Assembly: GCA_965240325.2 (NCBI GenBank) | Contig: OZ251227.1 | Coordinates: 1,302,001-1,366,000 of the forward strand | From: Rebecca billardiae RCC1528 | Lineage: Eukaryota > Protista > Haptophyta | Direction of reading: 5' to 3' | DNA: 64,000 nt | In this document: piece after piece, positions 1 to 64,000 of the stretch | Layout: each line of letters starts with the position of its first letter | Position numbering within the stretch: the first letter of the stretch is position 1 | The notes under the pieces: generated by a model | The model's database searches: none | Told to the model about the DNA's origin: nothing | Seen by the model: the letters and a program-made list of their open reading frames with translations, nothing else | Program-made: the position numbers and the translations under genes

Positions 1-2
1 CA

Positions 3-935
3 CCGATTGGCAACCTCGAGGACATCACGCTGCGCGCTCTACGCGTGCTGCGCGAGGCAGACGTGGTCGCGTCGGAGGACACGCGACGGACGGGCATCCT
101 GCTGCGCCATCATGGGATTGAGGGGAAGAAGCAGCTCTCGCACCACGAGCACAACTGGCGCGCGCGCGTGCCAGATCTGGTGCGGCGCGCGCGCGACGAG
201 GGGCAGACGATCGCAGTCGTCACGGACGCGGGCACCCCTGGCATCTCGGATCCCGGCTCGCAGCTCGCGGCCGCGTGCGCGCTCGCCGGCGTCCGTGTCG
301 TCCCCGTGCCTGGTGCGTGCGCTGCCGTCGCCGCCGTCTCGGTCGCGGCTCTGCCCTCGCCTGACTTCATCTTTGCCGGCTTTGTGCCCTCCTCGGGCTC
401 CGAGCGGCGCAGACGGCTCGCGGAGCTGCGTGCCGAACCGCGCGCGTTCGTGCTCTACGAGGCACCGCACCGGCTGATCGCCACGCTGGAGGGTCTCATC
501 GGCGCGCCCGACCCCGCGAGCTCCGCCACCGAGGGCGTGGACACCGCTTCTGCGGAGAGGGCCACCGGCGGCGATGATCGGGGTGAGCGGGGCGTACTAG
601 TTGCGCGCGAGCTGAGCAAGGTGCACGAGGAGCTCTGGCGAGGGACGCTCTCGGGCGCGCTCGCGCACTACGCGACGCTCGATGCCGCTGGCGCCATCCG
701 CGGCGAGTTCACGTTGGTGATCCAGCCCGATGAGCGCATTGCCAAGGCGGCGGCGGATGCAGCGCTGGAGGACAAGCGCGCCCGCGCCGAGGATGAGCTC
801 CGAGCGCGCGCGGCAGCGGGCGAGCGGATGTCCGCCGCGGTCAAGGGCGTGGTTGCCGCGACAGGCGCGCCGCGGCGCGAGGTGTACGCTCTCGCCTTGG
901 CGATGGGCCGCGAGGCATGGCCAGGCGCGTCGTGA
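3..935 (+). CDS. rsmI: RsmI-like rRNA (cytidine-2'-O)-methyltransferase, tetrapyrrole methylase fold; 5' end lies outside the window
   Basis: Frame from nt 3 reads PIGNLEDITLRALRVLREADVVASEDTR, then VTDAGTPGISDPG, VPVPGACA, YEAPHRL, ARELSKVHEE and RGEFTLVI, all RsmI motifs. Stop TGA at 933-935. Confidence 0.92.
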   Translation, partial: PIGNLEDITLRALRVLREADVVASEDTRRTGILLRHHGIEGKKQLSHHEHNWRARVPDLVRRARDEGQTIAVVTDAGTPGISDPGSQLAAACALAGVRVVPVPGACAAVAAVSVAALPSPDFIFAGFVPSSGSERRRRLAELRAEPRAFVLYEAPHRLIATLEGLIGAPDPASSATEGVDTASAERATGGDDRGERGVLVARELSKVHEELWRGTLSGALAHYATLDAAGAIRGEFTLVIQPDERIAKAAADAALEDKRARAEDELRARAAAGERMSAAVKGVVAATGAPRREVYALALAMGREAWPGAS

Positions 936-1211
936 CGCTTGATAGTCGTACGTACCGCGGACCGGGCGCCATCGTTCTTGTCCACTACTTGTACGCAACC
1001 AGATTTTAAGTTTAGCCTTTTGCGGGCGTTTTAAGGCTTTAAGCGCCATTAGCCACACCACACGGCGCGTTAGTCCAAACCGGCACAACCGTCGTTGCGG
1101 CGTTGCCGGTTGGTTAGCCGGCTTCACTCGGTCGACCGTCTCGCGTCGTCCAATCGCGTGGCGCGGTTGGGCCGTGGGGCGCTCTCGGCCGCGTTTTTTT
1201 TTAGACTTGCT

Positions 1212-4200
1212 ATGGCTGCCCGCTGCGGGCTGATGCGCGCGCTGGGCTGCGTGCTCGCCCTGCCCGCCCTCACAGCCGGCGCGTGCACGTCGTCGACGTG
1301 GGCCGCGGGCGATTCGCCCACCGATGGTCTGCTTCCTCGCGCCTTCCTCGCCGCCGGCTCGCCCGGCTTCGTGCTCAACGCGACGTCCGTGCCGCGCGAC
1401 GAGGTCGAGGTCGGGCTGCTGGGCTGGACGCCACCCGGGCAGACGGTGACTGTCGGCGCGGTGGTGGGCGGCGTCGAGGTGTCGACCGTGGCCGAGGTGG
1501 CCTTGCGTCGCGCGCGCCCCTCGCACATCAACGCGACCGCGCGCACGCCCACCCTCTACGCCGACACCGAGGCGCGGCGCGCGCTGGCCGTCTTCTTCGT
1601 CGCGCGCGCGCCGTCCGGGCTCTCGCTCGTCGACCTGGACGGCGCGACGGTGTCGATGAGCCTGGAGCTGCGGGACGATGGCACCGAGTACTGCTCGAGC
1701 GCGTGGATGGGCCAGGGCTGCGTCGAGTACGGCTGCTCGCCCACTCCGGCGTGCAGCGCGCTCAGTGCCGAGGAGGTGCGCGCGGCAGCCGAGGACGCGT
1801 GCGTCTGCGCGCCCGCCGCGATCGACTACTCGGGCGTGGCGGGGTACGCGGCGCCCGTGCCGCGCTGCGAGCTGCACGCAGGCGCGGACGGGCTGCTCGC
1901 GGGCTCCGTGCTCGCGCAGCACGACGCCCTCGGCCTCGGCACCGACGCCGGCATGCAGTTTGGATCGGGCGAGTGCGTGGTCGAGCTGCCTGCCATCTGG
2001 TTCCTGCCCGGCACGGCGCGCGAGCTGGTGGCGACGGTGGCGCTCGAATACGCGCCGACGGGGAGCGCGGCGGGCGAGACGGTGCTGGGCGCGGCGTCCG
2101 CCACGCTCGCGCCCGCCGCGCTGCGCGAGCCGCTCGCGCCCGCGGTCGTGCGCGCCGAGCTGCCCGCGCGGCCGGTGCGCGCCGAGGGCGAGGCGTTCCC
2201 TGTGAGCCTTGTGCTGCACAGCGCTGGGGTGGCGGTTGGGAGCTGGGCGGTGACGGTGGAGTACAACGCGTCGATCCTGGAGCACGTGGGCACGCAGCTC
2301 GCCGAGGCGTTCGCGGAGCGGCCGTCGCCGCCGCCCTCGCCGCCGCCCTCGCCGCCGCCGCCCTCGCCGCCGCCCTCGCCGCCGCCCTCGCCGCCGCCCT
2401 CGCCGCCGCCGCCCTCGCCGCCGCCCTCGCCACCGCCGTCGCCGCCACCCCCGCCGCCATCGCCGCCGCCATCGCCGCCGCCATCGCCACCGCCATCACC
2501 GCCGCCCCCCGCGCCGCCGCCCCTGCCACCGCCCTCGCCACCGCCGCCGCTCCCGCCGCCCTCACCGCCGCCGCCCTCGCCGCCGCCCTCGCCGCCGCCC
2601 TCGCCGCCGCCGCCCTTCCCGCCGCCGCGGCCGCCGCCGCCCTCGCCCTCGCCGCCGCCGCCTCCGCCGTCGCTCCCGCCCGTGCCCGCGCCGCCGCCCT
2701 CGCCGCCGCCGCCGCCGCGCGCCGAGCCCTTGCCCCCGCCGAGCCCGCCCTCGCCACCGCCCTCGCCGCCGCCCTCGCCGCCGCCCGCGCCGCCGCCGCC
2801 GCCGCCAGGCTCGGTGACGCTCATGTCTGTCGACGTCGAGGGCGACGTCTCGGAGCTCACGCCCGCGGCGATCGAGGAGCTGCTCGACGGCTTCGAGGCG
2901 CTGACGGGGATCCCATCCGAGCAGATGCGCATCGTCGGCGTGAGCGGCGGCTCGGTGCTGCTCACCGTGCAGATCTTCCAGCGAGAGGCGGACGCGAACG
3001 TGGACGTGGAGCAAGCAGTTTCGAATCGAACTGTCGAGGAGGTGCAGGCGGCGCTGGGGCTGGACATTGCGGCTGTGCCGCGGAGGGTGTTCCCCGGGTG
3101 CACGGAGCCGGCGGCGCGGACGTACGACCCGAGCGCGACGTTCGACGACGGGAGCTGCGCGTACTTCTCGCCGCCGCCGCTGCCGCCCTCGCCGCCCTCG
3201 CGGCCGCCGCCCTCGCCGCCGCCGAGCCCGCCGCCCTCGCCGCCGCCGAGCCCGCCGCCAAGCCCGCCGCCACAGCCGCCGCCGAGCCCACCGCCGAGCC
3301 CGCCGCCATCGCCTCCGCCGCAGCCACCGCCACCACCGCGCACGGAGCCGTTCCCGCCGCCCTCGCCGCCCTCGCCGCCACCCTCGCCGCCACCTGCGCC
3401 GCCGCCGGCACCGCCGCCCTCGCCACCGCCCGCGCCGCCACCCGCGCCTCCGCCCGTGCCGCCGCCGCCCGCGCCGCCACCTGCGCCGCCGCCGTCGCCG
3501 CCACCGCCGGACCTCGGACTCTCGCCGCCACCCTCGCCGCCTTCCCGCCCCCCTCCGTCGCCGCCACTCTTGCCGCCGAGTCCGCCCCCAAGACCGCCGC
3601 CGCTACCGCCGCCCAGCCCGCCGCCCAGCCCGCCGCCCAGCCCGCCGCCGCGCCCGCCGCCTGCGCCGCCGCTCAGCCCGCCACCGAGCCCGCCACCATC
3701 GCCTCCGCCACAGCCGCCGCCGCCGCCGCGCACGGAGCCGTTCCCGCCGCCCTCGCCGCCCTCGCCGCCGCCGGCGCCGCCGCCCTCGCCGCCGCCCTCG
3801 CCGCCACCGGCGCCACCGCCCGCGCCGCCGCCCTCGCCGCCGCCAAGCCCACCGCCAAGCCCACCGCCCTCGTCGCCGCCGCCCGCGCCGCCACCCGCGC
3901 CGCCACCGGCGCCGCCACCCTCGCCTCCGCCGGCGCTGCCACCCGCGCCGCCGCCCTCGCCGCCGCCGCCCGCGCCGCCACCTGCGCCGCCGCCCTCGCC
4001 GCCACCGCCGGTCCTCGGAGTCTCGCCGCCACCGTCGCCTCCGTCACAGCCACCGCTGCCGCTGCCGCCGCCCAGCCCGCCGCCCAGGCCGCCGCCGCTA
4101 CCGCCGCCGAGCCCGCCGCCCAGCCCGCCGCCGCGCCCGCCGCCTGCGCCGCCGCTCAGCCCGCCACCGAGCCCGCCACCATCGCCTCCGCCACAGCCAC

Positions 4201-7200
4201 CGCCGCCGCTGCCGCCGCCCAGCCCGCCGCCCAGGCCGCCGCCGCTACCGCCGCCCAGCCCGCCGCCCAGCCCGCCGCCGCGCCCGCCGCCTGCGCCGCC
4301 GCTCAGCCCGCCACCGAGCCCGCCACCATCGCCTCCGCCACAGCCGCCGCCGCCGCCGCGCACGGAGCCGTTCCCGCCGCCCTCGCCGCCCTCGCCGCCG
4401 CCGGCGCCGCCGCCCTCGCCGCCGCCCTCGCCGCCACCGGCGCCACCGCCCGCGCCGCCGCCCTCGCCGCCGCCAAGCCCACCGCCAAGCCCACCGCCCT
4501 CGTCGCCGCCGCCCGCGCCGCCACCCGCGCCGCCACCGGCGCCGCCACCCTCGCCTCCGCCGGCGCTGCCACCCGCGCCGCCGCCCTCGCCGCCGCCGCC
4601 CGCGCCGCCACCTGCGCCGCCGCCCTCGCCGCCACCGCCGGTCCTCGGAGTCTCGCCGCCACCGTCGCCTCCGTCACAGCCACCGCTGCCGCTGCCGCCG
4701 CCCAGCCCGCCGCCCAGGCCGCCGCCGCTACCGCCGCCGAGCCCGCCGCCCAGCCCGCCGCCGCGCCCGCCGCCTGCGCCGCCGCTCAGCCCGCCACCGA
4801 GCCCGCCACCATCGCCTCCGCCACAGCCACCGCCGCCGCTGCCGCCGCCCAGCCCGCCGCCGAGGCCGCCGCCGCTACCGCCGCCCAGCCCGCCGCCCAG
4901 CCCGCCGCCGCGCCCGCCGCCTGCGCCGCCGCGCAGCCCGCCACCGAGCCCGCCACCATCGCCTCCGCCACAGCCGCCGCCGCCGCCGCGCACGGAACCG
5001 TTCCCCCCGCCCTCGCCGCCCTCGCCGCCGCCCTCGCCGCCGCCCTCGCCGCCGCCCTCGCCGCCACCGGCGCCGCCGCCCGCGCCGCCGCCCTCGCCGC
5101 CGCCAAGCCCACCGCCAAGCCCACCGCCCTCGTCGCCGCCGCCCGCGCCGCCACCCGCGCCGCCACCGGCACCGCCACCCTCGCCGCCGCCCTCGCCGCC
5201 ACCCGCGCTGCCACCCGCGCCGCCGCCCTCGCCGCCGCCGTCAGACCTTGGCCTCCCGCCCTCGCCGCCGCCGCCCTCGCCGCCGCCTCCGAGCCCGCCG
5301 CCCCCCGCGGGCAGCGGCAGCGGCGGTGGCAGCGGCACTCGTCGTCAGCTGCCTGAGGCGAGCAGCGGGCTGCCTGGCGCGCCGCTTCTCTTCGAGCTCT
5401 CGCTCTCGCCGCCGCCCTCGCCGCCCTCGGCCGGTCGCGCTCCCGCGCACGCCATGCCGCCGCTGCTCGCCGGCGGAGCCGCGCGCCAGCTGGGGGCCGT
5501 GAACGGCACGGATGTGGTCGCCAACGCCACCGCGGGCGGCGCCAACGCGACACTGGGCGGTGCCAACGCCACCGCGGGCGGCGCCAACGCGACAGCTGGC
5601 GACGACGAGGGCGGCCCGACGGGCGTGAGCGCGCCGAGCGGCGCGCTCATCTCCGTCGTCGGCGCCGCCAACGGCTTCGCCGACCCCTCGAGCCGCAGCG
5701 GCACGCAGCTCATCCTCGGCGTGGTTGTGTTCCGCGTGCGCGCGGGCGTGGGCGCGGGCGCGCACGGCGGCGTGCTCTCGCTCAGCGTGGAGCAGCTGCT
5801 GGACGACGCGTTCGAGCCGCTCGGGAGCGCGAGCGCGCCCGGCGGCGCGCGGCTCGACCTGGGCGGCTTCCTCCCGGCCGCCTCCGCCAACGGCACGCTC
5901 GTGGTCGAGGGCGCGGCGCGCACGCTGCATGCCTTTGGCCCCGCGGAGCTGCTCAACACAGCCGCGCTCTCCGGCGAGAGCGGCGCCGGCGTGCGCGTGG
6001 GCGCCGTCGAGCTGCCCGACCTGGCGGGGGAGCCGATCCGCGCCGTGCCCGAGCACGAACTCTCGTGCGAGCTCGAGAGCGAGTCGGAGCACGGCGCGGT
6101 GCTCAGCGCGGGCGCGGCGGCGTCCGGCGGCGGCGGGTGCGCTCTCTCTCTCCGCGCAGATCACACGGCGGGCGCGGCGGCCGCGCTCGTTCGGCTGTGG
6201 GCGCGCGCGGGCGCCGAGGCGGCGCCGCCGTCGGGCGTGCTCTCCGTGCGCGTGTGGTACCCCGTCAACGTCTCGCTCGCGCTCGAGCGCGCCACGCTGC
6301 GCCCGATCAGCGGCGCGTCGGCCGCGGCCGCCTCGTGTGGCCTCCACACAGACTCGGCGTGGCAGCGCTACTCGCAGGCGGCGCGCGTGGCGACGGTCGC
6401 GACGCTCGGCGGCGACGGGCTGCCGCCGCTGAGCGGCGTGGACGTGACGAGGCTGGCGCCCGCCGTGGCCGCGGACGCCGCCGTCGCGCTCGTCCAGCTC
6501 GACGCGCGCTGGTCCGTCGCCACCGTGCACGCGGTGTCGGAGGGCTCGACGAGCCTGTCCTGCTGCCCGCACCTCGGGCCTGGGGCCGCGCCCAACGTGT
6601 CGCTCAGCGTGCGCGCACAGGCGGAGGCGGTGGAGGTGTGCGCGCTGCGCGCGTTCGCGTTCACCGGCGTGCTCGTCGAGGCGCCCGACGCGCTCGTCCT
6701 CGACGCGGACGGCGTCTCCGAGCACGCCGCCATGCACATCCGCTTCGAGCTCGAGCAGTCGCTCGGCGCGGTCGGCGCGGTCGCGCAGCTCGCCGCGCGC
6801 GCGCGCCTCTCAGATGGGTCGGAGGTGGGGCTGGACGTCGCGGCGGAGACGGCGCTGGGCTCGACGCTGGAGAACGCTGAGATCGCGCTCACCTCGCCGC
6901 CGCCGCTCGGCTCGGCGGACGCCGCCGGCGCGACGAGCTGGGCGCTCACCGTCGCGGACGGCGGCTTTGGCGCCGACCTTGATGATTACCTGCGCGCCGC
7001 GTGGGCGCCATGCGCCGCTGACGAGGGCGAGGCCGCGGCGGTGCTGGGTCGCGGCAACGGCTCGGTCGCGCTCGAGCTGCAGCAGCCGGTGGGCCTGCTG
7101 CTGCAGGCGCTCCCCGTGTGCGCCGGCGGCACGCGCCTCGTCGCGTGCAACCCCGACGCCGTGGGCGAGACCGCCGAGGCGCACGCGCGCACCTCCGCGT

Positions 7201-10200
7201 CTGCGGAAGGCAGCTGGGCAGTGGCAGACCCCAGCTCGGCCGCGGCCGCCGCGCCGGCCGAGACGCCGCACAGCTTCGACGTGCGCGTGCTCCTCACGCT
7301 GGACGACGAGTCCGTCGTGCTCAACGACGCGCGCGTCACGCTCGAGCTCTCCAACGCCTCGGCGGCGTGCGCCACCCTCAACGCCGCGCAGCGCGTCGCG
7401 GTGCTCGGCGGCGCGGAGCGCTCGGCGGCGTGCAACCAGATCGTGTTGACGGCGCGCGTGCCGCCGTCGAGCGCGCCCTCGGCCGCGCCGATCGTCGCGA
7501 CGCTGACGGTGCCGCTGCAGCGCGCCACGCTGAGCGTGAGCGTGTACCCCTCGCTCGAGCTGCGCCGGCTGCCGTGCTCCGCCGAGTACCAGCGCCTCGT
7601 CCCCACGGTGACGGCGCAGCTCGAGCAGCCCGCCCGCTACCTGCTGCGCACGGCGAGCGGCGGCGCGTACGCCGCGGCCGCGCTGAGCGCGCTCGAGCTG
7701 ACGGCGCCGGCGGACCCGAGCGCGGCGTACGTGCGCGGTGACGGCGATCTGCACGGCCTCTCGCACGAGCTCGAGCTCGGCTCGGCGAGCGCGGAGCTGA
7801 GCGCGTCCGCGTCCGCGCTGGCCGAGGCCAGCCCGGTGCTGACGGTCGTCGTCTCCTCCGCCGGCAACTACTCGGTGGTGTTCGCGTGGGCGGGGGCGGA
7901 GGTGGTGCTGGCGTGGGCGGTGCTGGACACGCCCGTCGCGATCGAGACGATCACGCTGGGCCTGCTCGACCCGCTGCTCACCAACCGCACCGCGGGCACG
8001 CTCCCCACCGTGTCCGACCGCACGCTGAGCGGCCGCGTGGGCCAGAGCGCAGAGCTGCTCGTGGGCCTCGGCTTTGCGGACGGCACCGGCTTCGACGACT
8101 GGGCGGCGGTGGCGTACGCGGCGGGGATGCTCAGGTTCGAGTCGGCCGTGCCCGGCGTGATCGGCGTGCCCGACCCGCTGCTCGCGCGCGTCGAGCTCCT
8201 CGCCAACTGGTTCGAGGAGGTGCCGCTCAACGCCACCCTGGCGTGCGCGGACGACGCGCCGTTCGGCTCTGCGGCCGAGCTCGCGCTCGCGCCCAACCTC
8301 CGGCCCGCGGCGCGGGACGTGGACCTCGGGTACGCGCGGGGCGTGCCGCTGCGCGTGTCGAGCGGGGGCGCGGAGGTGACGGTGGACGTGCGGATCAACA
8401 CGGCATCCGCCCTGCTCGCCGCCTTCCAGATCGAGCTGTACCACAACTCGAGCGCGCTGCGCGCGCGCGAGTGCAGCGGCGCGCGCGCGTGGATCTCGTG
8501 CGCGATCAACGACCCACTCGGCGTGGCCGCGCTCGCAGGCGTGCCGCTGAGCCCGACGCTGAGCGGGATGGTCACGGTGGGCTCTTTCACGTTCGACGTG
8601 CTCACCGACGACCTCGTCGAGCTCAGCGCCGCGCTCATCGAGCTCGTCGTCCACGACGCCGCGACGGGCGAGCGCACGCGCGTGCACGACACTGCCGTGT
8701 TTGCGGGCGCCGCGCCGCTGCTGCTCGGAGAGAGCGCGTCGCGCGAGGCGGTGCTCGCGCTCGCGTCGTCGACGTGGGGCGCGACGGCGGGGCCCGCGCT
8801 CTCGCCCACCCCCGCCTCGCCTGCCTGCGCCGACCCGTGCGCCGCCGCCGTCATCGGCGACTCGAGCGCCGACTGCCGGCTGACCGCGTACGACATGTAC
8901 ATCGGCGCGCGGCTGCTCGCGGGCGAGTGGGCGCGCTCCGAGGTGTGCGACGTCGTCCACGCGTTCGATCCGACGCTGGACGGCGAGCAGAGCACGGAGG
9001 ACGTGGCGTACGCGCTGGGCGCGCTGCTCGGCAAGCGGCGCTGGGTGCTCAACGCCACGCTCGAGGAGGGCAACCTCATCTCCGTGCGCAACTTCGACCC
9101 AGTCAACACGACGATTGACGACGCGGTGCGCATCGCCGTGCGGCTCGGCTCGCGCAACGGCGAGCTGCCGGACGGGGCGGGCGGCTTCGCGGAGCGCACG
9201 AAGGTGCGCGTCGAGCTGCAGCTGGTGGGCACGCCGCCGCCCTCCGAGACCGTGCACCCGCTGAGCAACACCACCGTCGGCAGCTACGACGGCCAGTCGG
9301 ACGGCGACGCGCACAACCCGACGTACACGGCCGCGCACGTCGGCAACGGCTCGTACGTGCTCGAGGTGTCGGTGCCGAGGGGCGGGCTGCCCGAGTGGTA
9401 CGAGGGGTCGATCTCCGTCGCGTTCCTCGTCGAGACGACGGACGCGCTCGGCGGCGTCGACGCGGAGCGGTACCACGCCTTCTTCGGCGCGACCGCCTCG
9501 CCGTACGCAACGCTGAGTGGCGGCGCTGGCGGCTTTGTGGGCTTCTGGCAGCTGACGCTCAAGGAGTTCAGGCCGAGCCCGCCGCCGCCGATCCCGCCGC
9601 CCAGCCCGCCGCCCAGCCCGCCGCCGAGCCCGCCGCCCAGCCCGCCGCCGAGCCCGCCGCCCAGCCCGCCGCCCAGCCCGCCGCCGCCGAGCCCGCCACC
9701 CAGCCCGCCGCCCTCGCCGCCGCCCAGCCCGCCGCCCAGCCCGCCGCCCAGCCCGCCGCCCAGCCCGCCGCCCAGCCCGCCGCCCAGCCCACCGCCCAGC
9801 CCGCCGCCGCCCAGCCCGCCGCCGAGCCCGCCGCCATCCCCTCCGCCGCCGAGCCCGCCGCCATCGCCGCCGCCGAGCCCGCCACCGTCGCCGCCGCCGA
9901 GCCCACCACCCTCGCCGCCGCCCAGCCCGCCGCCGAGCCCGCCGCCGAGCCCTCCGCCCAGCCCGCCGCCCAGCCCGCCGCCGTCACCACCGCCGAGCCC
10001 GCCGCCGAGCCCGCCGCCGCCGAGCCCGCCGCCGAGCCCGCCACCCAGCCCGCCGCCCAGCCCGCCGCCGAGCCCGCCACCCAGCCCGCCACCGCCGAGC
10101 CCGCCGCCGAGCCCGCCACCGTCGCCACCGCCGAGCCCGCCGCCGAGCCCGCCGCCGAGCCCGCCGCCGTTGCCGCCGCCGAGCCCTCCGCCCAGTCCGC

Positions 10201-13200
10201 CGCCGAGCCCGCCACCGTCGCCGCCGCCGAGCCCACCGCCCAGTCCCCCGCCGCGCCCGCCGCCCTCCCCGCCGCCACGCCCGCCGCCCTCCCCGCCGCC
10301 GAGCCCGCCGCCGTCGCCGCCGCCGAGCCCGCCGCCCAGTGCGCCGCCGAGCCCGCCACCGTCGCCCCCGCCGAGCCCGCCGCCCAGTCCCCCGCCGGGC
10401 GCGCCGCCCTTCCCGCCGCCGAGCACGCCGCCGAGCACGCCGCCCTCGCCACCGCCCTTCCCGCCGCCAAGCCCGCCACCAAGCCCGCCGCCCTTGCCGC
10501 CGCCGAGCCCCCCGCCCTCGCCGCCGCCGGCGTCGCCGCCGAGCCCGCCGCCCCTCCCACCGCCGAGCCCGCCGCCATCGCCTCCGCCACTACCGCCGCC
10601 GCCACCCCGCACGGAGCCCTTCCCGCCACCCTCGCCGCCTGCGCCGCCGCCCTCGCCGCCACCCGCGCCGCCGCCCGCGCCGCCACCCGCGCCGCCGCCC
10701 TCGCCGCCGCCCTCGCCGCCGCCCGCACCGCCGCCGAGCCCGCTGCCACCACCGCCGCCGAGCCCGCCGCCGAGCCCGCCGCCAAGCCCGCCACCTTCAC
10801 CGCCGCCGACTCCACCACCGAGCCCGCCGCCAAGCCCGCCACCTTCACCCCCGCCGACTCCGCCACCGAGCCCGCCGCCAAGCCCACCACCTTCACCGCC
10901 GCCGAATCCGCCACCGAGGCTGCCACCACCACCGCCACCGCCGCCGCCAAGTCCACCACCGAGCCCGCCACCTCCGCCGCCGCCGAACCCGCCGCCGAGC
11001 CCGCCACCGGCGCTGCCCCCGAGCCCACCGCCAAGCCCACCACCTTCGCCGCCGCCGACTCCGCCACCGAGCTCGCCACCGCCACCGCCGCCGACTCCGC
11101 CACCGAGCCCGCCACCTCAAACGCCGCCGACCCCGCCGCCGAGCCCTCCACCGGCGCTGCCCCCGAGCCCGCCGCCGAGCCCACCGCCGCCATCCCCGCC
11201 GCCGAGCCTGCCGCCGCCACCGCCGCCGAGCCCGCCTCCAGGACGGCCGCCTTCGCCCCCGCCCTTACCGCCGCCTTCGCTGCCGCCGATGCCGCCCTCG
11301 TCGCCGCCGCCCTCGTCGCCGCCGCCGATCGACCAGCCGCGCGTGCTGCGCGGCCAGCTGACGGTGGACACGACCGTGGGTGCGGTCGATGGCGCGGCGG
11401 AGGCGGCGGTGGCGGGCGCGATCGCGAGCGTGGGCGGCGTGCACCCCTCGCGCGTGCGCATCGACGGGTACGTGGCGGGCAGCGTCGTCTTCGACTTCTC
11501 CGTCGAGTTCGACGCGGAGCAGGCGGCGGACGCCTCGCGCGTGCTCGCGGCGCTGAGCGCGGACGCGGCGGTCTCAGAGCTGAGCTCGCAGCTCGAGTCG
11601 AGCGTCGGGACGGTGCTGGGCGTGGACGGGCTGGCGCTGACGGTGGCGCCCTCGCCGCCGCCCGGCTCGCCGCCGAGCGCGCCGCCGCGCTCGCCGCCCT
11701 CGCCACCACCGAGCCCTCCGCCCTCGCCGCCGCCGCCCTCGCCGCCGCCGCCGTCGCCGCCGCCCGCGCCACCGCCCTCGCCGCCTCCGAGCCCGCCACC
11801 CTCGCCGCCGCCGCCCTCGCCACCGCCGCCCTTGCCGCCGCCATTGCCGCCGCCCTCGCCGCCTCCTAGGGCGCCGCCGCAGCCGCCGCCCAGCCCGCCG
11901 CCCCGCCCACCGCCGACGCCGCCACCGATGCCTCCGCCGCGCGAGCCCCCATCCGCCCCGCCCCCGCCGCCGCCGCCGCTGTCTCCGCCTCCAGGCGCGC
12001 CGCCGACACCACCGCCGTCGCCCCCGCCCGCGCCTCCGCCGAGCCCTCCGCCTGCGCCGCCGCCATTGCTTCCACCGCTCTCGCCGCCCCCCGGGCCGCC
12101 ACCGCCGCCGTCGGTTCCGCCGCCAGCAGACCCGCCGGCGCCTCCACCCTCGCCGCAACCGAGCCCGCCGCCGAGCCCGCCGCCCAGACCGCCGCCAAGT
12201 CTGCCGCCGAGTCCGCCGCCGTCGTTGCCACCACCTTTGCGGCCGCCGCCCAGCCCGCCGCCAGCGCCACCGCCCTCGCCGCCTCCGTCCCCGCCACCCG
12301 CGCTGCCGCCGCCGCCCCCGCCCGCCTCGCCGCCCGCGCCGCCGCCGAGCCCGCCGCCGTCGCCGCCGCCGTCGCTCCCGCCATCTCCACCGCCGTCGCC
12401 TCGCCCTACGCCACCACCCTCGCCGCCTCCCGTGGCGCCGCCGCGGCCGCCACCATCACCGCCGCCCATGCCGCCACCCTCGCCGGAGCCGTCGATGCCG
12501 CCGGCGGCGCCGCCGCCGCCGCCACCCTCGCAGCCGCCTTCGTCGCCGCCGCCGCCGCCGCCCTCGCCGCCGCCGCCCTCGTCGCCGCCGCCGATCGACC
12601 AGCCGCGCGTGCTGCGCGGCCAGCTGACGGTGGACACGACCGTGGGCGCGGTCGATGGCGCGGCGGAGGCGGCGGTGGCGGGCGCGATCGCGAGCGTGGG
12701 CGGCGTGCACCCCTCGCGCGTGCGCATCGACGGGTACGTGGCGGGCAGCGTCGTCTTCGACTTCTCCGTCGAGTTCGGCGCGGAGCAGGCGGCGGACGCC
12801 TCGCGCGTGCTCGCGGCGCTGAGCGCGGACGCGGCGGTCTCAGAGCTGAGCTCGCAGCTCGAGTCGAGCGTCGGGACGGTGCTGGGCGTGGACGGGCTGG
12901 CGCTGACAGTGGCGCCCTCGCCGCCGCCCGGCTCGCCGCCGCTCCCGCCGCCGAGCCCGCCACCGCTCCCGCCGCCGCGGCCGCCGTCGCCGCCCTCGCC
13001 GCCGCCGTCGCCGCCGCCGCTGCCGCCCAACAAGCCACCCAGCCCACCCTCGCCGCCGCCGTCGCCGCCGCTGCCGCCGTCGCCGCCGCCGCCGTCGCCG
13101 CCGTCGCCGCCGGTGCCACCGTCGCCGCCGCCCTCGCCCGCGCCGCCGCCCTCACCGCCCTCGCCACCTCCGCCGCCGCCCTCGTCTCTGCACGCGCCGC

Positions 13201-16200
13201 GCGTGCGCTCGGTGCAGTTCGACGAGACGGCCACTCGGCTGCGCGTGCGCTTCGACCCGTGGCAGCGCACCAACCGCGCGGGCATGGCGGGCGTGCAGCC
13301 GTGCAGCCTGGTGCTCGACGCGCCCACGGTGGCGAGCGCGCGCGGCGACGGCACGAGTGCGCCCACTTGCTACTGGCTGGACGACGCCACCACGCTCGTG
13401 GTCAACCTCAACGTGCGCACCACCATCCGGCCCGGCTCGCGCGTCGGCGTGCGCGACAACGTGCTCGCGCCCGCCGCGTTCGGCGGCGCGTGCCCCCACG
13501 AGCTGTGCGCTGTGGGCGCGGAGGGCCTCGTCTCGACCGATGCGCCGTGCGGTGAGGCGGGCTGCCCCGCGCCCGTCGCCGCCATCAGCGCGCCCTCCAC
13601 CATCTCCGACTGCGACGGCGCGACGCTCGTCCTCGACGGCGCCGACTCGACCGGCGGCGGCATCGGCAGGCTGCGGTACCAGTGGGCCCTCGACGTCGAC
13701 GCCTCGTCCGCGGGCGCGGACGCGGTCGCCGAGCTGCTCGCGGGTGCGCCCGAGGACGCGTCACGGCTCGTGATCGGCGCGGCCACGCTCGGCGGCGCGA
13801 CCTCGCTCGTGCTACGGCTGGTGGTGGTCTCCGCCCTCGGCATCGGCTCCGAGCCCGCGTCGGCGGTGGTGAGCCGCTCGGGCCTCGGCCCCACGCCGAC
13901 GGTGCAGCTCGACGGCCCCTCCCACCTCGCGTACATCTCGTCCGCGCCCATCCAGCTCGCGGCGAGCGCGAGCCTTGCCTCGTGCTGGAGGGGCGAGTAC
14001 GCGGTCGACTTTTTGTGGAGCCACGTGGGCACGAGCGTGAGCGGCAGCGGGGAGGCCGCGACCGACGTGCCCACGCTGGCGCTCGGCGCGCTGGGCGGGC
14101 GCACCTCGCGGCTGCTGCTGCCCCCGGGCACGCTCTTCGCCGGCCGCACCTACCGCTTCGCCGTGCGCGCGTCGATGGCGGCGCAGCCCGCCGCGCGCTC
14201 GACCGAGCTCGTGAGTGTGCGCGTGCGGTACGACGCGCTCGTCGCGCGCATCGCCGGCGGCGACCGGCGCGTGAGCGCCGCCGGCGCGATCGCCCTCGAC
14301 GCGTCCGGCTCGTTCGACCCGTCGAGCGCGCCGCCGGCCGACGCCGTCTCGCTCTCGTACGCGTGGGAGCTGTGGGCGGCGCCCAACGGCACGGCGCTCG
14401 AGAGGGTGGCGCTGAGCGGTCTGGGCGCGGACGCGCGCTCGCTGCTGCTGCCGGCGGGCGCGCTGGCCGCGGGCGAGTACGAAGTGCGGCTCAGCCTCGC
14501 GTCCTCGGACGGCCGCGCCGCGGCGGCGAGCGCGCGGCTCGTCGTCGTCGCCTTCCCCACCGCCTCGCTCTCCTTCGCCCCCCTCGAGAAGGCGGTGTAC
14601 AACGCGGACGACAAGCTCGCGCTGCGCGCACTCTCGGTCGGGCTCGGCAGCGCCGACTCGTTGCTGGACGCGCTCGTCGCGGCGGGCGTGGCCGCGTCGG
14701 TGGAGGAGGCGCGCGCGCGCAACCTGAGCGCCGCGCACCTGCCGTGGGAGTACGCCTGGCGCGCGTACCCGCTGGCCGGCGCGGACGGCGCCTCGAGCGG
14801 CGCCGAGCTCGCGCTCGGCAGCGCGGCGGTCACGACGACGGGCGCGCACAAGACCAACCTGGCGGTGCGGCCTGGCACGCTCGTGCCGGGCGCGACGTAC
14901 GTGTTCGAGCTGACGGTGCAGGCGCCGCCCGCGGTGGGCGCGGAGACCGTCTCGCTGCAGCTCACGCTCAACCGCCCGCCGTACGGCGGCGGGCTGAGCC
15001 TCGCGCCCACGACCGGCGTGGCGACGAGCACGCGCTTCGAGCTGGGCGCGCTCGGCTGGGCGGACGAGCCTGAGCACCTGCCGCTCACGTTCGCGTTCAC
15101 GTATGCGCCCGCGGGCACGTCGGCGCCGGAGGAGCCGTCCGAGCTGGGCGCGGACGAGCGGCGGCTCACCGACGTGCTGCTCTCCTCGCGCGCCTCGGCG
15201 TACCTCCCCGCGGGCGAGCACAGCGTGCGCGTGCGCGTGAGTGACGTGCACGGCGCGCTCGCGCTCGCGCAGGCGTCGAGCTCGGCGGCGGTCGCGCCGC
15301 TCGAGCTGGACGAGCCGACGGTGGAGCAGGTGCTCGACGTGATCGACGTGGCGGCGGCGGTGGGCGAGACCGCCTCCGTGCACCAGCTCGTGCGCACGCT
15401 CGCCGCCGAGCTCGACAGCGTGGCGGCCGCGGGCAACGAGACGCTGGTGGGCGCGCTCTCGGCAGCGGACGCGCGCGCGGCCATGCTGCTGCAGCTCGAG
15501 GCAGCGGCCAACGCGACCGAGCCCACCGTCTCGGCGATCCGGCTGCAGGCCGAGTCGGCGCACGCGGTGCTCGCGAGCGACGGCGCGCTGGGGCAGCTCG
15601 GCGCGAGCGCGCAGCTCAGCGGCGCCGCGCTCATCCTCGGCCTCGCGCACGACTCGGCGGGCTCGGGCATCGACGACGTCTCGTCCACCCTCGTGCTCCA
15701 GGCCCTCTCCTCGCTGCTCGAGGCGAATGCGAGCGCGCTGAGCAGCGCGGGGGCGGTGGCGGAGCGCGACGAGCTCGTGGGCGAGGCGGCGCGCACGATC
15801 GCCACCTCGCTGCTCGTGGGCAACGTCGCGGGCGAGGCGGCGCGCGAGGCGCTGTCCGAGCTCGTCAACGTCTCGGCCGCGCGCGCGCTGCCCGCTGAGG
15901 TTGCATCTGGGGAGCTGTACGACGCGCCCGGCGGCGCGGCGGGCGGCGTGCGGCTCTCCACCGCCGCGCTGGTGGGCGTGGCGGTGGAGGAGGGCATCGA
16001 CGTGCTGCTCGTGCTCTTCTCGACCAACGTGCACGCCGCCGCACAGCTCGTCGCCGAGCTGGACGAGGGCGAGGGCGGCGGGTCGAACGGCACCAGCGGC
16101 GCCAACGGCACAGCCGCGGCGGCCGGCGCCGCGGCCGGCGCCGTGGGAGCGCTGGCCGAGCTCGAGGCGGGCTCGGTGCGCACGCCCGTGTTCTCCGTCA

Positions 16201-17808
16201 CGCTGGGCGCGGCGAGCTCGGCACAGGCCGCGTCGACCGAGCTCTCGATCGCCGGCCTGCCCGACGCCGAGCGCATCCTCATCCTCGTGCCCGCGCCGGA
16301 GACGCCGGCCGAGTGCGCGCCCACCTTCTTCGGGCCCTCGTGCGCGCTGCGCACCGAGTGCGCCTACTGGGAGGCGGAGGCGGCGAGCTGGGCGTCGGAG
16401 GGCTGCGAGACGGTGTACCACACCGACTCGGCGGACGTGCCGGCGGGCTCGCTCGGATGCCTCTGCTCGCACCTCACCGACTTCGCCGGGCTCGTCACGA
16501 TCCCGCAGAGCGCGGAGGAGGCGGAGGCGGACGCTGCGGGCGTGCGCTTCAACACGATCGGCACTGACCAGCTCGCGGCGCTCGCGGAGCCGCCCGACCT
16601 GGCCGCCAACCCGTGGGTGTACGCGCTCGTGTTCAGCATGGCGGGCGCCAACCTGCTCGCGCTGCTCCTCGGCGCGCTCGCCGACAAGCGCGCGCACCGG
16701 CACGGTGCCGCCAAGGTGGGCGCCGAGCCGGCGGCCGCCGCCGCCGCCGCCGCCTCGCAGAGCGCAGCGGCGGCCGCGCCGGGCGCCGGTCTCGCGCCCT
16801 CGGCCGGCGCGGGCGCGGCGGGCGAGGACGCGGTGCTGCGCTCGGCGGTCGCCGCGTTCGGCGGCGGCGGCGGCGCGCAGGGCGGCGGCGGGCGCGGCGC
16901 ACCGGCGGACGGCACGGCCGCCGCCGCCGCCGTCGCCGCCGGCTCCGCCGCCGCCGACGCGGGCGCGCTCGGCCCAAAGCGCGGCTCGGGCGGCCGCGTG
17001 CGCGAGGCGATGAACGAGCTGGCCGACAATGTGGAGCTGGCGCTGGACAAGATGGACGCCGCGTCGCGCGACGCGCACATGCAGGCCGCGCTCACCATCG
17101 AGCGATACGCGCGCGGGCGCATCCAGCGCCAGGCGGCGACTCGTCTGCGCGAGCTGCGCGAGGCCGCGCCCGCCGCCGCCGAGCTCGCGCTGCTCACTGA
17201 GCACCGCACGACCACCTTCATCCGCCAGCTGGGGCAGGCGATGACGTCGGAGCACACGGTGCTCGCCGTCTTCCTCGGCGACCCGGAGGAGGTGCACCGC
17301 GTCGAGTGCGTGCAGATCTTCTTCAACATGCTCGCGCTTGAGGCGCTGCTCGAGTGCATTCTCTTCTCCGACACGCCGTCCGCGGGCCCCAGCTCGATCG
17401 TGCAGCTCGTGCTCATCTCGCTGTTCGTGGCCGCGGTCGTCGCGCCCGCGCTCGTCGCGTTCAAGGCGGCGTTCGCGCTCGGGCACACCTCCAAGCCCAA
17501 GGTGCTCGACCGGCTCTTCAGGTCGCTCAAGACGCTGCAGGAGCTGCCCGCGCGCGCGAGCACGCCGGAGCCGTCCGCGCGCGCCTCGCGCGCGCGCGCG
17601 CGCGCCGGCTGGGACGACGCGCGGCGCGCGCAGCGCTCGGTGCCCGCGCTCGCGGGCGCGCTCAAGGCGCTCTCGCCCGCTGGCTCTCGGCGCTCGCTCG
17701 GCAGCGGCGCGTCGCGCGACCGGCTGGGCGGCGGCGGCAGCGATAGCGGCTCGGCGCGGCTGACCACGCCCATCTCGCCGCGCACGCCGCGCACGCCGCG
17801 CACGCCGC

Positions 17809-17839
<31 letters not shown>

Positions 17840-19182
17840 GGCGCCCCTCGCGATCGGCTCGCGCGTCGCGCCGCTCAAGGCCATCGCCCGGCTGCAGCCC
17901 GCTGTCGCCGCGCTGGGCGCGCTGGGCCCGGCGGCCGGCGCCGGCGCCGGCGCGGGCGGTGGCGACGAGGCGTTCGCGCGGCGGCCGCGCGCCGGCTCGG
18001 TCGAGCGGCCGCCCGCCAGGCTCGAGCCGTTGTCCAACGCGCCTCGGCTGCCGCCCGGCAGCTACAAGGCACCCGCCGCCGCGCCCGGCGCGCCGGCCGC
18101 GCGCGCCGCGCCCGCGCAGGCGTCGCCGAGAGCGCTCGCGCTGGTCACGCCAGCCGAGGGCGTGCGCGCGCGCGTCGAGCCGCCCAGCGCTCGGCCCGCG
18201 CCGCCGCCGACGGCGCCTCCGCCGGCCGAGGGCGCCGTGCGCTCGCGCCCGACGCTCGGCGAGGGCTCGGCCGAGTCGAGCCCGCCGCCCAGCCCGCCGC
18301 CGAGCCCGCCGCAGCAGCCGCGCGTGCGGCCGCCGCCGCCGGTGCAGACGCCCGCCGCCTCCGCCGGCGACGAGGCGCAGCCCGTGCTCCCGTCGCCGCG
18401 CTCGTCGGCGCCCTCCACCCCGCGCGAGGAGGCGGACGCGGACGTGCGCGTGCTGCGCCGCATCTTCAACCGCTTCGACGCAGACGGCTCGGGCACGATC
18501 GAGCCGGGAGAGCTCGACGCGCTGATGGCCGAGCTGGGCGAGCCGCTCGACAAGCTGCAGCTCGCGAGGCTGATGCGCCAGCTCGACCGCTCGCGCAACG
18601 GCCGCATCGACTTTGCCGAGCTCGAGGCGTGGTACCGCAAGCGGCGGGAGGTGCGTGCGCGCGCGGCGCGCGGCCCCGCCCTGCGCGCGCCGTCCGCGCG
18701 GCCCGGCCAGAATGCACCGGGCCGGCGCACTGGGCGGTGCGAGGCGCGCGCGCCGCGCGCGGGCGTGCACCCGGCGCTCACGCGCGCGCGCGCCGTCCGC
18801 GCCCCCGCGCCCTCGCCCGCAGGCCGAGCACAAGCGCCGGCTGCGCGCCGAGCGCTGGGCCAAGTACAAGCCGTCGACGCGCACGAGGCGCGCGCTCGCG
18901 TGGGCGTTCATGCTGCTCTCGTACGCCGTCTTCTCCGCGCTGATCGTCGTGTACGGCCTCTTCTTTGGCAACGCCAAGATGGAGCGGCTCGTGCAGTCGT
19001 GGGGGCTCGCGCTCGTGCAGACGTTTGGCGTCGAGGAGCCGCTGCTGATCACGCTCACGCAGCTCGTGCCCTACCTGATGGAGCGGCTCACCTCGAACGA
19101 GGCCTTCGCCCAGATCGTGCACGAGCTGCTCAGCACGGGCGTGGGCAAGGCCATCAGCTCGTGCTTCTCCATCTTCCGCTGA
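1212..19182 (+). CDS. Giant (~5,930 aa) polycystin-1/REJ-GPS-like membrane protein with TMEM132-like, cohesin-, dockerin- and SEA-like domains, Pro-rich repeats, IQ motif and EF-hands. Exons 1212-18650 and 18823-19182.
   Basis: ATG 1212 with signal peptide (MAARCGLMRALGCVLALPALTAG). REJ-type motifs LVLDGADSTG..LRYQW, IAGGDRRV..LDASGSFDP, NRPPYGG..P.TG..T.F..GW.D. GPS CAYW..WASEGC..CLCSHLTDF at 16359-16484. TM segments near 16612, 17300, 17395, 18890 and 18985. EF-hand loops DADGSGTIEPGE and DRSRNGRIDFAE. A phase-0 intron 18651-18822 (GAG|GTGCGT...CCCGCAG|GCC) restores the last two TM helices. Confidence 0.85.
2322..5310 (+). repeat. Coding Pro-rich (SPPP/APPP) low-complexity tract I, including a ~630-bp unit repeated about 2.5-3 times
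   Basis: CCG/TCG/AGC repeats. The RTEPF-encoding landmark recurs at 3731, 4361 and 4991 (630-bp spacing). Identical antisense ORFs at 3673-4053 and 4303-4683. Confidence 0.9.
9573..13185 (+). repeat. Coding Pro-rich tract II with two near-identical SEA-like domain copies (about 11328-11670 and 12594-12936)
   Basis: (PPSP)n-encoding DNA. IDQPRVLRGQ...GYVAGSVVFDFSVEF...LALTVAPSP occurs twice, 1266 bp apart, with one D/G change. Confidence 0.9.
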
Positions 19183-19427
19183 CGAGTGTCGGCTGACGAC
19201 AGCCTGAGCCAGTTCTTCCTTGAGCGCGGTGAGCCTGCCGCGCTGGAATCGTTCACGTTGCCAGCAGACGTTCACGAATCACGTTGGTCGACTCGGGGTC
19301 TCGGCCCGTCTCGGGCGTTATCACATCACAGATCACATTCGTTGGTTGGGGGCTGGCCAGGGTAGGGCTGGAGGCTTCGGCCGCCAGTCTGATCACCCGG
19401 AGCCCGTTATAAAGGGGACGAATTTAT

Positions 19428-21166
19428 GGCCCGCGGTGCAGGGCGGAGCGCGTAGCGTGGAGCCCCACCGGGGGCCCTCACTACGTTGTCAAAAAGATCT
19501 TATGATCAAAGAAAAGGGGGCGGGGGACGATTTTTAGGGTTGTTGGAGTAGGGTGAGTTTTCGATATTTTGAGGGGTACGGTACAATGCTGTCCATCCCA
19601 AGCTTAAAAGGCCGCGCCCGGGTCATTTCGCGTATGTCGTTGGACGGCCGTCACATTGTCAGTAAACGAATCTGCGCCATTGTGGTAATGCCCGGCCAGG
19701 TGCATCAGCGCATCCAGGACCGCCGCTGCCACGTGCTAACCAAGGTGGTGGGCAATAAGTTGCGTGCGCAAGACACTACGCGACCGTGTGCGAGCAAGGC
19801 GTGCCAAGATGATCGACACGGCGAAGCAGGTGGTGATCGAGGCGCTGAGCCTGATCATGGTGAGGCGCATCTTCTCGACCTGCCCGACGCGCAGACCACG
19901 CAGGCGTCGCTTCCGGGCGCGTGGGACTCGCGCACCAAGACGGTGTGGCGCGTGGACCCTGTCGCCAAGGCGGTCAACTCCGCCTGGCCGCTGGAGGTGG
20001 TCGCTCGCCGCGCCTGGCCAAGCTGGTGCACAAGGGGCCAGCTGATGGCGGCGGTGGTGCCACCGATGAAGCTGATCTTCGTGCAGCGCAAGGACGCGTC
20101 GGGCCCGTTCTCCCACGTGCTCAAGATCGTCTTCCGCGTCGCGACGATGAGCGTGGCGGCCCCTGACAACCTGCAGCTGCCGGCGTCGCTGCTCTGTGCG
20201 CGGCGCGCGCGCGCGCGTGCGCGCGCGACGGGCACGTGGCGCGCCGACCAGCCGTACGGCGCTGACTGTTGACGCACCTCGCGCATGCGCTACCCCGGCC
20301 GCGCCGCCGCCGCCGCCGCGCAGGCATGCTCTCGTAGGAGGAGACGGCGGAGCTGCGCGCACACATGGCCGCGCGCGGCTCTCGGTCGGACGGTCGGCGA
20401 TCACGGGCGCGCTGCCGGCCCGGCGCGCCGCTGAACGACGAGTAGGCCGCGCTGGAGGAGTACGTCCGCCGCCGCGCTCCGCCTGCGCGGGCAGCGCTCC
20501 GCCGCGCCCGACCCGCTGGCCGAGCAGCTGCGCAGCGACCGCGCCATCGCAGAGCAGCTGCAGCGCGAGGAGATGGCGGCACGCGCGGGCGGCGCGCCCG
20601 TGACGCTGCACTCGGCCGAGGTCGACGAGGACGCGCAGATGGCGCTGGCGCTGCTGCTCGTGTGCGAGGCGTGCGACCAGGACACACGCGCGCTGCGCAA
20701 CGCTGAGCGCCGGATCCGTTTTCGGCGCCGTAAGGTACGCAAGGCGCTGGCAGCGGAGCGCACCGGGGCGGCGGCGCATGCGCGCACGCGGCGCGCTCGC
20801 GGTCGATGCGCGGCAACTCCAACCGCCTCGGCAAGCGCACGCAGCGGGACGATGGCGGCGCCGCGGCGGCGGGTGCGATGAACAAATCGGACGAGCGCGC
20901 CAAGTCCCGACGCATCGCCAACGCCGCCAAGCTGTTCGAGGACATGGACGGCGACGAGATCGCGGCCGCGGCGCACGCGGCGGGCAAGCTGGACTGCCAA
21001 CTTGCGACGCGTCTCGCAGACTGCCACTGCCACTGGGCCTGGCCCATTATAAATCTTCATACGACATTGAGCAGCTACGACATTGAGCAGCCGAGCAGCC
21101 GACGGAGGGTGCACCGCGGGCCCCTAACTGCGTTGGTTCTACGGAAGGACCGCGGAACGCGGTCAT
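19428..21166 (+). mobile_element. Non-autonomous Helentron/Helitron2-like element, copy A
   Basis: 5' GGCCCGCGGTGCA (19428-19440) with inner inverted copy (19466-19476), 3' subterminal IR TGCACCGCGGGCC (21110-21122) and perfect hairpin GACCGCG-GAA-CGCGGTC (21148-21164). AT-rich flanks, no TSD seen. Both ends match copy B. Confidence 0.7.
19690..21040 (+). pseudogene. Degenerate coding fragments inside element A, with possible ubiquitin-binding MIU/UIM-like helices
   Basis: Coding-like stretches in shifting frames with an in-frame stop: KQVVIEALSLIMV, LIFVQRKDASGPFSHVLKIVFRV, LNDE*AALEEY, SDRAIAEQLQREE, DEDAQMALALL, AKLFEDMDGDEIAAA. Confidence 0.4.
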
Positions 21167-21707
21167 TATTATACTGCTAGCAGCTATTCTGACTTCAAGT
21201 AGTACAAGTATTAGTATCACTTATCACGCGTCGTCGTCCGTACGGCATTTTTTTCTGAGACAGCTGCGCGCGGACGACCACGGTAATAACCGTTATTTTA
21301 GGTTCGCCGCGGTCACGGTAGTGTCGGTAGTCGGTGGCAGCTGATGAATTATCGTATCGTTCTATCTACTAATAGTTAAATAAATAATATAGTCGTAAAT
21401 GATGATGATTATAATAATCGCGAGCCCCGCTCGCATTGGTTGTTCTGTAAGAACAAGCATGCGAGCGGAGCGAGTTTTCCGGTAGGACACGCGAAGTCCG
21501 GTGATTCTTACAAAGTTGATGGCCTTCCAATAGGTATCCCGAGGAATACAGTTTAGTCAGATCCCAATTGGGGCCAACGGTTTTTTCGTGCAATCTGTCA
21601 GCAGTCGACTCCCCCAGCTACGTCCGCGGTAACAGCAAGAAATGTGATGATGATGATGATTCAAGGGATGGAGTAGCTACTGTACGGTCAGGGGCTGCCT
21701 TGGTGCG

Positions 21708-21924
21708 GTACCGCTTACATGTGTACTGGGCACAAACTGATCAAGTTCTGAACCGATGATGAACCAAAAGGACCATCTTTGGATGAACAGCTTGCTGATG
21801 ACACACGGAAGCCGATGATGAATCATGGCAGTACCGCTTACATGTACTGGGCACCAACTGATCAAGTTCTGAACCGATGATGAACAGCTGCTGATGATGA
21901 ACACACGGAAGCCGATGAATCATG
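21708..21924. repeat. Two diverged tandem copies of a ~95-120-bp unit
   Basis: GTACCGCTTACATGT..ACTGGGCAC.AACTGATCAAGTTCTGAACCGATGATGAAC..ACACACGGAAGCCGATGA starts at about 21708 and 21831. Confidence 0.8.
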
Positions 21925-21949
21925 AAAGGCGAAAGCGACTAATAAGCGA

Positions 21950-23221
21950 GCCTCCCCGTATGCTTCCAACCGGTTCCTCCCGGTTTAGCTTGGAAACCGG
22001 TCAACATGAAGCTGGAGAGAGCAAGGACCAGTGAAGGTGCTTCACACTGCTTTCAGCTTCCTCTCGGTTGCTTCCGGTTCCTCACGGTTCGGCAAGAGAG
22101 CAAGGACCGCCTTGCCACGAAGGTGCTTCAGCCTCCTCCGGTTGCTCGCTCCCTTCATGAGATCGGTGCGCAGTGATGATGAGCTGGAGTGATGAATGAG
22201 CTGAGGAAGCCGGACAACACCAAACAAGCACTAAGCAGTGCCGGACCGCCCCGGGCCGGGATGCGGGATCGCGGGCGCCCTCGCCAAAGGCGCGCGCTCC
22301 TTGCGGCCGCGGATCTCCCAGTGGATGCGGCGCGTGGTCGGCTCGCACTACGGCTACATCGCCCGCTGGCAATGCCCGCGTCGCGTCGCGCAAGGCACGT
22401 GCACGCTCGGCTGAGAGCTATGCCGAGCTTGCGGTTTGGCGGCGCACGCGTGCACGGCGGCCAAGGCGCGAGACAGGCGAAGCTAGGCAAGGCGCGCGCC
22501 GCGCTGCGGCGCGCGAGGCCATCGACAAGCCGCGAGCCCGCGCCGGATCGCTCGGCGTGCGCGGCAGCGGCCGCACGAGCCCACGCCGTGCACGCCCCGA
22601 GCGGCCCGCCACAGCGGCAGCGGCCCCGCACGCCGCGCCGCCGCAAAAAATCGGTGCTGAAGTTCCGGCGCCGGACTCCGCTGGAGTCGGCGACCCTGAC
22701 CACCCTTGGCCTCCCCGTATGCTTCGGTTCCTCCCGGTTGCTTGGAAACCGGTCAACATGAAGCTGGAGAGAGCAAGGACCAGTGAAGGTGCTTTGAAAC
22801 ACTGCTTTCAGCTTCCTCTCGGTTGCTTCCGGTTCCTCACGGTTCGGCAAGAGAGCAAGGACCCGTGACTACAGTTTATTTGTTTTAACGTGCGTAAGGC
22901 TCACGGTGGCAGGTTGCCGCGCCATCCTTCATCGCACGCTCTCCGAAGAGAGACCTGGAAACTGGGGGTAGGTGCTTCAGCTTCGTCCTCCGTTGCTCGC
23001 TCCCTTCAAGAGATCGGTGCACAGTGATCGGTGAAGGAGTGAGGACTGTGATGATGTCATGATCGGCTGAGGAAGCCGGACAAACACCAAGCAAAGTGCC
23101 GGACCGCCCCGGCCGGCGGTGCGGAAGCACTGCGCGCAGGCGGGTCTACGATGCTTCGCCCTCGCCAAGGCGCGCGCTTCTTGCGGCCGCAGATCTCCCA
23201 GTGGATGCGGCGCGTGGTCGG
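21950..23221. repeat. Diverged ~400-bp direct duplication (21950-22341 vs 22710-23221); the second copy carries a ~100-bp insertion
   Basis: Shared CCTCCCCGTATGCTTC..GGAAACCGGTCAACATGAAGCTGGAGAGAGCAAGGACC..AGGTGCTTCAG..GATCTCCCAGTGGATGCGGCGCGTGGTCGG. Confidence 0.85.
22869..22965 (-). mobile_element. Short dispersed repeat (SINE-like or retroposon 3' end), copy 1
   Basis: Its reverse complement matches 56741-56856. It is absent from the sister copy of the local duplication. Confidence 0.6.
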
Positions 23222-23529
23222 TGCCAAGGCGCATGCGGAATAGTGTGTGCCCCTCGTACCTGAACCTCACCCCGGCTGCTCGCCGGACCCAGCGCCATGA
23301 CCGCTGCGCGCACCGCGTGCGCGTGCGGCTCGCAGTCGCGGACGCTTCGTCCGCAAACCGCGGGCGGTCAGAAGGATGCAGCAGCTTCGGGAGGTGCCGC
23401 ATCGGAGTGCCTGCTGCTTCGAGCTGCTGCTTCTTGCTTCTCCCACCACCTGCGAGCACTCCCACCACCTGCGCGCTTGCTTCTGCTTGCTTCTCCCACC
23501 ACCTGCGCGCTTGTTTCTTGCGTGCACTG

Positions 23530-24192
23530 CAGTACGGCATACCATGCACGCAGCAGTACCGCCATACCATGCGCACAGCAGTGCCATACCATGCGCGCAG
23601 CAGTACCGCCAGTACCATACCATCATGCGTGCAGCAGTACCATACCATGCACGCGGCAGTACCATACCATGCGCGCAGCAGCAGTACATACCTGATCATG
23701 CGTGCAGCAGAGTACCATACTACCATGCGCACAGCAGTACCATACCATGCGCGCAGCAGTACCATACCATCATGCACGCAGCAGTACCATACCATGCGCG
23801 CAGCAGTAGGCCATAACATAGACCATGCAGTACCATACCATGCGTCACGCATCAGTACTCCACACTAGCTAGTAGCTACAGTGCGCGCAGCAGTACCCAC
23901 CATACCATGCGCGCAGCAGTACTGCATACCATGCGAGCAGCAGTACCATACCATTACGGCCATCATGCGTACTACATGCATGCAGCAGTACCATACCATG
24001 CGCTCAGCAGTACCGCATACTACCATGCGCGCAGCAGTACCAGTTACAGTACCAATCATGAATGCGTGCACTCAGTACCATACCATGCGACCATGTGAGT
24101 GCCATACCACGAGCCCAGCAGTACCATACCATGCGCGCAGCACGGTACCGCCAGTACTCTGTCACTACTGGTACCATCATGCGTGCAGCAGT
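23530..24192. repeat. Degenerate minisatellite, unit approximately GCAGCAGTACCATACCATGCGC (22 bp)
   Basis: Many imperfect tandem copies, preceded by three CTCCCACCACCTGCG repeats at 23439-23510. Confidence 0.9.
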
Positions 24193-24459
24193 ATTGATGA
24201 AGTCGTGGTGGCCTGTTATGTGGCGCGCGGCGCTGACTGGTCACAGAGCTGTAGGCCAGCGGGGCGAGCCCTGCATTCCGGTAGGACCGGGGTGAATGCA
24301 GCATTGCCGGGTGCAACCCGGCAATGCCCGCCTGAATGGTAATCATGATAATACTATTGCTCATCACACTTATTATAATAGCGCGCTCATTAATGTCTGT
24401 CTGTATATTCGGCCCGGTGCGACAAGTTGTCAGACTTATTTTAAAGTTGCATGTATCAT

Positions 24460-26144
24460 GGCCCGCGGTGCAGGGCGGAGCGCGCAGCGTGGAGCCCGCA
24501 CCAGCGGGCCCGAACAACGTTTCAAAAAGATCTTTGATCAAGAAAAAAGGGACGGGGGACGATTTTCATGGCTGGAGGAGACCGAGTTTCGATTTTGAGA
24601 CGACTCCCTTACAGGTGCATTAGCGTCGAAAAAGGTCGCGCCCACGGCAAGTAGTCATAGTAAAGCGTGGAGTGACGCCCGTCCAAAAAACTTCACGCCC
24701 TTTAGGATCCCTAACGTAACGAACCGTTACAAGCGATTTTTCCGGCCAATGAGATTGCAGCAAGGTCCAAGGTCAAGGAGCGATGACGTATCTAGATACA
24801 GATTGCCGCGAACCGATGTGACCATGTACGTCCCTTGAATCAGTTGAATCAACTATTCAATCGCGCCGTGTCTGTATCAGGAGCCGACGAGGCAAGGGTC
24901 AGTAGCCGATGGGCCAACCTCGGCGAATCTCAATACTATCTGACGCGAACGGACTTGGTTGGGCGCGCGCGTGGCCCCGGGCGGCGGCCCACCAAGTGAC
25001 CAGAGGCGGCCCGCGTTTGGAGGCGAGCCACGGGCACGAGGCTCACGAGCGACCGGGTGAGGACGGCGATGGGCAGGTGCGCGCGGCGAATGGCGCCTGG
25101 AGCGCGCGGCTGCGGCGGGTCCCGACTGCCGTCGACATCGCGTTCGTCGTGCCCCCGCTCACTCCGCGCGCCCCCGCCGCCCCTGCCGCCCTGTCGATGC
25201 CTCGGCGCGGCCTTGCGCGGCCCCGGCGCGTCCGCGAGCCGGCGCCGCAGCCGCCGCCCTGTGTTCGGGCTCTCGCAAGCTCGGGGGCAGCGGCGCCTGA
25301 TGCCGGACTGATCGATCTCTGAGCCTTCGACTTCACCACGCGCCGCCCTTGCCATGCCTTTCCGGGGTCTCCCAGAACTCTTCTTGATTGAGAGAGAGCA
25401 GGCGCGCCGACGATCCGAGTCCATCGTCGGTCGACTCTGAGCGAGGGCTACGCCTCGGAACTGAACGGTACTCTACGAGGAGGACGAGCTGCGCGGGCGA
25501 CGGTGGTGCGTGACGTCCCCAGAGCTGGCCGTGCCTCTGCAACGCGTGCCGAGCCTGATCGAGGTGTGTCAGCTGCCCGTGCACGCGCGGCGAGTGCGCG
25601 AACCGGATCACCGGTGCCCTCGCACCTCGGCACCGTGCTCCCTCGGGCTGTCAGCTCCGCGTGGCCTGGCGTGCACGTAGAGTTGCGCTCATGCGTCGAT
25701 CACGCCTCGCGCCCGCCTGTCGGCCGTCGCGCAGGCGCTGGTCGAACCCTACTCGGACCCTACTCCTCCAGCCCTACTCCCGGGCGCTGCCGGCGCGGGG
25801 GGTGACTACCCCGGGGACAGCGGTCAGCAGCAGCGGCCCGAACGAATCCGCGGCCCCGCACCGTGCTCCCTGGCTGTCAGCTCCGCGTGGCCTGGTGTGC
25901 ACGTGGAGTCGCGCTCATGCGTCGATCACGCCTCGTCGCATCCGCCTGTACACAATCGGCGCCGCGCCGGCGGCTGCAATGGGCCCGCCCGGCGCGGCGG
26001 GCGGCGGCGCGCCGCTGATGGAGTCTAGTTGTACGGGCATATGCAACTGGTCTGTCAATAGACGACTGCGACGGAGGGTGCACCGCCACCGCGGGCCCTG
26101 AACTACGTTCGTTCTACGGAAAAAGGACCGCGGAACGCGGTCAT
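24460..26144 (+). mobile_element. Non-autonomous Helentron/Helitron2-like element, copy B
   Basis: 5' GGCCCGCGGTGCA (24460-24472), inner IR at 24498-24510 and ~140 bp of 5' similarity to copy A. 3' IR at 26079-26097 with a CACCGC duplication. The identical hairpin at 26126-26142 is followed by (AT)n. Internal ~80-bp direct repeat at 25630 and 25859. Confidence 0.7.
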
Positions 26145-27299
26145 ATATATATATCATAGTTATTCGCGGCCCCGTGCGTCGAGGGCGCCAGGCTCCGAAG
26201 TAAGTTAAAGTATTAGTCAGAGAGTAAGACCAATAATTAGTAAGACCAGTCCAAGCGCGCACGTGGCCGCGCAGGGCACACGGTCACGGGGACGACTACA
26301 TCACCGCCGGATCACCCACCAGGCCCAGGGCCCAGCGGCTGAGACTGGCCGTCTGACATCCGGACCTGCACCCTCGCCCTCGCTCGGGGCACAGCAGGTC
26401 CATGCGAGCCGCGCAGCGCACGGGTGGATCGCGCTCCCCGGAGCAGCTCTGAGCTCAAGGCCGCGCTCAAGCCATTGGCATTCGATCGCGGTTCAGGCTA
26501 TGGCGGCTATGCTCTGCCACCAGCGCCGACTTCGTCGACTGATCGGGCACTGCCGACCGGACGAATCACTCAATCAGGACACCTGCGCCGTCCTAGTTAG
26601 TAGTTACCTGCTGTGTCGTTATTAAATCATAGAATGAGTCCGGGGCGTCAGCACGGTGCGGCCCTACTGAATGACTAATGAATAAATGCCTAAGTGGGCT
26701 TAGTTCGATCAGTAAGACCGCACCGACTAACCGACAGTCCGACTGAGTAACTCTGAGTTCGGAGTGTCCGACGGCGACTCACGACTGACGAGTGCGGAGT
26801 GACTCAGTCAGTGACGGTGTGACAGTGTGTGTCACGCCGTGACGCTGTGAGTGGCACGTTATGAGTGAGTGACGTTACTCAGAGTGACGTAGCAGATACA
26901 ATTGACATCGCGTGATGATCGCGGAGGCCGAGTGCCGGAGGCAGGCGAGTCCAGCGACGGGCACGGGCGCTGGAGTGCCCACTGAGGCCACCACCGTAGG
27001 CGTCAGCCCCGCCATCCGGGAACCAGGCCGTGGCGGCGGCGGCCACGGGGGGCAGCCAAGGTCGGGCTAGACTTGCGAAAGCGTAGTTGCGTGCACCCGC
27101 CAGCTTATAGAACCGCGATGCCGCAAAGTGCACGCACAGCTCACAAAAGGGCCACAACATCACTGACAGGCAGACGGAATGCTCGGCGTTGCACGACAAC
27201 CGTGCAACACCTCGAAAGTTGCCGTTGCTGCTCACCCGCGAGGAGTGCAGGAGCAGGGGGGAAGGGGGTGGGGACCAGCGTGGCATAGCATGGCCAGTG

Positions 27300-27863
27300 T
27301 CACAGGAACGAGCTGACCTCCGCGTAGGAGAGCTGTCGCGAGTGGTCCGTATCCATCGCGAGGAAGAGCTCTGTTTCATCTGGCAGCCAGTAAACCGTCT
27401 GGCGATTGGTGTTGATAATGTTGCTGTTCAGCGCGTTGAGCGCCTCGTCGTAGTCCAGGTGTTTGTTCCGATCCTCATCGAAGGTCGTGAACATCGATGT
27501 GACCGCAGGATTCCACGTCTGCTTCTCGACATGTTGTGGCTCGCTGCGATAGGCGTTAGGCATGACGACGTTCGAGTCGAGACGCTGAGTGTATCGGAAG
27601 TCGTTCGTCCGCCCGGCGCCCGTCCGTCGTTCAACTAATAATCGACTAATCGGAGAAGTCCATTTCGACGACGGACGAATCAGAGCGCAGCGTGGAGGAA
27701 AGTTGCGTTTGAAACGAGCGAAGCGTTTCGTCTGCGAGAGTTGCCCGCGTCGGCTAGCCAATCGGGTGTCAGAAGCTGATCCTCCGGTACCCACCACGAA
27801 CAAAGACCCAGCGAGTTCCGGGCTTGCAGCCGCCTGCGCAGCATGGCGTCGCTGCGCCACCAT
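27300..27863 (-). CDS. Small EF-hand calcium-binding protein (start at 27863 or 27563)
   Basis: Two EF-hand loops: FTTFDEDRNKHLDYDEALNAL and FLAMDTDHSRQLSYAEVSSFL. GC content is lower than in neighbouring genes. Confidence 0.55.
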   Translation of the reverse strand: MVAQRRHAAQAAASPELAGSLFVVGTGGSASDTRLASRRGQLSQTKRFARFKRNFPPRCALIRPSSKWTSPISRLLVERRTGAGRTNDFRYTQRLDSNVVMPNAYRSEPQHVEKQTWNPAVTSMFTTFDEDRNKHLDYDEALNALNSNIINTNRQTVYWLPDETELFLAMDTDHSRQLSYAEVSSFL

Positions 27864-28997
27864 GGGTCATGGAGCCTTGCTTTTTGCATCTTGGATCTTG
27901 TGATCTTGTCCAGCTACATTTGCTGTGCAGTTACGCCGCCGCCGCGGAGGTCATGTTCATCAGGATGACTGGCAGTGCGAGTAGCCTGTGCGACGCCAGG
28001 GTGGCCGGATAGCAATGCACAGCGCACTCTCCTGCTGGCAGCAAAAGTGGGGCCGACGTTTGGCCAGGCGGCTTGAGTGCCGCAACTTGAGAATGGCAGT
28101 TGTCACAGCACGGCTGACTTGGTAGCACTCAACCCCACACCGCCGTTAGGCATGGACCTGCAGGCAATCAAGCCGCCGCCGGCCCCGGCGCCAGGCGCGG
28201 ACTCCGCCACTCGGAGCGCCCGGAGCCGCTGACCATTGACCAACGGAGTGGGCTTGACTAACTGCTACTAGCGGATGAGCCATCAGGTCTGGCGACGAGA
28301 GCCCTTCATACTAAAATTGGAAGCCAACGTGCTGGGGCGGCCTGAAGACTCTGCTCGGCTGGGGTAGTGGGGGCAACCGCGGTCAGTGATGATCTGTATT
28401 GGCATGCCGATGTCAAGATAGTAACGAAATAGTATTCGGCGTCGTGAATTTTAATTCAATAACATTGGGCCGCGGCATCATTGACCGGGCGTGATTGTCT
28501 TGACTCTGAGATTCAGGGCTGGGAATTCGTCGTGCCGTGACCGACACGTGTCGTCACGTCTGCCCAACAGGCGTGATCACGTGACACTTCACGCCGACGA
28601 GCGGGGGCCTCGCCAGCCTCACAGCCTGAGGCGCCGATTTTTTTATTGGGCCTATTTAGAGCCAAATAACGACGATCTCATTCATAAGAAGCCAGTCCGG
28701 GTCGACACATGCCGACTACCGGGTTTTCACGTCACGGAGCCATTGCCGACGTGACGTCACAGTGGCAACGCCGCGTCTCGCGACTATAGGGCTCGGCGCG
28801 TCGGTCACAGAATACGCGACGATATATATTCCAGTCGTTGGACTGTAGCAGTACAGTATGTAGTGCGGCTCTGGCTAACAGTCGTGTAGTAGTGACTGCG
28901 AGTGACCGCACAGCCCTGGCATCGAGAGGGCCGGGGCAAGCGCCAGTGGCCGTTCGCGGTTCGGAGAGCGCAGGCTGCATCAGCGGCGTCGGTGACC

Positions 28998-30260
28998 TCA
29001 GAGCGTGTGCGTCAGCGCGACGGTGAGCGCCGTCGTGCCAATGTGCGCGACGAGCCAGCAGCACGCCACGGTGACGCACGCCAGCGCGATCGCCTGCTGC
29101 CTGCGGCTCTGGGCGAGAGCTGCGTACAGGGACGACGCGTAGTGGGCGCCGACACGGCACATGCCCTCGTCCGAGCCGAACTCGGGCACGTAGCCCAGGT
29201 CTGCGGCCGCGCGCCGTATGGAGCACGTGTGGTGCACCGACAGCTTGTACACCTCGGCGCGCGTGAGAGCAGGCCGGAGGGCCACGATCGGCCTGAGCGC
29301 CGCGCATGCGAGCTCGAGCGCATGAGCGAGCGCGAGGACGGGTAAGCGGGGCAGCCGCACGGCACGGGTGGGCATGCCGAGGGCGCTGACGAGCGGTGCG
29401 AAGAAGATCCACGCATTCCTCGGCGTCCCGTCGGTCACGAAGAAGGGCCGTCCACCGACGTCCACCGCGCCTACCGCCGCCTGTTTGCCGGTCCATTGTG
29501 CCGGCGGCCGTAGCAGCGTGCCCGCCGCGCACACGCAGGCGTCGACGAGGTTGTCGACGTGCACCCAGTCGGCACGCGCCGAGGCCGGGCCGACGGCGAG
29601 GCAAAACAGCCCTGCTGCTGCGAGTGCAGCAGCGCGCGGCAGGTTGCGTCGCTCGTGCTCGCCGTAGATCACCGCTGGCCGCAGCGCAAGAGTGCGCAGC
29701 GCCACGCTGTGAGCAGCTAGCACCTGTTGCTCGGCGATCATTTTGCTGCGTGCGTGCGCGTCAGTTTGCCGCTCGAGGGGCCAGTAGGGTACGTCCTCGT
29801 TCGCGTCAACCAGCGGCTCCGAGCCGAAGCACACGCTTAGCGTCGAGAGGTAGACCAGCGCCTGCACGCCGCACCGGCGGCACGCATCGATGACGCGCGT
29901 CGTGCTGCCTATGTTCACCGCGTAGATGCGGGCGGGCGGTGCGAGCAGATTGGCGCCGGATTTGCTGTGCGACGCAAAGTGAAAGACGACGTCGATGTTC
30001 TCGCACGGTACCTCGTCGTGCGAGAGGTCGCAGCGCACGTAATCCACGCGCCGCGAGGCCAGCAGCACCGCCATCGACTCGATCGTGCCAGGGTCGCGCA
30101 CATCAACCAGCCGCACGCCGGCGACGGAGGGGTGCAGATCCAGGATGCGGCGTGCCAGCATCTCGCCCACATACCCGCATCCGCCCGTGATCAGCACTCG
30201 CTTGCCTGCGAGCTCGCGACCCCTCAGAAGCCATTCGGGGATCGCGGCGTCGCCCGCCAT
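28998..30260 (-). CDS. 3-beta-hydroxysteroid dehydrogenase/extended SDR, SDR42E1-like, with a C-terminal hydrophobic anchor
   Basis: VLITGGCGYVG, VFHFAS, VNIGST, LVYLST..V, ALRPAVIYGEHE, DWVHVDNLV, FFVTDG.P, LTRAEVYK, A..DLGY.P. The catalytic motif reads HARSK. Confidence 0.88.
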   Translation of the reverse strand: MAGDAAIPEWLLRGRELAGKRVLITGGCGYVGEMLARRILDLHPSVAGVRLVDVRDPGTIESMAVLLASRRVDYVRCDLSHDEVPCENIDVVFHFASHSKSGANLLAPPARIYAVNIGSTTRVIDACRRCGVQALVYLSTLSVCFGSEPLVDANEDVPYWPLERQTDAHARSKMIAEQQVLAAHSVALRTLALRPAVIYGEHERRNLPRAAALAAAGLFCLAVGPASARADWVHVDNLVDACVCAAGTLLRPPAQWTGKQAAVGAVDVGGRPFFVTDGTPRNAWIFFAPLVSALGMPTRAVRLPRLPVLALAHALELACAALRPIVALRPALTRAEVYKLSVHHTCSIRRAAADLGYVPEFGSDEGMCRVGAHYASSLYAALAQSRRQQAIALACVTVACCWLVAHIGTTALTVALTHTL

Positions 30261-30749
30261 GCCGCGAGTGATCTGGACCGATGCAGCGATACCGTCTTGC
30301 CGACTTGACCCAGTGGAAGCCCGAAATTAATCTTATGTGCATGGCCGCCGAACGATTCCTGCCCGTGTACGCAACGGTGGGACAATCGATCGATCAAATG
30401 ACAAATCGGCATCAGTACCTGGTAGCTGAGCTACGAAACTTCATCAGTCTTTTCTCGTCGGCGAAGCCGGCGGCAGTCCGTCATCCAGATGCTGCTGCGG
30501 CTGATTTGTACAGCGCAGCAGTCGTCCCGTCATGTCGCGCGTCGTGAGCCCGCGTCAGGCCCATGACGGTCCGATGCGTTCAGTCTGATCGCATAGTGTA
30601 GTACTCGTTAACGCGGGCGTAGCGTCAGCAGGGCCAGGTGCCAAATGCGGGAAGTGGAACAAGAATCGCGAGCACCTCGATCGGCGAGCTTGCGGTCGAT
30701 GACAGCGCCAGGCGGGGTTCCGGGCTGCGAGCGACAAGTGCGATGCCGT

Positions 30750-32007
30750 CTATGGCTGCATCTTCTCGAGCAGCTTGTCGTAGTTGGCGTACACCGCGTC
30801 GAACATCATCTTTGTGATGCTCGCGCGCCGGCCGGCCTTGGGCAAGCCCTCGGCCACGTTGACGAGGTCGACGGGCTCGCCAACGGCGATGCCGACGCCT
30901 TCCCTTCTCAAGATGCGCTCCTGCGCGAGCGCGGCGGAGGGGGCAGGCAGCCGCGGGCCGCCGCGCGAGCATGAGACCAGCGGGCGCAGCCCGCTCGCTC
31001 GCCTGCCTCTGGCCGCGCGCCGCCGCGCGGCAGGGGTCTACGCTCACCTCGCCAACCTGGCCACCGATCTCGTCAGGCGGCGGCGTGATGGGGTAGGTGT
31101 ACATCGACATGGGGTAGAAGTGCGTCGTGCGCTGCGAGTGCTTCAGCGCCTGCGCGCCGAGTAGCCGGAACATGTCGATGTTCTTCTCGTCGAACGGCGC
31201 CGGCACGACGGCCCCGCCGGCGTCGGCGGAGGGGCGGTCGCGGCCGCCGCTCGGTGCGATCCACACGCACTGGCCGCCCTGGGCGAGCAGGTCGCCGAGC
31301 ATGCGCATGGCGCGCTGGTTGTGCGCCCGCTTCTGCTCCTTGAGCTCGGGCGGGTTCTCGATGTGCCGCTTCGAGAAGATGTTGAGCAGATTGCGCCCGA
31401 GGCTCATCGGCGCCGCCATCGGGTCGGTCGTCACGCGATCGCCCGCGACCGAGATCATGTGCGGGCAGAGCGTCGGGTACTTGTCGTCGAGCAGGATGGA
31501 GAGCACGGTGGGGTCGGGCTCGATCTGGTGGTTCGAGAAGATGATCACGTTCTCGCCCGCCGCGAGCTGCTCGGTGATGCGCACGAGCTGCTCCTCGCCG
31601 AGGATCACCGACTGCTCGAGGTTGACCATCGGCTCGAAGAAACTCTTGCCAAATTCGTAGTAATCAAACGGCTCGCGCAGCGAGCGGTGCAGGGGCTCGA
31701 ACCGGTACGGGTCGCGCACCTGGTCAATGGCCAGCTTGATGTACGTCGCGAGCTGCTGGTCCGCCACGTCCGGGTCCGTGCTCGCGCCCTTGGCGCACGT
31801 GGCGTACTGCCCCTCGAGCCCCTGCGCAACCGCGATGAATCCGGGCGGCGCCGCGCCCGAGGCCTGCAGCTGGTGCACGAGGCCCTGCACGCGGCTCGGG
31901 CCGGTGGTGGAGGTCATGCGCATGCCCGAGCGAGGGGTGACCGCCTGCCGCAGAAAGGCGCCCCCCGCCAGGCCCGCGAGCATGACATGCATCACGGCCG
32001 GTGTCAT
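30750..32007 (-). CDS. Plastid glycerol-3-phosphate O-acyltransferase (GPAT, ATS1-type). Exons 32007-31048 and 30920-30750.
   Basis: Catalytic NHQIEPDP (HxxxxD), AGDRVTTDPMAAPMSLGRNL, WIAPSGGRDRP, HFYPM. Leader is signal plus transit-like (LAGLAGGAFLRQ). Intron 30921-31047 (GAG|GTGAGC...GCGCAG|GAG). Stop TAG at 30750-30752. Confidence 0.92.
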
Positions 32008-32172
32008 TGTGTGCGCCGATGCACGAGGGAGGGACGGATCCGTCACTCCGCGTGGCCAGAGATTCTCTCTGCGCGGCTAAAAAAGATTTCAGATTTGCGC
32101 GGGAACAAAAAGACTCCGGGGCGGGCAGCAGCCATCGCACGTCCACGCGTCCCCGCCCGGGCCGGCGGCATC
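32008..32172. promoter_or_regulatory. Probable bidirectional promoter between GPAT and ThrRS
   Basis: Head-to-head starts about 165 bp apart with A-tracts (AAAAAAGATTTC, ACAAAAAG). Inferred from geometry only. Confidence 0.5.
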
Positions 32173-35031
32173 ATGCTCTCCGCGGCCGAGCTCTCGGCAG
32201 TGTACGGCGCAGGCCACTCGGGCAACGCGCGCGGCTTCTCGGTCCGCGCGACCGGCCGCCTGAGCGCGTACGAGCTCTCCGATGTGTACGGCTCCATGAC
32301 CATCGGCGCACCTCCACGCGACGCGTCCGAGGGCGGCTCTGGCCCGGCGCGCGCGGACAACCGGCGCACGATCGCGTCGAGCGGCCCGAAGAGCAAGGCG
32401 GGCGGGCTGAAGGTGGGCGGGGCGTTCAAGAAGGGCCCGAACCCGCCCTTCCTCGCGCGCCGCGCCCAGCTCTTCGACCGGATGCTCGAGCAGCAGGCGA
32501 GCCGGCTCGCTTCGCTCCCGAAGGAGCAGATCACCGTCACCATGCCCGACGGCAAGCAGCTGCAGAAGACGGCGTGGGTGGACTCGCCGCTGTCGATCGC
32601 CGAGGGCATCGGCAAGCAGTTCGCGGGGCGCATGTGCGTCGCCGCGCTCAAGTACTCCCGCCGCCTCCCCGGCATCGGCGAGGTGATCGTCGCGGACGAC
32701 ATGGACGACGACGCAGAGGCGCACACGGAGGGCGGCTGGGAGCTGTGGGACCTGGCGCGGCCGTTCGAGGGGGACTGCGAGCTCAAGCTGATCGGGTTTG
32801 ACGAGCCCGAGGGGCGCGAGACCTTCTGGCACTCCTCCTCGCACGTGCTCGGCGGCGCGCTCGAGCAGCTGTACGGCTCGCAGCTGACGCACGGCCCGCC
32901 CACCTCGGGCGGCTTCTTCTACGACTCGTACATGGGCACGGACGTGGTGCCCGCGGACGAGCACGGGGCGATCGAGAAGAAGGCGAAGGAGATCAGCAAG
33001 GCGAAGAGCCCGTTCGTCCGCCTCGTCATCTCCAAGGAGCAGGCCCTCGAGCTCTTCTCCGACAACCCGTTCAAGGTGCACACGATCCAGACCAAGGTGC
33101 CGGACGGCGCGCTCACGACCGCGTACCGCTGCGGCGATGTGGTCGACCTCTGCCGCGGGCCGCACCTGCCGCACACGGGCAAGGTGGAGGCGTTCGCCGT
33201 GGTGAAGAACTCGTCCGCCTACTTCCTCGGCCAGGTGCGCCGCCTGCGCGCGCGCGCCGGCGGCGGGAGGGATGGCGCGGCGCGCGCGCGCGCGCGGGGC
33301 GCGTTCCGACGCCGCGCTCGCCGCCCGCCCGCCCTCGCTGCCGCCCTCCCGCCGTGCGCCGCGCAGGCGAACTGCGACTCGCTGCAGCGCGTGTACGGCA
33401 TCTCCTTCCCCGACTCGAAGCAGCTCAACAAGTGGCGCAAGTTCCAGGAGGAGGCGGCGAAGCGCGACCACCGGCGCATCGGCACCGACCAGGAGCTGTT
33501 CTTCTTCCACGAGCTCTCGCCCGGCAGCTGCTTCTTCCTGCCGCACGGCGCGCGGCTGTACAACGCGCTGATCGAGTTCATCCGCGGGCGGTACTGGGGC
33601 ACGGGCGCGCCCGGCGACCGCGTGTACCACGAGGTGATCACGCCCAACATGTACAACATGGACCTGTGGGTCACCTCGGGACACGCCGCAAAGTGCGCAC
33701 TTGCGCTGCGCGGCGCCGCGAAGCGAGCGCGCCGCGAGCGCGCGCGGCTGGCCGCCCGCCGGCCGAAGGCCCCGCGTGCGCTGATGGCGGCCGCGCGCGC
33801 TCTGTGCGCCGGTCTCTGTGCGCCCCTGCAGGTACAAGGAGCACATGTTCAACTTCGACGTGGAGCGTCAGGAGTTTGGGCTCAAGCCAATGAACTGCCC
33901 GGGCCACTGCCTCATGTTCAAGCACCGCGTGCGCTCGTACCGCGAGCTGCCGCTGCGGCTCGCCGACTTTGGCGTGCTGCACCGCAACGAGCTGTCGGGC
34001 GCGCTCACCGGGCTCACGCGCGTCCGCCGCTTCCAGCAGGACGACGCGCACATCTTCTGCACGCTCGGGCAGGTGAAGTCCGAGGTGCGCGGCGTGCTTG
34101 AGCTCATCCAGTCCGTGTACGAGGTCTTCGGGATGACCTTCTCGCTCTGCCTCTCCACGCGGCCCGAGACGAAGATCGGGGACGAGGCGCTGTGGGACCG
34201 CGCGGAGCAGTACATGCGCGAGGCGCTCGACGAGTTCGGCCAGCCGTGGAAGCTCAACCCGGGCGACGGCGCCTTCTACGGCCCCAAGATTGACGTGCGC
34301 GTGTACGACGCGCTCGAGCGGCCGCACCAGTGCGCGACCGTGCAGCTCGACTTCAACCTGCCCAACCGCTTCGACCTGTCGTACACGGGCGCGGGGACCG
34401 AGGCGAAGGACGCGCTCACCGGCACGTCGAGCGACGCCGACCGCGCGCTCGCCGACCTCGGCAAGCTGCGCCCCGTGATGGTGCACCGAGCAATCCTCGG
34501 CTCGGTCGAGCGGATGATCGCCATCCTGACCGAGCACTACGCGGGCAAGTGGCCGCTCTGGCTCTCGCCCAGGCAGATCATCCTCGTGCCCGTGAGTAAG
34601 GAGCAGTTCGAGTACGCGGAGGAGCTGCGCCAGATCTTCCACGGGGTGCGCGCGCGGCGCGCGCAGCCGCGTGCGCCCCGCCGGCGCCGCGGGCCGGCGA
34701 CCGCCCTGCCGAGCCCACGCCCCCCACCCGTCGGCGCCCCCCTCCCCACGCACCGTGCGCGCAGGCGGGCTTCCACGTGGACGTGGACAGCACGCTCAAC
34801 ACGCTCAAGAAGATGATCCGGGAGGCGGAGCTCAAGCAGTACAACTACATCCTCACGATCGGGCGGAACGAGGTCGCCGCGCGCTCGGTCAACGTGCGCG
34901 CGCGCTCGGGCGCGCAGCTGGGCGAGCAGAAGGTCGACGAGTTCCTGTCGTACATCCAGGCGGAGAAGAAGGCGTACGGCGTCGGCTACAGCCACACCGC
35001 AGCGCCCGCGACCGCGCCGCCCAAGGAATGA
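32173..35031 (+). CDS. TARS: Cytosolic threonyl-tRNA synthetase. Introns 33235-33366, 33693-33831 and 34646-34764.
   Basis: TGS domain, [89 protein letters not shown] and the anticodon domain. Three GT-AG introns restore the frame. Confidence 0.96.
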
Positions 35032-35587
35032 CGGCGCTACAGCGGGCAGCGCTGCTGCCCGTGCCGTCCGATGGCGGGCGGCGGCGGCGGCGGCGCTAGC
35101 ACTGCCTCGCCCGGCCACGCGCGCGAGCAGACGCTCGGCGGGCGCCGTGCGTGCAGGCCTGCCCATGTCTCTCGCCGCGCTCGCCGCGCGCAGGGTCGCA
35201 CGCGCAACAGCTACGCACGTGCCCGGCCATTGTCCGGCGCACGCCCGTTCACTCCGTTGCGCACGCTGAGCGAGATCAAGGCGATGAGCCCGTGAGTGAC
35301 GCCGACTCTGAACGGAGTACAGTAGACGTAGTTACCCGAACCCGACCACCGGCCCCGAGACCGAATGACGAGCAGGCTGCGGCCTTCCGGCTTCCAGAAT
35401 CCAGCAGTGACCAGCTGCTGCCGGACAGCAGATGAACCGCCACTTAAGTCGCAGTCCATCCCGCATGAGCCGATGAGGCATGAGCAGCCGATCATCGTCA
35501 TCACACTCGGTGCATGCAGTATGATTATGATCACGTACTACCGGTCGCGGCACCCGTGACCGTGACGTGACGATCGACGATTCGGAT

Positions 35588-35665
35588 TATTAATTATATA
35601 TATACGTCTTTATATACTCGCGAATATATATATACATATACACACACACACATATATATATATAT
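35588..35665. repeat. (TA)n/(CA)n microsatellite (second copy at 46237-46314)
   Basis: TATATATA and CACACACAC runs. Confidence 0.85.
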
Positions 35666-36169
35666 GACAGCGCGCTTTATAAGCCTAATAAGGCCGCGTG
35701 AATCAGGCGGGCGTGAGCCGCCAAGCGCGCGCTAGCAGTGCGCGCGCTGACGATGATGATGAGCCGATCATCAGATCATCAGCATCACTGAGGCGGATGT
35801 TATTTATTTATTTATAATATATTTCTAATATTTTAGTCTATATATATATGCTGAGACTGATGATGACTGAGGCGGCGGCGCTTTATGCGGCTCGTCCGAC
35901 TGCCGTGGGGCGGTCGTGATGGGCGTGGTGAGTAGCTACCGTCGGTGTCCCGCGGCGCGCGTGGTGCGGAAACAGCGGAATCGGCCAAGCCGAACGGCCG
36001 ATTAAGCTCGAGTACCGGGAGCCAGTAGGCGACCGCGGGAAGCCTAGCTAGCAACGTCGTGGTGAGGGTGTTCGACGATGGTCAGGCACTTATTGATTGA
36101 CCTGTGCTAGCGAATAGTGATGATGCTGATGGACCGTGCTTGAATCATGAATGGCATCGGATCAATCAA

Positions 36170-37747
36170 TCAAGCGTCACCCGAGGACTCAGAGTCAGCC
36201 CCAGGGTCGGCGCCTGCCATCCCCCTCCCCGCGCGTTCGCCATGGGACGCGGCGGCGCCGCCGGCGCGCGACAGCGCAGCTGCCGCCGCCGGGCCGTCTG
36301 ACGCAATCGCAGCGAGGTGCGCCAGCTCATCGGTGAGCACGGCGATGTGGCGCTCCTGGCGGCGGCGCGCGGCCTCAGACTGCTCCAGCGCCGCCTGAAG
36401 CGCCGCCACGTCCACGTCCGAGGGCGGGGCGCGGGGCGGCCCGCCGTGGACCCCGCCACCTCGCGTGGGCGGGCGGCGCGTCGCGCCCCGGCGCCCGTCT
36501 TGCGCCGCAAGCAGCAGCGCGCGCAGCCGGCTGTTTTCAGACTCGAGCCTGCGCATGCGCGCGCCCAGGGACGCGTCCGGCACGGGCCGCGTCGGCGCGG
36601 CACGCCGCGTCCGGCTCGCCGTCGGAGGCGGCGGCATGCGCACGGCGGACTTTGACGCCGTGTAAGAGAGCTGCGCCGTGGCGGCGTGTGGCGCACGCGC
36701 GCGCCCGTGCTGGTCGGGCGCGCGCTCGGCCGTCGGGCCCCAGGCTCGCGCGGGCTGGGCTCGAGTCCAGCTGGCGCTCAGCAGCTCGGTGCGGCCGGAG
36801 GCCTCGGCGGCGGTCAGGCGGGGCGTCGGACGCGCTGGCGCGCTCAGCCGGCGAAGCGCGGGCACGGGGACGAGCCACGGCCCCGCGGACAACCGTCTCC
36901 CATACGGCTGCCCAGGTGGCGGCGTCGAGGCCCGCCGGCTGCGAGCGCGCGAGGACGAGCCATCGTCGCTCGCGCGCGTGCGCGGCGCGCTCCGCGGCCG
37001 CGGAGCGCTCAGCCGCACACGGGCCGTGCCCGCTGCGGCGACGTCCAGCGCGGCAGCACTCCGGCGGCGCGGCGGGCCGCGGCGTGTGGAGATCGTCGCG
37101 CTCGAAGAAGTGGCGACACGGCGCGTGACGGTGCTCTCGCGCCGTGAGGCTGAGGCTGAGAGCAGGCGCTCAGCGCCCGGCTGGGGCGCGCCCGCCGCCG
37201 AGGTGCGCGCGGAGGAGCTTCCGGCCTTCTGATCGGCGGCTTGGCCCTGCTCGGGGGGCGTGGGCTGCGGCGCACCGTCGTCGGCCATCACCTCGGCCAG
37301 CCGGTTGCGCAGCTTTTGCAGGCGCACGAGGTCAGAGATGCGCTCGCGACTGCCGTCGTGCGGGCTTCCGCTGCTGCGCGCTGGCGAGCGGCCGCCGCGT
37401 GGGCTGCTGGCGGGCCGTACTGCGCCAAAGGCGGGGGCTAGGTTGCGCCGCCGGCTACGTCGGCGAGCAGCTGCGCCCTCAGCGTCCTCGTCCTCGTCCT
37501 CGTCCTCCTCGTCGGAGGACGCAGCTGCTGCGCTTCGGGTGCGTGTGACCCCAAGCGACGCGCCTTCGCTGCCAGACTCGGCGCGCAGCTGGTTGACGTA
37601 CGCACGTATCTGCGACACAGATATCCGGTCGCCTTCGCGCGCAGACCCCGCGTCGATCTCATCGAGCCGACTCGTGTACTCGCGCAGCGCCGCCAGCTCC
37701 GACCGCGTCGTCGCGCTCACGCGTTGGTCGAGCGCCGACGCAGACAT
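36170..37747 (-). CDS. Hypothetical low-complexity coiled-coil protein
   Basis: 525-aa ORF with acidic run SSDEEDEDEDED and heptad segments RMRRLESENSRLRALL and LQAALEQSEAARRRQERHIAVLTDEL. No family recognised. Confidence 0.6.
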   Translation of the reverse strand: MSASALDQRVSATTRSELAALREYTSRLDEIDAGSAREGDRISVSQIRAYVNQLRAESGSEGASLGVTRTRSAAAASSDEEDEDEDEDAEGAAARRRSRRRNLAPAFGAVRPASSPRGGRSPARSSGSPHDGSRERISDLVRLQKLRNRLAEVMADDGAPQPTPPEQGQAADQKAGSSSARTSAAGAPQPGAERLLSASASRRESTVTRRVATSSSATISTRRGPPRRRSAAALDVAAAGTARVRLSAPRPRSAPRTRASDDGSSSRARSRRASTPPPGQPYGRRLSAGPWLVPVPALRRLSAPARPTPRLTAAEASGRTELLSASWTRAQPARAWGPTAERAPDQHGRARAPHAATAQLSYTASKSAVRMPPPPTASRTRRAAPTRPVPDASLGARMRRLESENSRLRALLLAAQDGRRGATRRPPTRGGGVHGGPPRAPPSDVDVAALQAALEQSEAARRRQERHIAVLTDELAHLAAIASDGPAAAAALSRAGGAAASHGERAGRGMAGADPGADSESSGDA

Positions 37748-38156
37748 CGTGCGCAGACCTTACCTCCGAGCGGCGGAGCGGCCGAGCGGGCGATTCGTAC
37801 GAAAAGCATGGCGGCGAAAAATGAGCGCGACGGCGACGGGCCTATGATAATCATATGCTCCAATGCGCGCCTCAATGACGAAATTGCTACTACTATCACT
37901 ACTAGTACCAGGCCGCCGGAATCGTCGTCACTACTACTACCAGGCGCGAGGTCGCAGACTTTGCAAATATTCCCCGCGAATCCGGCGCTTCGGCCACGCT
38001 GCTTGGCCTTGCGCCTGGCCCCCATTGGCCCTTTGTGCATCACCTAGCCCATGCGCTCGAAGCTGGGAGAAGCAAGGGACCGAAGCAAACGTTGCAGCCA
38101 CGAGCCCGAAAGCTCGAAAGCCAGCTGGCGCGGAAGGATTCCAACAGGTCGCCGAC

Positions 38157-39669
38157 ATGTGCCGCTCCGTGGATGCGCCGCTACCGTCGCCGACGGCGGC
38201 GAGCACGCGGAAGCCGGCGGCGGCAGACGTGCCCTCGCCGAAGCGCACGCGGTTGTGGCGCCTGTACGGCGCGGTCTACGACTTGGAGGCCTTCGTCAAG
38301 TCGCACCCGGGCGGCGAGGTGGCCATCCGGCTCGCGCAAGGAACCGACGACGCGAGCGACCTGTTTGCTTCATACCACCCGGTGGGGCACGGGCGCGCGT
38401 GGAGCGTGCTCGAATCGTTCCGCGTCGGCGGCGAGCCGCCTAAGCCCGCCCCCCCGTCGCAGTTCGCTCTCGACCTCCGGGCCATGGTCCGCGAGCACTT
38501 TGGTACCACCTCGCGCGCGCCTCACAAGGCGACGGCAGGGCACGCGGCGGTCTGCTTCGTGTTCGCGGCGGTGCAGATCGCGTGCTGGGTGGGATGGATG
38601 CGCGGCTCGTACGCGGCCATGCTTGGCGCCACCTTCTTCCACTGGCTCACCGCCGTCAACATCTCGCACGATGCGTCGCACTTTGCCTTCTCGGCGTCGC
38701 CGGCCGTGAACGAGCTGCTGGTGTACGCGTCGCTGCCGCTCATGTTCGCGCCGCTGACATGGTACCACCAGCACGTGGTCGCGCACCACACGGGCTGCAA
38801 CGACGTCTCGCGCGACGTCGACCTGCAGCACTTCGCGCCGATGAAGCTGCACCCGTCCGACAGCCGCACCAACCCGCACGGCGGGCACACGCTGCTGGAC
38901 TACGCCAAGGTGCTCGTGTCGAGCGTGCACCTGGTGCTCGGCGTGCCGCTCTTCAACTCGGGGCTGCTGCCGTTCGACTGGTACACCGCGCACTACGCGC
39001 CGGCGGTCCTCCTGCTCCCCGGCCTCAAGGCCTCCCCGCTCCGCCGCGCGCTCAACCTGCTGCCGCCTGTTCTCTTCGCCGCGTTTGCCGCCTACCCGAT
39101 GCTCGCCTTCGACGCGCTGCACAAGCGCGCGCTGTTCGTGCTCGTGCCGATCGTGGGCTCGAGCCTGGTGTTCCTGCTCTTCACGCAGGTGTCGCACATC
39201 CAACCCGAGGCGCAGCTCGCCGAGACGCAGCTCGAGCCCGACTTCTTCAAGCGGCAGGCGCGCACGGCGGTCGACTACTCGACCGGCTCGACGTTCTGGG
39301 GCTACATGTCGGGCGGGCTCAACCTGCAGTCGCTGCACCACTGCCTGCCGTACGTGAACAGCTGCCACTTCGGGGCGCTGTACCCCAAGTTCGAGGCTGT
39401 GTGCGCGCGCCACGGCGTCGTGCTTGTCAAGCGGCGCGGCATCTGGGACGCGGCGTGCACGGCGATGCGGCACGTGTGGACGCTCAACGGTGCGCAGCGG
39501 CAGCGCACGCCTGCTGCGCTGCGCTCGCTGGCGCGCGATGCGGCGCCGACGGGCGCGCGCAGTGCTCGCTGCGCCACTCATCTCCGCCCTCGTCGACTTT
39601 CCCCCCCCTTCGCCTCCGCTTGCAGGCTCTCAGCGCAAGCTCATGCTGAACGAAGCTGTCTTTGGGTAG
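38157..39669 (+). CDS. Front-end fatty acid desaturase with N-terminal cytochrome b5 domain. Exons 38157-39489 and 39626-39669.
   Basis: VYDL..F...HPGG heme motif and His boxes HDASH, HVVAHH, QSLHH. Intron 39490-39625 (G|GTGCGC...TTGCAG|GC). Start codon is tentative. Confidence 0.9.
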
Positions 39670-40318
39670 GCGGTGGCTGCGCCAATCTCTTGTTCGATCA
39701 GCTTCGATCACGGCGGGAGCATGCTGTGACACAGTTGTGCCCTGCGCCGTGGTCGAGCAGCGGAGCCGGCGTGCATGCGGGCACTCCCGTCGCTGCGCAC
39801 GCTGGCTTGCGCGCGCTGCTGGCTGCCTCACGGGGCTGGCACGCGTAGCGCAGCGGCACGGCAGCATGATCGCTGCTCACATCGGTGACCGCTCCGCGTA
39901 TTCGGAGCGGCGTATTCGCGCCATGCAATTGCAAGTCTGCTCCTCAGAGACTGCTGGCGGAAGCACTGTTGGCCGGTGGCGGCCAGGCTGCGGCCTCCGC
40001 CTCTTACACTTTCGGCTACGACCCCTGCCCCTGCCAGGACAGCCGCCAGCCAGCCTGATGATGGGTAGTCACGTGGTCGTAGACGTAGTCGTCACTAGTC
40101 GCGCGGCGACTCGTCAGCGGCGTCAGCCCCGACGGGCCGATTCCGCGGCGGCCACGCCCGCCGCCCCGCGTGGGCCACGGTCCGCAGTCGGCGCGCCGCG
40201 GCGCCCCGCGGGCGCCCGGCGCGCGGCGGAGGCGCCGCGGCGTCGCGGGTAGTCGTCCGCTATTGTATAAGCTAGCAGTTATAGTAATAATAGCACTTAT
40301 TGACCTTGTCGTCAACTT

Positions 40319-41231
40319 GGCCTGTTTTATTTCTACCAGCAGATTCCATTTACTATGTCACGGCGACAAACCCTTGGCCGCCAGTGGGAATCGGTGTCAC
40401 GCCCCGTTGGGTGTACCTCTCACGGCCGATGGCGGCCCCCACGTGCGCGAGGAACGCGATTCCTGCACTCCTCAGTGACCGGTGAGTGCAGGAATCCAGT
40501 TGCGGCTCTCGTCCGCCTCGCCATTGTCGCACACGAGGTACACCCAACACCATGGGTCGGATCCTAGAACTCTCCGCGCGCTCGCGCCCGCGCGGCGAGG
40601 GCACTGGCAGGCTTGTTCTCATCATCTTGTCCAAGACTGCAGCCTGCTAGATGCGCGAGGACGCGTGTGCACGCCTTTCCGCGCGTCATGGGTGCGCGTG
40701 GCACGCACCTTGTCGTCATCTACGCCGAGGAGGCTTCAGCAACCGGCCCACCAACCTGCCGTGACCACGTTCAAATGCAGGCCGGCAGTAGCTGCATGCG
40801 AGCGCACGCAACAGAAACATCTCACGCTCGACAAGGAAGTGGTGGCGGACCGAGTAGAGCTGGAATCATTTGCAGTCCATCTGTTGTTCAAGTATCCTGG
40901 TTCACCAGCTGACACGGGCGCGACGCAGCCAAGGCAGAGTGCTTGCAGCTTGCAGCGCGCCCGCAAGTCGCAACTACTGCGGTCTGCCGCCGCGGCGTGG
41001 CGATCGTCACACTGCCGTGCGCTGCGAGTGACCTCTGTGTCATGGCGAAGCAAGCAGCATGTCTTGGCAACACCTTTCGCTACAGCTCAGCGCCCTAGTA
41101 CGAACATGCGCCAACGACGTGCCATCACTACTCTGCAATCGCGCCGGCACCCACCAGCGGGCAAGCCGCAAGCCGCCATTTTACCCGCGTTTTGGCGAAT
41201 GTCGCTGGGCTCTCGTAGAAATAAAACAGGC
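40319..41231. mobile_element. ~0.9-kb non-autonomous TIR element, copy 1
   Basis: Left GGCCTGTTTTATTTCTAC (40319) and right GTAGAAATAAAACAGGC (41215-41231). Confidence 0.65.
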
Positions 41232-41463
41232 GGCCGATTACAGTGCGCTTATCCGACGAACAGACTATACTTATTATCTGCTGCTCCCGCGACATCGGCG
41301 CTCCGGCCTCCTCCTCGCAAGCCGCCAGCGCGGGCGCCCCCCCATAATAAGCTCGCGTCAGACGCGCGCGACAACAACGCGCGCCGTCAGTCTGAGTCTG
41401 AGTCCGAAGTGCGTCGTACTCGTCTGTCAGACACGAGCAGCAGGCAGCCCGGCGCGCCACCCC

Positions 41464-41718
41464 CTACGCCGCGCCCTCGCCCGGCGGCGCGGGCGCGGGC
41501 GCGGCGGGCCGCGGGTGCGGCGACGGCCCCTGCTGCAGCGCGCGCTCGTACGGCGTGTCGAAGCCGAGCTCGTCGGGCCGCGGCGGCGCGGACGCCATCG
41601 CGTCGGCAAACTCGTCGTCAAACGACGAGCGCGCGCCCTCGGGCGCGGCCGCGAGCTTGCCGTCGGCGGAGCGGCGCATGTCGAGCGTCGGGATGGCGGG
41701 GCGGGACGAGCCCTCGCG
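41464..41718 (-). CDS. Probable 3' end of an unrelated gene truncated by the gap
   Basis: Coding-like C-terminus ...SSFDDEFADAMASAPPRPDELGFDTPYERALQQG...GEGAA* runs from the Ns. It is not present after copy 2. Confidence 0.4.
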   Translation of the reverse strand, partial: REGSSRPAIPTLDMRRSADGKLAAAPEGARSSFDDEFADAMASAPPRPDELGFDTPYERALQQGPSPHPRPAAPAPAPPGEGAA

Positions 41719-41918
41719 NNNNNNNNNNNNNNNNNNNNNNNNNNNNNNNNNNNNNNNNNNNNNNNNNNNNNNNNNNNNNNNNNNNNNNNNNNNNNNNNNN
41801 NNNNNNNNNNNNNNNNNNNNNNNNNNNNNNNNNNNNNNNNNNNNNNNNNNNNNNNNNNNNNNNNNNNNNNNNNNNNNNNNNNNNNNNNNNNNNNNNNNNN
41901 NNNNNNNNNNNNNNNNNN
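41719..41918. other. Assembly gap of 200 N
   Basis: Run of N. Confidence 1.
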
Positions 41919-42656
41919 CTGGCCGCCCTGGGCGAGCAGGTCGCCGAGCATGCGCATGGCGCGCTGGTTGTGCGCCCGCTTCTGCTCCTTGAGCTCGGGC
42001 GGGTTCTCGATGTGCCGCTTCGAGAAGATGTTGAGCAGATTGCGCCCGAGGCTCATCGGCGCCGCCATCGGGTCGGTCGTCACGCGATCGCCCGCGACCG
42101 AGATCATGTGCGGGCAGAGCGTCGGGTACTTGTCGTCGAGCAGGATGGAGAGCACGGTGGGGTCGGGCTCGATCTGGTGGTTCGAGAAGATGATCACGTT
42201 CTCGCCCGCCGCGAGCTGCTCGGTGATGCGCACGAGCTGCTCCTCGCCGAGGATCACCGACTGCTCGAGGTTGACCATCGGCTCGAAGAAACTCTTGCCA
42301 AATTCGTAGTAATCAAACGGCTCGCGCAGCGAGCGGTGCAGGGGCTCGAACCGGTACGGGTCGCGCACCTGGTCAATGGCCAGCTTGATGTACGTCGCGA
42401 GCTGCTGGTCCGCCACGTCCGGGTCCGTGCTCGCGCCCTTGGCGCACGTGGCGTACTGCCCCTCGAGCCCCTGCGCAACCGCGATGAATCCGGGCGGCGC
42501 CGCGCCCGAGGCCTGCAGCTGGTGCACGAGGCCCTGCACGCGGCTCGGGCCGGTGGTGGAGGTCATGCGCATGCCCGAGCGAGGGGTGACCGCCTGCCGC
42601 AGAAAGGCGCCCCCCGCCAGGCCCGCGAGCATGACATGCATCACGGCCGGTGTCAT
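41919..42656 (-). CDS. Plastid GPAT duplicate, 5' part only (cut by the gap)
   Basis: Matches 31270-32007. Confidence 0.85.
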
Positions 42657-42821
42657 TGTGTGCGCCGATGCACGAGGGAGGGACGGATCCGTCACTCCGC
42701 GTGGCCAGAGATTCTCTCTGCGCGGCTAAAAAAGATTTCAGATTTGCGCGGGAACAAAAAGACTCCGGGGCGGGCAGCAGCCATCGCACGTCCACGCGTC
42801 CCCGCCCGGGCCGGCGGCATC

Positions 42822-45680
42822 ATGCTCTCCGCGGCCGAGCTCTCGGCAGTGTACGGCGCAGGCCACTCGGGCAACGCGCGCGGCTTCTCGGTCCGCGCGA
42901 CCGGCCGCCTGAGCGCGTACGAGCTCTCCGATGTGTACGGCTCCATGACCATCGGCGCACCTCCACGCGACGCGTCCGAGGGCGGCTCTGGCCCGGCGCG
43001 CGCGGACAACCGGCGCACGATCGCGTCGAGCGGCCCGAAGAGCAAGGCGGGCGGGCTGAAGGTGGGCGGGGCGTTCAAGAAGGGCCCGAACCCGCCCTTC
43101 CTCGCGCGCCGCGCCCAGCTCTTCGACCGGATGCTCGAGCAGCAGGCGAGCCGGCTCGCTTCGCTCCCGAAGGAGCAGATCACCGTCACCATGCCCGACG
43201 GCAAGCAGCTGCAGAAGACGGCGTGGGTGGACTCGCCGCTGTCGATCGCCGAGGGCATCGGCAAGCAGTTCGCGGGGCGCATGTGCGTCGCCGCGCTCAA
43301 GTACTCCCGCCGCCTCCCCGGCATCGGCGAGGTGATCGTCGCGGACGACATGGACGACGACGCAGAGGCGCACACGGAGGGCGGCTGGGAGCTGTGGGAC
43401 CTGGCGCGGCCGTTCGAGGGGGACTGCGAGCTCAAGCTGATCGGGTTTGACGAGCCCGAGGGGCGCGAGACCTTCTGGCACTCCTCCTCGCACGTGCTCG
43501 GCGGCGCGCTCGAGCAGCTGTACGGCTCGCAGCTGACGCACGGCCCGCCCACCTCGGGCGGCTTCTTCTACGACTCGTACATGGGCACGGACGTGGTGCC
43601 CGCGGACGAGCACGGGGCGATCGAGAAGAAGGCGAAGGAGATCAGCAAGGCGAAGAGCCCGTTCGTCCGCCTCGTCATCTCCAAGGAGCAGGCCCTCGAG
43701 CTCTTCTCCGACAACCCGTTCAAGGTGCACACGATCCAGACCAAGGTGCCGGACGGCGCGCTCACGACCGCGTACCGCTGCGGCGATGTGGTCGACCTCT
43801 GCCGCGGGCCGCACCTGCCGCACACGGGCAAGGTGGAGGCGTTCGCCGTGGTGAAGAACTCGTCCGCCTACTTCCTCGGCCAGGTGCGCCGCCTGCGCGC
43901 GCGCGCCGGCGGCGGGAGGGATGGCGCGGCGCGCGCGCGCGCGCGGGGCGCGTTCCGACGCCGCGCTCGCCGCCCGCCCGCCCTCGCTGCCGCCCTCCCG
44001 CCGTGCGCCGCGCAGGCGAACTGCGACTCGCTGCAGCGCGTGTACGGCATCTCCTTCCCCGACTCGAAGCAGCTCAACAAGTGGCGCAAGTTCCAGGAGG
44101 AGGCGGCGAAGCGCGACCACCGGCGCATCGGCACCGACCAGGAGCTGTTCTTCTTCCACGAGCTCTCGCCCGGCAGCTGCTTCTTCCTGCCGCACGGCGC
44201 GCGGCTGTACAACGCGCTGATCGAGTTCATCCGCGGGCGGTACTGGGGCACGGGCGCGCCCGGCGACCGCGTGTACCACGAGGTGATCACGCCCAACATG
44301 TACAACATGGACCTGTGGGTCACCTCGGGACACGCCGCAAAGTGCGCACTTGCGCTGCGCGGCGCCGCGAAGCGAGCGCGCCGCGAGCGCGCGCGGCTGG
44401 CCGCCCGCCGGCCGAAGGCCCCGCGTGCGCTGATGGCGGCCGCGCGCGCTCTGTGCGCCGGTCTCTGTGCGCCCCTGCAGGTACAAGGAGCACATGTTCA
44501 ACTTCGACGTGGAGCGTCAGGAGTTTGGGCTCAAGCCAATGAACTGCCCGGGCCACTGCCTCATGTTCAAGCACCGCGTGCGCTCGTACCGCGAGCTGCC
44601 GCTGCGGCTCGCCGACTTTGGCGTGCTGCACCGCAACGAGCTGTCGGGCGCGCTCACCGGGCTCACGCGCGTCCGCCGCTTCCAGCAGGACGACGCGCAC
44701 ATCTTCTGCACGCTCGGGCAGGTGAAGTCCGAGGTGCGCGGCGTGCTTGAGCTCATCCAGTCCGTGTACGAGGTCTTCGGGATGACCTTCTCGCTCTGCC
44801 TCTCCACGCGGCCCGAGACGAAGATCGGGGACGAGGCGCTGTGGGACCGCGCGGAGCAGTACATGCGCGAGGCGCTCGACGAGTTCGGCCAGCCGTGGAA
44901 GCTCAACCCGGGCGACGGCGCCTTCTACGGCCCCAAGATTGACGTGCGCGTGTACGACGCGCTCGAGCGGCCGCACCAGTGCGCGACCGTGCAGCTCGAC
45001 TTCAACCTGCCCAACCGCTTCGACCTGTCGTACACGGGCGCGGGGACCGAGGCGAAGGACGCGCTCACCGGCACGTCGAGCGACGCCGACCGCGCGCTCG
45101 CCGACCTCGGCAAGCTGCGCCCCGTGATGGTGCACCGAGCAATCCTCGGCTCGGTCGAGCGGATGATCGCCATCCTGACCGAGCACTACGCGGGCAAGTG
45201 GCCGCTCTGGCTCTCGCCCAGGCAGATCATCCTCGTGCCCGTGAGTAAGGAGCAGTTCGAGTACGCGGAGGAGCTGCGCCAGATCTTCCACGGGGTGCGC
45301 GCGCGGCGCGCGCAGCCGCGTGCGCCCCGCCGGCGCCGCGGGCCGGCGACCGCCCTGCCGAGCCCACGCCCCCCACCCGTCGGCGCCCCCCTCCCCACGC
45401 ACCGTGCGCGCAGGCGGGCTTCCACGTGGACGTGGACAGCACGCTCAACACGCTCAAGAAGATGATCCGGGAGGCGGAGCTCAAGCAGTACAACTACATC
45501 CTCACGATCGGGCGGAACGAGGTCGCCGCGCGCTCGGTCAACGTGCGCGCGCGCTCGGGCGCGCAGCTGGGCGAGCAGAAGGTCGACGAGTTCCTGTCGT
45601 ACATCCAGGCGGAGAAGAAGGCGTACGGCGTCGGCTACAGCCACACCGCAGCGCCCGCGACCGCGCCGCCCAAGGAATGA
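42822..45680 (+). CDS. TARS: Threonyl-tRNA synthetase, duplicate copy. Introns 43884-44015, 44342-44480 and 45295-45413.
   Basis: Same sequence as 32173-35031 at offset +10649. Confidence 0.93.
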
Positions 45681-46818
45681 CGGCGCTACAGCGGGCAGCG
45701 CTGCTGCCCGTGCCGTCCGATGGCGGGCGGCGGCGGCGGCGGCGCTAGCACTGCCTCGCCCGGCCACGCGCGCGAGCAGACGCTCGGCGGGCGCCGTGCG
45801 TGCAGGCCTGCCCATGTCTCTCGCCGCGCTCGCCGCGCGCAGGGTCGCACGCGCAACAGCTACGCACGTGCCCGGCCATTGTCCGGCGCACGCCCGTTCA
45901 CTCCGTTGCGCACGCTGAGCGAGATCAAGGCGATGAGCCCGTGAGTGACGCCGACTCTGAACGGAGTACAGTAGACGTAGTTACCCGAACCCGACCACCG
46001 GCCCCGAGACCGAATGACGAGCAGGCTGCGGCCTTCCGGCTTCCAGAATCCAGCAGTGACCAGCTGCTGCCGGACAGCAGATGAACCGCCACTTAAGTCG
46101 CAGTCCATCCCGCATGAGCCGATGAGGCATGAGCAGCCGATCATCGTCATCACACTCGGTGCATGCAGTATGATTATGATCACGTACTACCGGTCGCGGC
46201 ACCCGTGACCGTGACGTGACGATCGACGATTCGGATTATTAATTATATATATACGTCTTTATATACTCGCGAATATATATATACATATACACACACACAC
46301 ATATATATATATATGACAGCGCGCTTTATAAGCCTAATAAGGCCGCGTGAATCAGGCGGGCGTGAGCCGCCAAGCGCGCGCTAGCAGTGCGCGCGCTGAC
46401 GATGATGATGAGCCGATCATCAGATCATCAGCATCACTGAGGCGGATGTTATTTATTTATTTATAATATATTTCTAATATTTTAGTCTATATATATATGC
46501 TGAGACTGATGATGACTGAGGCGGCGGCGCTTTATGCGGCTCGTCCGACTGCCGTGGGGCGGTCGTGATGGGCGTGGTGAGTAGCTACCGTCGGTGTCCC
46601 GCGGCGCGCGTGGTGCGGAAACAGCGGAATCGGCCAAGCCGAACGGCCGATTAAGCTCGAGTACCGGGAGCCAGTAGGCGACCGCGGGAAGCCTAGCTAG
46701 CAACGTCGTGGTGAGGGTGTTCGACGATGGTCAGGCACTTATTGATTGACCTGTGCTAGCGAATAGTGATGATGCTGATGGACCGTGCTTGAATCATGAA
46801 TGGCATCGGATCAATCAA

Positions 46819-48396
46819 TCAAGCGTCACCCGAGGACTCAGAGTCAGCCCCAGGGTCGGCGCCTGCCATCCCCCTCCCCGCGCGTTCGCCATGGGACGCG
46901 GCGGCGCCGCCGGCGCGCGACAGCGCAGCTGCCGCCGCCGGGCCGTCTGACGCAATCGCAGCGAGGTGCGCCAGCTCATCGGTGAGCACGGCGATGTGGC
47001 GCTCCTGGCGGCGGCGCGCGGCCTCAGACTGCTCCAGCGCCGCCTGAAGCGCCGCCACGTCCACGTCCGAGGGCGGGGCGCGGGGCGGCCCGCCGTGGAC
47101 CCCGCCACCTCGCGTGGGCGGGCGGCGCGTCGCGCCCCGGCGCCCGTCTTGCGCCGCAAGCAGCAGCGCGCGCAGCCGGCTGTTTTCAGACTCGAGCCTG
47201 CGCATGCGCGCGCCCAGGGACGCGTCCGGCACGGGCCGCGTCGGCGCGGCACGCCGCGTCCGGCTCGCCGTCGGAGGCGGCGGCATGCGCACGGCGGACT
47301 TTGACGCCGTGTAAGAGAGCTGCGCCGTGGCGGCGTGTGGCGCACGCGCGCGCCCGTGCTGGTCGGGCGCGCGCTCGGCCGTCGGGCCCCAGGCTCGCGC
47401 GGGCTGGGCTCGAGTCCAGCTGGCGCTCAGCAGCTCGGTGCGGCCGGAGGCCTCGGCGGCGGTCAGGCGGGGCGTCGGACGCGCTGGCGCGCTCAGCCGG
47501 CGAAGCGCGGGCACGGGGACGAGCCACGGCCCCGCGGACAACCGCCTCCCATACGGCTGCCCAGGTGGCGGCGTCGAGGCCCGCCGGCTGCGAGCGCGCG
47601 AGGACGAGCCATCGTCGCTCGCGCGCGTGCGCGGCGCGCTCCGCGGCCGCGGAGCGCTCAGCCGCACACGGGCCGTGCCCGCTGCGGCGACGTCCAGCGC
47701 GGCAGCACTCCGGCGGCGCGGCGGGCCGCGGCGTGTGGAGATCGTCGCGCTCGAAGAAGTGGCGACACGGCGCGTGACGGTGCTCTCGCGCCGTGAGGCT
47801 GAGGCTGAGAGCAGGCGCTCAGCGCCCGGCTGGGGCGCGCCCGCCGCCGAGGTGCGCGCGGAGGAGCTTCCGGCCTTCTGATCGGCGGCTTGGCCCTGCT
47901 CGGGGGGCGTGGGCTGCGGCGCACCGTCGTCGGCCATCACCTCGGCCAGCCGGTTGCGCAGCTTTTGCAGGCGCACGAGGTCAGAGATGCGCTCGCGACT
48001 GCCGTCGTGCGGGCTTCCGCTGCTGCGCGCTGGCGAGCGGCCGCCGCGTGGGCTGCTGGCGGGCCGTACTGCGCCAAAGGCGGGGGCTAGGTTGCGCCGC
48101 CGGCTACGTCGGCGAGCAGCTGCGCCCTCAGCGTCCTCGTCCTCGTCCTCGTCCTCCTCGTCGGAGGACGCAGCTGCTGCGCTTCGGGTGCGTGTGACCC
48201 CAAGCGACGCGCCTTCGCTGCCAGACTCGGCGCGCAGCTGGTTGACGTACGCACGTATCTGCGACACAGATATCCGGTCGCCTTCGCGCGCAGACCCCGC
48301 GTCGATCTCATCGAGCCGACTCGTGTACTCGCGCAGCGCCGCCAGCTCCGACCGCGTCGTCGCGCTCACGCGTTGGTCGAGCGCCGACGCAGACAT
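46819..48396 (-). CDS. Hypothetical coiled-coil protein, duplicate copy
   Basis: Same protein as 36170-37747 with one synonymous AGA/AGG difference. Confidence 0.58.
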   Translation of the reverse strand: MSASALDQRVSATTRSELAALREYTSRLDEIDAGSAREGDRISVSQIRAYVNQLRAESGSEGASLGVTRTRSAAAASSDEEDEDEDEDAEGAAARRRSRRRNLAPAFGAVRPASSPRGGRSPARSSGSPHDGSRERISDLVRLQKLRNRLAEVMADDGAPQPTPPEQGQAADQKAGSSSARTSAAGAPQPGAERLLSASASRRESTVTRRVATSSSATISTRRGPPRRRSAAALDVAAAGTARVRLSAPRPRSAPRTRASDDGSSSRARSRRASTPPPGQPYGRRLSAGPWLVPVPALRRLSAPARPTPRLTAAEASGRTELLSASWTRAQPARAWGPTAERAPDQHGRARAPHAATAQLSYTASKSAVRMPPPPTASRTRRAAPTRPVPDASLGARMRRLESENSRLRALLLAAQDGRRGATRRPPTRGGGVHGGPPRAPPSDVDVAALQAALEQSEAARRRQERHIAVLTDELAHLAAIASDGPAAAAALSRAGGAAASHGERAGRGMAGADPGADSESSGDA

Positions 48397-48805
48397 CGTG
48401 CGCAGACCTTACCTCCGAGCGGCGGAGCGGCCGAGCGGGCGATTCGTACGAAAAGCATGGCGGCGAAAAATGAGCGCGACGGCGACGGGCCTATGATAAT
48501 CATATGCTCCAATGCGCGCCTCAATGACGAAATTGCTACTACTATCACTACTAGTACCAGGCCGCCGGAATCGTCGTCACTACTACTACCAGGCGCGAGG
48601 TCGCAGACTTTGCAAATATTCCCCGCGAATCCGGCGCTTCGGCCACGCTGCTTGGCCTTGCGCCTGGCCCCCATTGGCCCTTTGTGCATCACCTAGCCCA
48701 TGCGCTCGAAGCTGGGAGAAGCAAGGGACCGAAGCAAACGTTGCAGCCACGAGCCCGAAAGCTCGAAAGCCAGCTGGCGCGGAAGGATTCCAACAGGTCG
48801 CCGAC

Positions 48806-50318
48806 ATGTGCCGCTCCGTGGATGCGCCGCTACCGTCGCCGACGGCGGCGAGCACGCGGAAGCCGGCGGCGGCAGACGTGCCCTCGCCGAAGCGCACGCG
48901 GTTGTGGCGCCTGTACGGCGCGGTCTACGACTTGGAGGCCTTCGTCAAGTCGCACCCGGGCGGCGAGGTGGCCATCCGGCTCGCGCAAGGAACCGACGAC
49001 GCGAGCGACCTGTTTGCTTCATACCACCCGGTGGGGCACGGGCGCGCGTGGAGCGTGCTCGAATCGTTCCGCGTCGGCGGCGAGCCGCCTAAGCCCGCCC
49101 CCCCGTCGCAGTTCGCTCTCGACCTCCGGGCCATGGTCCGCGAGCACTTTGGTACCACCTCGCGCGCGCCTCACAAGGCGACGGCAGGGCACGCGGCGGT
49201 CTGCTTCGTGTTCGCGGCGGTGCAGATCGCGTGCTGGGTGGGATGGATGCGCGGCTCGTACGCGGCCATGCTTGGCGCCACCTTCTTCCACTGGCTCACC
49301 GCCGTCAACATCTCGCACGATGCGTCGCACTTTGCCTTCTCGGCGTCGCCGGCCGTGAACGAGCTGCTGGTGTACGCGTCGCTGCCGCTCATGTTCGCGC
49401 CGCTGACATGGTACCACCAGCACGTGGTCGCGCACCACACGGGCTGCAACGACGTCTCGCGCGACGTCGACCTGCAGCACTTCGCGCCGATGAAGCTGCA
49501 CCCGTCCGACAGCCGCACCAACCCGCACGGCGGGCACACGCTGCTGGACTACGCCAAGGTGCTCGTGTCGAGCGTGCACCTGGTGCTCGGCGTGCCGCTC
49601 TTCAACTCGGGGCTGCTGCCGTTCGACTGGTACACCGCGCACTACGCGCCGGCGGTCCTCCTGCTCCCCGGCCTCAAGGCCTCCCCGCTCCGCCGCGCGC
49701 TCAACCTGCTGCCGCCTGTTCTCTTCGCCGCGTTTGCCGCCTACCCGATGCTCGCCTTCGACGCGCTGCACAAGCGCGCGCTGTTCGTGCTCGTGCCGAT
49801 CGTGGGCTCGAGCCTGGTGTTCCTGCTCTTCACGCAGGTGTCGCACATCCAACCCGAGGCGCAGCTCGCCGAGACGCAGCTCGAGCCCGACTTCTTCAAG
49901 CGGCAGGCGCGCACGGCGGTCGACTACTCGACCGGCTCGACGTTCTGGGGCTACATGTCGGGCGGGCTCAACCTGCAGTCGCTGCACCACTGCCTGCCGT
50001 ACGTGAACAGCTGCCACTTCGGGGCGCTGTACCCCAAGTTCGAGGCTGTGTGCGCGCGCCACGGCGTCGTGCTTGTCAAGCGGCGCGGCATCTGGGACGC
50101 GGCGTGCACGGCGATGCGGCACGTGTGGACGCTCAACGGTGCGCAGCGGCAGCGCACGCCTGCTGCGCTGCGCTCGCTGGCGCGCGATGCGGCGCCGACG
50201 GGCGCGCGCAGTGCTCGCTGCGCCACTCATCTCCGCCCTCGTCGACTTTCCCCCCCCTTCGCCTCCGCTTGCAGGCTCTCAGCGCAAGCTCATGCTGAAC
50301 GAAGCTGTCTTTGGGTAG
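48806..50318 (+). CDS. Front-end desaturase, duplicate copy. Intron 50139-50274.
   Basis: Same sequence as 38157-39669. Confidence 0.88.
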
Positions 50319-50967
50319 GCGGTGGCTGCGCCAATCTCTTGTTCGATCAGCTTCGATCACGGCGGGAGCATGCTGTGACACAGTTGTGCCCTGCGCCGTG
50401 GTCGAGCAGCGGAGCCGGCGTGCATGCGGGCACTCCCGTCGCTGCGCACGCTGGCTTGCGCGCGCTGCTGGCTGCCTCACGGGGCTGGCACGCGTAGCGC
50501 AGCGGCACGGCAGCATGATCGCTGCTCACATCGGTGACCGCTCCGCGTATTCGGAGCGGCGTATTCGCGCCATGCAATTGCAAGTCTGCTCCTCAGAGAC
50601 TGCTGGCGGAAGCACTGTTGGCCGGTGGCGGCCAGGCTGCGGCCTCCGCCTCTTACACTTTCGGCTACGACCCCTGCCCCTGCCAGGACAGCCGCCAGCC
50701 AGCCTGATGATGGGTAGTCACGTGGTCGTAGACGTAGTCGTCACTAGTCGCGCGGCGACTCGTCAGCGGCGTCAGCCCCGACGGGCCGATTCCGCGGCGG
50801 CCACGCCCGCCGCCCCGCGTGGGCCACGGTCCGCAGTCGGCGCGCCGCGGCGCCCCGCGGGCGCCCGGCGCGCGGCGGAGGCGCCGCGGCGTCGCGGGTA
50901 GTCGTCCGCTATTGTATAAGCTAGCAGTTATAGTAATAATAGCACTTATTGACCTTGTCGTCAACTT

Positions 50968-51884
50968 GGCCTGTTTTATTTCTACCAGCAGATTCCATTT
51001 ACTATGTCACGGCGACAAACCCTTGGCCGCCAGTGGGAATCGGTGTCACGCCCCGTTGGGTGTACCTCTCACGGCCGATGGCGGCCCCCACGTGCGCGAG
51101 GAACGCGATTCCTGCACTCCTCAGTGACCGGTGAGTGCAGGAATCCAGTTGCGGCTCTCGTCCGCCTCGCCATTGTCGCACACGAGGTACACCCAACACC
51201 ATGGGTCGGATCCTAGAACTCTCCGCGCGCTCGCGCCCGCGCGGCGAGGGCACTGGCAGGCTTGTTCTCATCATCTTGTCCAAGACTGCAGCCTGCTAGA
51301 TGCGCGAGGACGCGTGTGCACGCCTTTCCGCGCGTCATGGGTGCGCGTGGCACGCACCTTGTCGTCATCTACGCCGAGGAGGCTTCAGCAACCGGCCCAC
51401 CAACCTGCCGTGACCACGTTCAAATGCAGGCCGGCAGTAGCTGCATGCGAGCGCACGCAACAGAAACATCTCACGCTCGACAAGGAAGTGGTGGCGGACC
51501 GAGTAGAGCTGGAATCATTTGCAGTCCATCTGTTGTTCAAGTATCCTGGTTCACCAGCTGACACGGGCGCGACGCAGCCAAGGCAGAGTGCTTGCAGCTT
51601 GCAGCGCGCCCGCAAGTCGCAACTACTGCGGTCTGCCGCCGCGGCGTGGCGATCGTCACACTGCCGTGCGCTGCGAGTGACCTCTGTGTCATGGCGAAGC
51701 AAGCAGCATGTCTTGGCAACACCTTTCGCTACAGCTCAGCGCCCTAGTACGAACATGCGCCAACGACGTGCCATCACTACTCTGCAATCGCGCCGGCACC
51801 CACCAGCGGGCAAGCCGCAAGCCGCCATTTTACCCGCGTTTTGGCGAATGTCGCCGTTGGGCTCTCGTAGAAATAAAACAGGCC
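50968..51884. mobile_element. ~0.9-kb non-autonomous TIR element, copy 2, with perfect 18-19-bp TIRs
   Basis: (T)GGCCTGTTTTATTTCTAC at 50968 and GTAGAAATAAAACAGGCC(A) at 51867-51884. No clear TSD. Confidence 0.7.
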
Positions 51885-52147
51885 ACGTTTGTCCGTTGTC
51901 GTCCCTCGCGCGCCGCCCGCCCTGACTCATTCTATGATTTAACGTCCTGGACTGGCAGCCGAATAAATAAGTGGCCGCCGTAATCGATGAGACTCATCAG
52001 TATACAGTCAATGGTGCGGCATCAGTGACGATTTCGATGATTACTATGATGATTCGCGGTCATCATCACTGCTCACTCATCACGGCCTGACCGTTGTTAC
52101 TGATTGTCAGTCACTCAGACCTCAGTCAGTCATCGTCGTCGTCATCT

Positions 52148-55100
52148 TCAGTCTAGCACCCCGTCCGTGCGCAGCTGCGCAGAGAGCAGCCTCCTCGCTT
52201 CGCCAAGCTCGCAGAAGGCGCGCGCTGCCTCCTTTGGGCAGAGGCGCTCGTCAGCGGGCCGGCTCTGCTGTCGGTCCGGGTGCACGGCGAGCGAGTGGCG
52301 GCGATGACCTCGGCCTGTGTGAGCGAGGCCGCAGGGCCAAAGGCGAGCAGCTCTCGCGCGCGTGCCTCGCTCATGGCAGCCTCGGCCTCGTCGGCACCGC
52401 CCGGCCCGTCGCCCCCGCGCCGCGCCTCCTCCTCTCGCTCTGCGCGCGCAAACTCGCTCCACGCGCGGCTGAAGTCGGGCTGCCTCGGCCCGCGCCGTGG
52501 CCTGGGGCGAGCACCCGCCGCGTCGCCGCCACCGCCGCCAGCCGAGCCGGCCGAGCCCGCGGGCGGGCAGAAGAGCGCCTCGAGCGCGGCGCGGCCGCCG
52601 CCTTGGTGGAAGTGCACGTCCGCGAGGAAGCGCAGGGCGGTGCGCGCGCGCGTGCACGCCACGTACGTGAGGTTGAGCTCCTGCCGCGCTTGCCAGCCGC
52701 CCTTGTCCATCATGCTGGGCAGCGGCAGCATCGCGGGCTCGAGGAGGTACACCGTGCCGAACTCGAGGCCCTTCGCCTTGTGCACCGTCGAGAGCACGGG
52801 CGCGTCTGCGTGCTGCTCCGCCAGCTCGTCCGGCGGGAGGCAGGCGTGTCGCGCGCCGTCGGCCGAGCCGGAGGCGGCGAGGTCCGCGGGCTGCTGCAGC
52901 GGGCTGCCAAAGCGCTGGCCGATCGCGTCGCGCACCCTCGCAGCGCTGCCGGCGGAGGCGCCGTCTGCGCCGGCCTGAGCCAGCACGTGCTCGGCGATGG
53001 TCAGAATGCACGCCGCCAAGTCGCGCCGCGCGTACTCGGGCGGGGCCGCGGCGCGTTCGCCGTCCGCGCGCGCCTCAGGCTCGCCGTTGTGCCCGTCGTC
53101 TTCGTCCTCGTCCTCCTCGTCCTCCTCCAAGCGCCCCGCGCCCGCCGCGGCCGCGCGCGCGTGCGCCGCCACCTCCTCCGCGGAGCTCTGCTCGAGGGTA
53201 CTCGGCGGGCACAGCGCGTCAAAGAGGCGGAGCACGCGCGCGCGCAGCTGCGGCCGTCCGAGCGCCCGCACGCACACGCCGCGCGCGGCGAGGGCGAAGG
53301 AGAGCGCCACCAGCGGCGCGTTGCTGCGGCACAGCACCGCCTCGCGCGCGAACGGCGGCGCGCGCGCCACGGGATCGGCACTGCCGCCGCCGCCGCCGCC
53401 GCGCGCGGCCGCGCGCGCGACCAGCGTCGTGCCGCCGCCGAGCGGGTACGAGGAGAAGGTGCAGCTCTGCACCACCTCGCCCTCGGCCGCCCCGGCCGCC
53501 GGCTCCGCGTGCGCCACGCCGCGCGCCGCGTACTCGCCGCACTCGGCGGGGCTCGCCGCGCGGTCGATCAGCGCGTTTGCGAGCGCGAGGTGTGCGCGAG
53601 GGCACCGATGGCACGCGGACAGGTGCAGCGTGCGCACGGGCTGCGGGGCCAGCATCGCCGCCACGGAGTCCAGCGCGCTCGCGTCCGCGCCCGCAAAGCC
53701 AAAGATTGCCTGCATCGAGTCGCCCACAGCCACCAGCCTGGCGCCGCGACCGCCGTTGGCGGCCGGGCCGCGCGCGCGCAGCAGCACGCCGAGCATCGCC
53801 TGCCGCGCGCTGTTCGAGTCCTGCACCTCGTCGCACAGCACGTGCGAGTACGCGCCGAGGCCTCCTGAGCGCGCCTCGGCGCGCGCGAAGCATGCGAGCG
53901 CGCACGAGGAGAGCGCGTCCGCGTCCGCGTCCGCTGTGTCGGCGGCTGTGTCGTTGGGCGCGCGCAGCGGCAGCAGCGGCAGCAGCAGCTGGTCGTCAAA
54001 GTCCACGCATGGCAGCGCGTACCGAGGCGCGCGCTCGGCCTCGCCCTTCGCTCCGTCCGCCGGCGAGCCTTGCTCGGCGCGGCGCGGAGCGGCGCGCGGC
54101 GCGCGCGACGCCGCCGCCGCGAGCGCCGCGAGCGCCGGCCGGCCGGGCGCCGGCGCCCACTCGTGCTGTGTGGACACCTCCATGCTGGCCAGCAGCGTCT
54201 CGGCGGCGAGCCGTACGCCGTGGGCGAGCCGAAGCCCTGCCGTCGGCCACGCCTGGCTCGCGCGGCGCACCCGGCTCGCCGACATCCCGCCCGGCCTGAG
54301 CTGCCGCTCGATGCGCGCGCCCAGCTGCAGCTCGTGCGCGATGCACTGCAGAGGCACCTCCAGCGCCTGGCGGCGGCGCCGCGCGCTCGGGCCGTGTGGC
54401 CGCGGGAGCAGCAGCGCCGCGGCGCGCGCGAGCTGCTCGTGCCACTCGGCGCCGTCGCTCCGCGCGTGCCCCTCTGCGCGCAGCAGCCGCTGCTTCGCCA
54501 CGGACACCAGCCGCGCGACGAACGGCGCGTACAGCGCGTGTGTGAGCGAGTGTCGGCTGCGGCTGCCAGCGGGCTCCACGTCGACCGTCGACGGAGCGGG
54601 CGGGCTGCGGGCGGCGCCGCCGCCGGGCGCGCCGCTGGGCGCGCTGCTGGCCGAGGCGTGCCGCACGGGGTACAACGCGCCGAGCACGAGCTTCGACTTG
54701 GCCGCGCACACCGTCACCTGGATCGGCGCGCCGCCGCCCCCGCGGCGCGCGGCGGCGCGCTGCCGTCCGAGCCAGCAGCGCCACGCGCGCAGCCCGAGCG
54801 AGTGGAAGGTGCTCGGCATGCGCACGCCGCGGCGCGCGAGCTCGGTGGTCGCGTCGCGGCCGAAGGCGAGGCAGACGGCGGCGCCGCCCGCCTCGCGCAG
54901 CGCGCAATCGACCGCGCACAGCAGCGAGGTCTTGCCCGCGCCCGCCACCGCAACCACCATCAGGTGCTCGCGCCCCTCCAGGGCCGTGCGCACGGCGAGG
55001 GCCTCGGTCGACTCGGCCGCGCCGGCGGCGGGGAGCTCGGTGGGCGCGCGCAGCTGCCGCGCCGCCTGGCGCTCGCGGTGCACGTGCTGCTTGGTGCGGC

Positions 55101-55716
55101 CAAGCTCGCACCGCGCGTGCACCCAGCTGCCGCAGCTCCCCTTCGTCGTCTCCTGCCCCACTGCAATCCCCCCGCCGCACGCGCTGCAATGGCCGGCGAA
55201 TCTCGCCGGGAACACTTTCGCTACGAAGGGGCAGTTGCTCTGGAAGTGGCCTTCCTTGTTGCAGCGGAAGCAGGCGCCCCATGTCTGCACGAGGTGTTGC
55301 GGCAGCGCGTCGAGGTCGCGGCCCGGCATGGCCTGCTCGCTTTGCGGCGGCTCGTGCCGTGCGACGACGCACGCGGGCCGCTTGCCGACAATCATCGGCG
55401 CGCGCACGACTGGGGAGGTGCTGGGCTCGGTGAGTGCCCGCGGCGTCCCAAACACCGGCGTATCGACGGCGGGGAGAGATGGCGCACCGGCAGCTGGGAG
55501 AGATCCTGACGCCCTCGCCCCCGCCGACACCGCGGGCTGCGTGCTCGGCGCGCGGGCCCCGCCCGGCTGCTCGGATGTCTTGGCGGGTGTGCTCAGGATC
55601 TCGTCGGCAGAGGGGCTGGTGGCAGCGAAGCCGGGGCTCTGCGTGTCGATGGCGGATCCAAAGGCGTCGTCGGCAGCCCGCTTGCGCGCACTGCGAGGAG
55701 GGGACCCGTCGGCCAT
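52148..55716 (-). CDS. UvrD/Rep-like SF1 DNA helicase with N-terminal CCHC zinc knuckle, a second Cys/His finger and a frameshifted C-terminal J-domain
   Basis: CFRCNKEGHFQSNC, CSACGGGI..WVHARC, AVAGAGKTS, TFHSLG, DFDDQL, DEVQD, VGDSMQAIFGFAGA, HRCP, VLCRSNAPL, STVHKAKGLEF, ELNLTYVACTRAR. The HPD-containing tail is in the -1 frame and ends at 52148; the main frame stops at 52153. Confidence 0.88.
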
Positions 55717-55922
55717 GTGCCCCGCAGCAATCGACGGGGGGCGGGAGGTCGTGTGACGTGTGTGGGCCGCAACACCCAACCGGGAAGGACTTCCGCGGTG
55801 TCGTGCCTTCCCGCCCAACGGCAAGGGCTGCCCACCGCGGTTTCACGGAGGAGTTGACCGCCGAGTATTTTAGTTTCATTTATTGATGGCCGTTTCGCCG
55901 TGTCGCGAACGCGGATTGCAGC

Positions 55923-56246
55923 ATGGCGGACGACACTACTATGCCGTCGGCATTGCCGCCTCCGCCCAATCCGGCAAGCAGGAGCGACGGTGAGGTCGAG
56001 TCGCCCGTGGATGCATACAGGGAGAAGCTCAAAGGTCTGTGGCTGGAGCTCGACGATATCATCGAGCTGCTTGTCAAGGCATCGATTGCAGGCAGTGAGG
56101 ACAGTCTCGCAGAGCTCCGGGAGCAGATGCGGTCTGTCCGCACGGCCATCGAGCTTAATGCGCGCCTCTTGGGAGCAGAGGAATGCAAATTGTGGATGAT
56201 CAGCGGCGATCCGAGGCAGCAACCCACCCCCGAAGGAACAGAATGA
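55923..56246 (+). CDS. Small hypothetical helical protein, divergent from the helicase
   Basis: 107-aa ATG ORF with amphipathic helices (YREKLKGLWLELDDIIELLVK, LAELREQMRSVRTAIEL). No family recognised. Confidence 0.45.
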   Translation: MADDTTMPSALPPPPNPASRSDGEVESPVDAYREKLKGLWLELDDIIELLVKASIAGSEDSLAELREQMRSVRTAIELNARLLGAEECKLWMISGDPRQQPTPEGTE

Positions 56247-56740
56247 TCCTGCACAGCTCTACGACGCGCAGCTCCACGACGCAGACTCGCCCTAATCATC
56301 ATGGGTCTGAGCTCTACGACCAGACGAGAAGGCCGCGCACGGCGACAGCGAACGTCGTGATGAGTCCAGAGTCACGTCGAATGTTGCTTCTCGTTTCGAG
56401 TGAGGTGTCCCCGGTCCCGGTGAGTGAGACAGAGTGTCTGGTACGGTCCCTGACCCGACTTTTGTCACTCCACGACCACTGTCCACTGTCTCAGTCTCCG
56501 TCTCCGAGACCGAGTCAGTCTGCGTAGAGCTACGTAAGTACGACAGCCTGCTTACTGGAGTAATACTGCCTGCTTAGTGTCAAGTCAAAGTGCTGATGAC
56601 ATCATATCGGATCTAGCTAGCGCTAGATCCGCGCGACTTCGAGCAGACTCTCGCCCGCCGCTCGCCCGGCTCCGCGGACCGAGACTCGCTCGGCGGTAAT
56701 ACGCCTACGGCGGTAAAGTAGCTGATGCTTATACCACTTA

Positions 56741-56856
56741 CCAGTTTCCAAGTCTCTCTTGACTCTTCGCCCGACTTCGGAGAGCGTGCGATGAAGGATG
56801 GCGCGGCAACCTGCCACCGTGAGCCTTACGCACGTTATAAAACAAATAAACTGTAG
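56741..56856 (+). mobile_element. Short dispersed repeat, copy 2, with A-rich end and flanking direct repeats
   Basis: Reverse-complement match to 22869-22965, ending ATAAAACAAATAAACTGTAG. TATACCACTYACCAGTT occurs at 56730-56746 and 56865-56881. Confidence 0.6.
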
Positions 56857-57099
56857 CAGCCGTATATACCACTCACCAGTTAGTAGTGTTAGGACCACGG
56901 GCAGCGCGCCTCACGGACGTGGTCACGTGGTGACTGGTGTACGGGGCGCAGCCCGTTAATAACGGGCCGTTAGGCGTTACGCCCCGTTCGATCGCGGGTC
57001 TAGGTCACGCGACTTGGGCGGCGCTTCGGAGTTCGGGGCGCGCCGGGGGGGCTGCTGACTTCACCGCTACTGCAGCTAGCTTCCATGCAACTAGCCCTC

Positions 57100-57990
57100 T
57101 TACTGGTACGTCAGCGGCACGGGCTCGGGCATCGAGGTCGGGTCTTGCCGCAATTCGCGAACTTCGCCATTCTTGAAGCGGTACTGTGAGAAGGTGCGCG
57201 GGTCGGCGCCGGCGACGTAGCATTGCGTGATCTGCAGCGTGTCTGCGTGCGACGTGAGCACGATTGTGCAGCCGTCGTGCAGCGCCTCGAGCTCGAGGAT
57301 GAGCTCGCGCACGCGCGCCGCGACAGAGGCGACACTCTCCACCCCATAATGCTCGTGTTCCGCTGAGACGAGGTCGCGCGGCCACACTTTATTGTAGTTG
57401 TGCAGCGGCAGCGCGTCGAGCTCGCCAAAACAGCGCTCGCGCAGCCGTTCAGTGCGCGTCACGGTCTCGAGGCATGGGGGAGGCTCTGTCAACTCGATGC
57501 GGTCGGGGAGGGAGAGAGACGCCTCGAACTGTATCACGTTGATCACCGCGGCGAGCGCCTCCTCCGCCGTCTCGTACGCGCGCGTGAAGTCTGAGGCGTA
57601 GAAGTGAAGCTTGTCCACGTGCTCGCGCCCAACGGCATCGATCAGCTGTGTCGCAGCGCGGCGAGCCTGCAAGCGGCCCTCGACGGTGAGGCCGTGTCGA
57701 ACGGTGCCGACTGCTGGATCGCTGCTGATCACACCCTCCACATTCGCCGTCGACTGACCGTGCCGGAGGGCAAAGTACCGATTCTTCAGCGGCTTTGGCA
57801 GCGGGGGTGTGCTGCAGTGGCGCTGATCGACGCCCATCAGCTTGGCGAGCAGCGAGGTCGAGATAAGCGTGTAGCTCGGTTCCATGGTATCAGCGGCGAG
57901 CACACACGCGCGCGATGGCGCTGCCCTCCCGAGTGGGCGCGAGCTCAGCGACGACGATGCGATCAGCAAGGACGCGGCGACGTTCATCAT
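57100..57990 (-). CDS. Histidine phosphatase (phosphoglycerate mutase-like), probably plastid-targeted
   Basis: YFALRHGQSTAN, LTVEGRLQA, ASDFTRAYETA, LRERCFG, GVESVASVAAR, LTSHADTLQI. Leader is signal plus a Ser/Arg-rich transit-like segment. Confidence 0.9.
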   Translation of the reverse strand: MMNVAASLLIASSSLSSRPLGRAAPSRACVLAADTMEPSYTLISTSLLAKLMGVDQRHCSTPPLPKPLKNRYFALRHGQSTANVEGVISSDPAVGTVRHGLTVEGRLQARRAATQLIDAVGREHVDKLHFYASDFTRAYETAEEALAAVINVIQFEASLSLPDRIELTEPPPCLETVTRTERLRERCFGELDALPLHNYNKVWPRDLVSAEHEHYGVESVASVAARVRELILELEALHDGCTIVLTSHADTLQITQCYVAGADPRTFSQYRFKNGEVRELRQDPTSMPEPVPLTYQ

Positions 57991-58386
57991 CAAAGCCTGG
58001 CCGCGTCGCGTTGAGGGACGATGGCGGCTCGTCGCTTTTTGAAGAGCCCGCGGCGAGGGACTGAGTTGGAACCCCCTTGAGCCACTCCGACGAGAGGACG
58101 TCCTCTCGCCTGCGATGGTGATCGACTGTGTTCTGATTCACAGTCGTAGATCACTCCCCTTGGTAGATCTATCTCATATCATACTTGATCGATCTGCGTC
58201 TAGAAGCACTCAGACGCGTCGCAGCTACCTGCTACGGCTACTGCCTACTCAATGATAGTTAGCAGCTAGGCCATGCTGCGTCGATAGTGAGCTAGAGACT
58301 GGGCGTGCAGATCAGAAATCTGCTACGATTGCTGACGACGAGACTCCTGCCGTCATCGGGCCATTACAGTATGCGGCGTAGGGCTG

Positions 58387-60389
58387 CTACGAGTGCGAAG
58401 CGCCCGCCTGCTCAGCAGCGCCTGCCGAGATAGGGCGGCGACCAGCGCCAGTTGTGCGCGGCTGCCCCCACACTCGGCCGACAGGCCCCCCCGCGCTCTT
58501 TGGCCGCCCGGCGCCGCCGTCGCCCTGCGCGCCGCTCGTACCAAAGGCGTCCTCGCGCGTCGCGCCGAGCCCACCCTGCGCCTTGTCGGGCCCCGCCGGC
58601 GCCGGCTCGTCCGCCGGCATGATCCCGATGGCGGGCACAGTCGGCTTGGGCGGCCCGGCCACGTCCTCTGGGCGGCGCGCGTCGAACAGCTCGGCGTACA
58701 CGCCCGCGTACCCGACGAGGGAGGTGTGCTTGAGCTCGCGCAGCCGCTGCTTCGCCAGCAGCATCTTGCGGTACATCGGCCGGCCGCGGCGCTGCGGAGG
58801 CGCGGCGAGCGTGGGCGCGCGCGCGCCGGGCGGCACGGCGGTGGCTTGAGCGCGTGCACGTGCACGGGCGCGAGCGCTGCAGCCGCGGCGCGGGGCGGGG
58901 CGCCTCTCCCGCGGCGCGGCTGCGCGGCGGTGGGCGAAGCTTTGCGCGCGCGCACTCGCGCGCGCGCGCGCGCACCACGAGTGGCACGGCCTCGGGCTTC
59001 TCGCGCTTGCGCCGCACGGCGGCGAGCATCTCCTCGTCGGCCGCGCGCTCTCTCTCCACGTCCTCCGCCGAGTGCGACATCTGCCGCGCGCGCACGCCCT
59101 CCGCCTCGGCGATCGCCGCGCCGCGCTGCGCCGCGTACTCGAGCCGATCGATCTTGACCATCTTCACGCCGTCCTGGCCCATCACCTCGGCGAGGATCCA
59201 GCGCTCGCGCTCGCCGACGAAGCTCGAGTAGTGGATCATCAGCTCGAGGGCGATGCGCGACTGCGGGGCGCGCGGCGGGGCGCGTCGTGGCGCGCGCGTG
59301 AGCGCGCACACCGTGCAGCGCGCACACCGGGCAAAAGACTCGTGCGCGCGCGCGGTGCGCCGCGCGCGGTGCGGGGGGCACAGCGGCGCGTCGGCGCGCG
59401 GCGCGGGCGGTAGCGTCCGTGGGGCGCACCTTGGGCTGCAGCAGCGCCGCCGCCAGGTCAAAGGTCCTCGTGTCGGCGCGGCGCGCGGCGGTGATCACCG
59501 CGGCGAGCTTGTCGCGCATGTCGACGTGCACCGTCGCGTACGCCAGCTCGATGCGCATCGGCTCCCCGGCGGGCGGCGCCAGCCCCTCGCCGCTCAGCTC
59601 GAGCGCGGCGGCGGTGCGCGTGTGCAGCTGCGCGCGCACCTCCGCCGCAACCTCCGACGAGCGGAGCCGCTCGGCCGAGAGCTCGACGGACTCGTCGTCG
59701 TCCGCGCCGCCGAGGGCGATCACGGTGGCCACGCTCGACAGCCCGTCGTCCTCGTTGAGGAAGCGCGACTCGTCCAGCTGCGCGGTGCGCGTGCGCTGCG
59801 TGCTGGTCGAGTTCTGAGCGTCGAGGGGCGCGTGGCCGGAGGCGCTCTCAGAGGGCGCCGCGGGCCCGCTGCGCCCGTCCGGCCTGCTCGGCGCGACGAA
59901 GGGGGAGAGCGGCCGCCGCTGCGCCTCGCCCTCCGGCCGCTGCTCCGAGGCGCCGCCCTCGGGCGCGAACGGCGCCACGTCGGCGTCGGCGGGTGGGTCG
60001 GCGGGCAAGGTGGCCGTGAGATGGAACGCGGACGCGGCGGCGGGCGGCGGCGCATCGGCGGCGGGCGGCCGCGCGGAGGAGGGTGGCCAGGGGGCGGCCG
60101 CGTGCGCACTCAGCTCGGCGGCCCTCTCCCCTGCGAGCTCGGCGGCGGCGGCGTCGGCCTCTGCGGCGGCGGTGGCGCCTGCGGCCGCGTCGGCCGCGTC
60201 GGCCGAGTCTATCTGCGCGGCGCCGAGCGCGGCGGCGATCATCTCGGCCGTGAGCTCGGAGCGAGCGCGCGCCGGCCCCACCGCCGCCTCCGCCTCCGCC
60301 TCCGCCGCCGCCTCGGCCGCCTCGGCCGCGCGCGCGCCCTCGGCGTGCGCAGCCTCCGCGCCGTCGTCGAGCGCCGTCTCAGCCATCGG

Positions 60390-60423
<34 letters not shown>

Positions 60424-62998
60424 TTCGCCGCCTTCGCCGCCTCCGCCGCCGCCTCGAGGTCCTTGCGCCGCCGGCTGCGCTCGCGCGCTGAGTCGTACAT
60501 GTGCGGCAGGGGCTCTCCGAGCGGGTGCTCCACCGACTCGACCACGCCGGTGGGGCGGCTCACCCCCAGTCGCCCCTCCTCCTCCGCCCACAGCCGGGTG
60601 AGCAGCGCGAGCGCGTGCTCGCCGCCGCCGCCCGCCGCGCGCTCCGCGCTCAGCGCGTGCCGCCCCGTCGGCCGCGGCGCGAAGGGCTGCGCAGCGTACC
60701 AGCTGCAGAGCGCGGCGGTGGCGGGCTCGCCGGCCACGTCGATCACAGCGGCGAGGGTCGAGAGCTGCTGCGCGCGCACGGCGCGCGGCGACTGCGAGAT
60801 GAGCGTGAGCAGGCTGCCTACGCCGTCCGCCTCGACGAGCAGCCGCGCCGCCGGCGGCACGGGCGACACGGCCGCGCGCGTGCACTCGCACAGCGCCAGC
60901 AGCAGGTCCGCCCTCGGCACGTCGATGGCATCCCGGAGCATCTCGGAGAGCGCGCCAATCCCGCCGCGCTCGGCGAGCAGCTCCGCGCACCGAGGGTCGG
61001 CCTCGCACGCGTGCGCGATGGCGGAGAGCAGGTCGGCGAGGGAGCTCAGCTCGCTCAGCACCGCCGGCCGGCCCGACGGCGCCGCGGGCCGCGGCACGCG
61101 CGCGAGCGCCGCGCTCGCCGGCTCGGGCATCTGCGCCGAGCCCTGCACCAACGCCGCGTGCGCGTCCTCGACCAGCTGCTCGAGGTCAAAGTGGCGCGCG
61201 AGGTTGGCCGTCTCGAGCGCGGTGCGCAGCGCGGAGAGCGCGGCGCGCGCGGTCTCCTCCGCGGCGTGCGGCGGCTCGTCCGCGCAGCGCATCGCGCGCA
61301 GCACCGTCTCGGGCCCGCCCGCCGCGACGAACGCGTCCGCGAGCGCGGGCGCGGACAGCGCGCCCGCGAGCGCGCGCAGCGCGCCCACGCGCAGCTCGTG
61401 CCACTGCGACTCTGGCAGGCGCGCAGCCCAAGACGACTCGGCGGCCGGGCGCGCGAGCGCGACGAGCGCCGCGCCCGCGTGCGAGCAGACCTCGGCGAGG
61501 GTGCCGGCCGAGCTCGCGGCGGCGGCGGCGGCGGCGGCGGCAGCGACCGTCGCGTCGGCCGCGCCGCCCGCGCGCGCGGCCGCGGCCGCCGCGCCGCTCG
61601 CGGCCGCGGCGGCGCCGCCGCCCGCGGCGGCGGCGCCGGCCGCGCCGGCCGCGGCGAGCTGGTCGGCAAGCGCCTCGATGCACGCGAGCGCGCCGCGCGC
61701 AAACTCGTGCGCGAGCGGGCCCTCCTCGTTGAACCTCCGCGCGTAGCTCGAGCGCAGCCGCAGCTCCTCCGACGCCAGCCACTCGACGAGCGCGCCGAGC
61801 GGCCCGTCCGAGGCGGCGAGCTGCGCGCGCAGATCGGCGTGCGAGGTGCGCGCAAGCTGCAGCACCGCACACAGGACGTCGTTGCGGAGGCCGCCGTCGC
61901 GCGTGCCCGTGCCGTCGCGCATGAGCTCGCGCAGCAGCCCGCCCAGCGCGAACGCGCCGCCGCTGCCGCCCAGCGCCGCTGCCGCCGCCTCCGCGTCCGC
62001 GCTGATCACGTTCAGCAGCACCTCGGCGCACAGCGGCATCGACGCGGACGCGGCCGACGCCTCCACGAGCAGCTCGAGCAGGTGGTCGCCAAAGGTGGGG
62101 GCGGCCGCGAGCGCGACGGCGGTCTCGCTCGAGCGCGAGGCCTCGGCGAGGAAGCGCAGCAGCGCCACGTTCCGCGCCGCCACCTCGTGCGCGGGCGCGC
62201 CCATCTCGAGCCCGCAGTCGAGCGCGCCCAGCGCGGCCAGGTGCGCGCTCGACGACTGCAGCATGAAGTGGTTCACGCGCGCGCGGAGGGACATGCGCAG
62301 CGTGGAGCGCGCGGCGGGCGCGCCGTGCGGCGGCTCGGGCGGGAGGGGTGGCATCGACCCGCTCGGCGGCACGCTGCCCAGCGCGAACGCATGCAGCATC
62401 TCCGCCGCCTGCGCGCGGCCGGAGCGGACGCGGGCACAGGCGCGCGAGGGCGCGCGCGCAGGTGCGCGAGCGCGTGAGCGGTGATCGCGGGGCGGGGCAG
62501 GCGGACGTCTCTTCGCGCGCGGCGCTGCGCGTTCGGTGCGGACGCGCGCCCCGGGGCACGCACCGCGATCGCCACCTCCGTCTCTCGCAGCGGCAGCAGC
62601 TCGGCGACCGCGTCGAGCAGCGCGCCGACCTCGTGTGCGAGCATGCGGTCCTCGTGCACGCTCGAGCGGTGGAAGGGGAGGGCGCACAGCGCGCACACGT
62701 GCAGGAGGGCGTCCGCGTACGCCTCGTGCCCCTCCGCCAGCGCACGCGCGCAGAAGCGCACCAGCCGCGCCAGCTGGCTGACCTGCGCGAGCGCAAAGCC
62801 CTGCGTCGCGTGCACGCGCACGAGCTTGTGCAGCGCGGCGATGTGCGCCGAGTGCGCGCCGCTGGAGTGGCGGCTCTCCATCATGTGGACGGTGCGTTCG
62901 AGGAGGCTCACCATACGCCGCCGTCCTGGCAAGCCCGACGACCCCGGCGAGGCCGGCGTCGAGCTGCGCGTCACCGGCACGGGCGCGCGCGACGACAT
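58387..62998 (-). CDS. CFAP69: Cilia- and flagella-associated protein 69 homologue (ARM-like). Introns 62409-62563, 59261-59429 and 58792-58975.
   Basis: Segments recalled as CFAP69-like: QGFALAQVSQL..LCALPF, LRNDVL, LLTRLWAEEEGRLGV..HPL, DMRDKL..V, HYSSF..ERW. Three phase-0 GT-AG introns join the ORF-track pieces. Confidence 0.78.
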
Positions 62999-63216
62999 GG
63001 TTCTTGTCGCGCGTCGTAACCGCGAGTTCTCAGCCGATGTGTGGGTGGCTGGACCTTGTAACGACCTGGTTGCTGCTGAGGAAGTTTCGACTGTCGTCTC
63101 AAAGGAATCAAGGGCTCAAGCTTGATCCAGCAGCAAGCACTAATTCATCAATCGCCGCCGCCGCCATCGTTTTTTTTGTCCAAGAGTCGAGAGACGCTCT
63201 GAGTGCGCACACCGCG

Positions 63217-63840
63217 ATGCTTCGCTCGGCGCTCAAGGCTCTCGGCTTCCACGCGCGCGAGCGCGTGGGGTCCGACCACTGGGGCAACGTGTACTACGTG
63301 GTGCGCAAGCGCCCGCTCGAGAGCGCGGGCTCGACCAACTGGAGCGACCTGCGCAAGTGTGAGGAGCGGCACGTTGACTGGTTTGACGGCGGCTCGCGGT
63401 GTGGCGAATACTCGCCCGAGAAGCTGCCGCCCGAGTGGTCGTCGTGGCTCAGCTACAAGCGCATGGAGCCGCCCATCGAGCTTCCCCCGCCTGCAGACGA
63501 GGCCGAGCGCCTCGAGCCCTACGAGCACGCGCGCCTCATGCGGGCCGAGCAGATCGCCGCCGCGCCGGACAGGGGCGACGAGGGGCGCGCTGTGCCGCGC
63601 ACGACCGTGGTCGGCGGCGTCCTGCCAGACGCGGAGAGCGCTGTCGAGGCGCTCCGCAGTGGCGAGTACAAGCCCGCAGGATGGGCGCCGGACGGTGCGC
63701 GGGCGGGGGGCGTGGGTCGACGGCGCCGGAGAGCAGGTAGCACGCCGCCGCCTGGCCGTGGCGCGGCAGCCGACAAGCCAGCGCCTGCTGACCCTACCCC
63801 TGCCGCTGGGCCTGGCGGCTCGACGACGGAAAGCAGATGA
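63217..63840 (+). CDS. NDUFA12/NDUFAF2-family mitochondrial complex I subunit or assembly factor
   Basis: VGSDHWGNVYY...RHVDW...LPPEWSSWLSYKRMEPP and C-terminal YKPAGWAP. Start MLRSALKALG resembles a mitochondrial presequence. Confidence 0.82.
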   Translation: MLRSALKALGFHARERVGSDHWGNVYYVVRKRPLESAGSTNWSDLRKCEERHVDWFDGGSRCGEYSPEKLPPEWSSWLSYKRMEPPIELPPPADEAERLEPYEHARLMRAEQIAAAPDRGDEGRAVPRTTVVGGVLPDAESAVEALRSGEYKPAGWAPDGARAGGVGRRRRRAGSTPPPGRGAAADKPAPADPTPAAGPGGSTTESR

Positions 63841-63961
63841 ACCACAGCAGGCGGAGCCGTTTCTCCTCGAATCACCGTCAAGGTTCCCGGCGTGTTCCTC
63901 GCAACGCCCGCCGATCTGCGACAGTCCCCAGCGGCGGCCTGACAGCTGCTAATTTAATGAT

Positions 63962-64000
63962 ACACACACACAAGTCACAGTACACACACACACACACACA
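63962..64000. repeat. (AC)n microsatellite
   Basis: ACACACAC runs to the window end. Confidence 0.9.

What the first reader, a model, noticed from the sequence alone, without database searches (positions are those of the whole stretch)
1212..19182. Giant TMEM132 / cohesin-dockerin / SEA / REJ-GPS hybrid receptor with its own Ca2+ sensor and no channel
Seen: one ~5,930-aa protein ordered signal peptide, cohesin-like, Pro rods plus SEA-like, TMEM132-like block, second cohesin-like, dockerin-like, Pro rods plus 2 SEA-like, REJ, GPS, TM1, IQ, TM2-3, EF-hand pair, TM4-5, stop. Known: REJ-GPS followed by TM1-5 is the N-terminal membrane part of polycystin-1. Animal PKD1 has a PLAT domain after TM1 and a 6-TM channel module, and neither is visible here. 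TMEM132 is known as a separate single-pass family. Inference: an algal surface adhesion or mechanosensing receptor that self-cleaves at the GPS, is Ca2+/calmodulin-regulated from inside, and may partner a separate PKD2-type channel. I know no description of this architecture. It is the best candidate for a new system in the window.
Basis: partly seen in the sequence, partly recalled or inferred. Interest (0 to 1): 0.85.

Follow-up and report, generated by a model that had tools for sequence, protein, structure and literature searches.

The report
Giant stalked algal REJ-GPS receptor
A very GC-rich haptophyte-type alga appears to encode one surface protein of about 5,930 residues: an adhesion head like animal TMEM132, with bacterial-type cohesin and dockerin "glue" modules, sits on a proline rod about 0.3 micrometres long, and the rod is anchored by a polycystin-1-like self-cleaving module with a five-helix membrane core, calcium-binding EF-hands and no ion channel.

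Summary
One reading frame (1212-18650) plus one GT..AG intron (18651-18822) and a last exon (18823-19182) gives about 5,932 residues.

- **Direct Pfam hits:** REJ (2.4e-34), GPS (1.9e-6, HL|T site intact) and an EF-hand pair (4e-13).
- **Head:** Pfam misses it directly, but it has 128 homologues in haptophytes, a green alga and Diphylleia. These carry Ig_TMEM132_4th, Cohesin and Dockerin_1 hits. Family HMMs built without our sequence place all three in it. AF2 models give cohesin folds at Z 13.3-13.7.
- **Absent:** PLAT and the PKD channel, here, in relatives and in the neighbouring 45 kb.
- **Splice and end:** a transcript of the Pavlovales sp. CCMP2436 orthologue runs from the EF-hands through TM4-5 to its stop. 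This supports both the splice and the channel-less end.
- **Orthologous locus:** it is collinear, but annotated as three gene models separated by assembly gaps.
- **Not established:** the SEA-like modules, the IQ motif in our copy, homology of the five helices to polycystin-1, and single-transcript status (no RNA run was listed).
- **Oddity:** cohesin-1 is split by an insert of about 1,108 residues that 19 homologous modules lack.

The scan has already noted both halves (the cassette and the channel-less base) on other DNA of this genome. I class it as a new variant of a known kind.

The parts
1212..1283 (+). Start codon and signal-peptide-like N-terminus (about 24 aa)
   Evidence: First ATG of the ORF. 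The hydrophobic N-terminus aligns with the N-terminus of the CCMP2436 orthologue P0005. No signal-peptide predictor was run.
1284..2150 (+). N-terminal Cys-rich domain A, fold unknown
   Evidence: Only P0005 is homologous: aa 12-357 match P0005 6-347, E 1.7e-51. The AF2 model of P0005 has pLDDT below 50 here. No Pfam or PDB hit.
2151..2312 (+). Cohesin-1, N-terminal half (aa 314-367)
   Evidence: A cohesin-1 HMM built without our sequence matches at HMM positions 6-58. The alignment with 18 contiguous homologues is.
2313..5633 (+). In-frame insert of about 1,108 aa inside cohesin-1. It holds proline rod 2286-2846, the SEA-like module B with a GC..DDGSC motif at 2847-3140, proline rod 3141-5345 (147-nt and 12-nt tandem repeats), and an Asn-Ala-Thr sequon-rich linker at 5346-5633.
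   Evidence: Absent from 19 homologous modules and from the CCMP2436 genomic DNA, where one exon is contiguous. B shows coding periodicity but lower GC3, 0.78-0.82. Tandem repeats.
5634..5921 (+). Cohesin-1, C-terminal half (about aa 1475-1570)
   Evidence: The HMM built without our sequence matches positions 67-127 at aa 1475-1535; both halves together give E 1.9e-7 at Z=1e6. The orthologue's intact domain (P0005 300-465) matches solved cohesins at Z 13.7, rmsd 2.5 A, 137 residues aligned to a 144-residue chain.
5934..6266 (+). Ig_TMEM132_4th-like (BIG-type) Ig domain, aa 1575-1685
   Evidence: An HMM from 19 homologue rows gives E 1.6e-9 at Z=1e6. In the parent 21-row alignment, 15 rows hit Pfam PF16070, best 3e-16. 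Atlas look-alikes are haptophyte clusters carrying PF16070, score 0.95.
6267..8018 (+). Further beta-rich block of the cassette (aa 1686-2269), probably more Ig-like domains
   Evidence: Homologous to the cassettes of P0001, P0006, P0064 and P0100. P0084 and P0033 hit Ig_TMEM132_5th in their cassettes. The orthologue model resembles NUP210 and LigA Ig arrays. Not resolved domain by domain here.
8019..8300 (+). Beta domain preceding cohesin-2 (aa 2270-2363)
   Evidence: HMM built without our sequence, E 5e-11. AF2 model pLDDT mostly 76-93.
8301..8735 (+). Cohesin-2 (aa 2364-2508)
   Evidence: HMM built without our sequence, E 8e-34. 29 of 63 family members hit Pfam Cohesin. AF2 model residues 102-243 match cohesin 2vo8_A at Z 13.3, rmsd 2.8 A, 128 residues aligned to a 135-residue chain, and the top 12 matches are all cohesins. 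Foldseek target TM-scores are 0.6-0.67.
8736..8822 (+). Cohesin-dockerin linker, lacking the RR and RRL sites conserved in most family members
   Evidence: Column view of alignment A1. The CCMP2436 orthologue P0003 lacks them too.
8823..9035 (+). Dockerin (aa 2538-2608), two D-x-[SNT]-x-D...D calcium-type loops
   Evidence: HMM built without our sequence, E 7e-9. The family profile hits solved type I dockerins, best E 1.8e-8. 9 of 63 members hit Pfam Dockerin_1. The loops are read from the sequence.
9042..9563 (+). C-terminal beta-sandwich of the cassette (aa 2611-2784)
   Evidence: HMM built without our sequence, E 1.7e-18 for aa 2633-2766. AF2 strands at model residues 347-518. Fold family not determined.
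9564..13190 (+). Stalk: Ser-Pro3-type rods (9564-11357, 11628-12635, 12885-13190; about 1,040 aa, roughly 0.32 micrometre if polyproline-II) carrying two SEA-like modules, D (11358-11627) and E (12636-12884)
   Evidence: Composition and tandem repeats. D and E differ at 3 of 315 nt. Both carry a G-S-V-V motif, but no SEA profile hits them and the Atlas gives SEA at only 0.81. Rod length is an inference from 0.31 nm per residue.
13191..15401 (+). PKD-like repeats and REJ domain (aa 3994-4730)
   Evidence: Pfam REJ 2.4e-34; PKD_4 and K319L-like PKD below cut-off. 41% identical to the CCMP2436 locus, E 7e-115.
15402..16487 (+). GAIN-like region ending in the GPS motif (aa 5049-5092). The predicted cut is between L5088 and T5089 (T codon at 16476-16478).
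   Evidence: Pfam GPS 1.9e-6, above cut-off. The C-x-C-x-H-L-T-x-F motif is conserved in homologues. Weak PDB match to the ADGRG6 GPS region, E 0.14. The GAIN fold itself was not modelled.
16611..16685 (+). TM1 (aa 5134-5158)
   Evidence: Kyte-Doolittle 2.07. The N-P-W-x-Y start and basic residues after the helix are conserved.
17085..17147 (+). IQ-like motif in cytosolic loop 1 (Q replaced by E in our copy)
   Evidence: No Pfam IQ hit in ours at E up to 10. Aligned homologue segments do hit: P0142 at 3e-4 (above cut-off), others at 0.011-0.064.
17307..17486 (+). TM2 (17307-17366) and TM3 (17379-17486)
   Evidence: Kyte-Doolittle 1.82 and 2.78. The surrounding motifs are conserved in P0140-P0143 and P0149.
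18450..18638 (+). EF-hand pair with two canonical 12-residue loops, in cytosolic loop 2
   Evidence: Pfam EF-hand_7 4.1e-13, and EF-hand_1, _5 and _6. Loops read from the sequence.
18651..18822 (+). Intron, 172 nt, GTGCGT...CAG
   Evidence: Sequence, frame-specific GC3, and continuity of the transcript-derived orthologue P0141 across the junction.
18823..19182 (+). Last exon: TM4 (18889-18972), TM5 with a conserved V-E-E-P motif (18997-19068), a tail of about 37 aa, and the stop at 19180-19182
   Evidence: GC3 0.975. Aligns with the C-termini of P0141 and P0143, which also stop soon after TM5. TM4 scores Kyte-Doolittle 2.27. TM5 stays below the 1.6 threshold in ours, but the equivalent helix in P0141 scores 1.71.

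Best explanation
This is one gene (two exons, about 5,932 aa) for a stalked cell-surface receptor of a Pavlovales-type haptophyte.

**Shown by sequence, profile or model.** From the tip inward the protein has:
- a TMEM132-like adhesion cassette: cohesin, BIG-type Ig domains, a second cohesin, a calcium-loop dockerin and a beta-sandwich
- about 1,040 residues of Ser-Pro3 rod carrying two small duplicated modules
- PKD-like repeats and a REJ domain
- a GPS motif with an intact H-L-T site
- four clear hydrophobic helices and one weaker one
- an IQ-like motif and a canonical EF-hand pair, each in a loop that the helix order places in the cytosol
- no PLAT and no channel domain

**Inferred mechanism.**
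1. The head binds a partner. The partner may be another cassette protein of the same cell surface, bound through cohesin-dockerin contacts, or a foreign surface.
2. The rod, probably hydroxylated and glycosylated, holds the head about 0.3 micrometre from the membrane and transmits tension.
3. The protein is cut at the GPS during maturation, as in polycystin-1 and adhesion GPCRs. Pulling on the N-terminal fragment then alters or sheds it and changes the state of the five-helix core.
4. The cytosolic EF-hand pair reads local Ca2+. Either it or calmodulin engages the IQ-like helix, so the receptor's output is tuned by, or coupled to, Ca2+ entering through a separate channel.
For: **Direct Pfam hits.** REJ 2.4e-34, GPS 1.9e-6 and EF-hand_7 4e-13.

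**Coding frame and intron.** One coding frame with GC3 0.94-0.98 runs through all the globular segments, and the intron is supported by the GC3 switch.

**Head.**
- 128 homologues.
- 29 of 63 aligned members hit Cohesin and 9 of 63 hit Dockerin_1.
- 15 of 21 aligned members hit Ig_TMEM132_4th.
- The family profile hits solved dockerins at 1.8e-8.
- HMMs built without our sequence place cohesin-2 (8e-34), the dockerin (7e-9) and the Ig4-like domain (1.6e-9) in our protein.
- The AF2 model of aa 2265-2790 has pLDDT 83.5, with cohesin matches at Z 13.3.

**Same gene order elsewhere.**
- The CCMP2436 locus is collinear, head then assembly gap then REJ base.
- Its REJ gene model starts at an internal Met, without a signal peptide, inside sequence that is conserved further upstream.
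- The Diphylleia transcript P0084 carries TMEM132-type Ig, cohesin, REJ, GPS and a TM helix in one ORF.

**Base ends without a channel.**
- The transcript-derived P0141 runs REJ, GPS, TM1, IQ, TM2-3, EF pair, TM4-5, stop.
- No PLAT or PKD_channel hit in ours or in P0140-P0143.
- The ORFs of at least 250 aa beyond 26 kb that were scanned are unrelated genes.

**Topology.** Basic residues flank the cytosolic ends of TM1, TM3 and TM4, and both Ca-related elements fall on the same side.
Against: - No RNA run could be listed for this DNA. A single transcript, retention of the 3.3-kb insert and the absence of hidden in-frame introns are therefore unproven.
- CCMP2436 annotators called three genes at the orthologous locus.
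- No experiment supports cleavage, binding, glycosylation or signalling.
- The five-helix core has no detectable similarity to polycystin-1 or to any solved chain. Its signalling mode is unknown.
- The IQ motif is degenerate in our copy.
- Cohesin-1 is interrupted, which may disable it.
- The linker sites conserved in most cassettes are missing here.
Confidence: 0.6

Rival explanations
1. The protein is a passive structural tether. It is a building block or anchor of the cell coat or scale layer. The cohesin-dockerin cassette cross-links it to the other giant rod proteins of this genome, and the REJ-GPS-5TM part is only a membrane anchor, with no signalling role.
For: - The same cassette occurs, often several times per chain, in many giant proteins that end in a single TM helix or none. 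P0001 has three cassettes, and P0008, P0015, P0017, P0046 and P0083 each have one C-terminal helix.
- Earlier scan notes describe such fibres in this genome.
- Ser-Pro3 rods are typical of structural hydroxyproline-rich glycoproteins (general knowledge).
Against: - A simple anchor needs one helix, as in Diphylleia P0084.
- Here a five-helix core with conserved polar motifs, a canonical EF-hand pair and an IQ-type helix is conserved across Pavlovales paralogues and orthologues. That conservation argues for a regulated cytosolic function.
Confidence: 0.2
2. The protein is the non-pore subunit of a polycystin or TRP-type channel complex. The five-helix base docks onto a separately encoded PKD2-like or TRP channel and gates it, as polycystin-1 does with PKD2, or as proposed for Mstax with PKD2 in Chlamydomonas mastigonemes.
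For: - REJ-GPS receptors classically pair with PKD2-type channels (established knowledge of PKD1/PKD2 and sea-urchin REJ proteins).
- Mstax is a known Hyp-rich rod protein of about 8,000 aa with lectin domains and a PKD2-like membrane region, thought to join three PKD2 protomers (bioRxiv 10.1101/2024.12.24.630281).
- EF-hands next to the membrane would suit sensing of local Ca2+ entry.
Against: - Our protein lacks the six-helix channel-like half through which polycystin-1, and by prediction Mstax, take a protomer's place in the tetramer.
- No PKD2-type gene lies in the window.
- The scan's notes on this genome, searched by the words polycystin, channel and TRP, showed none.
- There is no sequence similarity to polycystin-1 membrane helices.
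Confidence: 0.15
3. It is not one gene. The long ORF is an accident of stop-poor GC-rich and (CCG)n DNA that joins two or three neighbouring genes (head, cassette end, REJ base), as annotated in CCMP2436.
For: - Stop-free frames of up to 1,748 codons occur on other frames and on the other strand here.
- Proline-repeat DNA has no stops in any frame.
- CCMP2436 has three gene models at the orthologous locus.
- No RNA evidence is available.
Against: - All six globular segments share one frame. Five further segments falling in the first one's frame by chance would be about (1/3)^5.
- The base-only models lack a signal peptide and start at an internal Met within conserved sequence.
- The CCMP2436 models are separated by runs of N, not by resolved intergenic DNA.
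- Diphylleia expresses head and REJ-GPS in one transcript.
- Rod codons keep high GC3.
Confidence: 0.07
4. Sub-question about the insert. The 3.3-kb insert in cohesin-1 (2313-5633) is removed or alternatively spliced, so the mature protein has an intact cohesin-1 and about 4,820 residues.
For: - The insert is absent from 19 homologous modules and from the orthologue's genomic DNA.
- Apart from one short stretch of the head (about 6942-7076), it contains the only non-proline stretches of the whole ORF with lowered GC3, 0.78-0.82.
Against: - The insert is an exact multiple of three and in frame.
- Module B has clear codon periodicity, GC2 0.35-0.47 against GC3 0.8-0.9.
- The linker carries repeated N-x-T sequons, as an extracellular segment would.
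- No convincing in-frame GT..AG pair with a pyrimidine-rich CAG acceptor, like that of the confirmed intron, was seen at the borders.
Confidence: 0.25

Closest known systems
Polycystin-1 / PKDREJ / sea-urchin REJ receptor family
   Same: Extracellular PKD-like repeats and a REJ domain are followed by a GPS motif with the H-L-T cleavage triad, about 45 residues before the first membrane helix. The ectodomain is large and modular. A link to Ca2+ is suggested.
   Different: There is no PLAT domain after TM1, and no six-helix TRP-like channel half or TOP domain. The core has five helices, not 1, 2 or 11. The cytosolic loops carry an IQ-like helix and an EF-hand pair. The membrane helices have no detectable sequence similarity to any solved chain. 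The head and rod are of unrelated types.
TMEM132 family (Sanchez-Pulido and Ponting 2017, PMC6030884)
   Same: A cohesin domain is followed by BIG-type Ig domains that match, through homologues, Pfam Ig_TMEM132_4th (and the 5th in relatives). The protein is extracellular and presumably adhesive.
   Different: TMEM132 is single-pass with WIRS and PP1 motifs and has no dockerin. That paper placed the architecture's origin in early holozoans and noted that no dockerin is detectable in vertebrates. Here the cassette has a second cohesin plus a dockerin, lies in a haptophyte, and is mounted on a rod and a REJ-GPS base. Cohesin-1 is split by about 1,108 residues.
Bacterial cellulosome cohesin-dockerin pairs
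   Same: Cohesin jelly-roll fold (Z 13.3-13.7 to solved cohesins), and a duplicated-segment dockerin with Ca-type loops that matches type I dockerin sequences by profile.
   Different: This is a eukaryotic surface protein with cohesin and dockerin in the same chain, about 30 residues apart, and no enzymes or scaffoldin context. Binding is untested.
Mstax, the axial protein of Chlamydomonas mastigonemes (bioRxiv 10.1101/2024.12.24.630281)
   Same: A giant (about 8,000 aa) hydroxyproline-rich rod protein with globular binding domains at the distal end and a polycystin-related membrane region at the base.
   Different: Mstax has lectin domains and a PKD2-like channel-type membrane region predicted to join PKD2 protomers. 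Ours has a TMEM132/cohesin/dockerin head, REJ-GPS and a five-helix non-channel core with EF-hands. Lineage (green alga versus haptophyte) and rod repeats also differ.
Adhesion GPCRs
   Same: A large adhesive ectodomain and a GPS (GAIN-type) autoproteolysis motif next to the membrane. A tethered-fragment mechanism is plausible.
   Different: There is no seven-helix class B domain. The core has five helices with different loops.
Paralogues in the same genome and in Pavlovales (earlier scan notes; GenBank KAJ1633484-86, KAG8459354)
   Same: The same REJ-GPS, IQ, EF-hand, five-helix base (42-43% identity in P0140 and P0141), and the same cassette in other giants.
   Different: Other paralogues reportedly carry RCC1, lectin, LRR, FG-GAP/kringle or IPT heads. 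This one uses the TMEM132-like cassette and lacks the cassette's usual RR/RRL linker sites.

Membership tests
Polycystin-1 / REJ receptor family | REJ domain | tested here: met
   Pfam PF02010, 2.4e-34 and 119 bits against a cut-off of 25.
Polycystin-1 / REJ receptor family | GPS motif with H-L-T/S cleavage site just before TM1 | tested here: met
   Pfam PF01825, 28.7 bits against a cut-off of 22.5. C-x-C-x-H-L-T-x-F is conserved in homologues. Cleavage itself was not tested.
Polycystin-1 / REJ receptor family | PLAT domain in the first cytosolic loop | tested here: not met
   No PLAT hit at E up to 1-10 in the whole C-terminal 1,681 aa or in the loop piece. The loop is Ala/Gly-rich and then helical. 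PLAT is also absent from P0140-P0143.
Polycystin-1 / REJ receptor family | Eleven helices, the last six forming a TRP-like channel domain (Pfam PKD_channel) | tested here: not met
   No PKD_channel hit. The protein stops about 37 aa after helix 5, and the transcript-derived orthologue does the same. No such ORF lies in the next 45 kb.
Polycystin-1 / REJ receptor family | Sequence homology of the membrane helices to polycystin-1 | tested here: not met
   phmmer of the membrane pieces against all PDB chains found only chance-level matches to unrelated proteins. A structural comparison was not possible, because the joined model was not built.
TMEM132 | Cohesin domain preceding the Ig domains | tested here: met
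   Cohesin-1 halves are detected by an HMM built without our sequence. The orthologue's intact domain matches cohesins at Z 13.7. In ours the domain is split by an insert.
TMEM132 | BIG-type Ig domains matching Ig_TMEM132_4th, 5th and 6th | tested here: inconclusive
   There is no direct Pfam hit in ours. The 4th-domain equivalent is placed at aa 1575-1685 by a homologue HMM at 1.6e-9, and 15 of 21 aligned homologue rows hit PF16070. The 5th is seen only in relatives. The 6th appears only as an Atlas lead.
TMEM132 | Single-pass membrane anchor with cytosolic WIRS and PP1 motifs | tested here: not met
   The cassette is followed by a rod, REJ-GPS and five helices. The motifs were not searched for.
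Cohesin-dockerin system | Cohesin fold | tested here: met
   Z 13.3, rmsd 2.8 A, 128 residues aligned to the 135-residue chain 2vo8_A, and the top 12 matches are all cohesins. Family members hit Pfam Cohesin.
Cohesin-dockerin system | Dockerin with two Ca-binding loop-helix segments | tested here: met
   The family profile hits solved type I dockerins at 1.8e-8. The HMM built without our sequence gives 7e-9 at aa 2538-2608. Both 12-residue loops have D at positions 1, 5 and 12. There is no direct Pfam hit in ours.
Cohesin-dockerin system | Ca2+-dependent binding of the dockerin to a cohesin | not testable with these tools
   Needs binding assays or a complex structure.
SEA domain | SEA alpha/beta fold with a G|S-V-V-V type autoproteolysis site | tested here: inconclusive
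   G-S-V-V and G-S-V-L motifs are present. There is no Pfam SEA hit; B weakly hits TRADD-like_N below cut-off. The Atlas places a SEA cluster only at rank 8, score 0.81. B and D are not significantly alike.
EF-hand Ca2+ sensors | Paired EF-hands with canonical 12-residue loops | tested here: met
   EF-hand_7 at 4.1e-13, plus four single-hand models above cut-off.
IQ calmodulin-binding motif | [IVL]Q-x3-RG-x3-R helix | tested here: inconclusive
   Ours has E in place of Q and no Pfam hit. The aligned segment of P0142 hits IQ above cut-off (3e-4), and three other homologues hit weakly.
Adhesion GPCR | Seven-helix class B domain after the GPS | tested here: not met
   No 7tm hit, and five helices at most.

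The most novel reading that the evidence does not exclude
The receptor is a self-contained, channel-less polycystin-type mechanosensor that uses three force-sensitive non-covalent joints in series. The first is a cohesin domain held together across a loop of about 1,100 residues (a 'safety-pin'). The second is an in-chain cohesin-dockerin Ca2+ latch. The third is the cleaved GPS. Its own EF-hand pair docks on its own IQ-type helix to report Ca2+. The cassette would also show that the TMEM132 ectodomain predates Holozoa and originally came with a dockerin partner. That would point to the missing ligand logic of the human TMEM132 family.
Probability: 0.12. Interest if true: 0.85.

Novelty: new variant of a known kind. 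Interest (0 to 1): 0.6.

Why it matters
If this is one protein, an alga has combined three adhesion or sensing inventions usually discussed separately: the animal TMEM132 ectodomain, the bacterial cohesin-dockerin clip and the polycystin-1 REJ-GPS module. It mounts them on a plant-like hydroxyproline-type rod, over a membrane core with its own Ca2+ sensor and no pore.

- **Polycystin biology.** It offers a natural 'front half only' receptor, useful for asking what REJ-GPS modules do without a fused channel.
- **TMEM132 biology.** TMEM132 is an orphan human adhesion family linked to hearing loss and panic disorder. This protein supplies relatives outside Holozoa that carry a dockerin in the same chain, which suggests a testable binding logic.
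- **Algal cell biology.** It is one member of a large paralogous set of stalked receptors that may underlie surface sensing or coat assembly in Pavlovales.

All functional statements are still predictions.

Tried and rejected
**Searches that gave nothing**
- Direct Pfam scans of the head in whole and in pieces: no cohesin, dockerin, TMEM132 or SEA hit, even at E up to 10. The claim had to be tested through homologues.
- phmmer of the head and of domain A against PDB sequences: nothing useful.
- The search for homologous proteins on the REJ-to-TM region and on the GPS-to-TM3 region of the giant query: no hits, probably because Ala/Gly-rich words filled the candidate list. A third search limited to the REJ part worked.
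- The look-up of sequencing runs: no RNA run was listed, so read laying could not be used and no expression evidence exists for this genome.
- phmmer of TM2-3 and of the last exon against PDB: only chance-level matches.
- Exact look-up of the neighbouring desaturase, to name the organism: not on record. The organism is called 'Pavlovales-type' from best hits and GC content only.
- The repeat finder on the D/E region was swamped by the proline repeats. A local BLAST and a codon comparison replaced it.

**Ideas left unconfirmed or unresolved**
- From memory, the segment before TM2 resembles the post-PLAT motif of polycystin-1. This was not confirmed by any search and is left as a lead.
- A splice that would excise the cohesin-1 insert: I inspected GT and AG sites at both borders. 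The only in-frame pair (2286/5609) would delete conserved cohesin residues and has no pyrimidine-rich acceptor. It is not adopted and not excluded.
- The AF2 model of the orthologue's first 300 residues was too poor (pLDDT below 50) to name the fold of domain A.

Full report
**1. What is in the sequence**

The + strand holds an ORF from 1095 to 19196, with its first ATG at 1212. The DNA is 72-87% G+C. Long stop-free stretches are therefore common, up to 1,748 codons on the other strand, and ORF length is weak evidence by itself.

Codon-position composition is stronger evidence. In the frame of 1212, every non-proline segment has GC3 of 0.94-0.98 and GC2 of 0.45-0.60. Six globular segments separated by proline-rich DNA all use this one frame.

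After the EF-hands the frame-0 translation turns into Arg/Ala-rich nonsense with GC3 0.448. The +1 frame from 18823 has GC3 0.975 and encodes hydrophobic helices. The two frames are joined by a 172-nt interval with GTGCGT...CAG ends. Splicing it out gives 5,813 + 119 = 5,932 residues, with the stop at 19180-19182.

**2. The base: REJ, GPS, helices, Ca2+ elements**

Pfam hits the C-terminal part directly:
- REJ at 2.4e-34.
- GPS at 1.9e-6, above its cut-off.
- An EF-hand pair at 4.1e-13.
- PKD-type repeats weakly.

The GPS has the full Cys/Trp pattern and H-L-T. A cut there would leave a new N-terminus at T5089.

Hydropathy gives TM1 (aa 5134-5158), TM2 and TM3 (5366-5425), TM4 in the last exon, and a weaker fifth helix with a conserved V-E-E-P motif. 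With the N-terminus outside, this order puts both the IQ-like helix (loop 1) and the EF-hands (loop 2) in the cytosol. Basic residues flank the cytosolic ends of TM1, TM3 and TM4.

There is no PLAT and no PKD_channel hit at permissive thresholds. Loop 1 is Ala/Gly-rich and then helical, which is not what a PLAT beta-sandwich would look like.

**3. Relatives of the base, and transcript support**

A search limited to the REJ part found P0140 and P0141 (42-43% identity, 96% coverage) and more distant paralogues.

P0141 is an MMETSP transcript ORF. It lies in the same 90%-identity cluster as GenBank KAJ1633484, 'REJ domain-containing protein' of Pavlovales sp. CCMP2436. Its Pfam hits and its C-terminal sequence give the order REJ, GPS, TM1, IQ-type helix, TM2-3, EF-hand pair, TM4-5, stop. 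It runs uninterrupted from the EF-hands through a stretch that aligns with our last exon.

This supports three points:
- The splice junction at 18651-18822 is real.
- The protein really ends shortly after helix 5.
- The base is a conserved family. P0140, P0142, P0143 and Diacronema lutheri KAG8459354 share the motifs.

P0140, a gene call on unspliced DNA, shows the same kind of read-through after the EF-hands as our frame 0. This suggests a conserved intron position.

The IQ-type segment hits Pfam IQ in four homologues, above cut-off in one, but not in ours, where E replaces Q.

The membrane pieces found nothing meaningful among all PDB sequences. 'TM1-5 of polycystin-1' is therefore an analogy, not a demonstrated homology.

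**4. The head**

Pfam and PDB sequence searches of our head found nothing. An exhaustive HMMER search of 1.84 billion representatives with aa 1576-2775 found 128 homologues. Named examples include:
- Prymnesium parvum KAL1521827, with three cassettes in one chain.
- Diacronema lutheri KAG8459670.
- Pavlovales sp. CCMP2436 KAJ1633485 and KAJ1633486.
- Cymbomonas tetramitiformis KAK3261630.
- A Diphylleia rotans transcript.

These homologues carry significant Pfam hits to Ig_TMEM132_4th, Cohesin and, more weakly, Dockerin_1. In the two alignments I built:
- 29 of 63 members hit Cohesin and 9 of 63 hit Dockerin_1.
- 15 of 21 members hit Ig_TMEM132_4th and 6 of 21 hit Cohesin.

The family profile hits solved type I dockerins at 1.8e-8.

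To tie this to our own sequence, I built HMMs from the homologues alone and searched our protein, scaling E-values to a database of one million sequences:

| Module | Position in our protein (aa) | E-value |
|---|---|---|
| Ig_TMEM132_4th equivalent | 1575-1685 | 1.6e-9 |
| Beta domain before cohesin-2 | 2270-2364 | 5e-11 |
| Cohesin-2 | 2364-2508 | 8e-34 |
| Dockerin | 2538-2608 | 7e-9 |
| Terminal beta domain | 2633-2766 | 1.7e-18 |

AF2 with the 63-row alignment gave a confident model of aa 2265-2790 (pLDDT 83.5, pTM 0.85). Its residues 102-243 match solved cohesins at Z 13.3 (rmsd 2.8 A, 128 residues aligned to a 135-residue chain). The top 12 matches are all cohesins (Foldseek).

The Atlas language-model search independently pointed to haptophyte clusters carrying TMEM132 Ig families.

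**5. The split cohesin**

The first cohesin of the cassette is contiguous in 19 homologous modules. In ours, its N-terminal half ends near aa 367 and its C-terminal half resumes near aa 1475.

A cohesin-1 HMM built from the homologues hits ours as two pieces: HMM positions 6-58 and positions 67-127. The pieces lie 1,108 residues apart.

In CCMP2436 the corresponding genomic DNA is one uninterrupted exon. Its predicted domain (P0005 residues 300-465) matches cohesins at Z 13.7. The insertion point maps to a loop between two strands.

The insert holds two proline rods, module B with a short Cys-flanked motif, and a sequon-rich linker. It is in frame, and B has clear codon periodicity. Apart from one short stretch of the head (about 6942-7076), it also holds the only non-proline stretches of the whole ORF with reduced GC3, 0.78-0.82. 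I found no convincing splice pair that would remove it.

I regard it as probably translated (about 0.7) and evolutionarily recent. Only RNA or peptides can settle this.

**6. Stalk and SEA-like modules**

The rods are 12-nt-period Ser-Pro3-type repeats. The three between head and REJ total about 1,040 residues. That is roughly 0.32 micrometre as a polyproline-II helix, which is an inference.

Modules D and E differ at 3 of 315 nt, so they are a recent duplication or conversion. B is not significantly similar to D.

All three have a G-S-V-(V/L) motif like the SEA cleavage site. No profile supports SEA, and the Atlas gives a SEA cluster only at rank 8 with score 0.81.

**7. One gene or several?**

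No RNA run could be listed. Four lines of indirect evidence favour one gene:
- **Frame.** One frame runs throughout.
- **Signal peptide.** The only signal-peptide-like N-terminus is at the head. It is conserved in P0005. Base-only models start at an internal Met inside sequence that stays conserved further upstream.
- **Synteny.** The CCMP2436 locus has the same order on one strand: domain A, cohesin-1 and Ig; then cohesin-2 and dockerin; then the REJ base. Runs of N lie exactly where rods would be expected. The three consecutive GenBank models therefore look like fragments.
- **A single transcript elsewhere.** The Diphylleia transcript P0084 carries Ig_TMEM132_4th and 5th, Cohesin, a PKD-like repeat, REJ, GPS and one helix in a single ORF.

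**8. Surroundings**

The stop is followed by lower-GC DNA.

The ORFs of at least 250 aa beyond 26 kb that were scanned include a 3-beta-HSD-type dehydrogenase, an acyltransferase, threonyl-tRNA-synthetase-like and cytochrome-b5 desaturase genes inside a 10.65-kb tandem duplication, and a UvrD-type helicase. None is a channel.

**9. Comparison and novelty**

The protein works like, and partly belongs with, the REJ-GPS receptors. It fails the PLAT and channel criteria of polycystin-1.

The head belongs to the TMEM132-like cassette family, but with a second cohesin and a dockerin. Sanchez-Pulido and Ponting placed the TMEM132 architecture's origin in early holozoans and noted that dockerins are undetectable in vertebrates (PMC6030884).

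The nearest described object of similar design is Mstax of Chlamydomonas: a Hyp-rich rod with lectin domains and a PKD2-like membrane region.

Full-text searches found no paper that links cohesin and dockerin, or REJ and GPS, with haptophytes.

Within this scan, other agents had already described both the cassette and the channel-less five-helix base on other DNA of this genome. What this locus adds:
- The two halves are combined in one gene.
- Cohesin-1 is split.
- The RR and RRL linker sites that most cassettes conserve are missing here, as in the CCMP2436 orthologue.
- There is orthologue and transcript support.

Noticed in passing
window 31270-41000 and 41919-51649: A tandem segmental duplication with a period of 10,649 nt, 99.99% identical over at least 9,731 nt. 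It carries a threonyl-tRNA-synthetase-like ORF, an unnamed 525-aa ORF and a cytochrome-b5-fused fatty-acid desaturase in each copy. It is either very recent or an assembly duplication.
   Followed up: partly
window 11340-11654 and 12606-12920: The two stalk modules D and E differ at only 3 of 315 nt (2 synonymous, 1 Asp/Gly). The flanking proline repeats have diverged to about 93% with indels. This points to recent duplication or gene conversion confined to the globular part.
   Followed up: yes
window 2922-3130 and 5277-5450: Apart from one short stretch of the head (about 6942-7076), these are the only non-proline stretches of the 17.4-kb ORF with GC3 below 0.85. Both lie inside the insert that splits cohesin-1. 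This suggests the insert is younger or of different origin than the rest of the gene.
   Followed up: partly
window 8736-8822 (alignment A1): Most cassettes of this family conserve RR and RRL sites in the loop between cohesin-2 and the dockerin. This receptor and its CCMP2436 orthologue lack both sites. The Diphylleia REJ-linked cassette has only a weak K-R.
   Followed up: yes
L001/L002 (Pavlovales sp. CCMP2436, MU631401.1, about 283.7-316.9 kb): Three consecutive GenBank models (KAJ1633486, KAJ1633485, KAJ1633484) are collinear with the head, the cohesin-dockerin part and the REJ base of our protein. They are separated by runs of N, so they are probably fragments of one orthologous giant gene whose rods were not assembled.
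   Followed up: yes
P0084 (Diphylleia rotans transcript, 2,743 aa): A distant eukaryote (CRuMs) expresses TMEM132-type Ig domains, a cohesin and dockerin-like segment, a PKD-like repeat, REJ and GPS with a single helix and an acidic tail. The head-plus-REJ-GPS combination is therefore not confined to haptophytes.
   Followed up: partly
window 3060-3140: A short motif of the form G-C-x-x-P...Y-D-P...D-D-G-S-C-x-Y follows module B. A similar one starts Diacronema KAG8459354 (P0149, near residue 38). It may be a small disulphide-bonded module common in these giants.
   Followed up: no
window 22980-24340: Both strands hold long ORFs made of a short repeated unit (translated as runs rich in Tyr-His-Ala-Arg-Ser or Trp-Tyr-Gly-Thr-Ala).
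   Followed up: no
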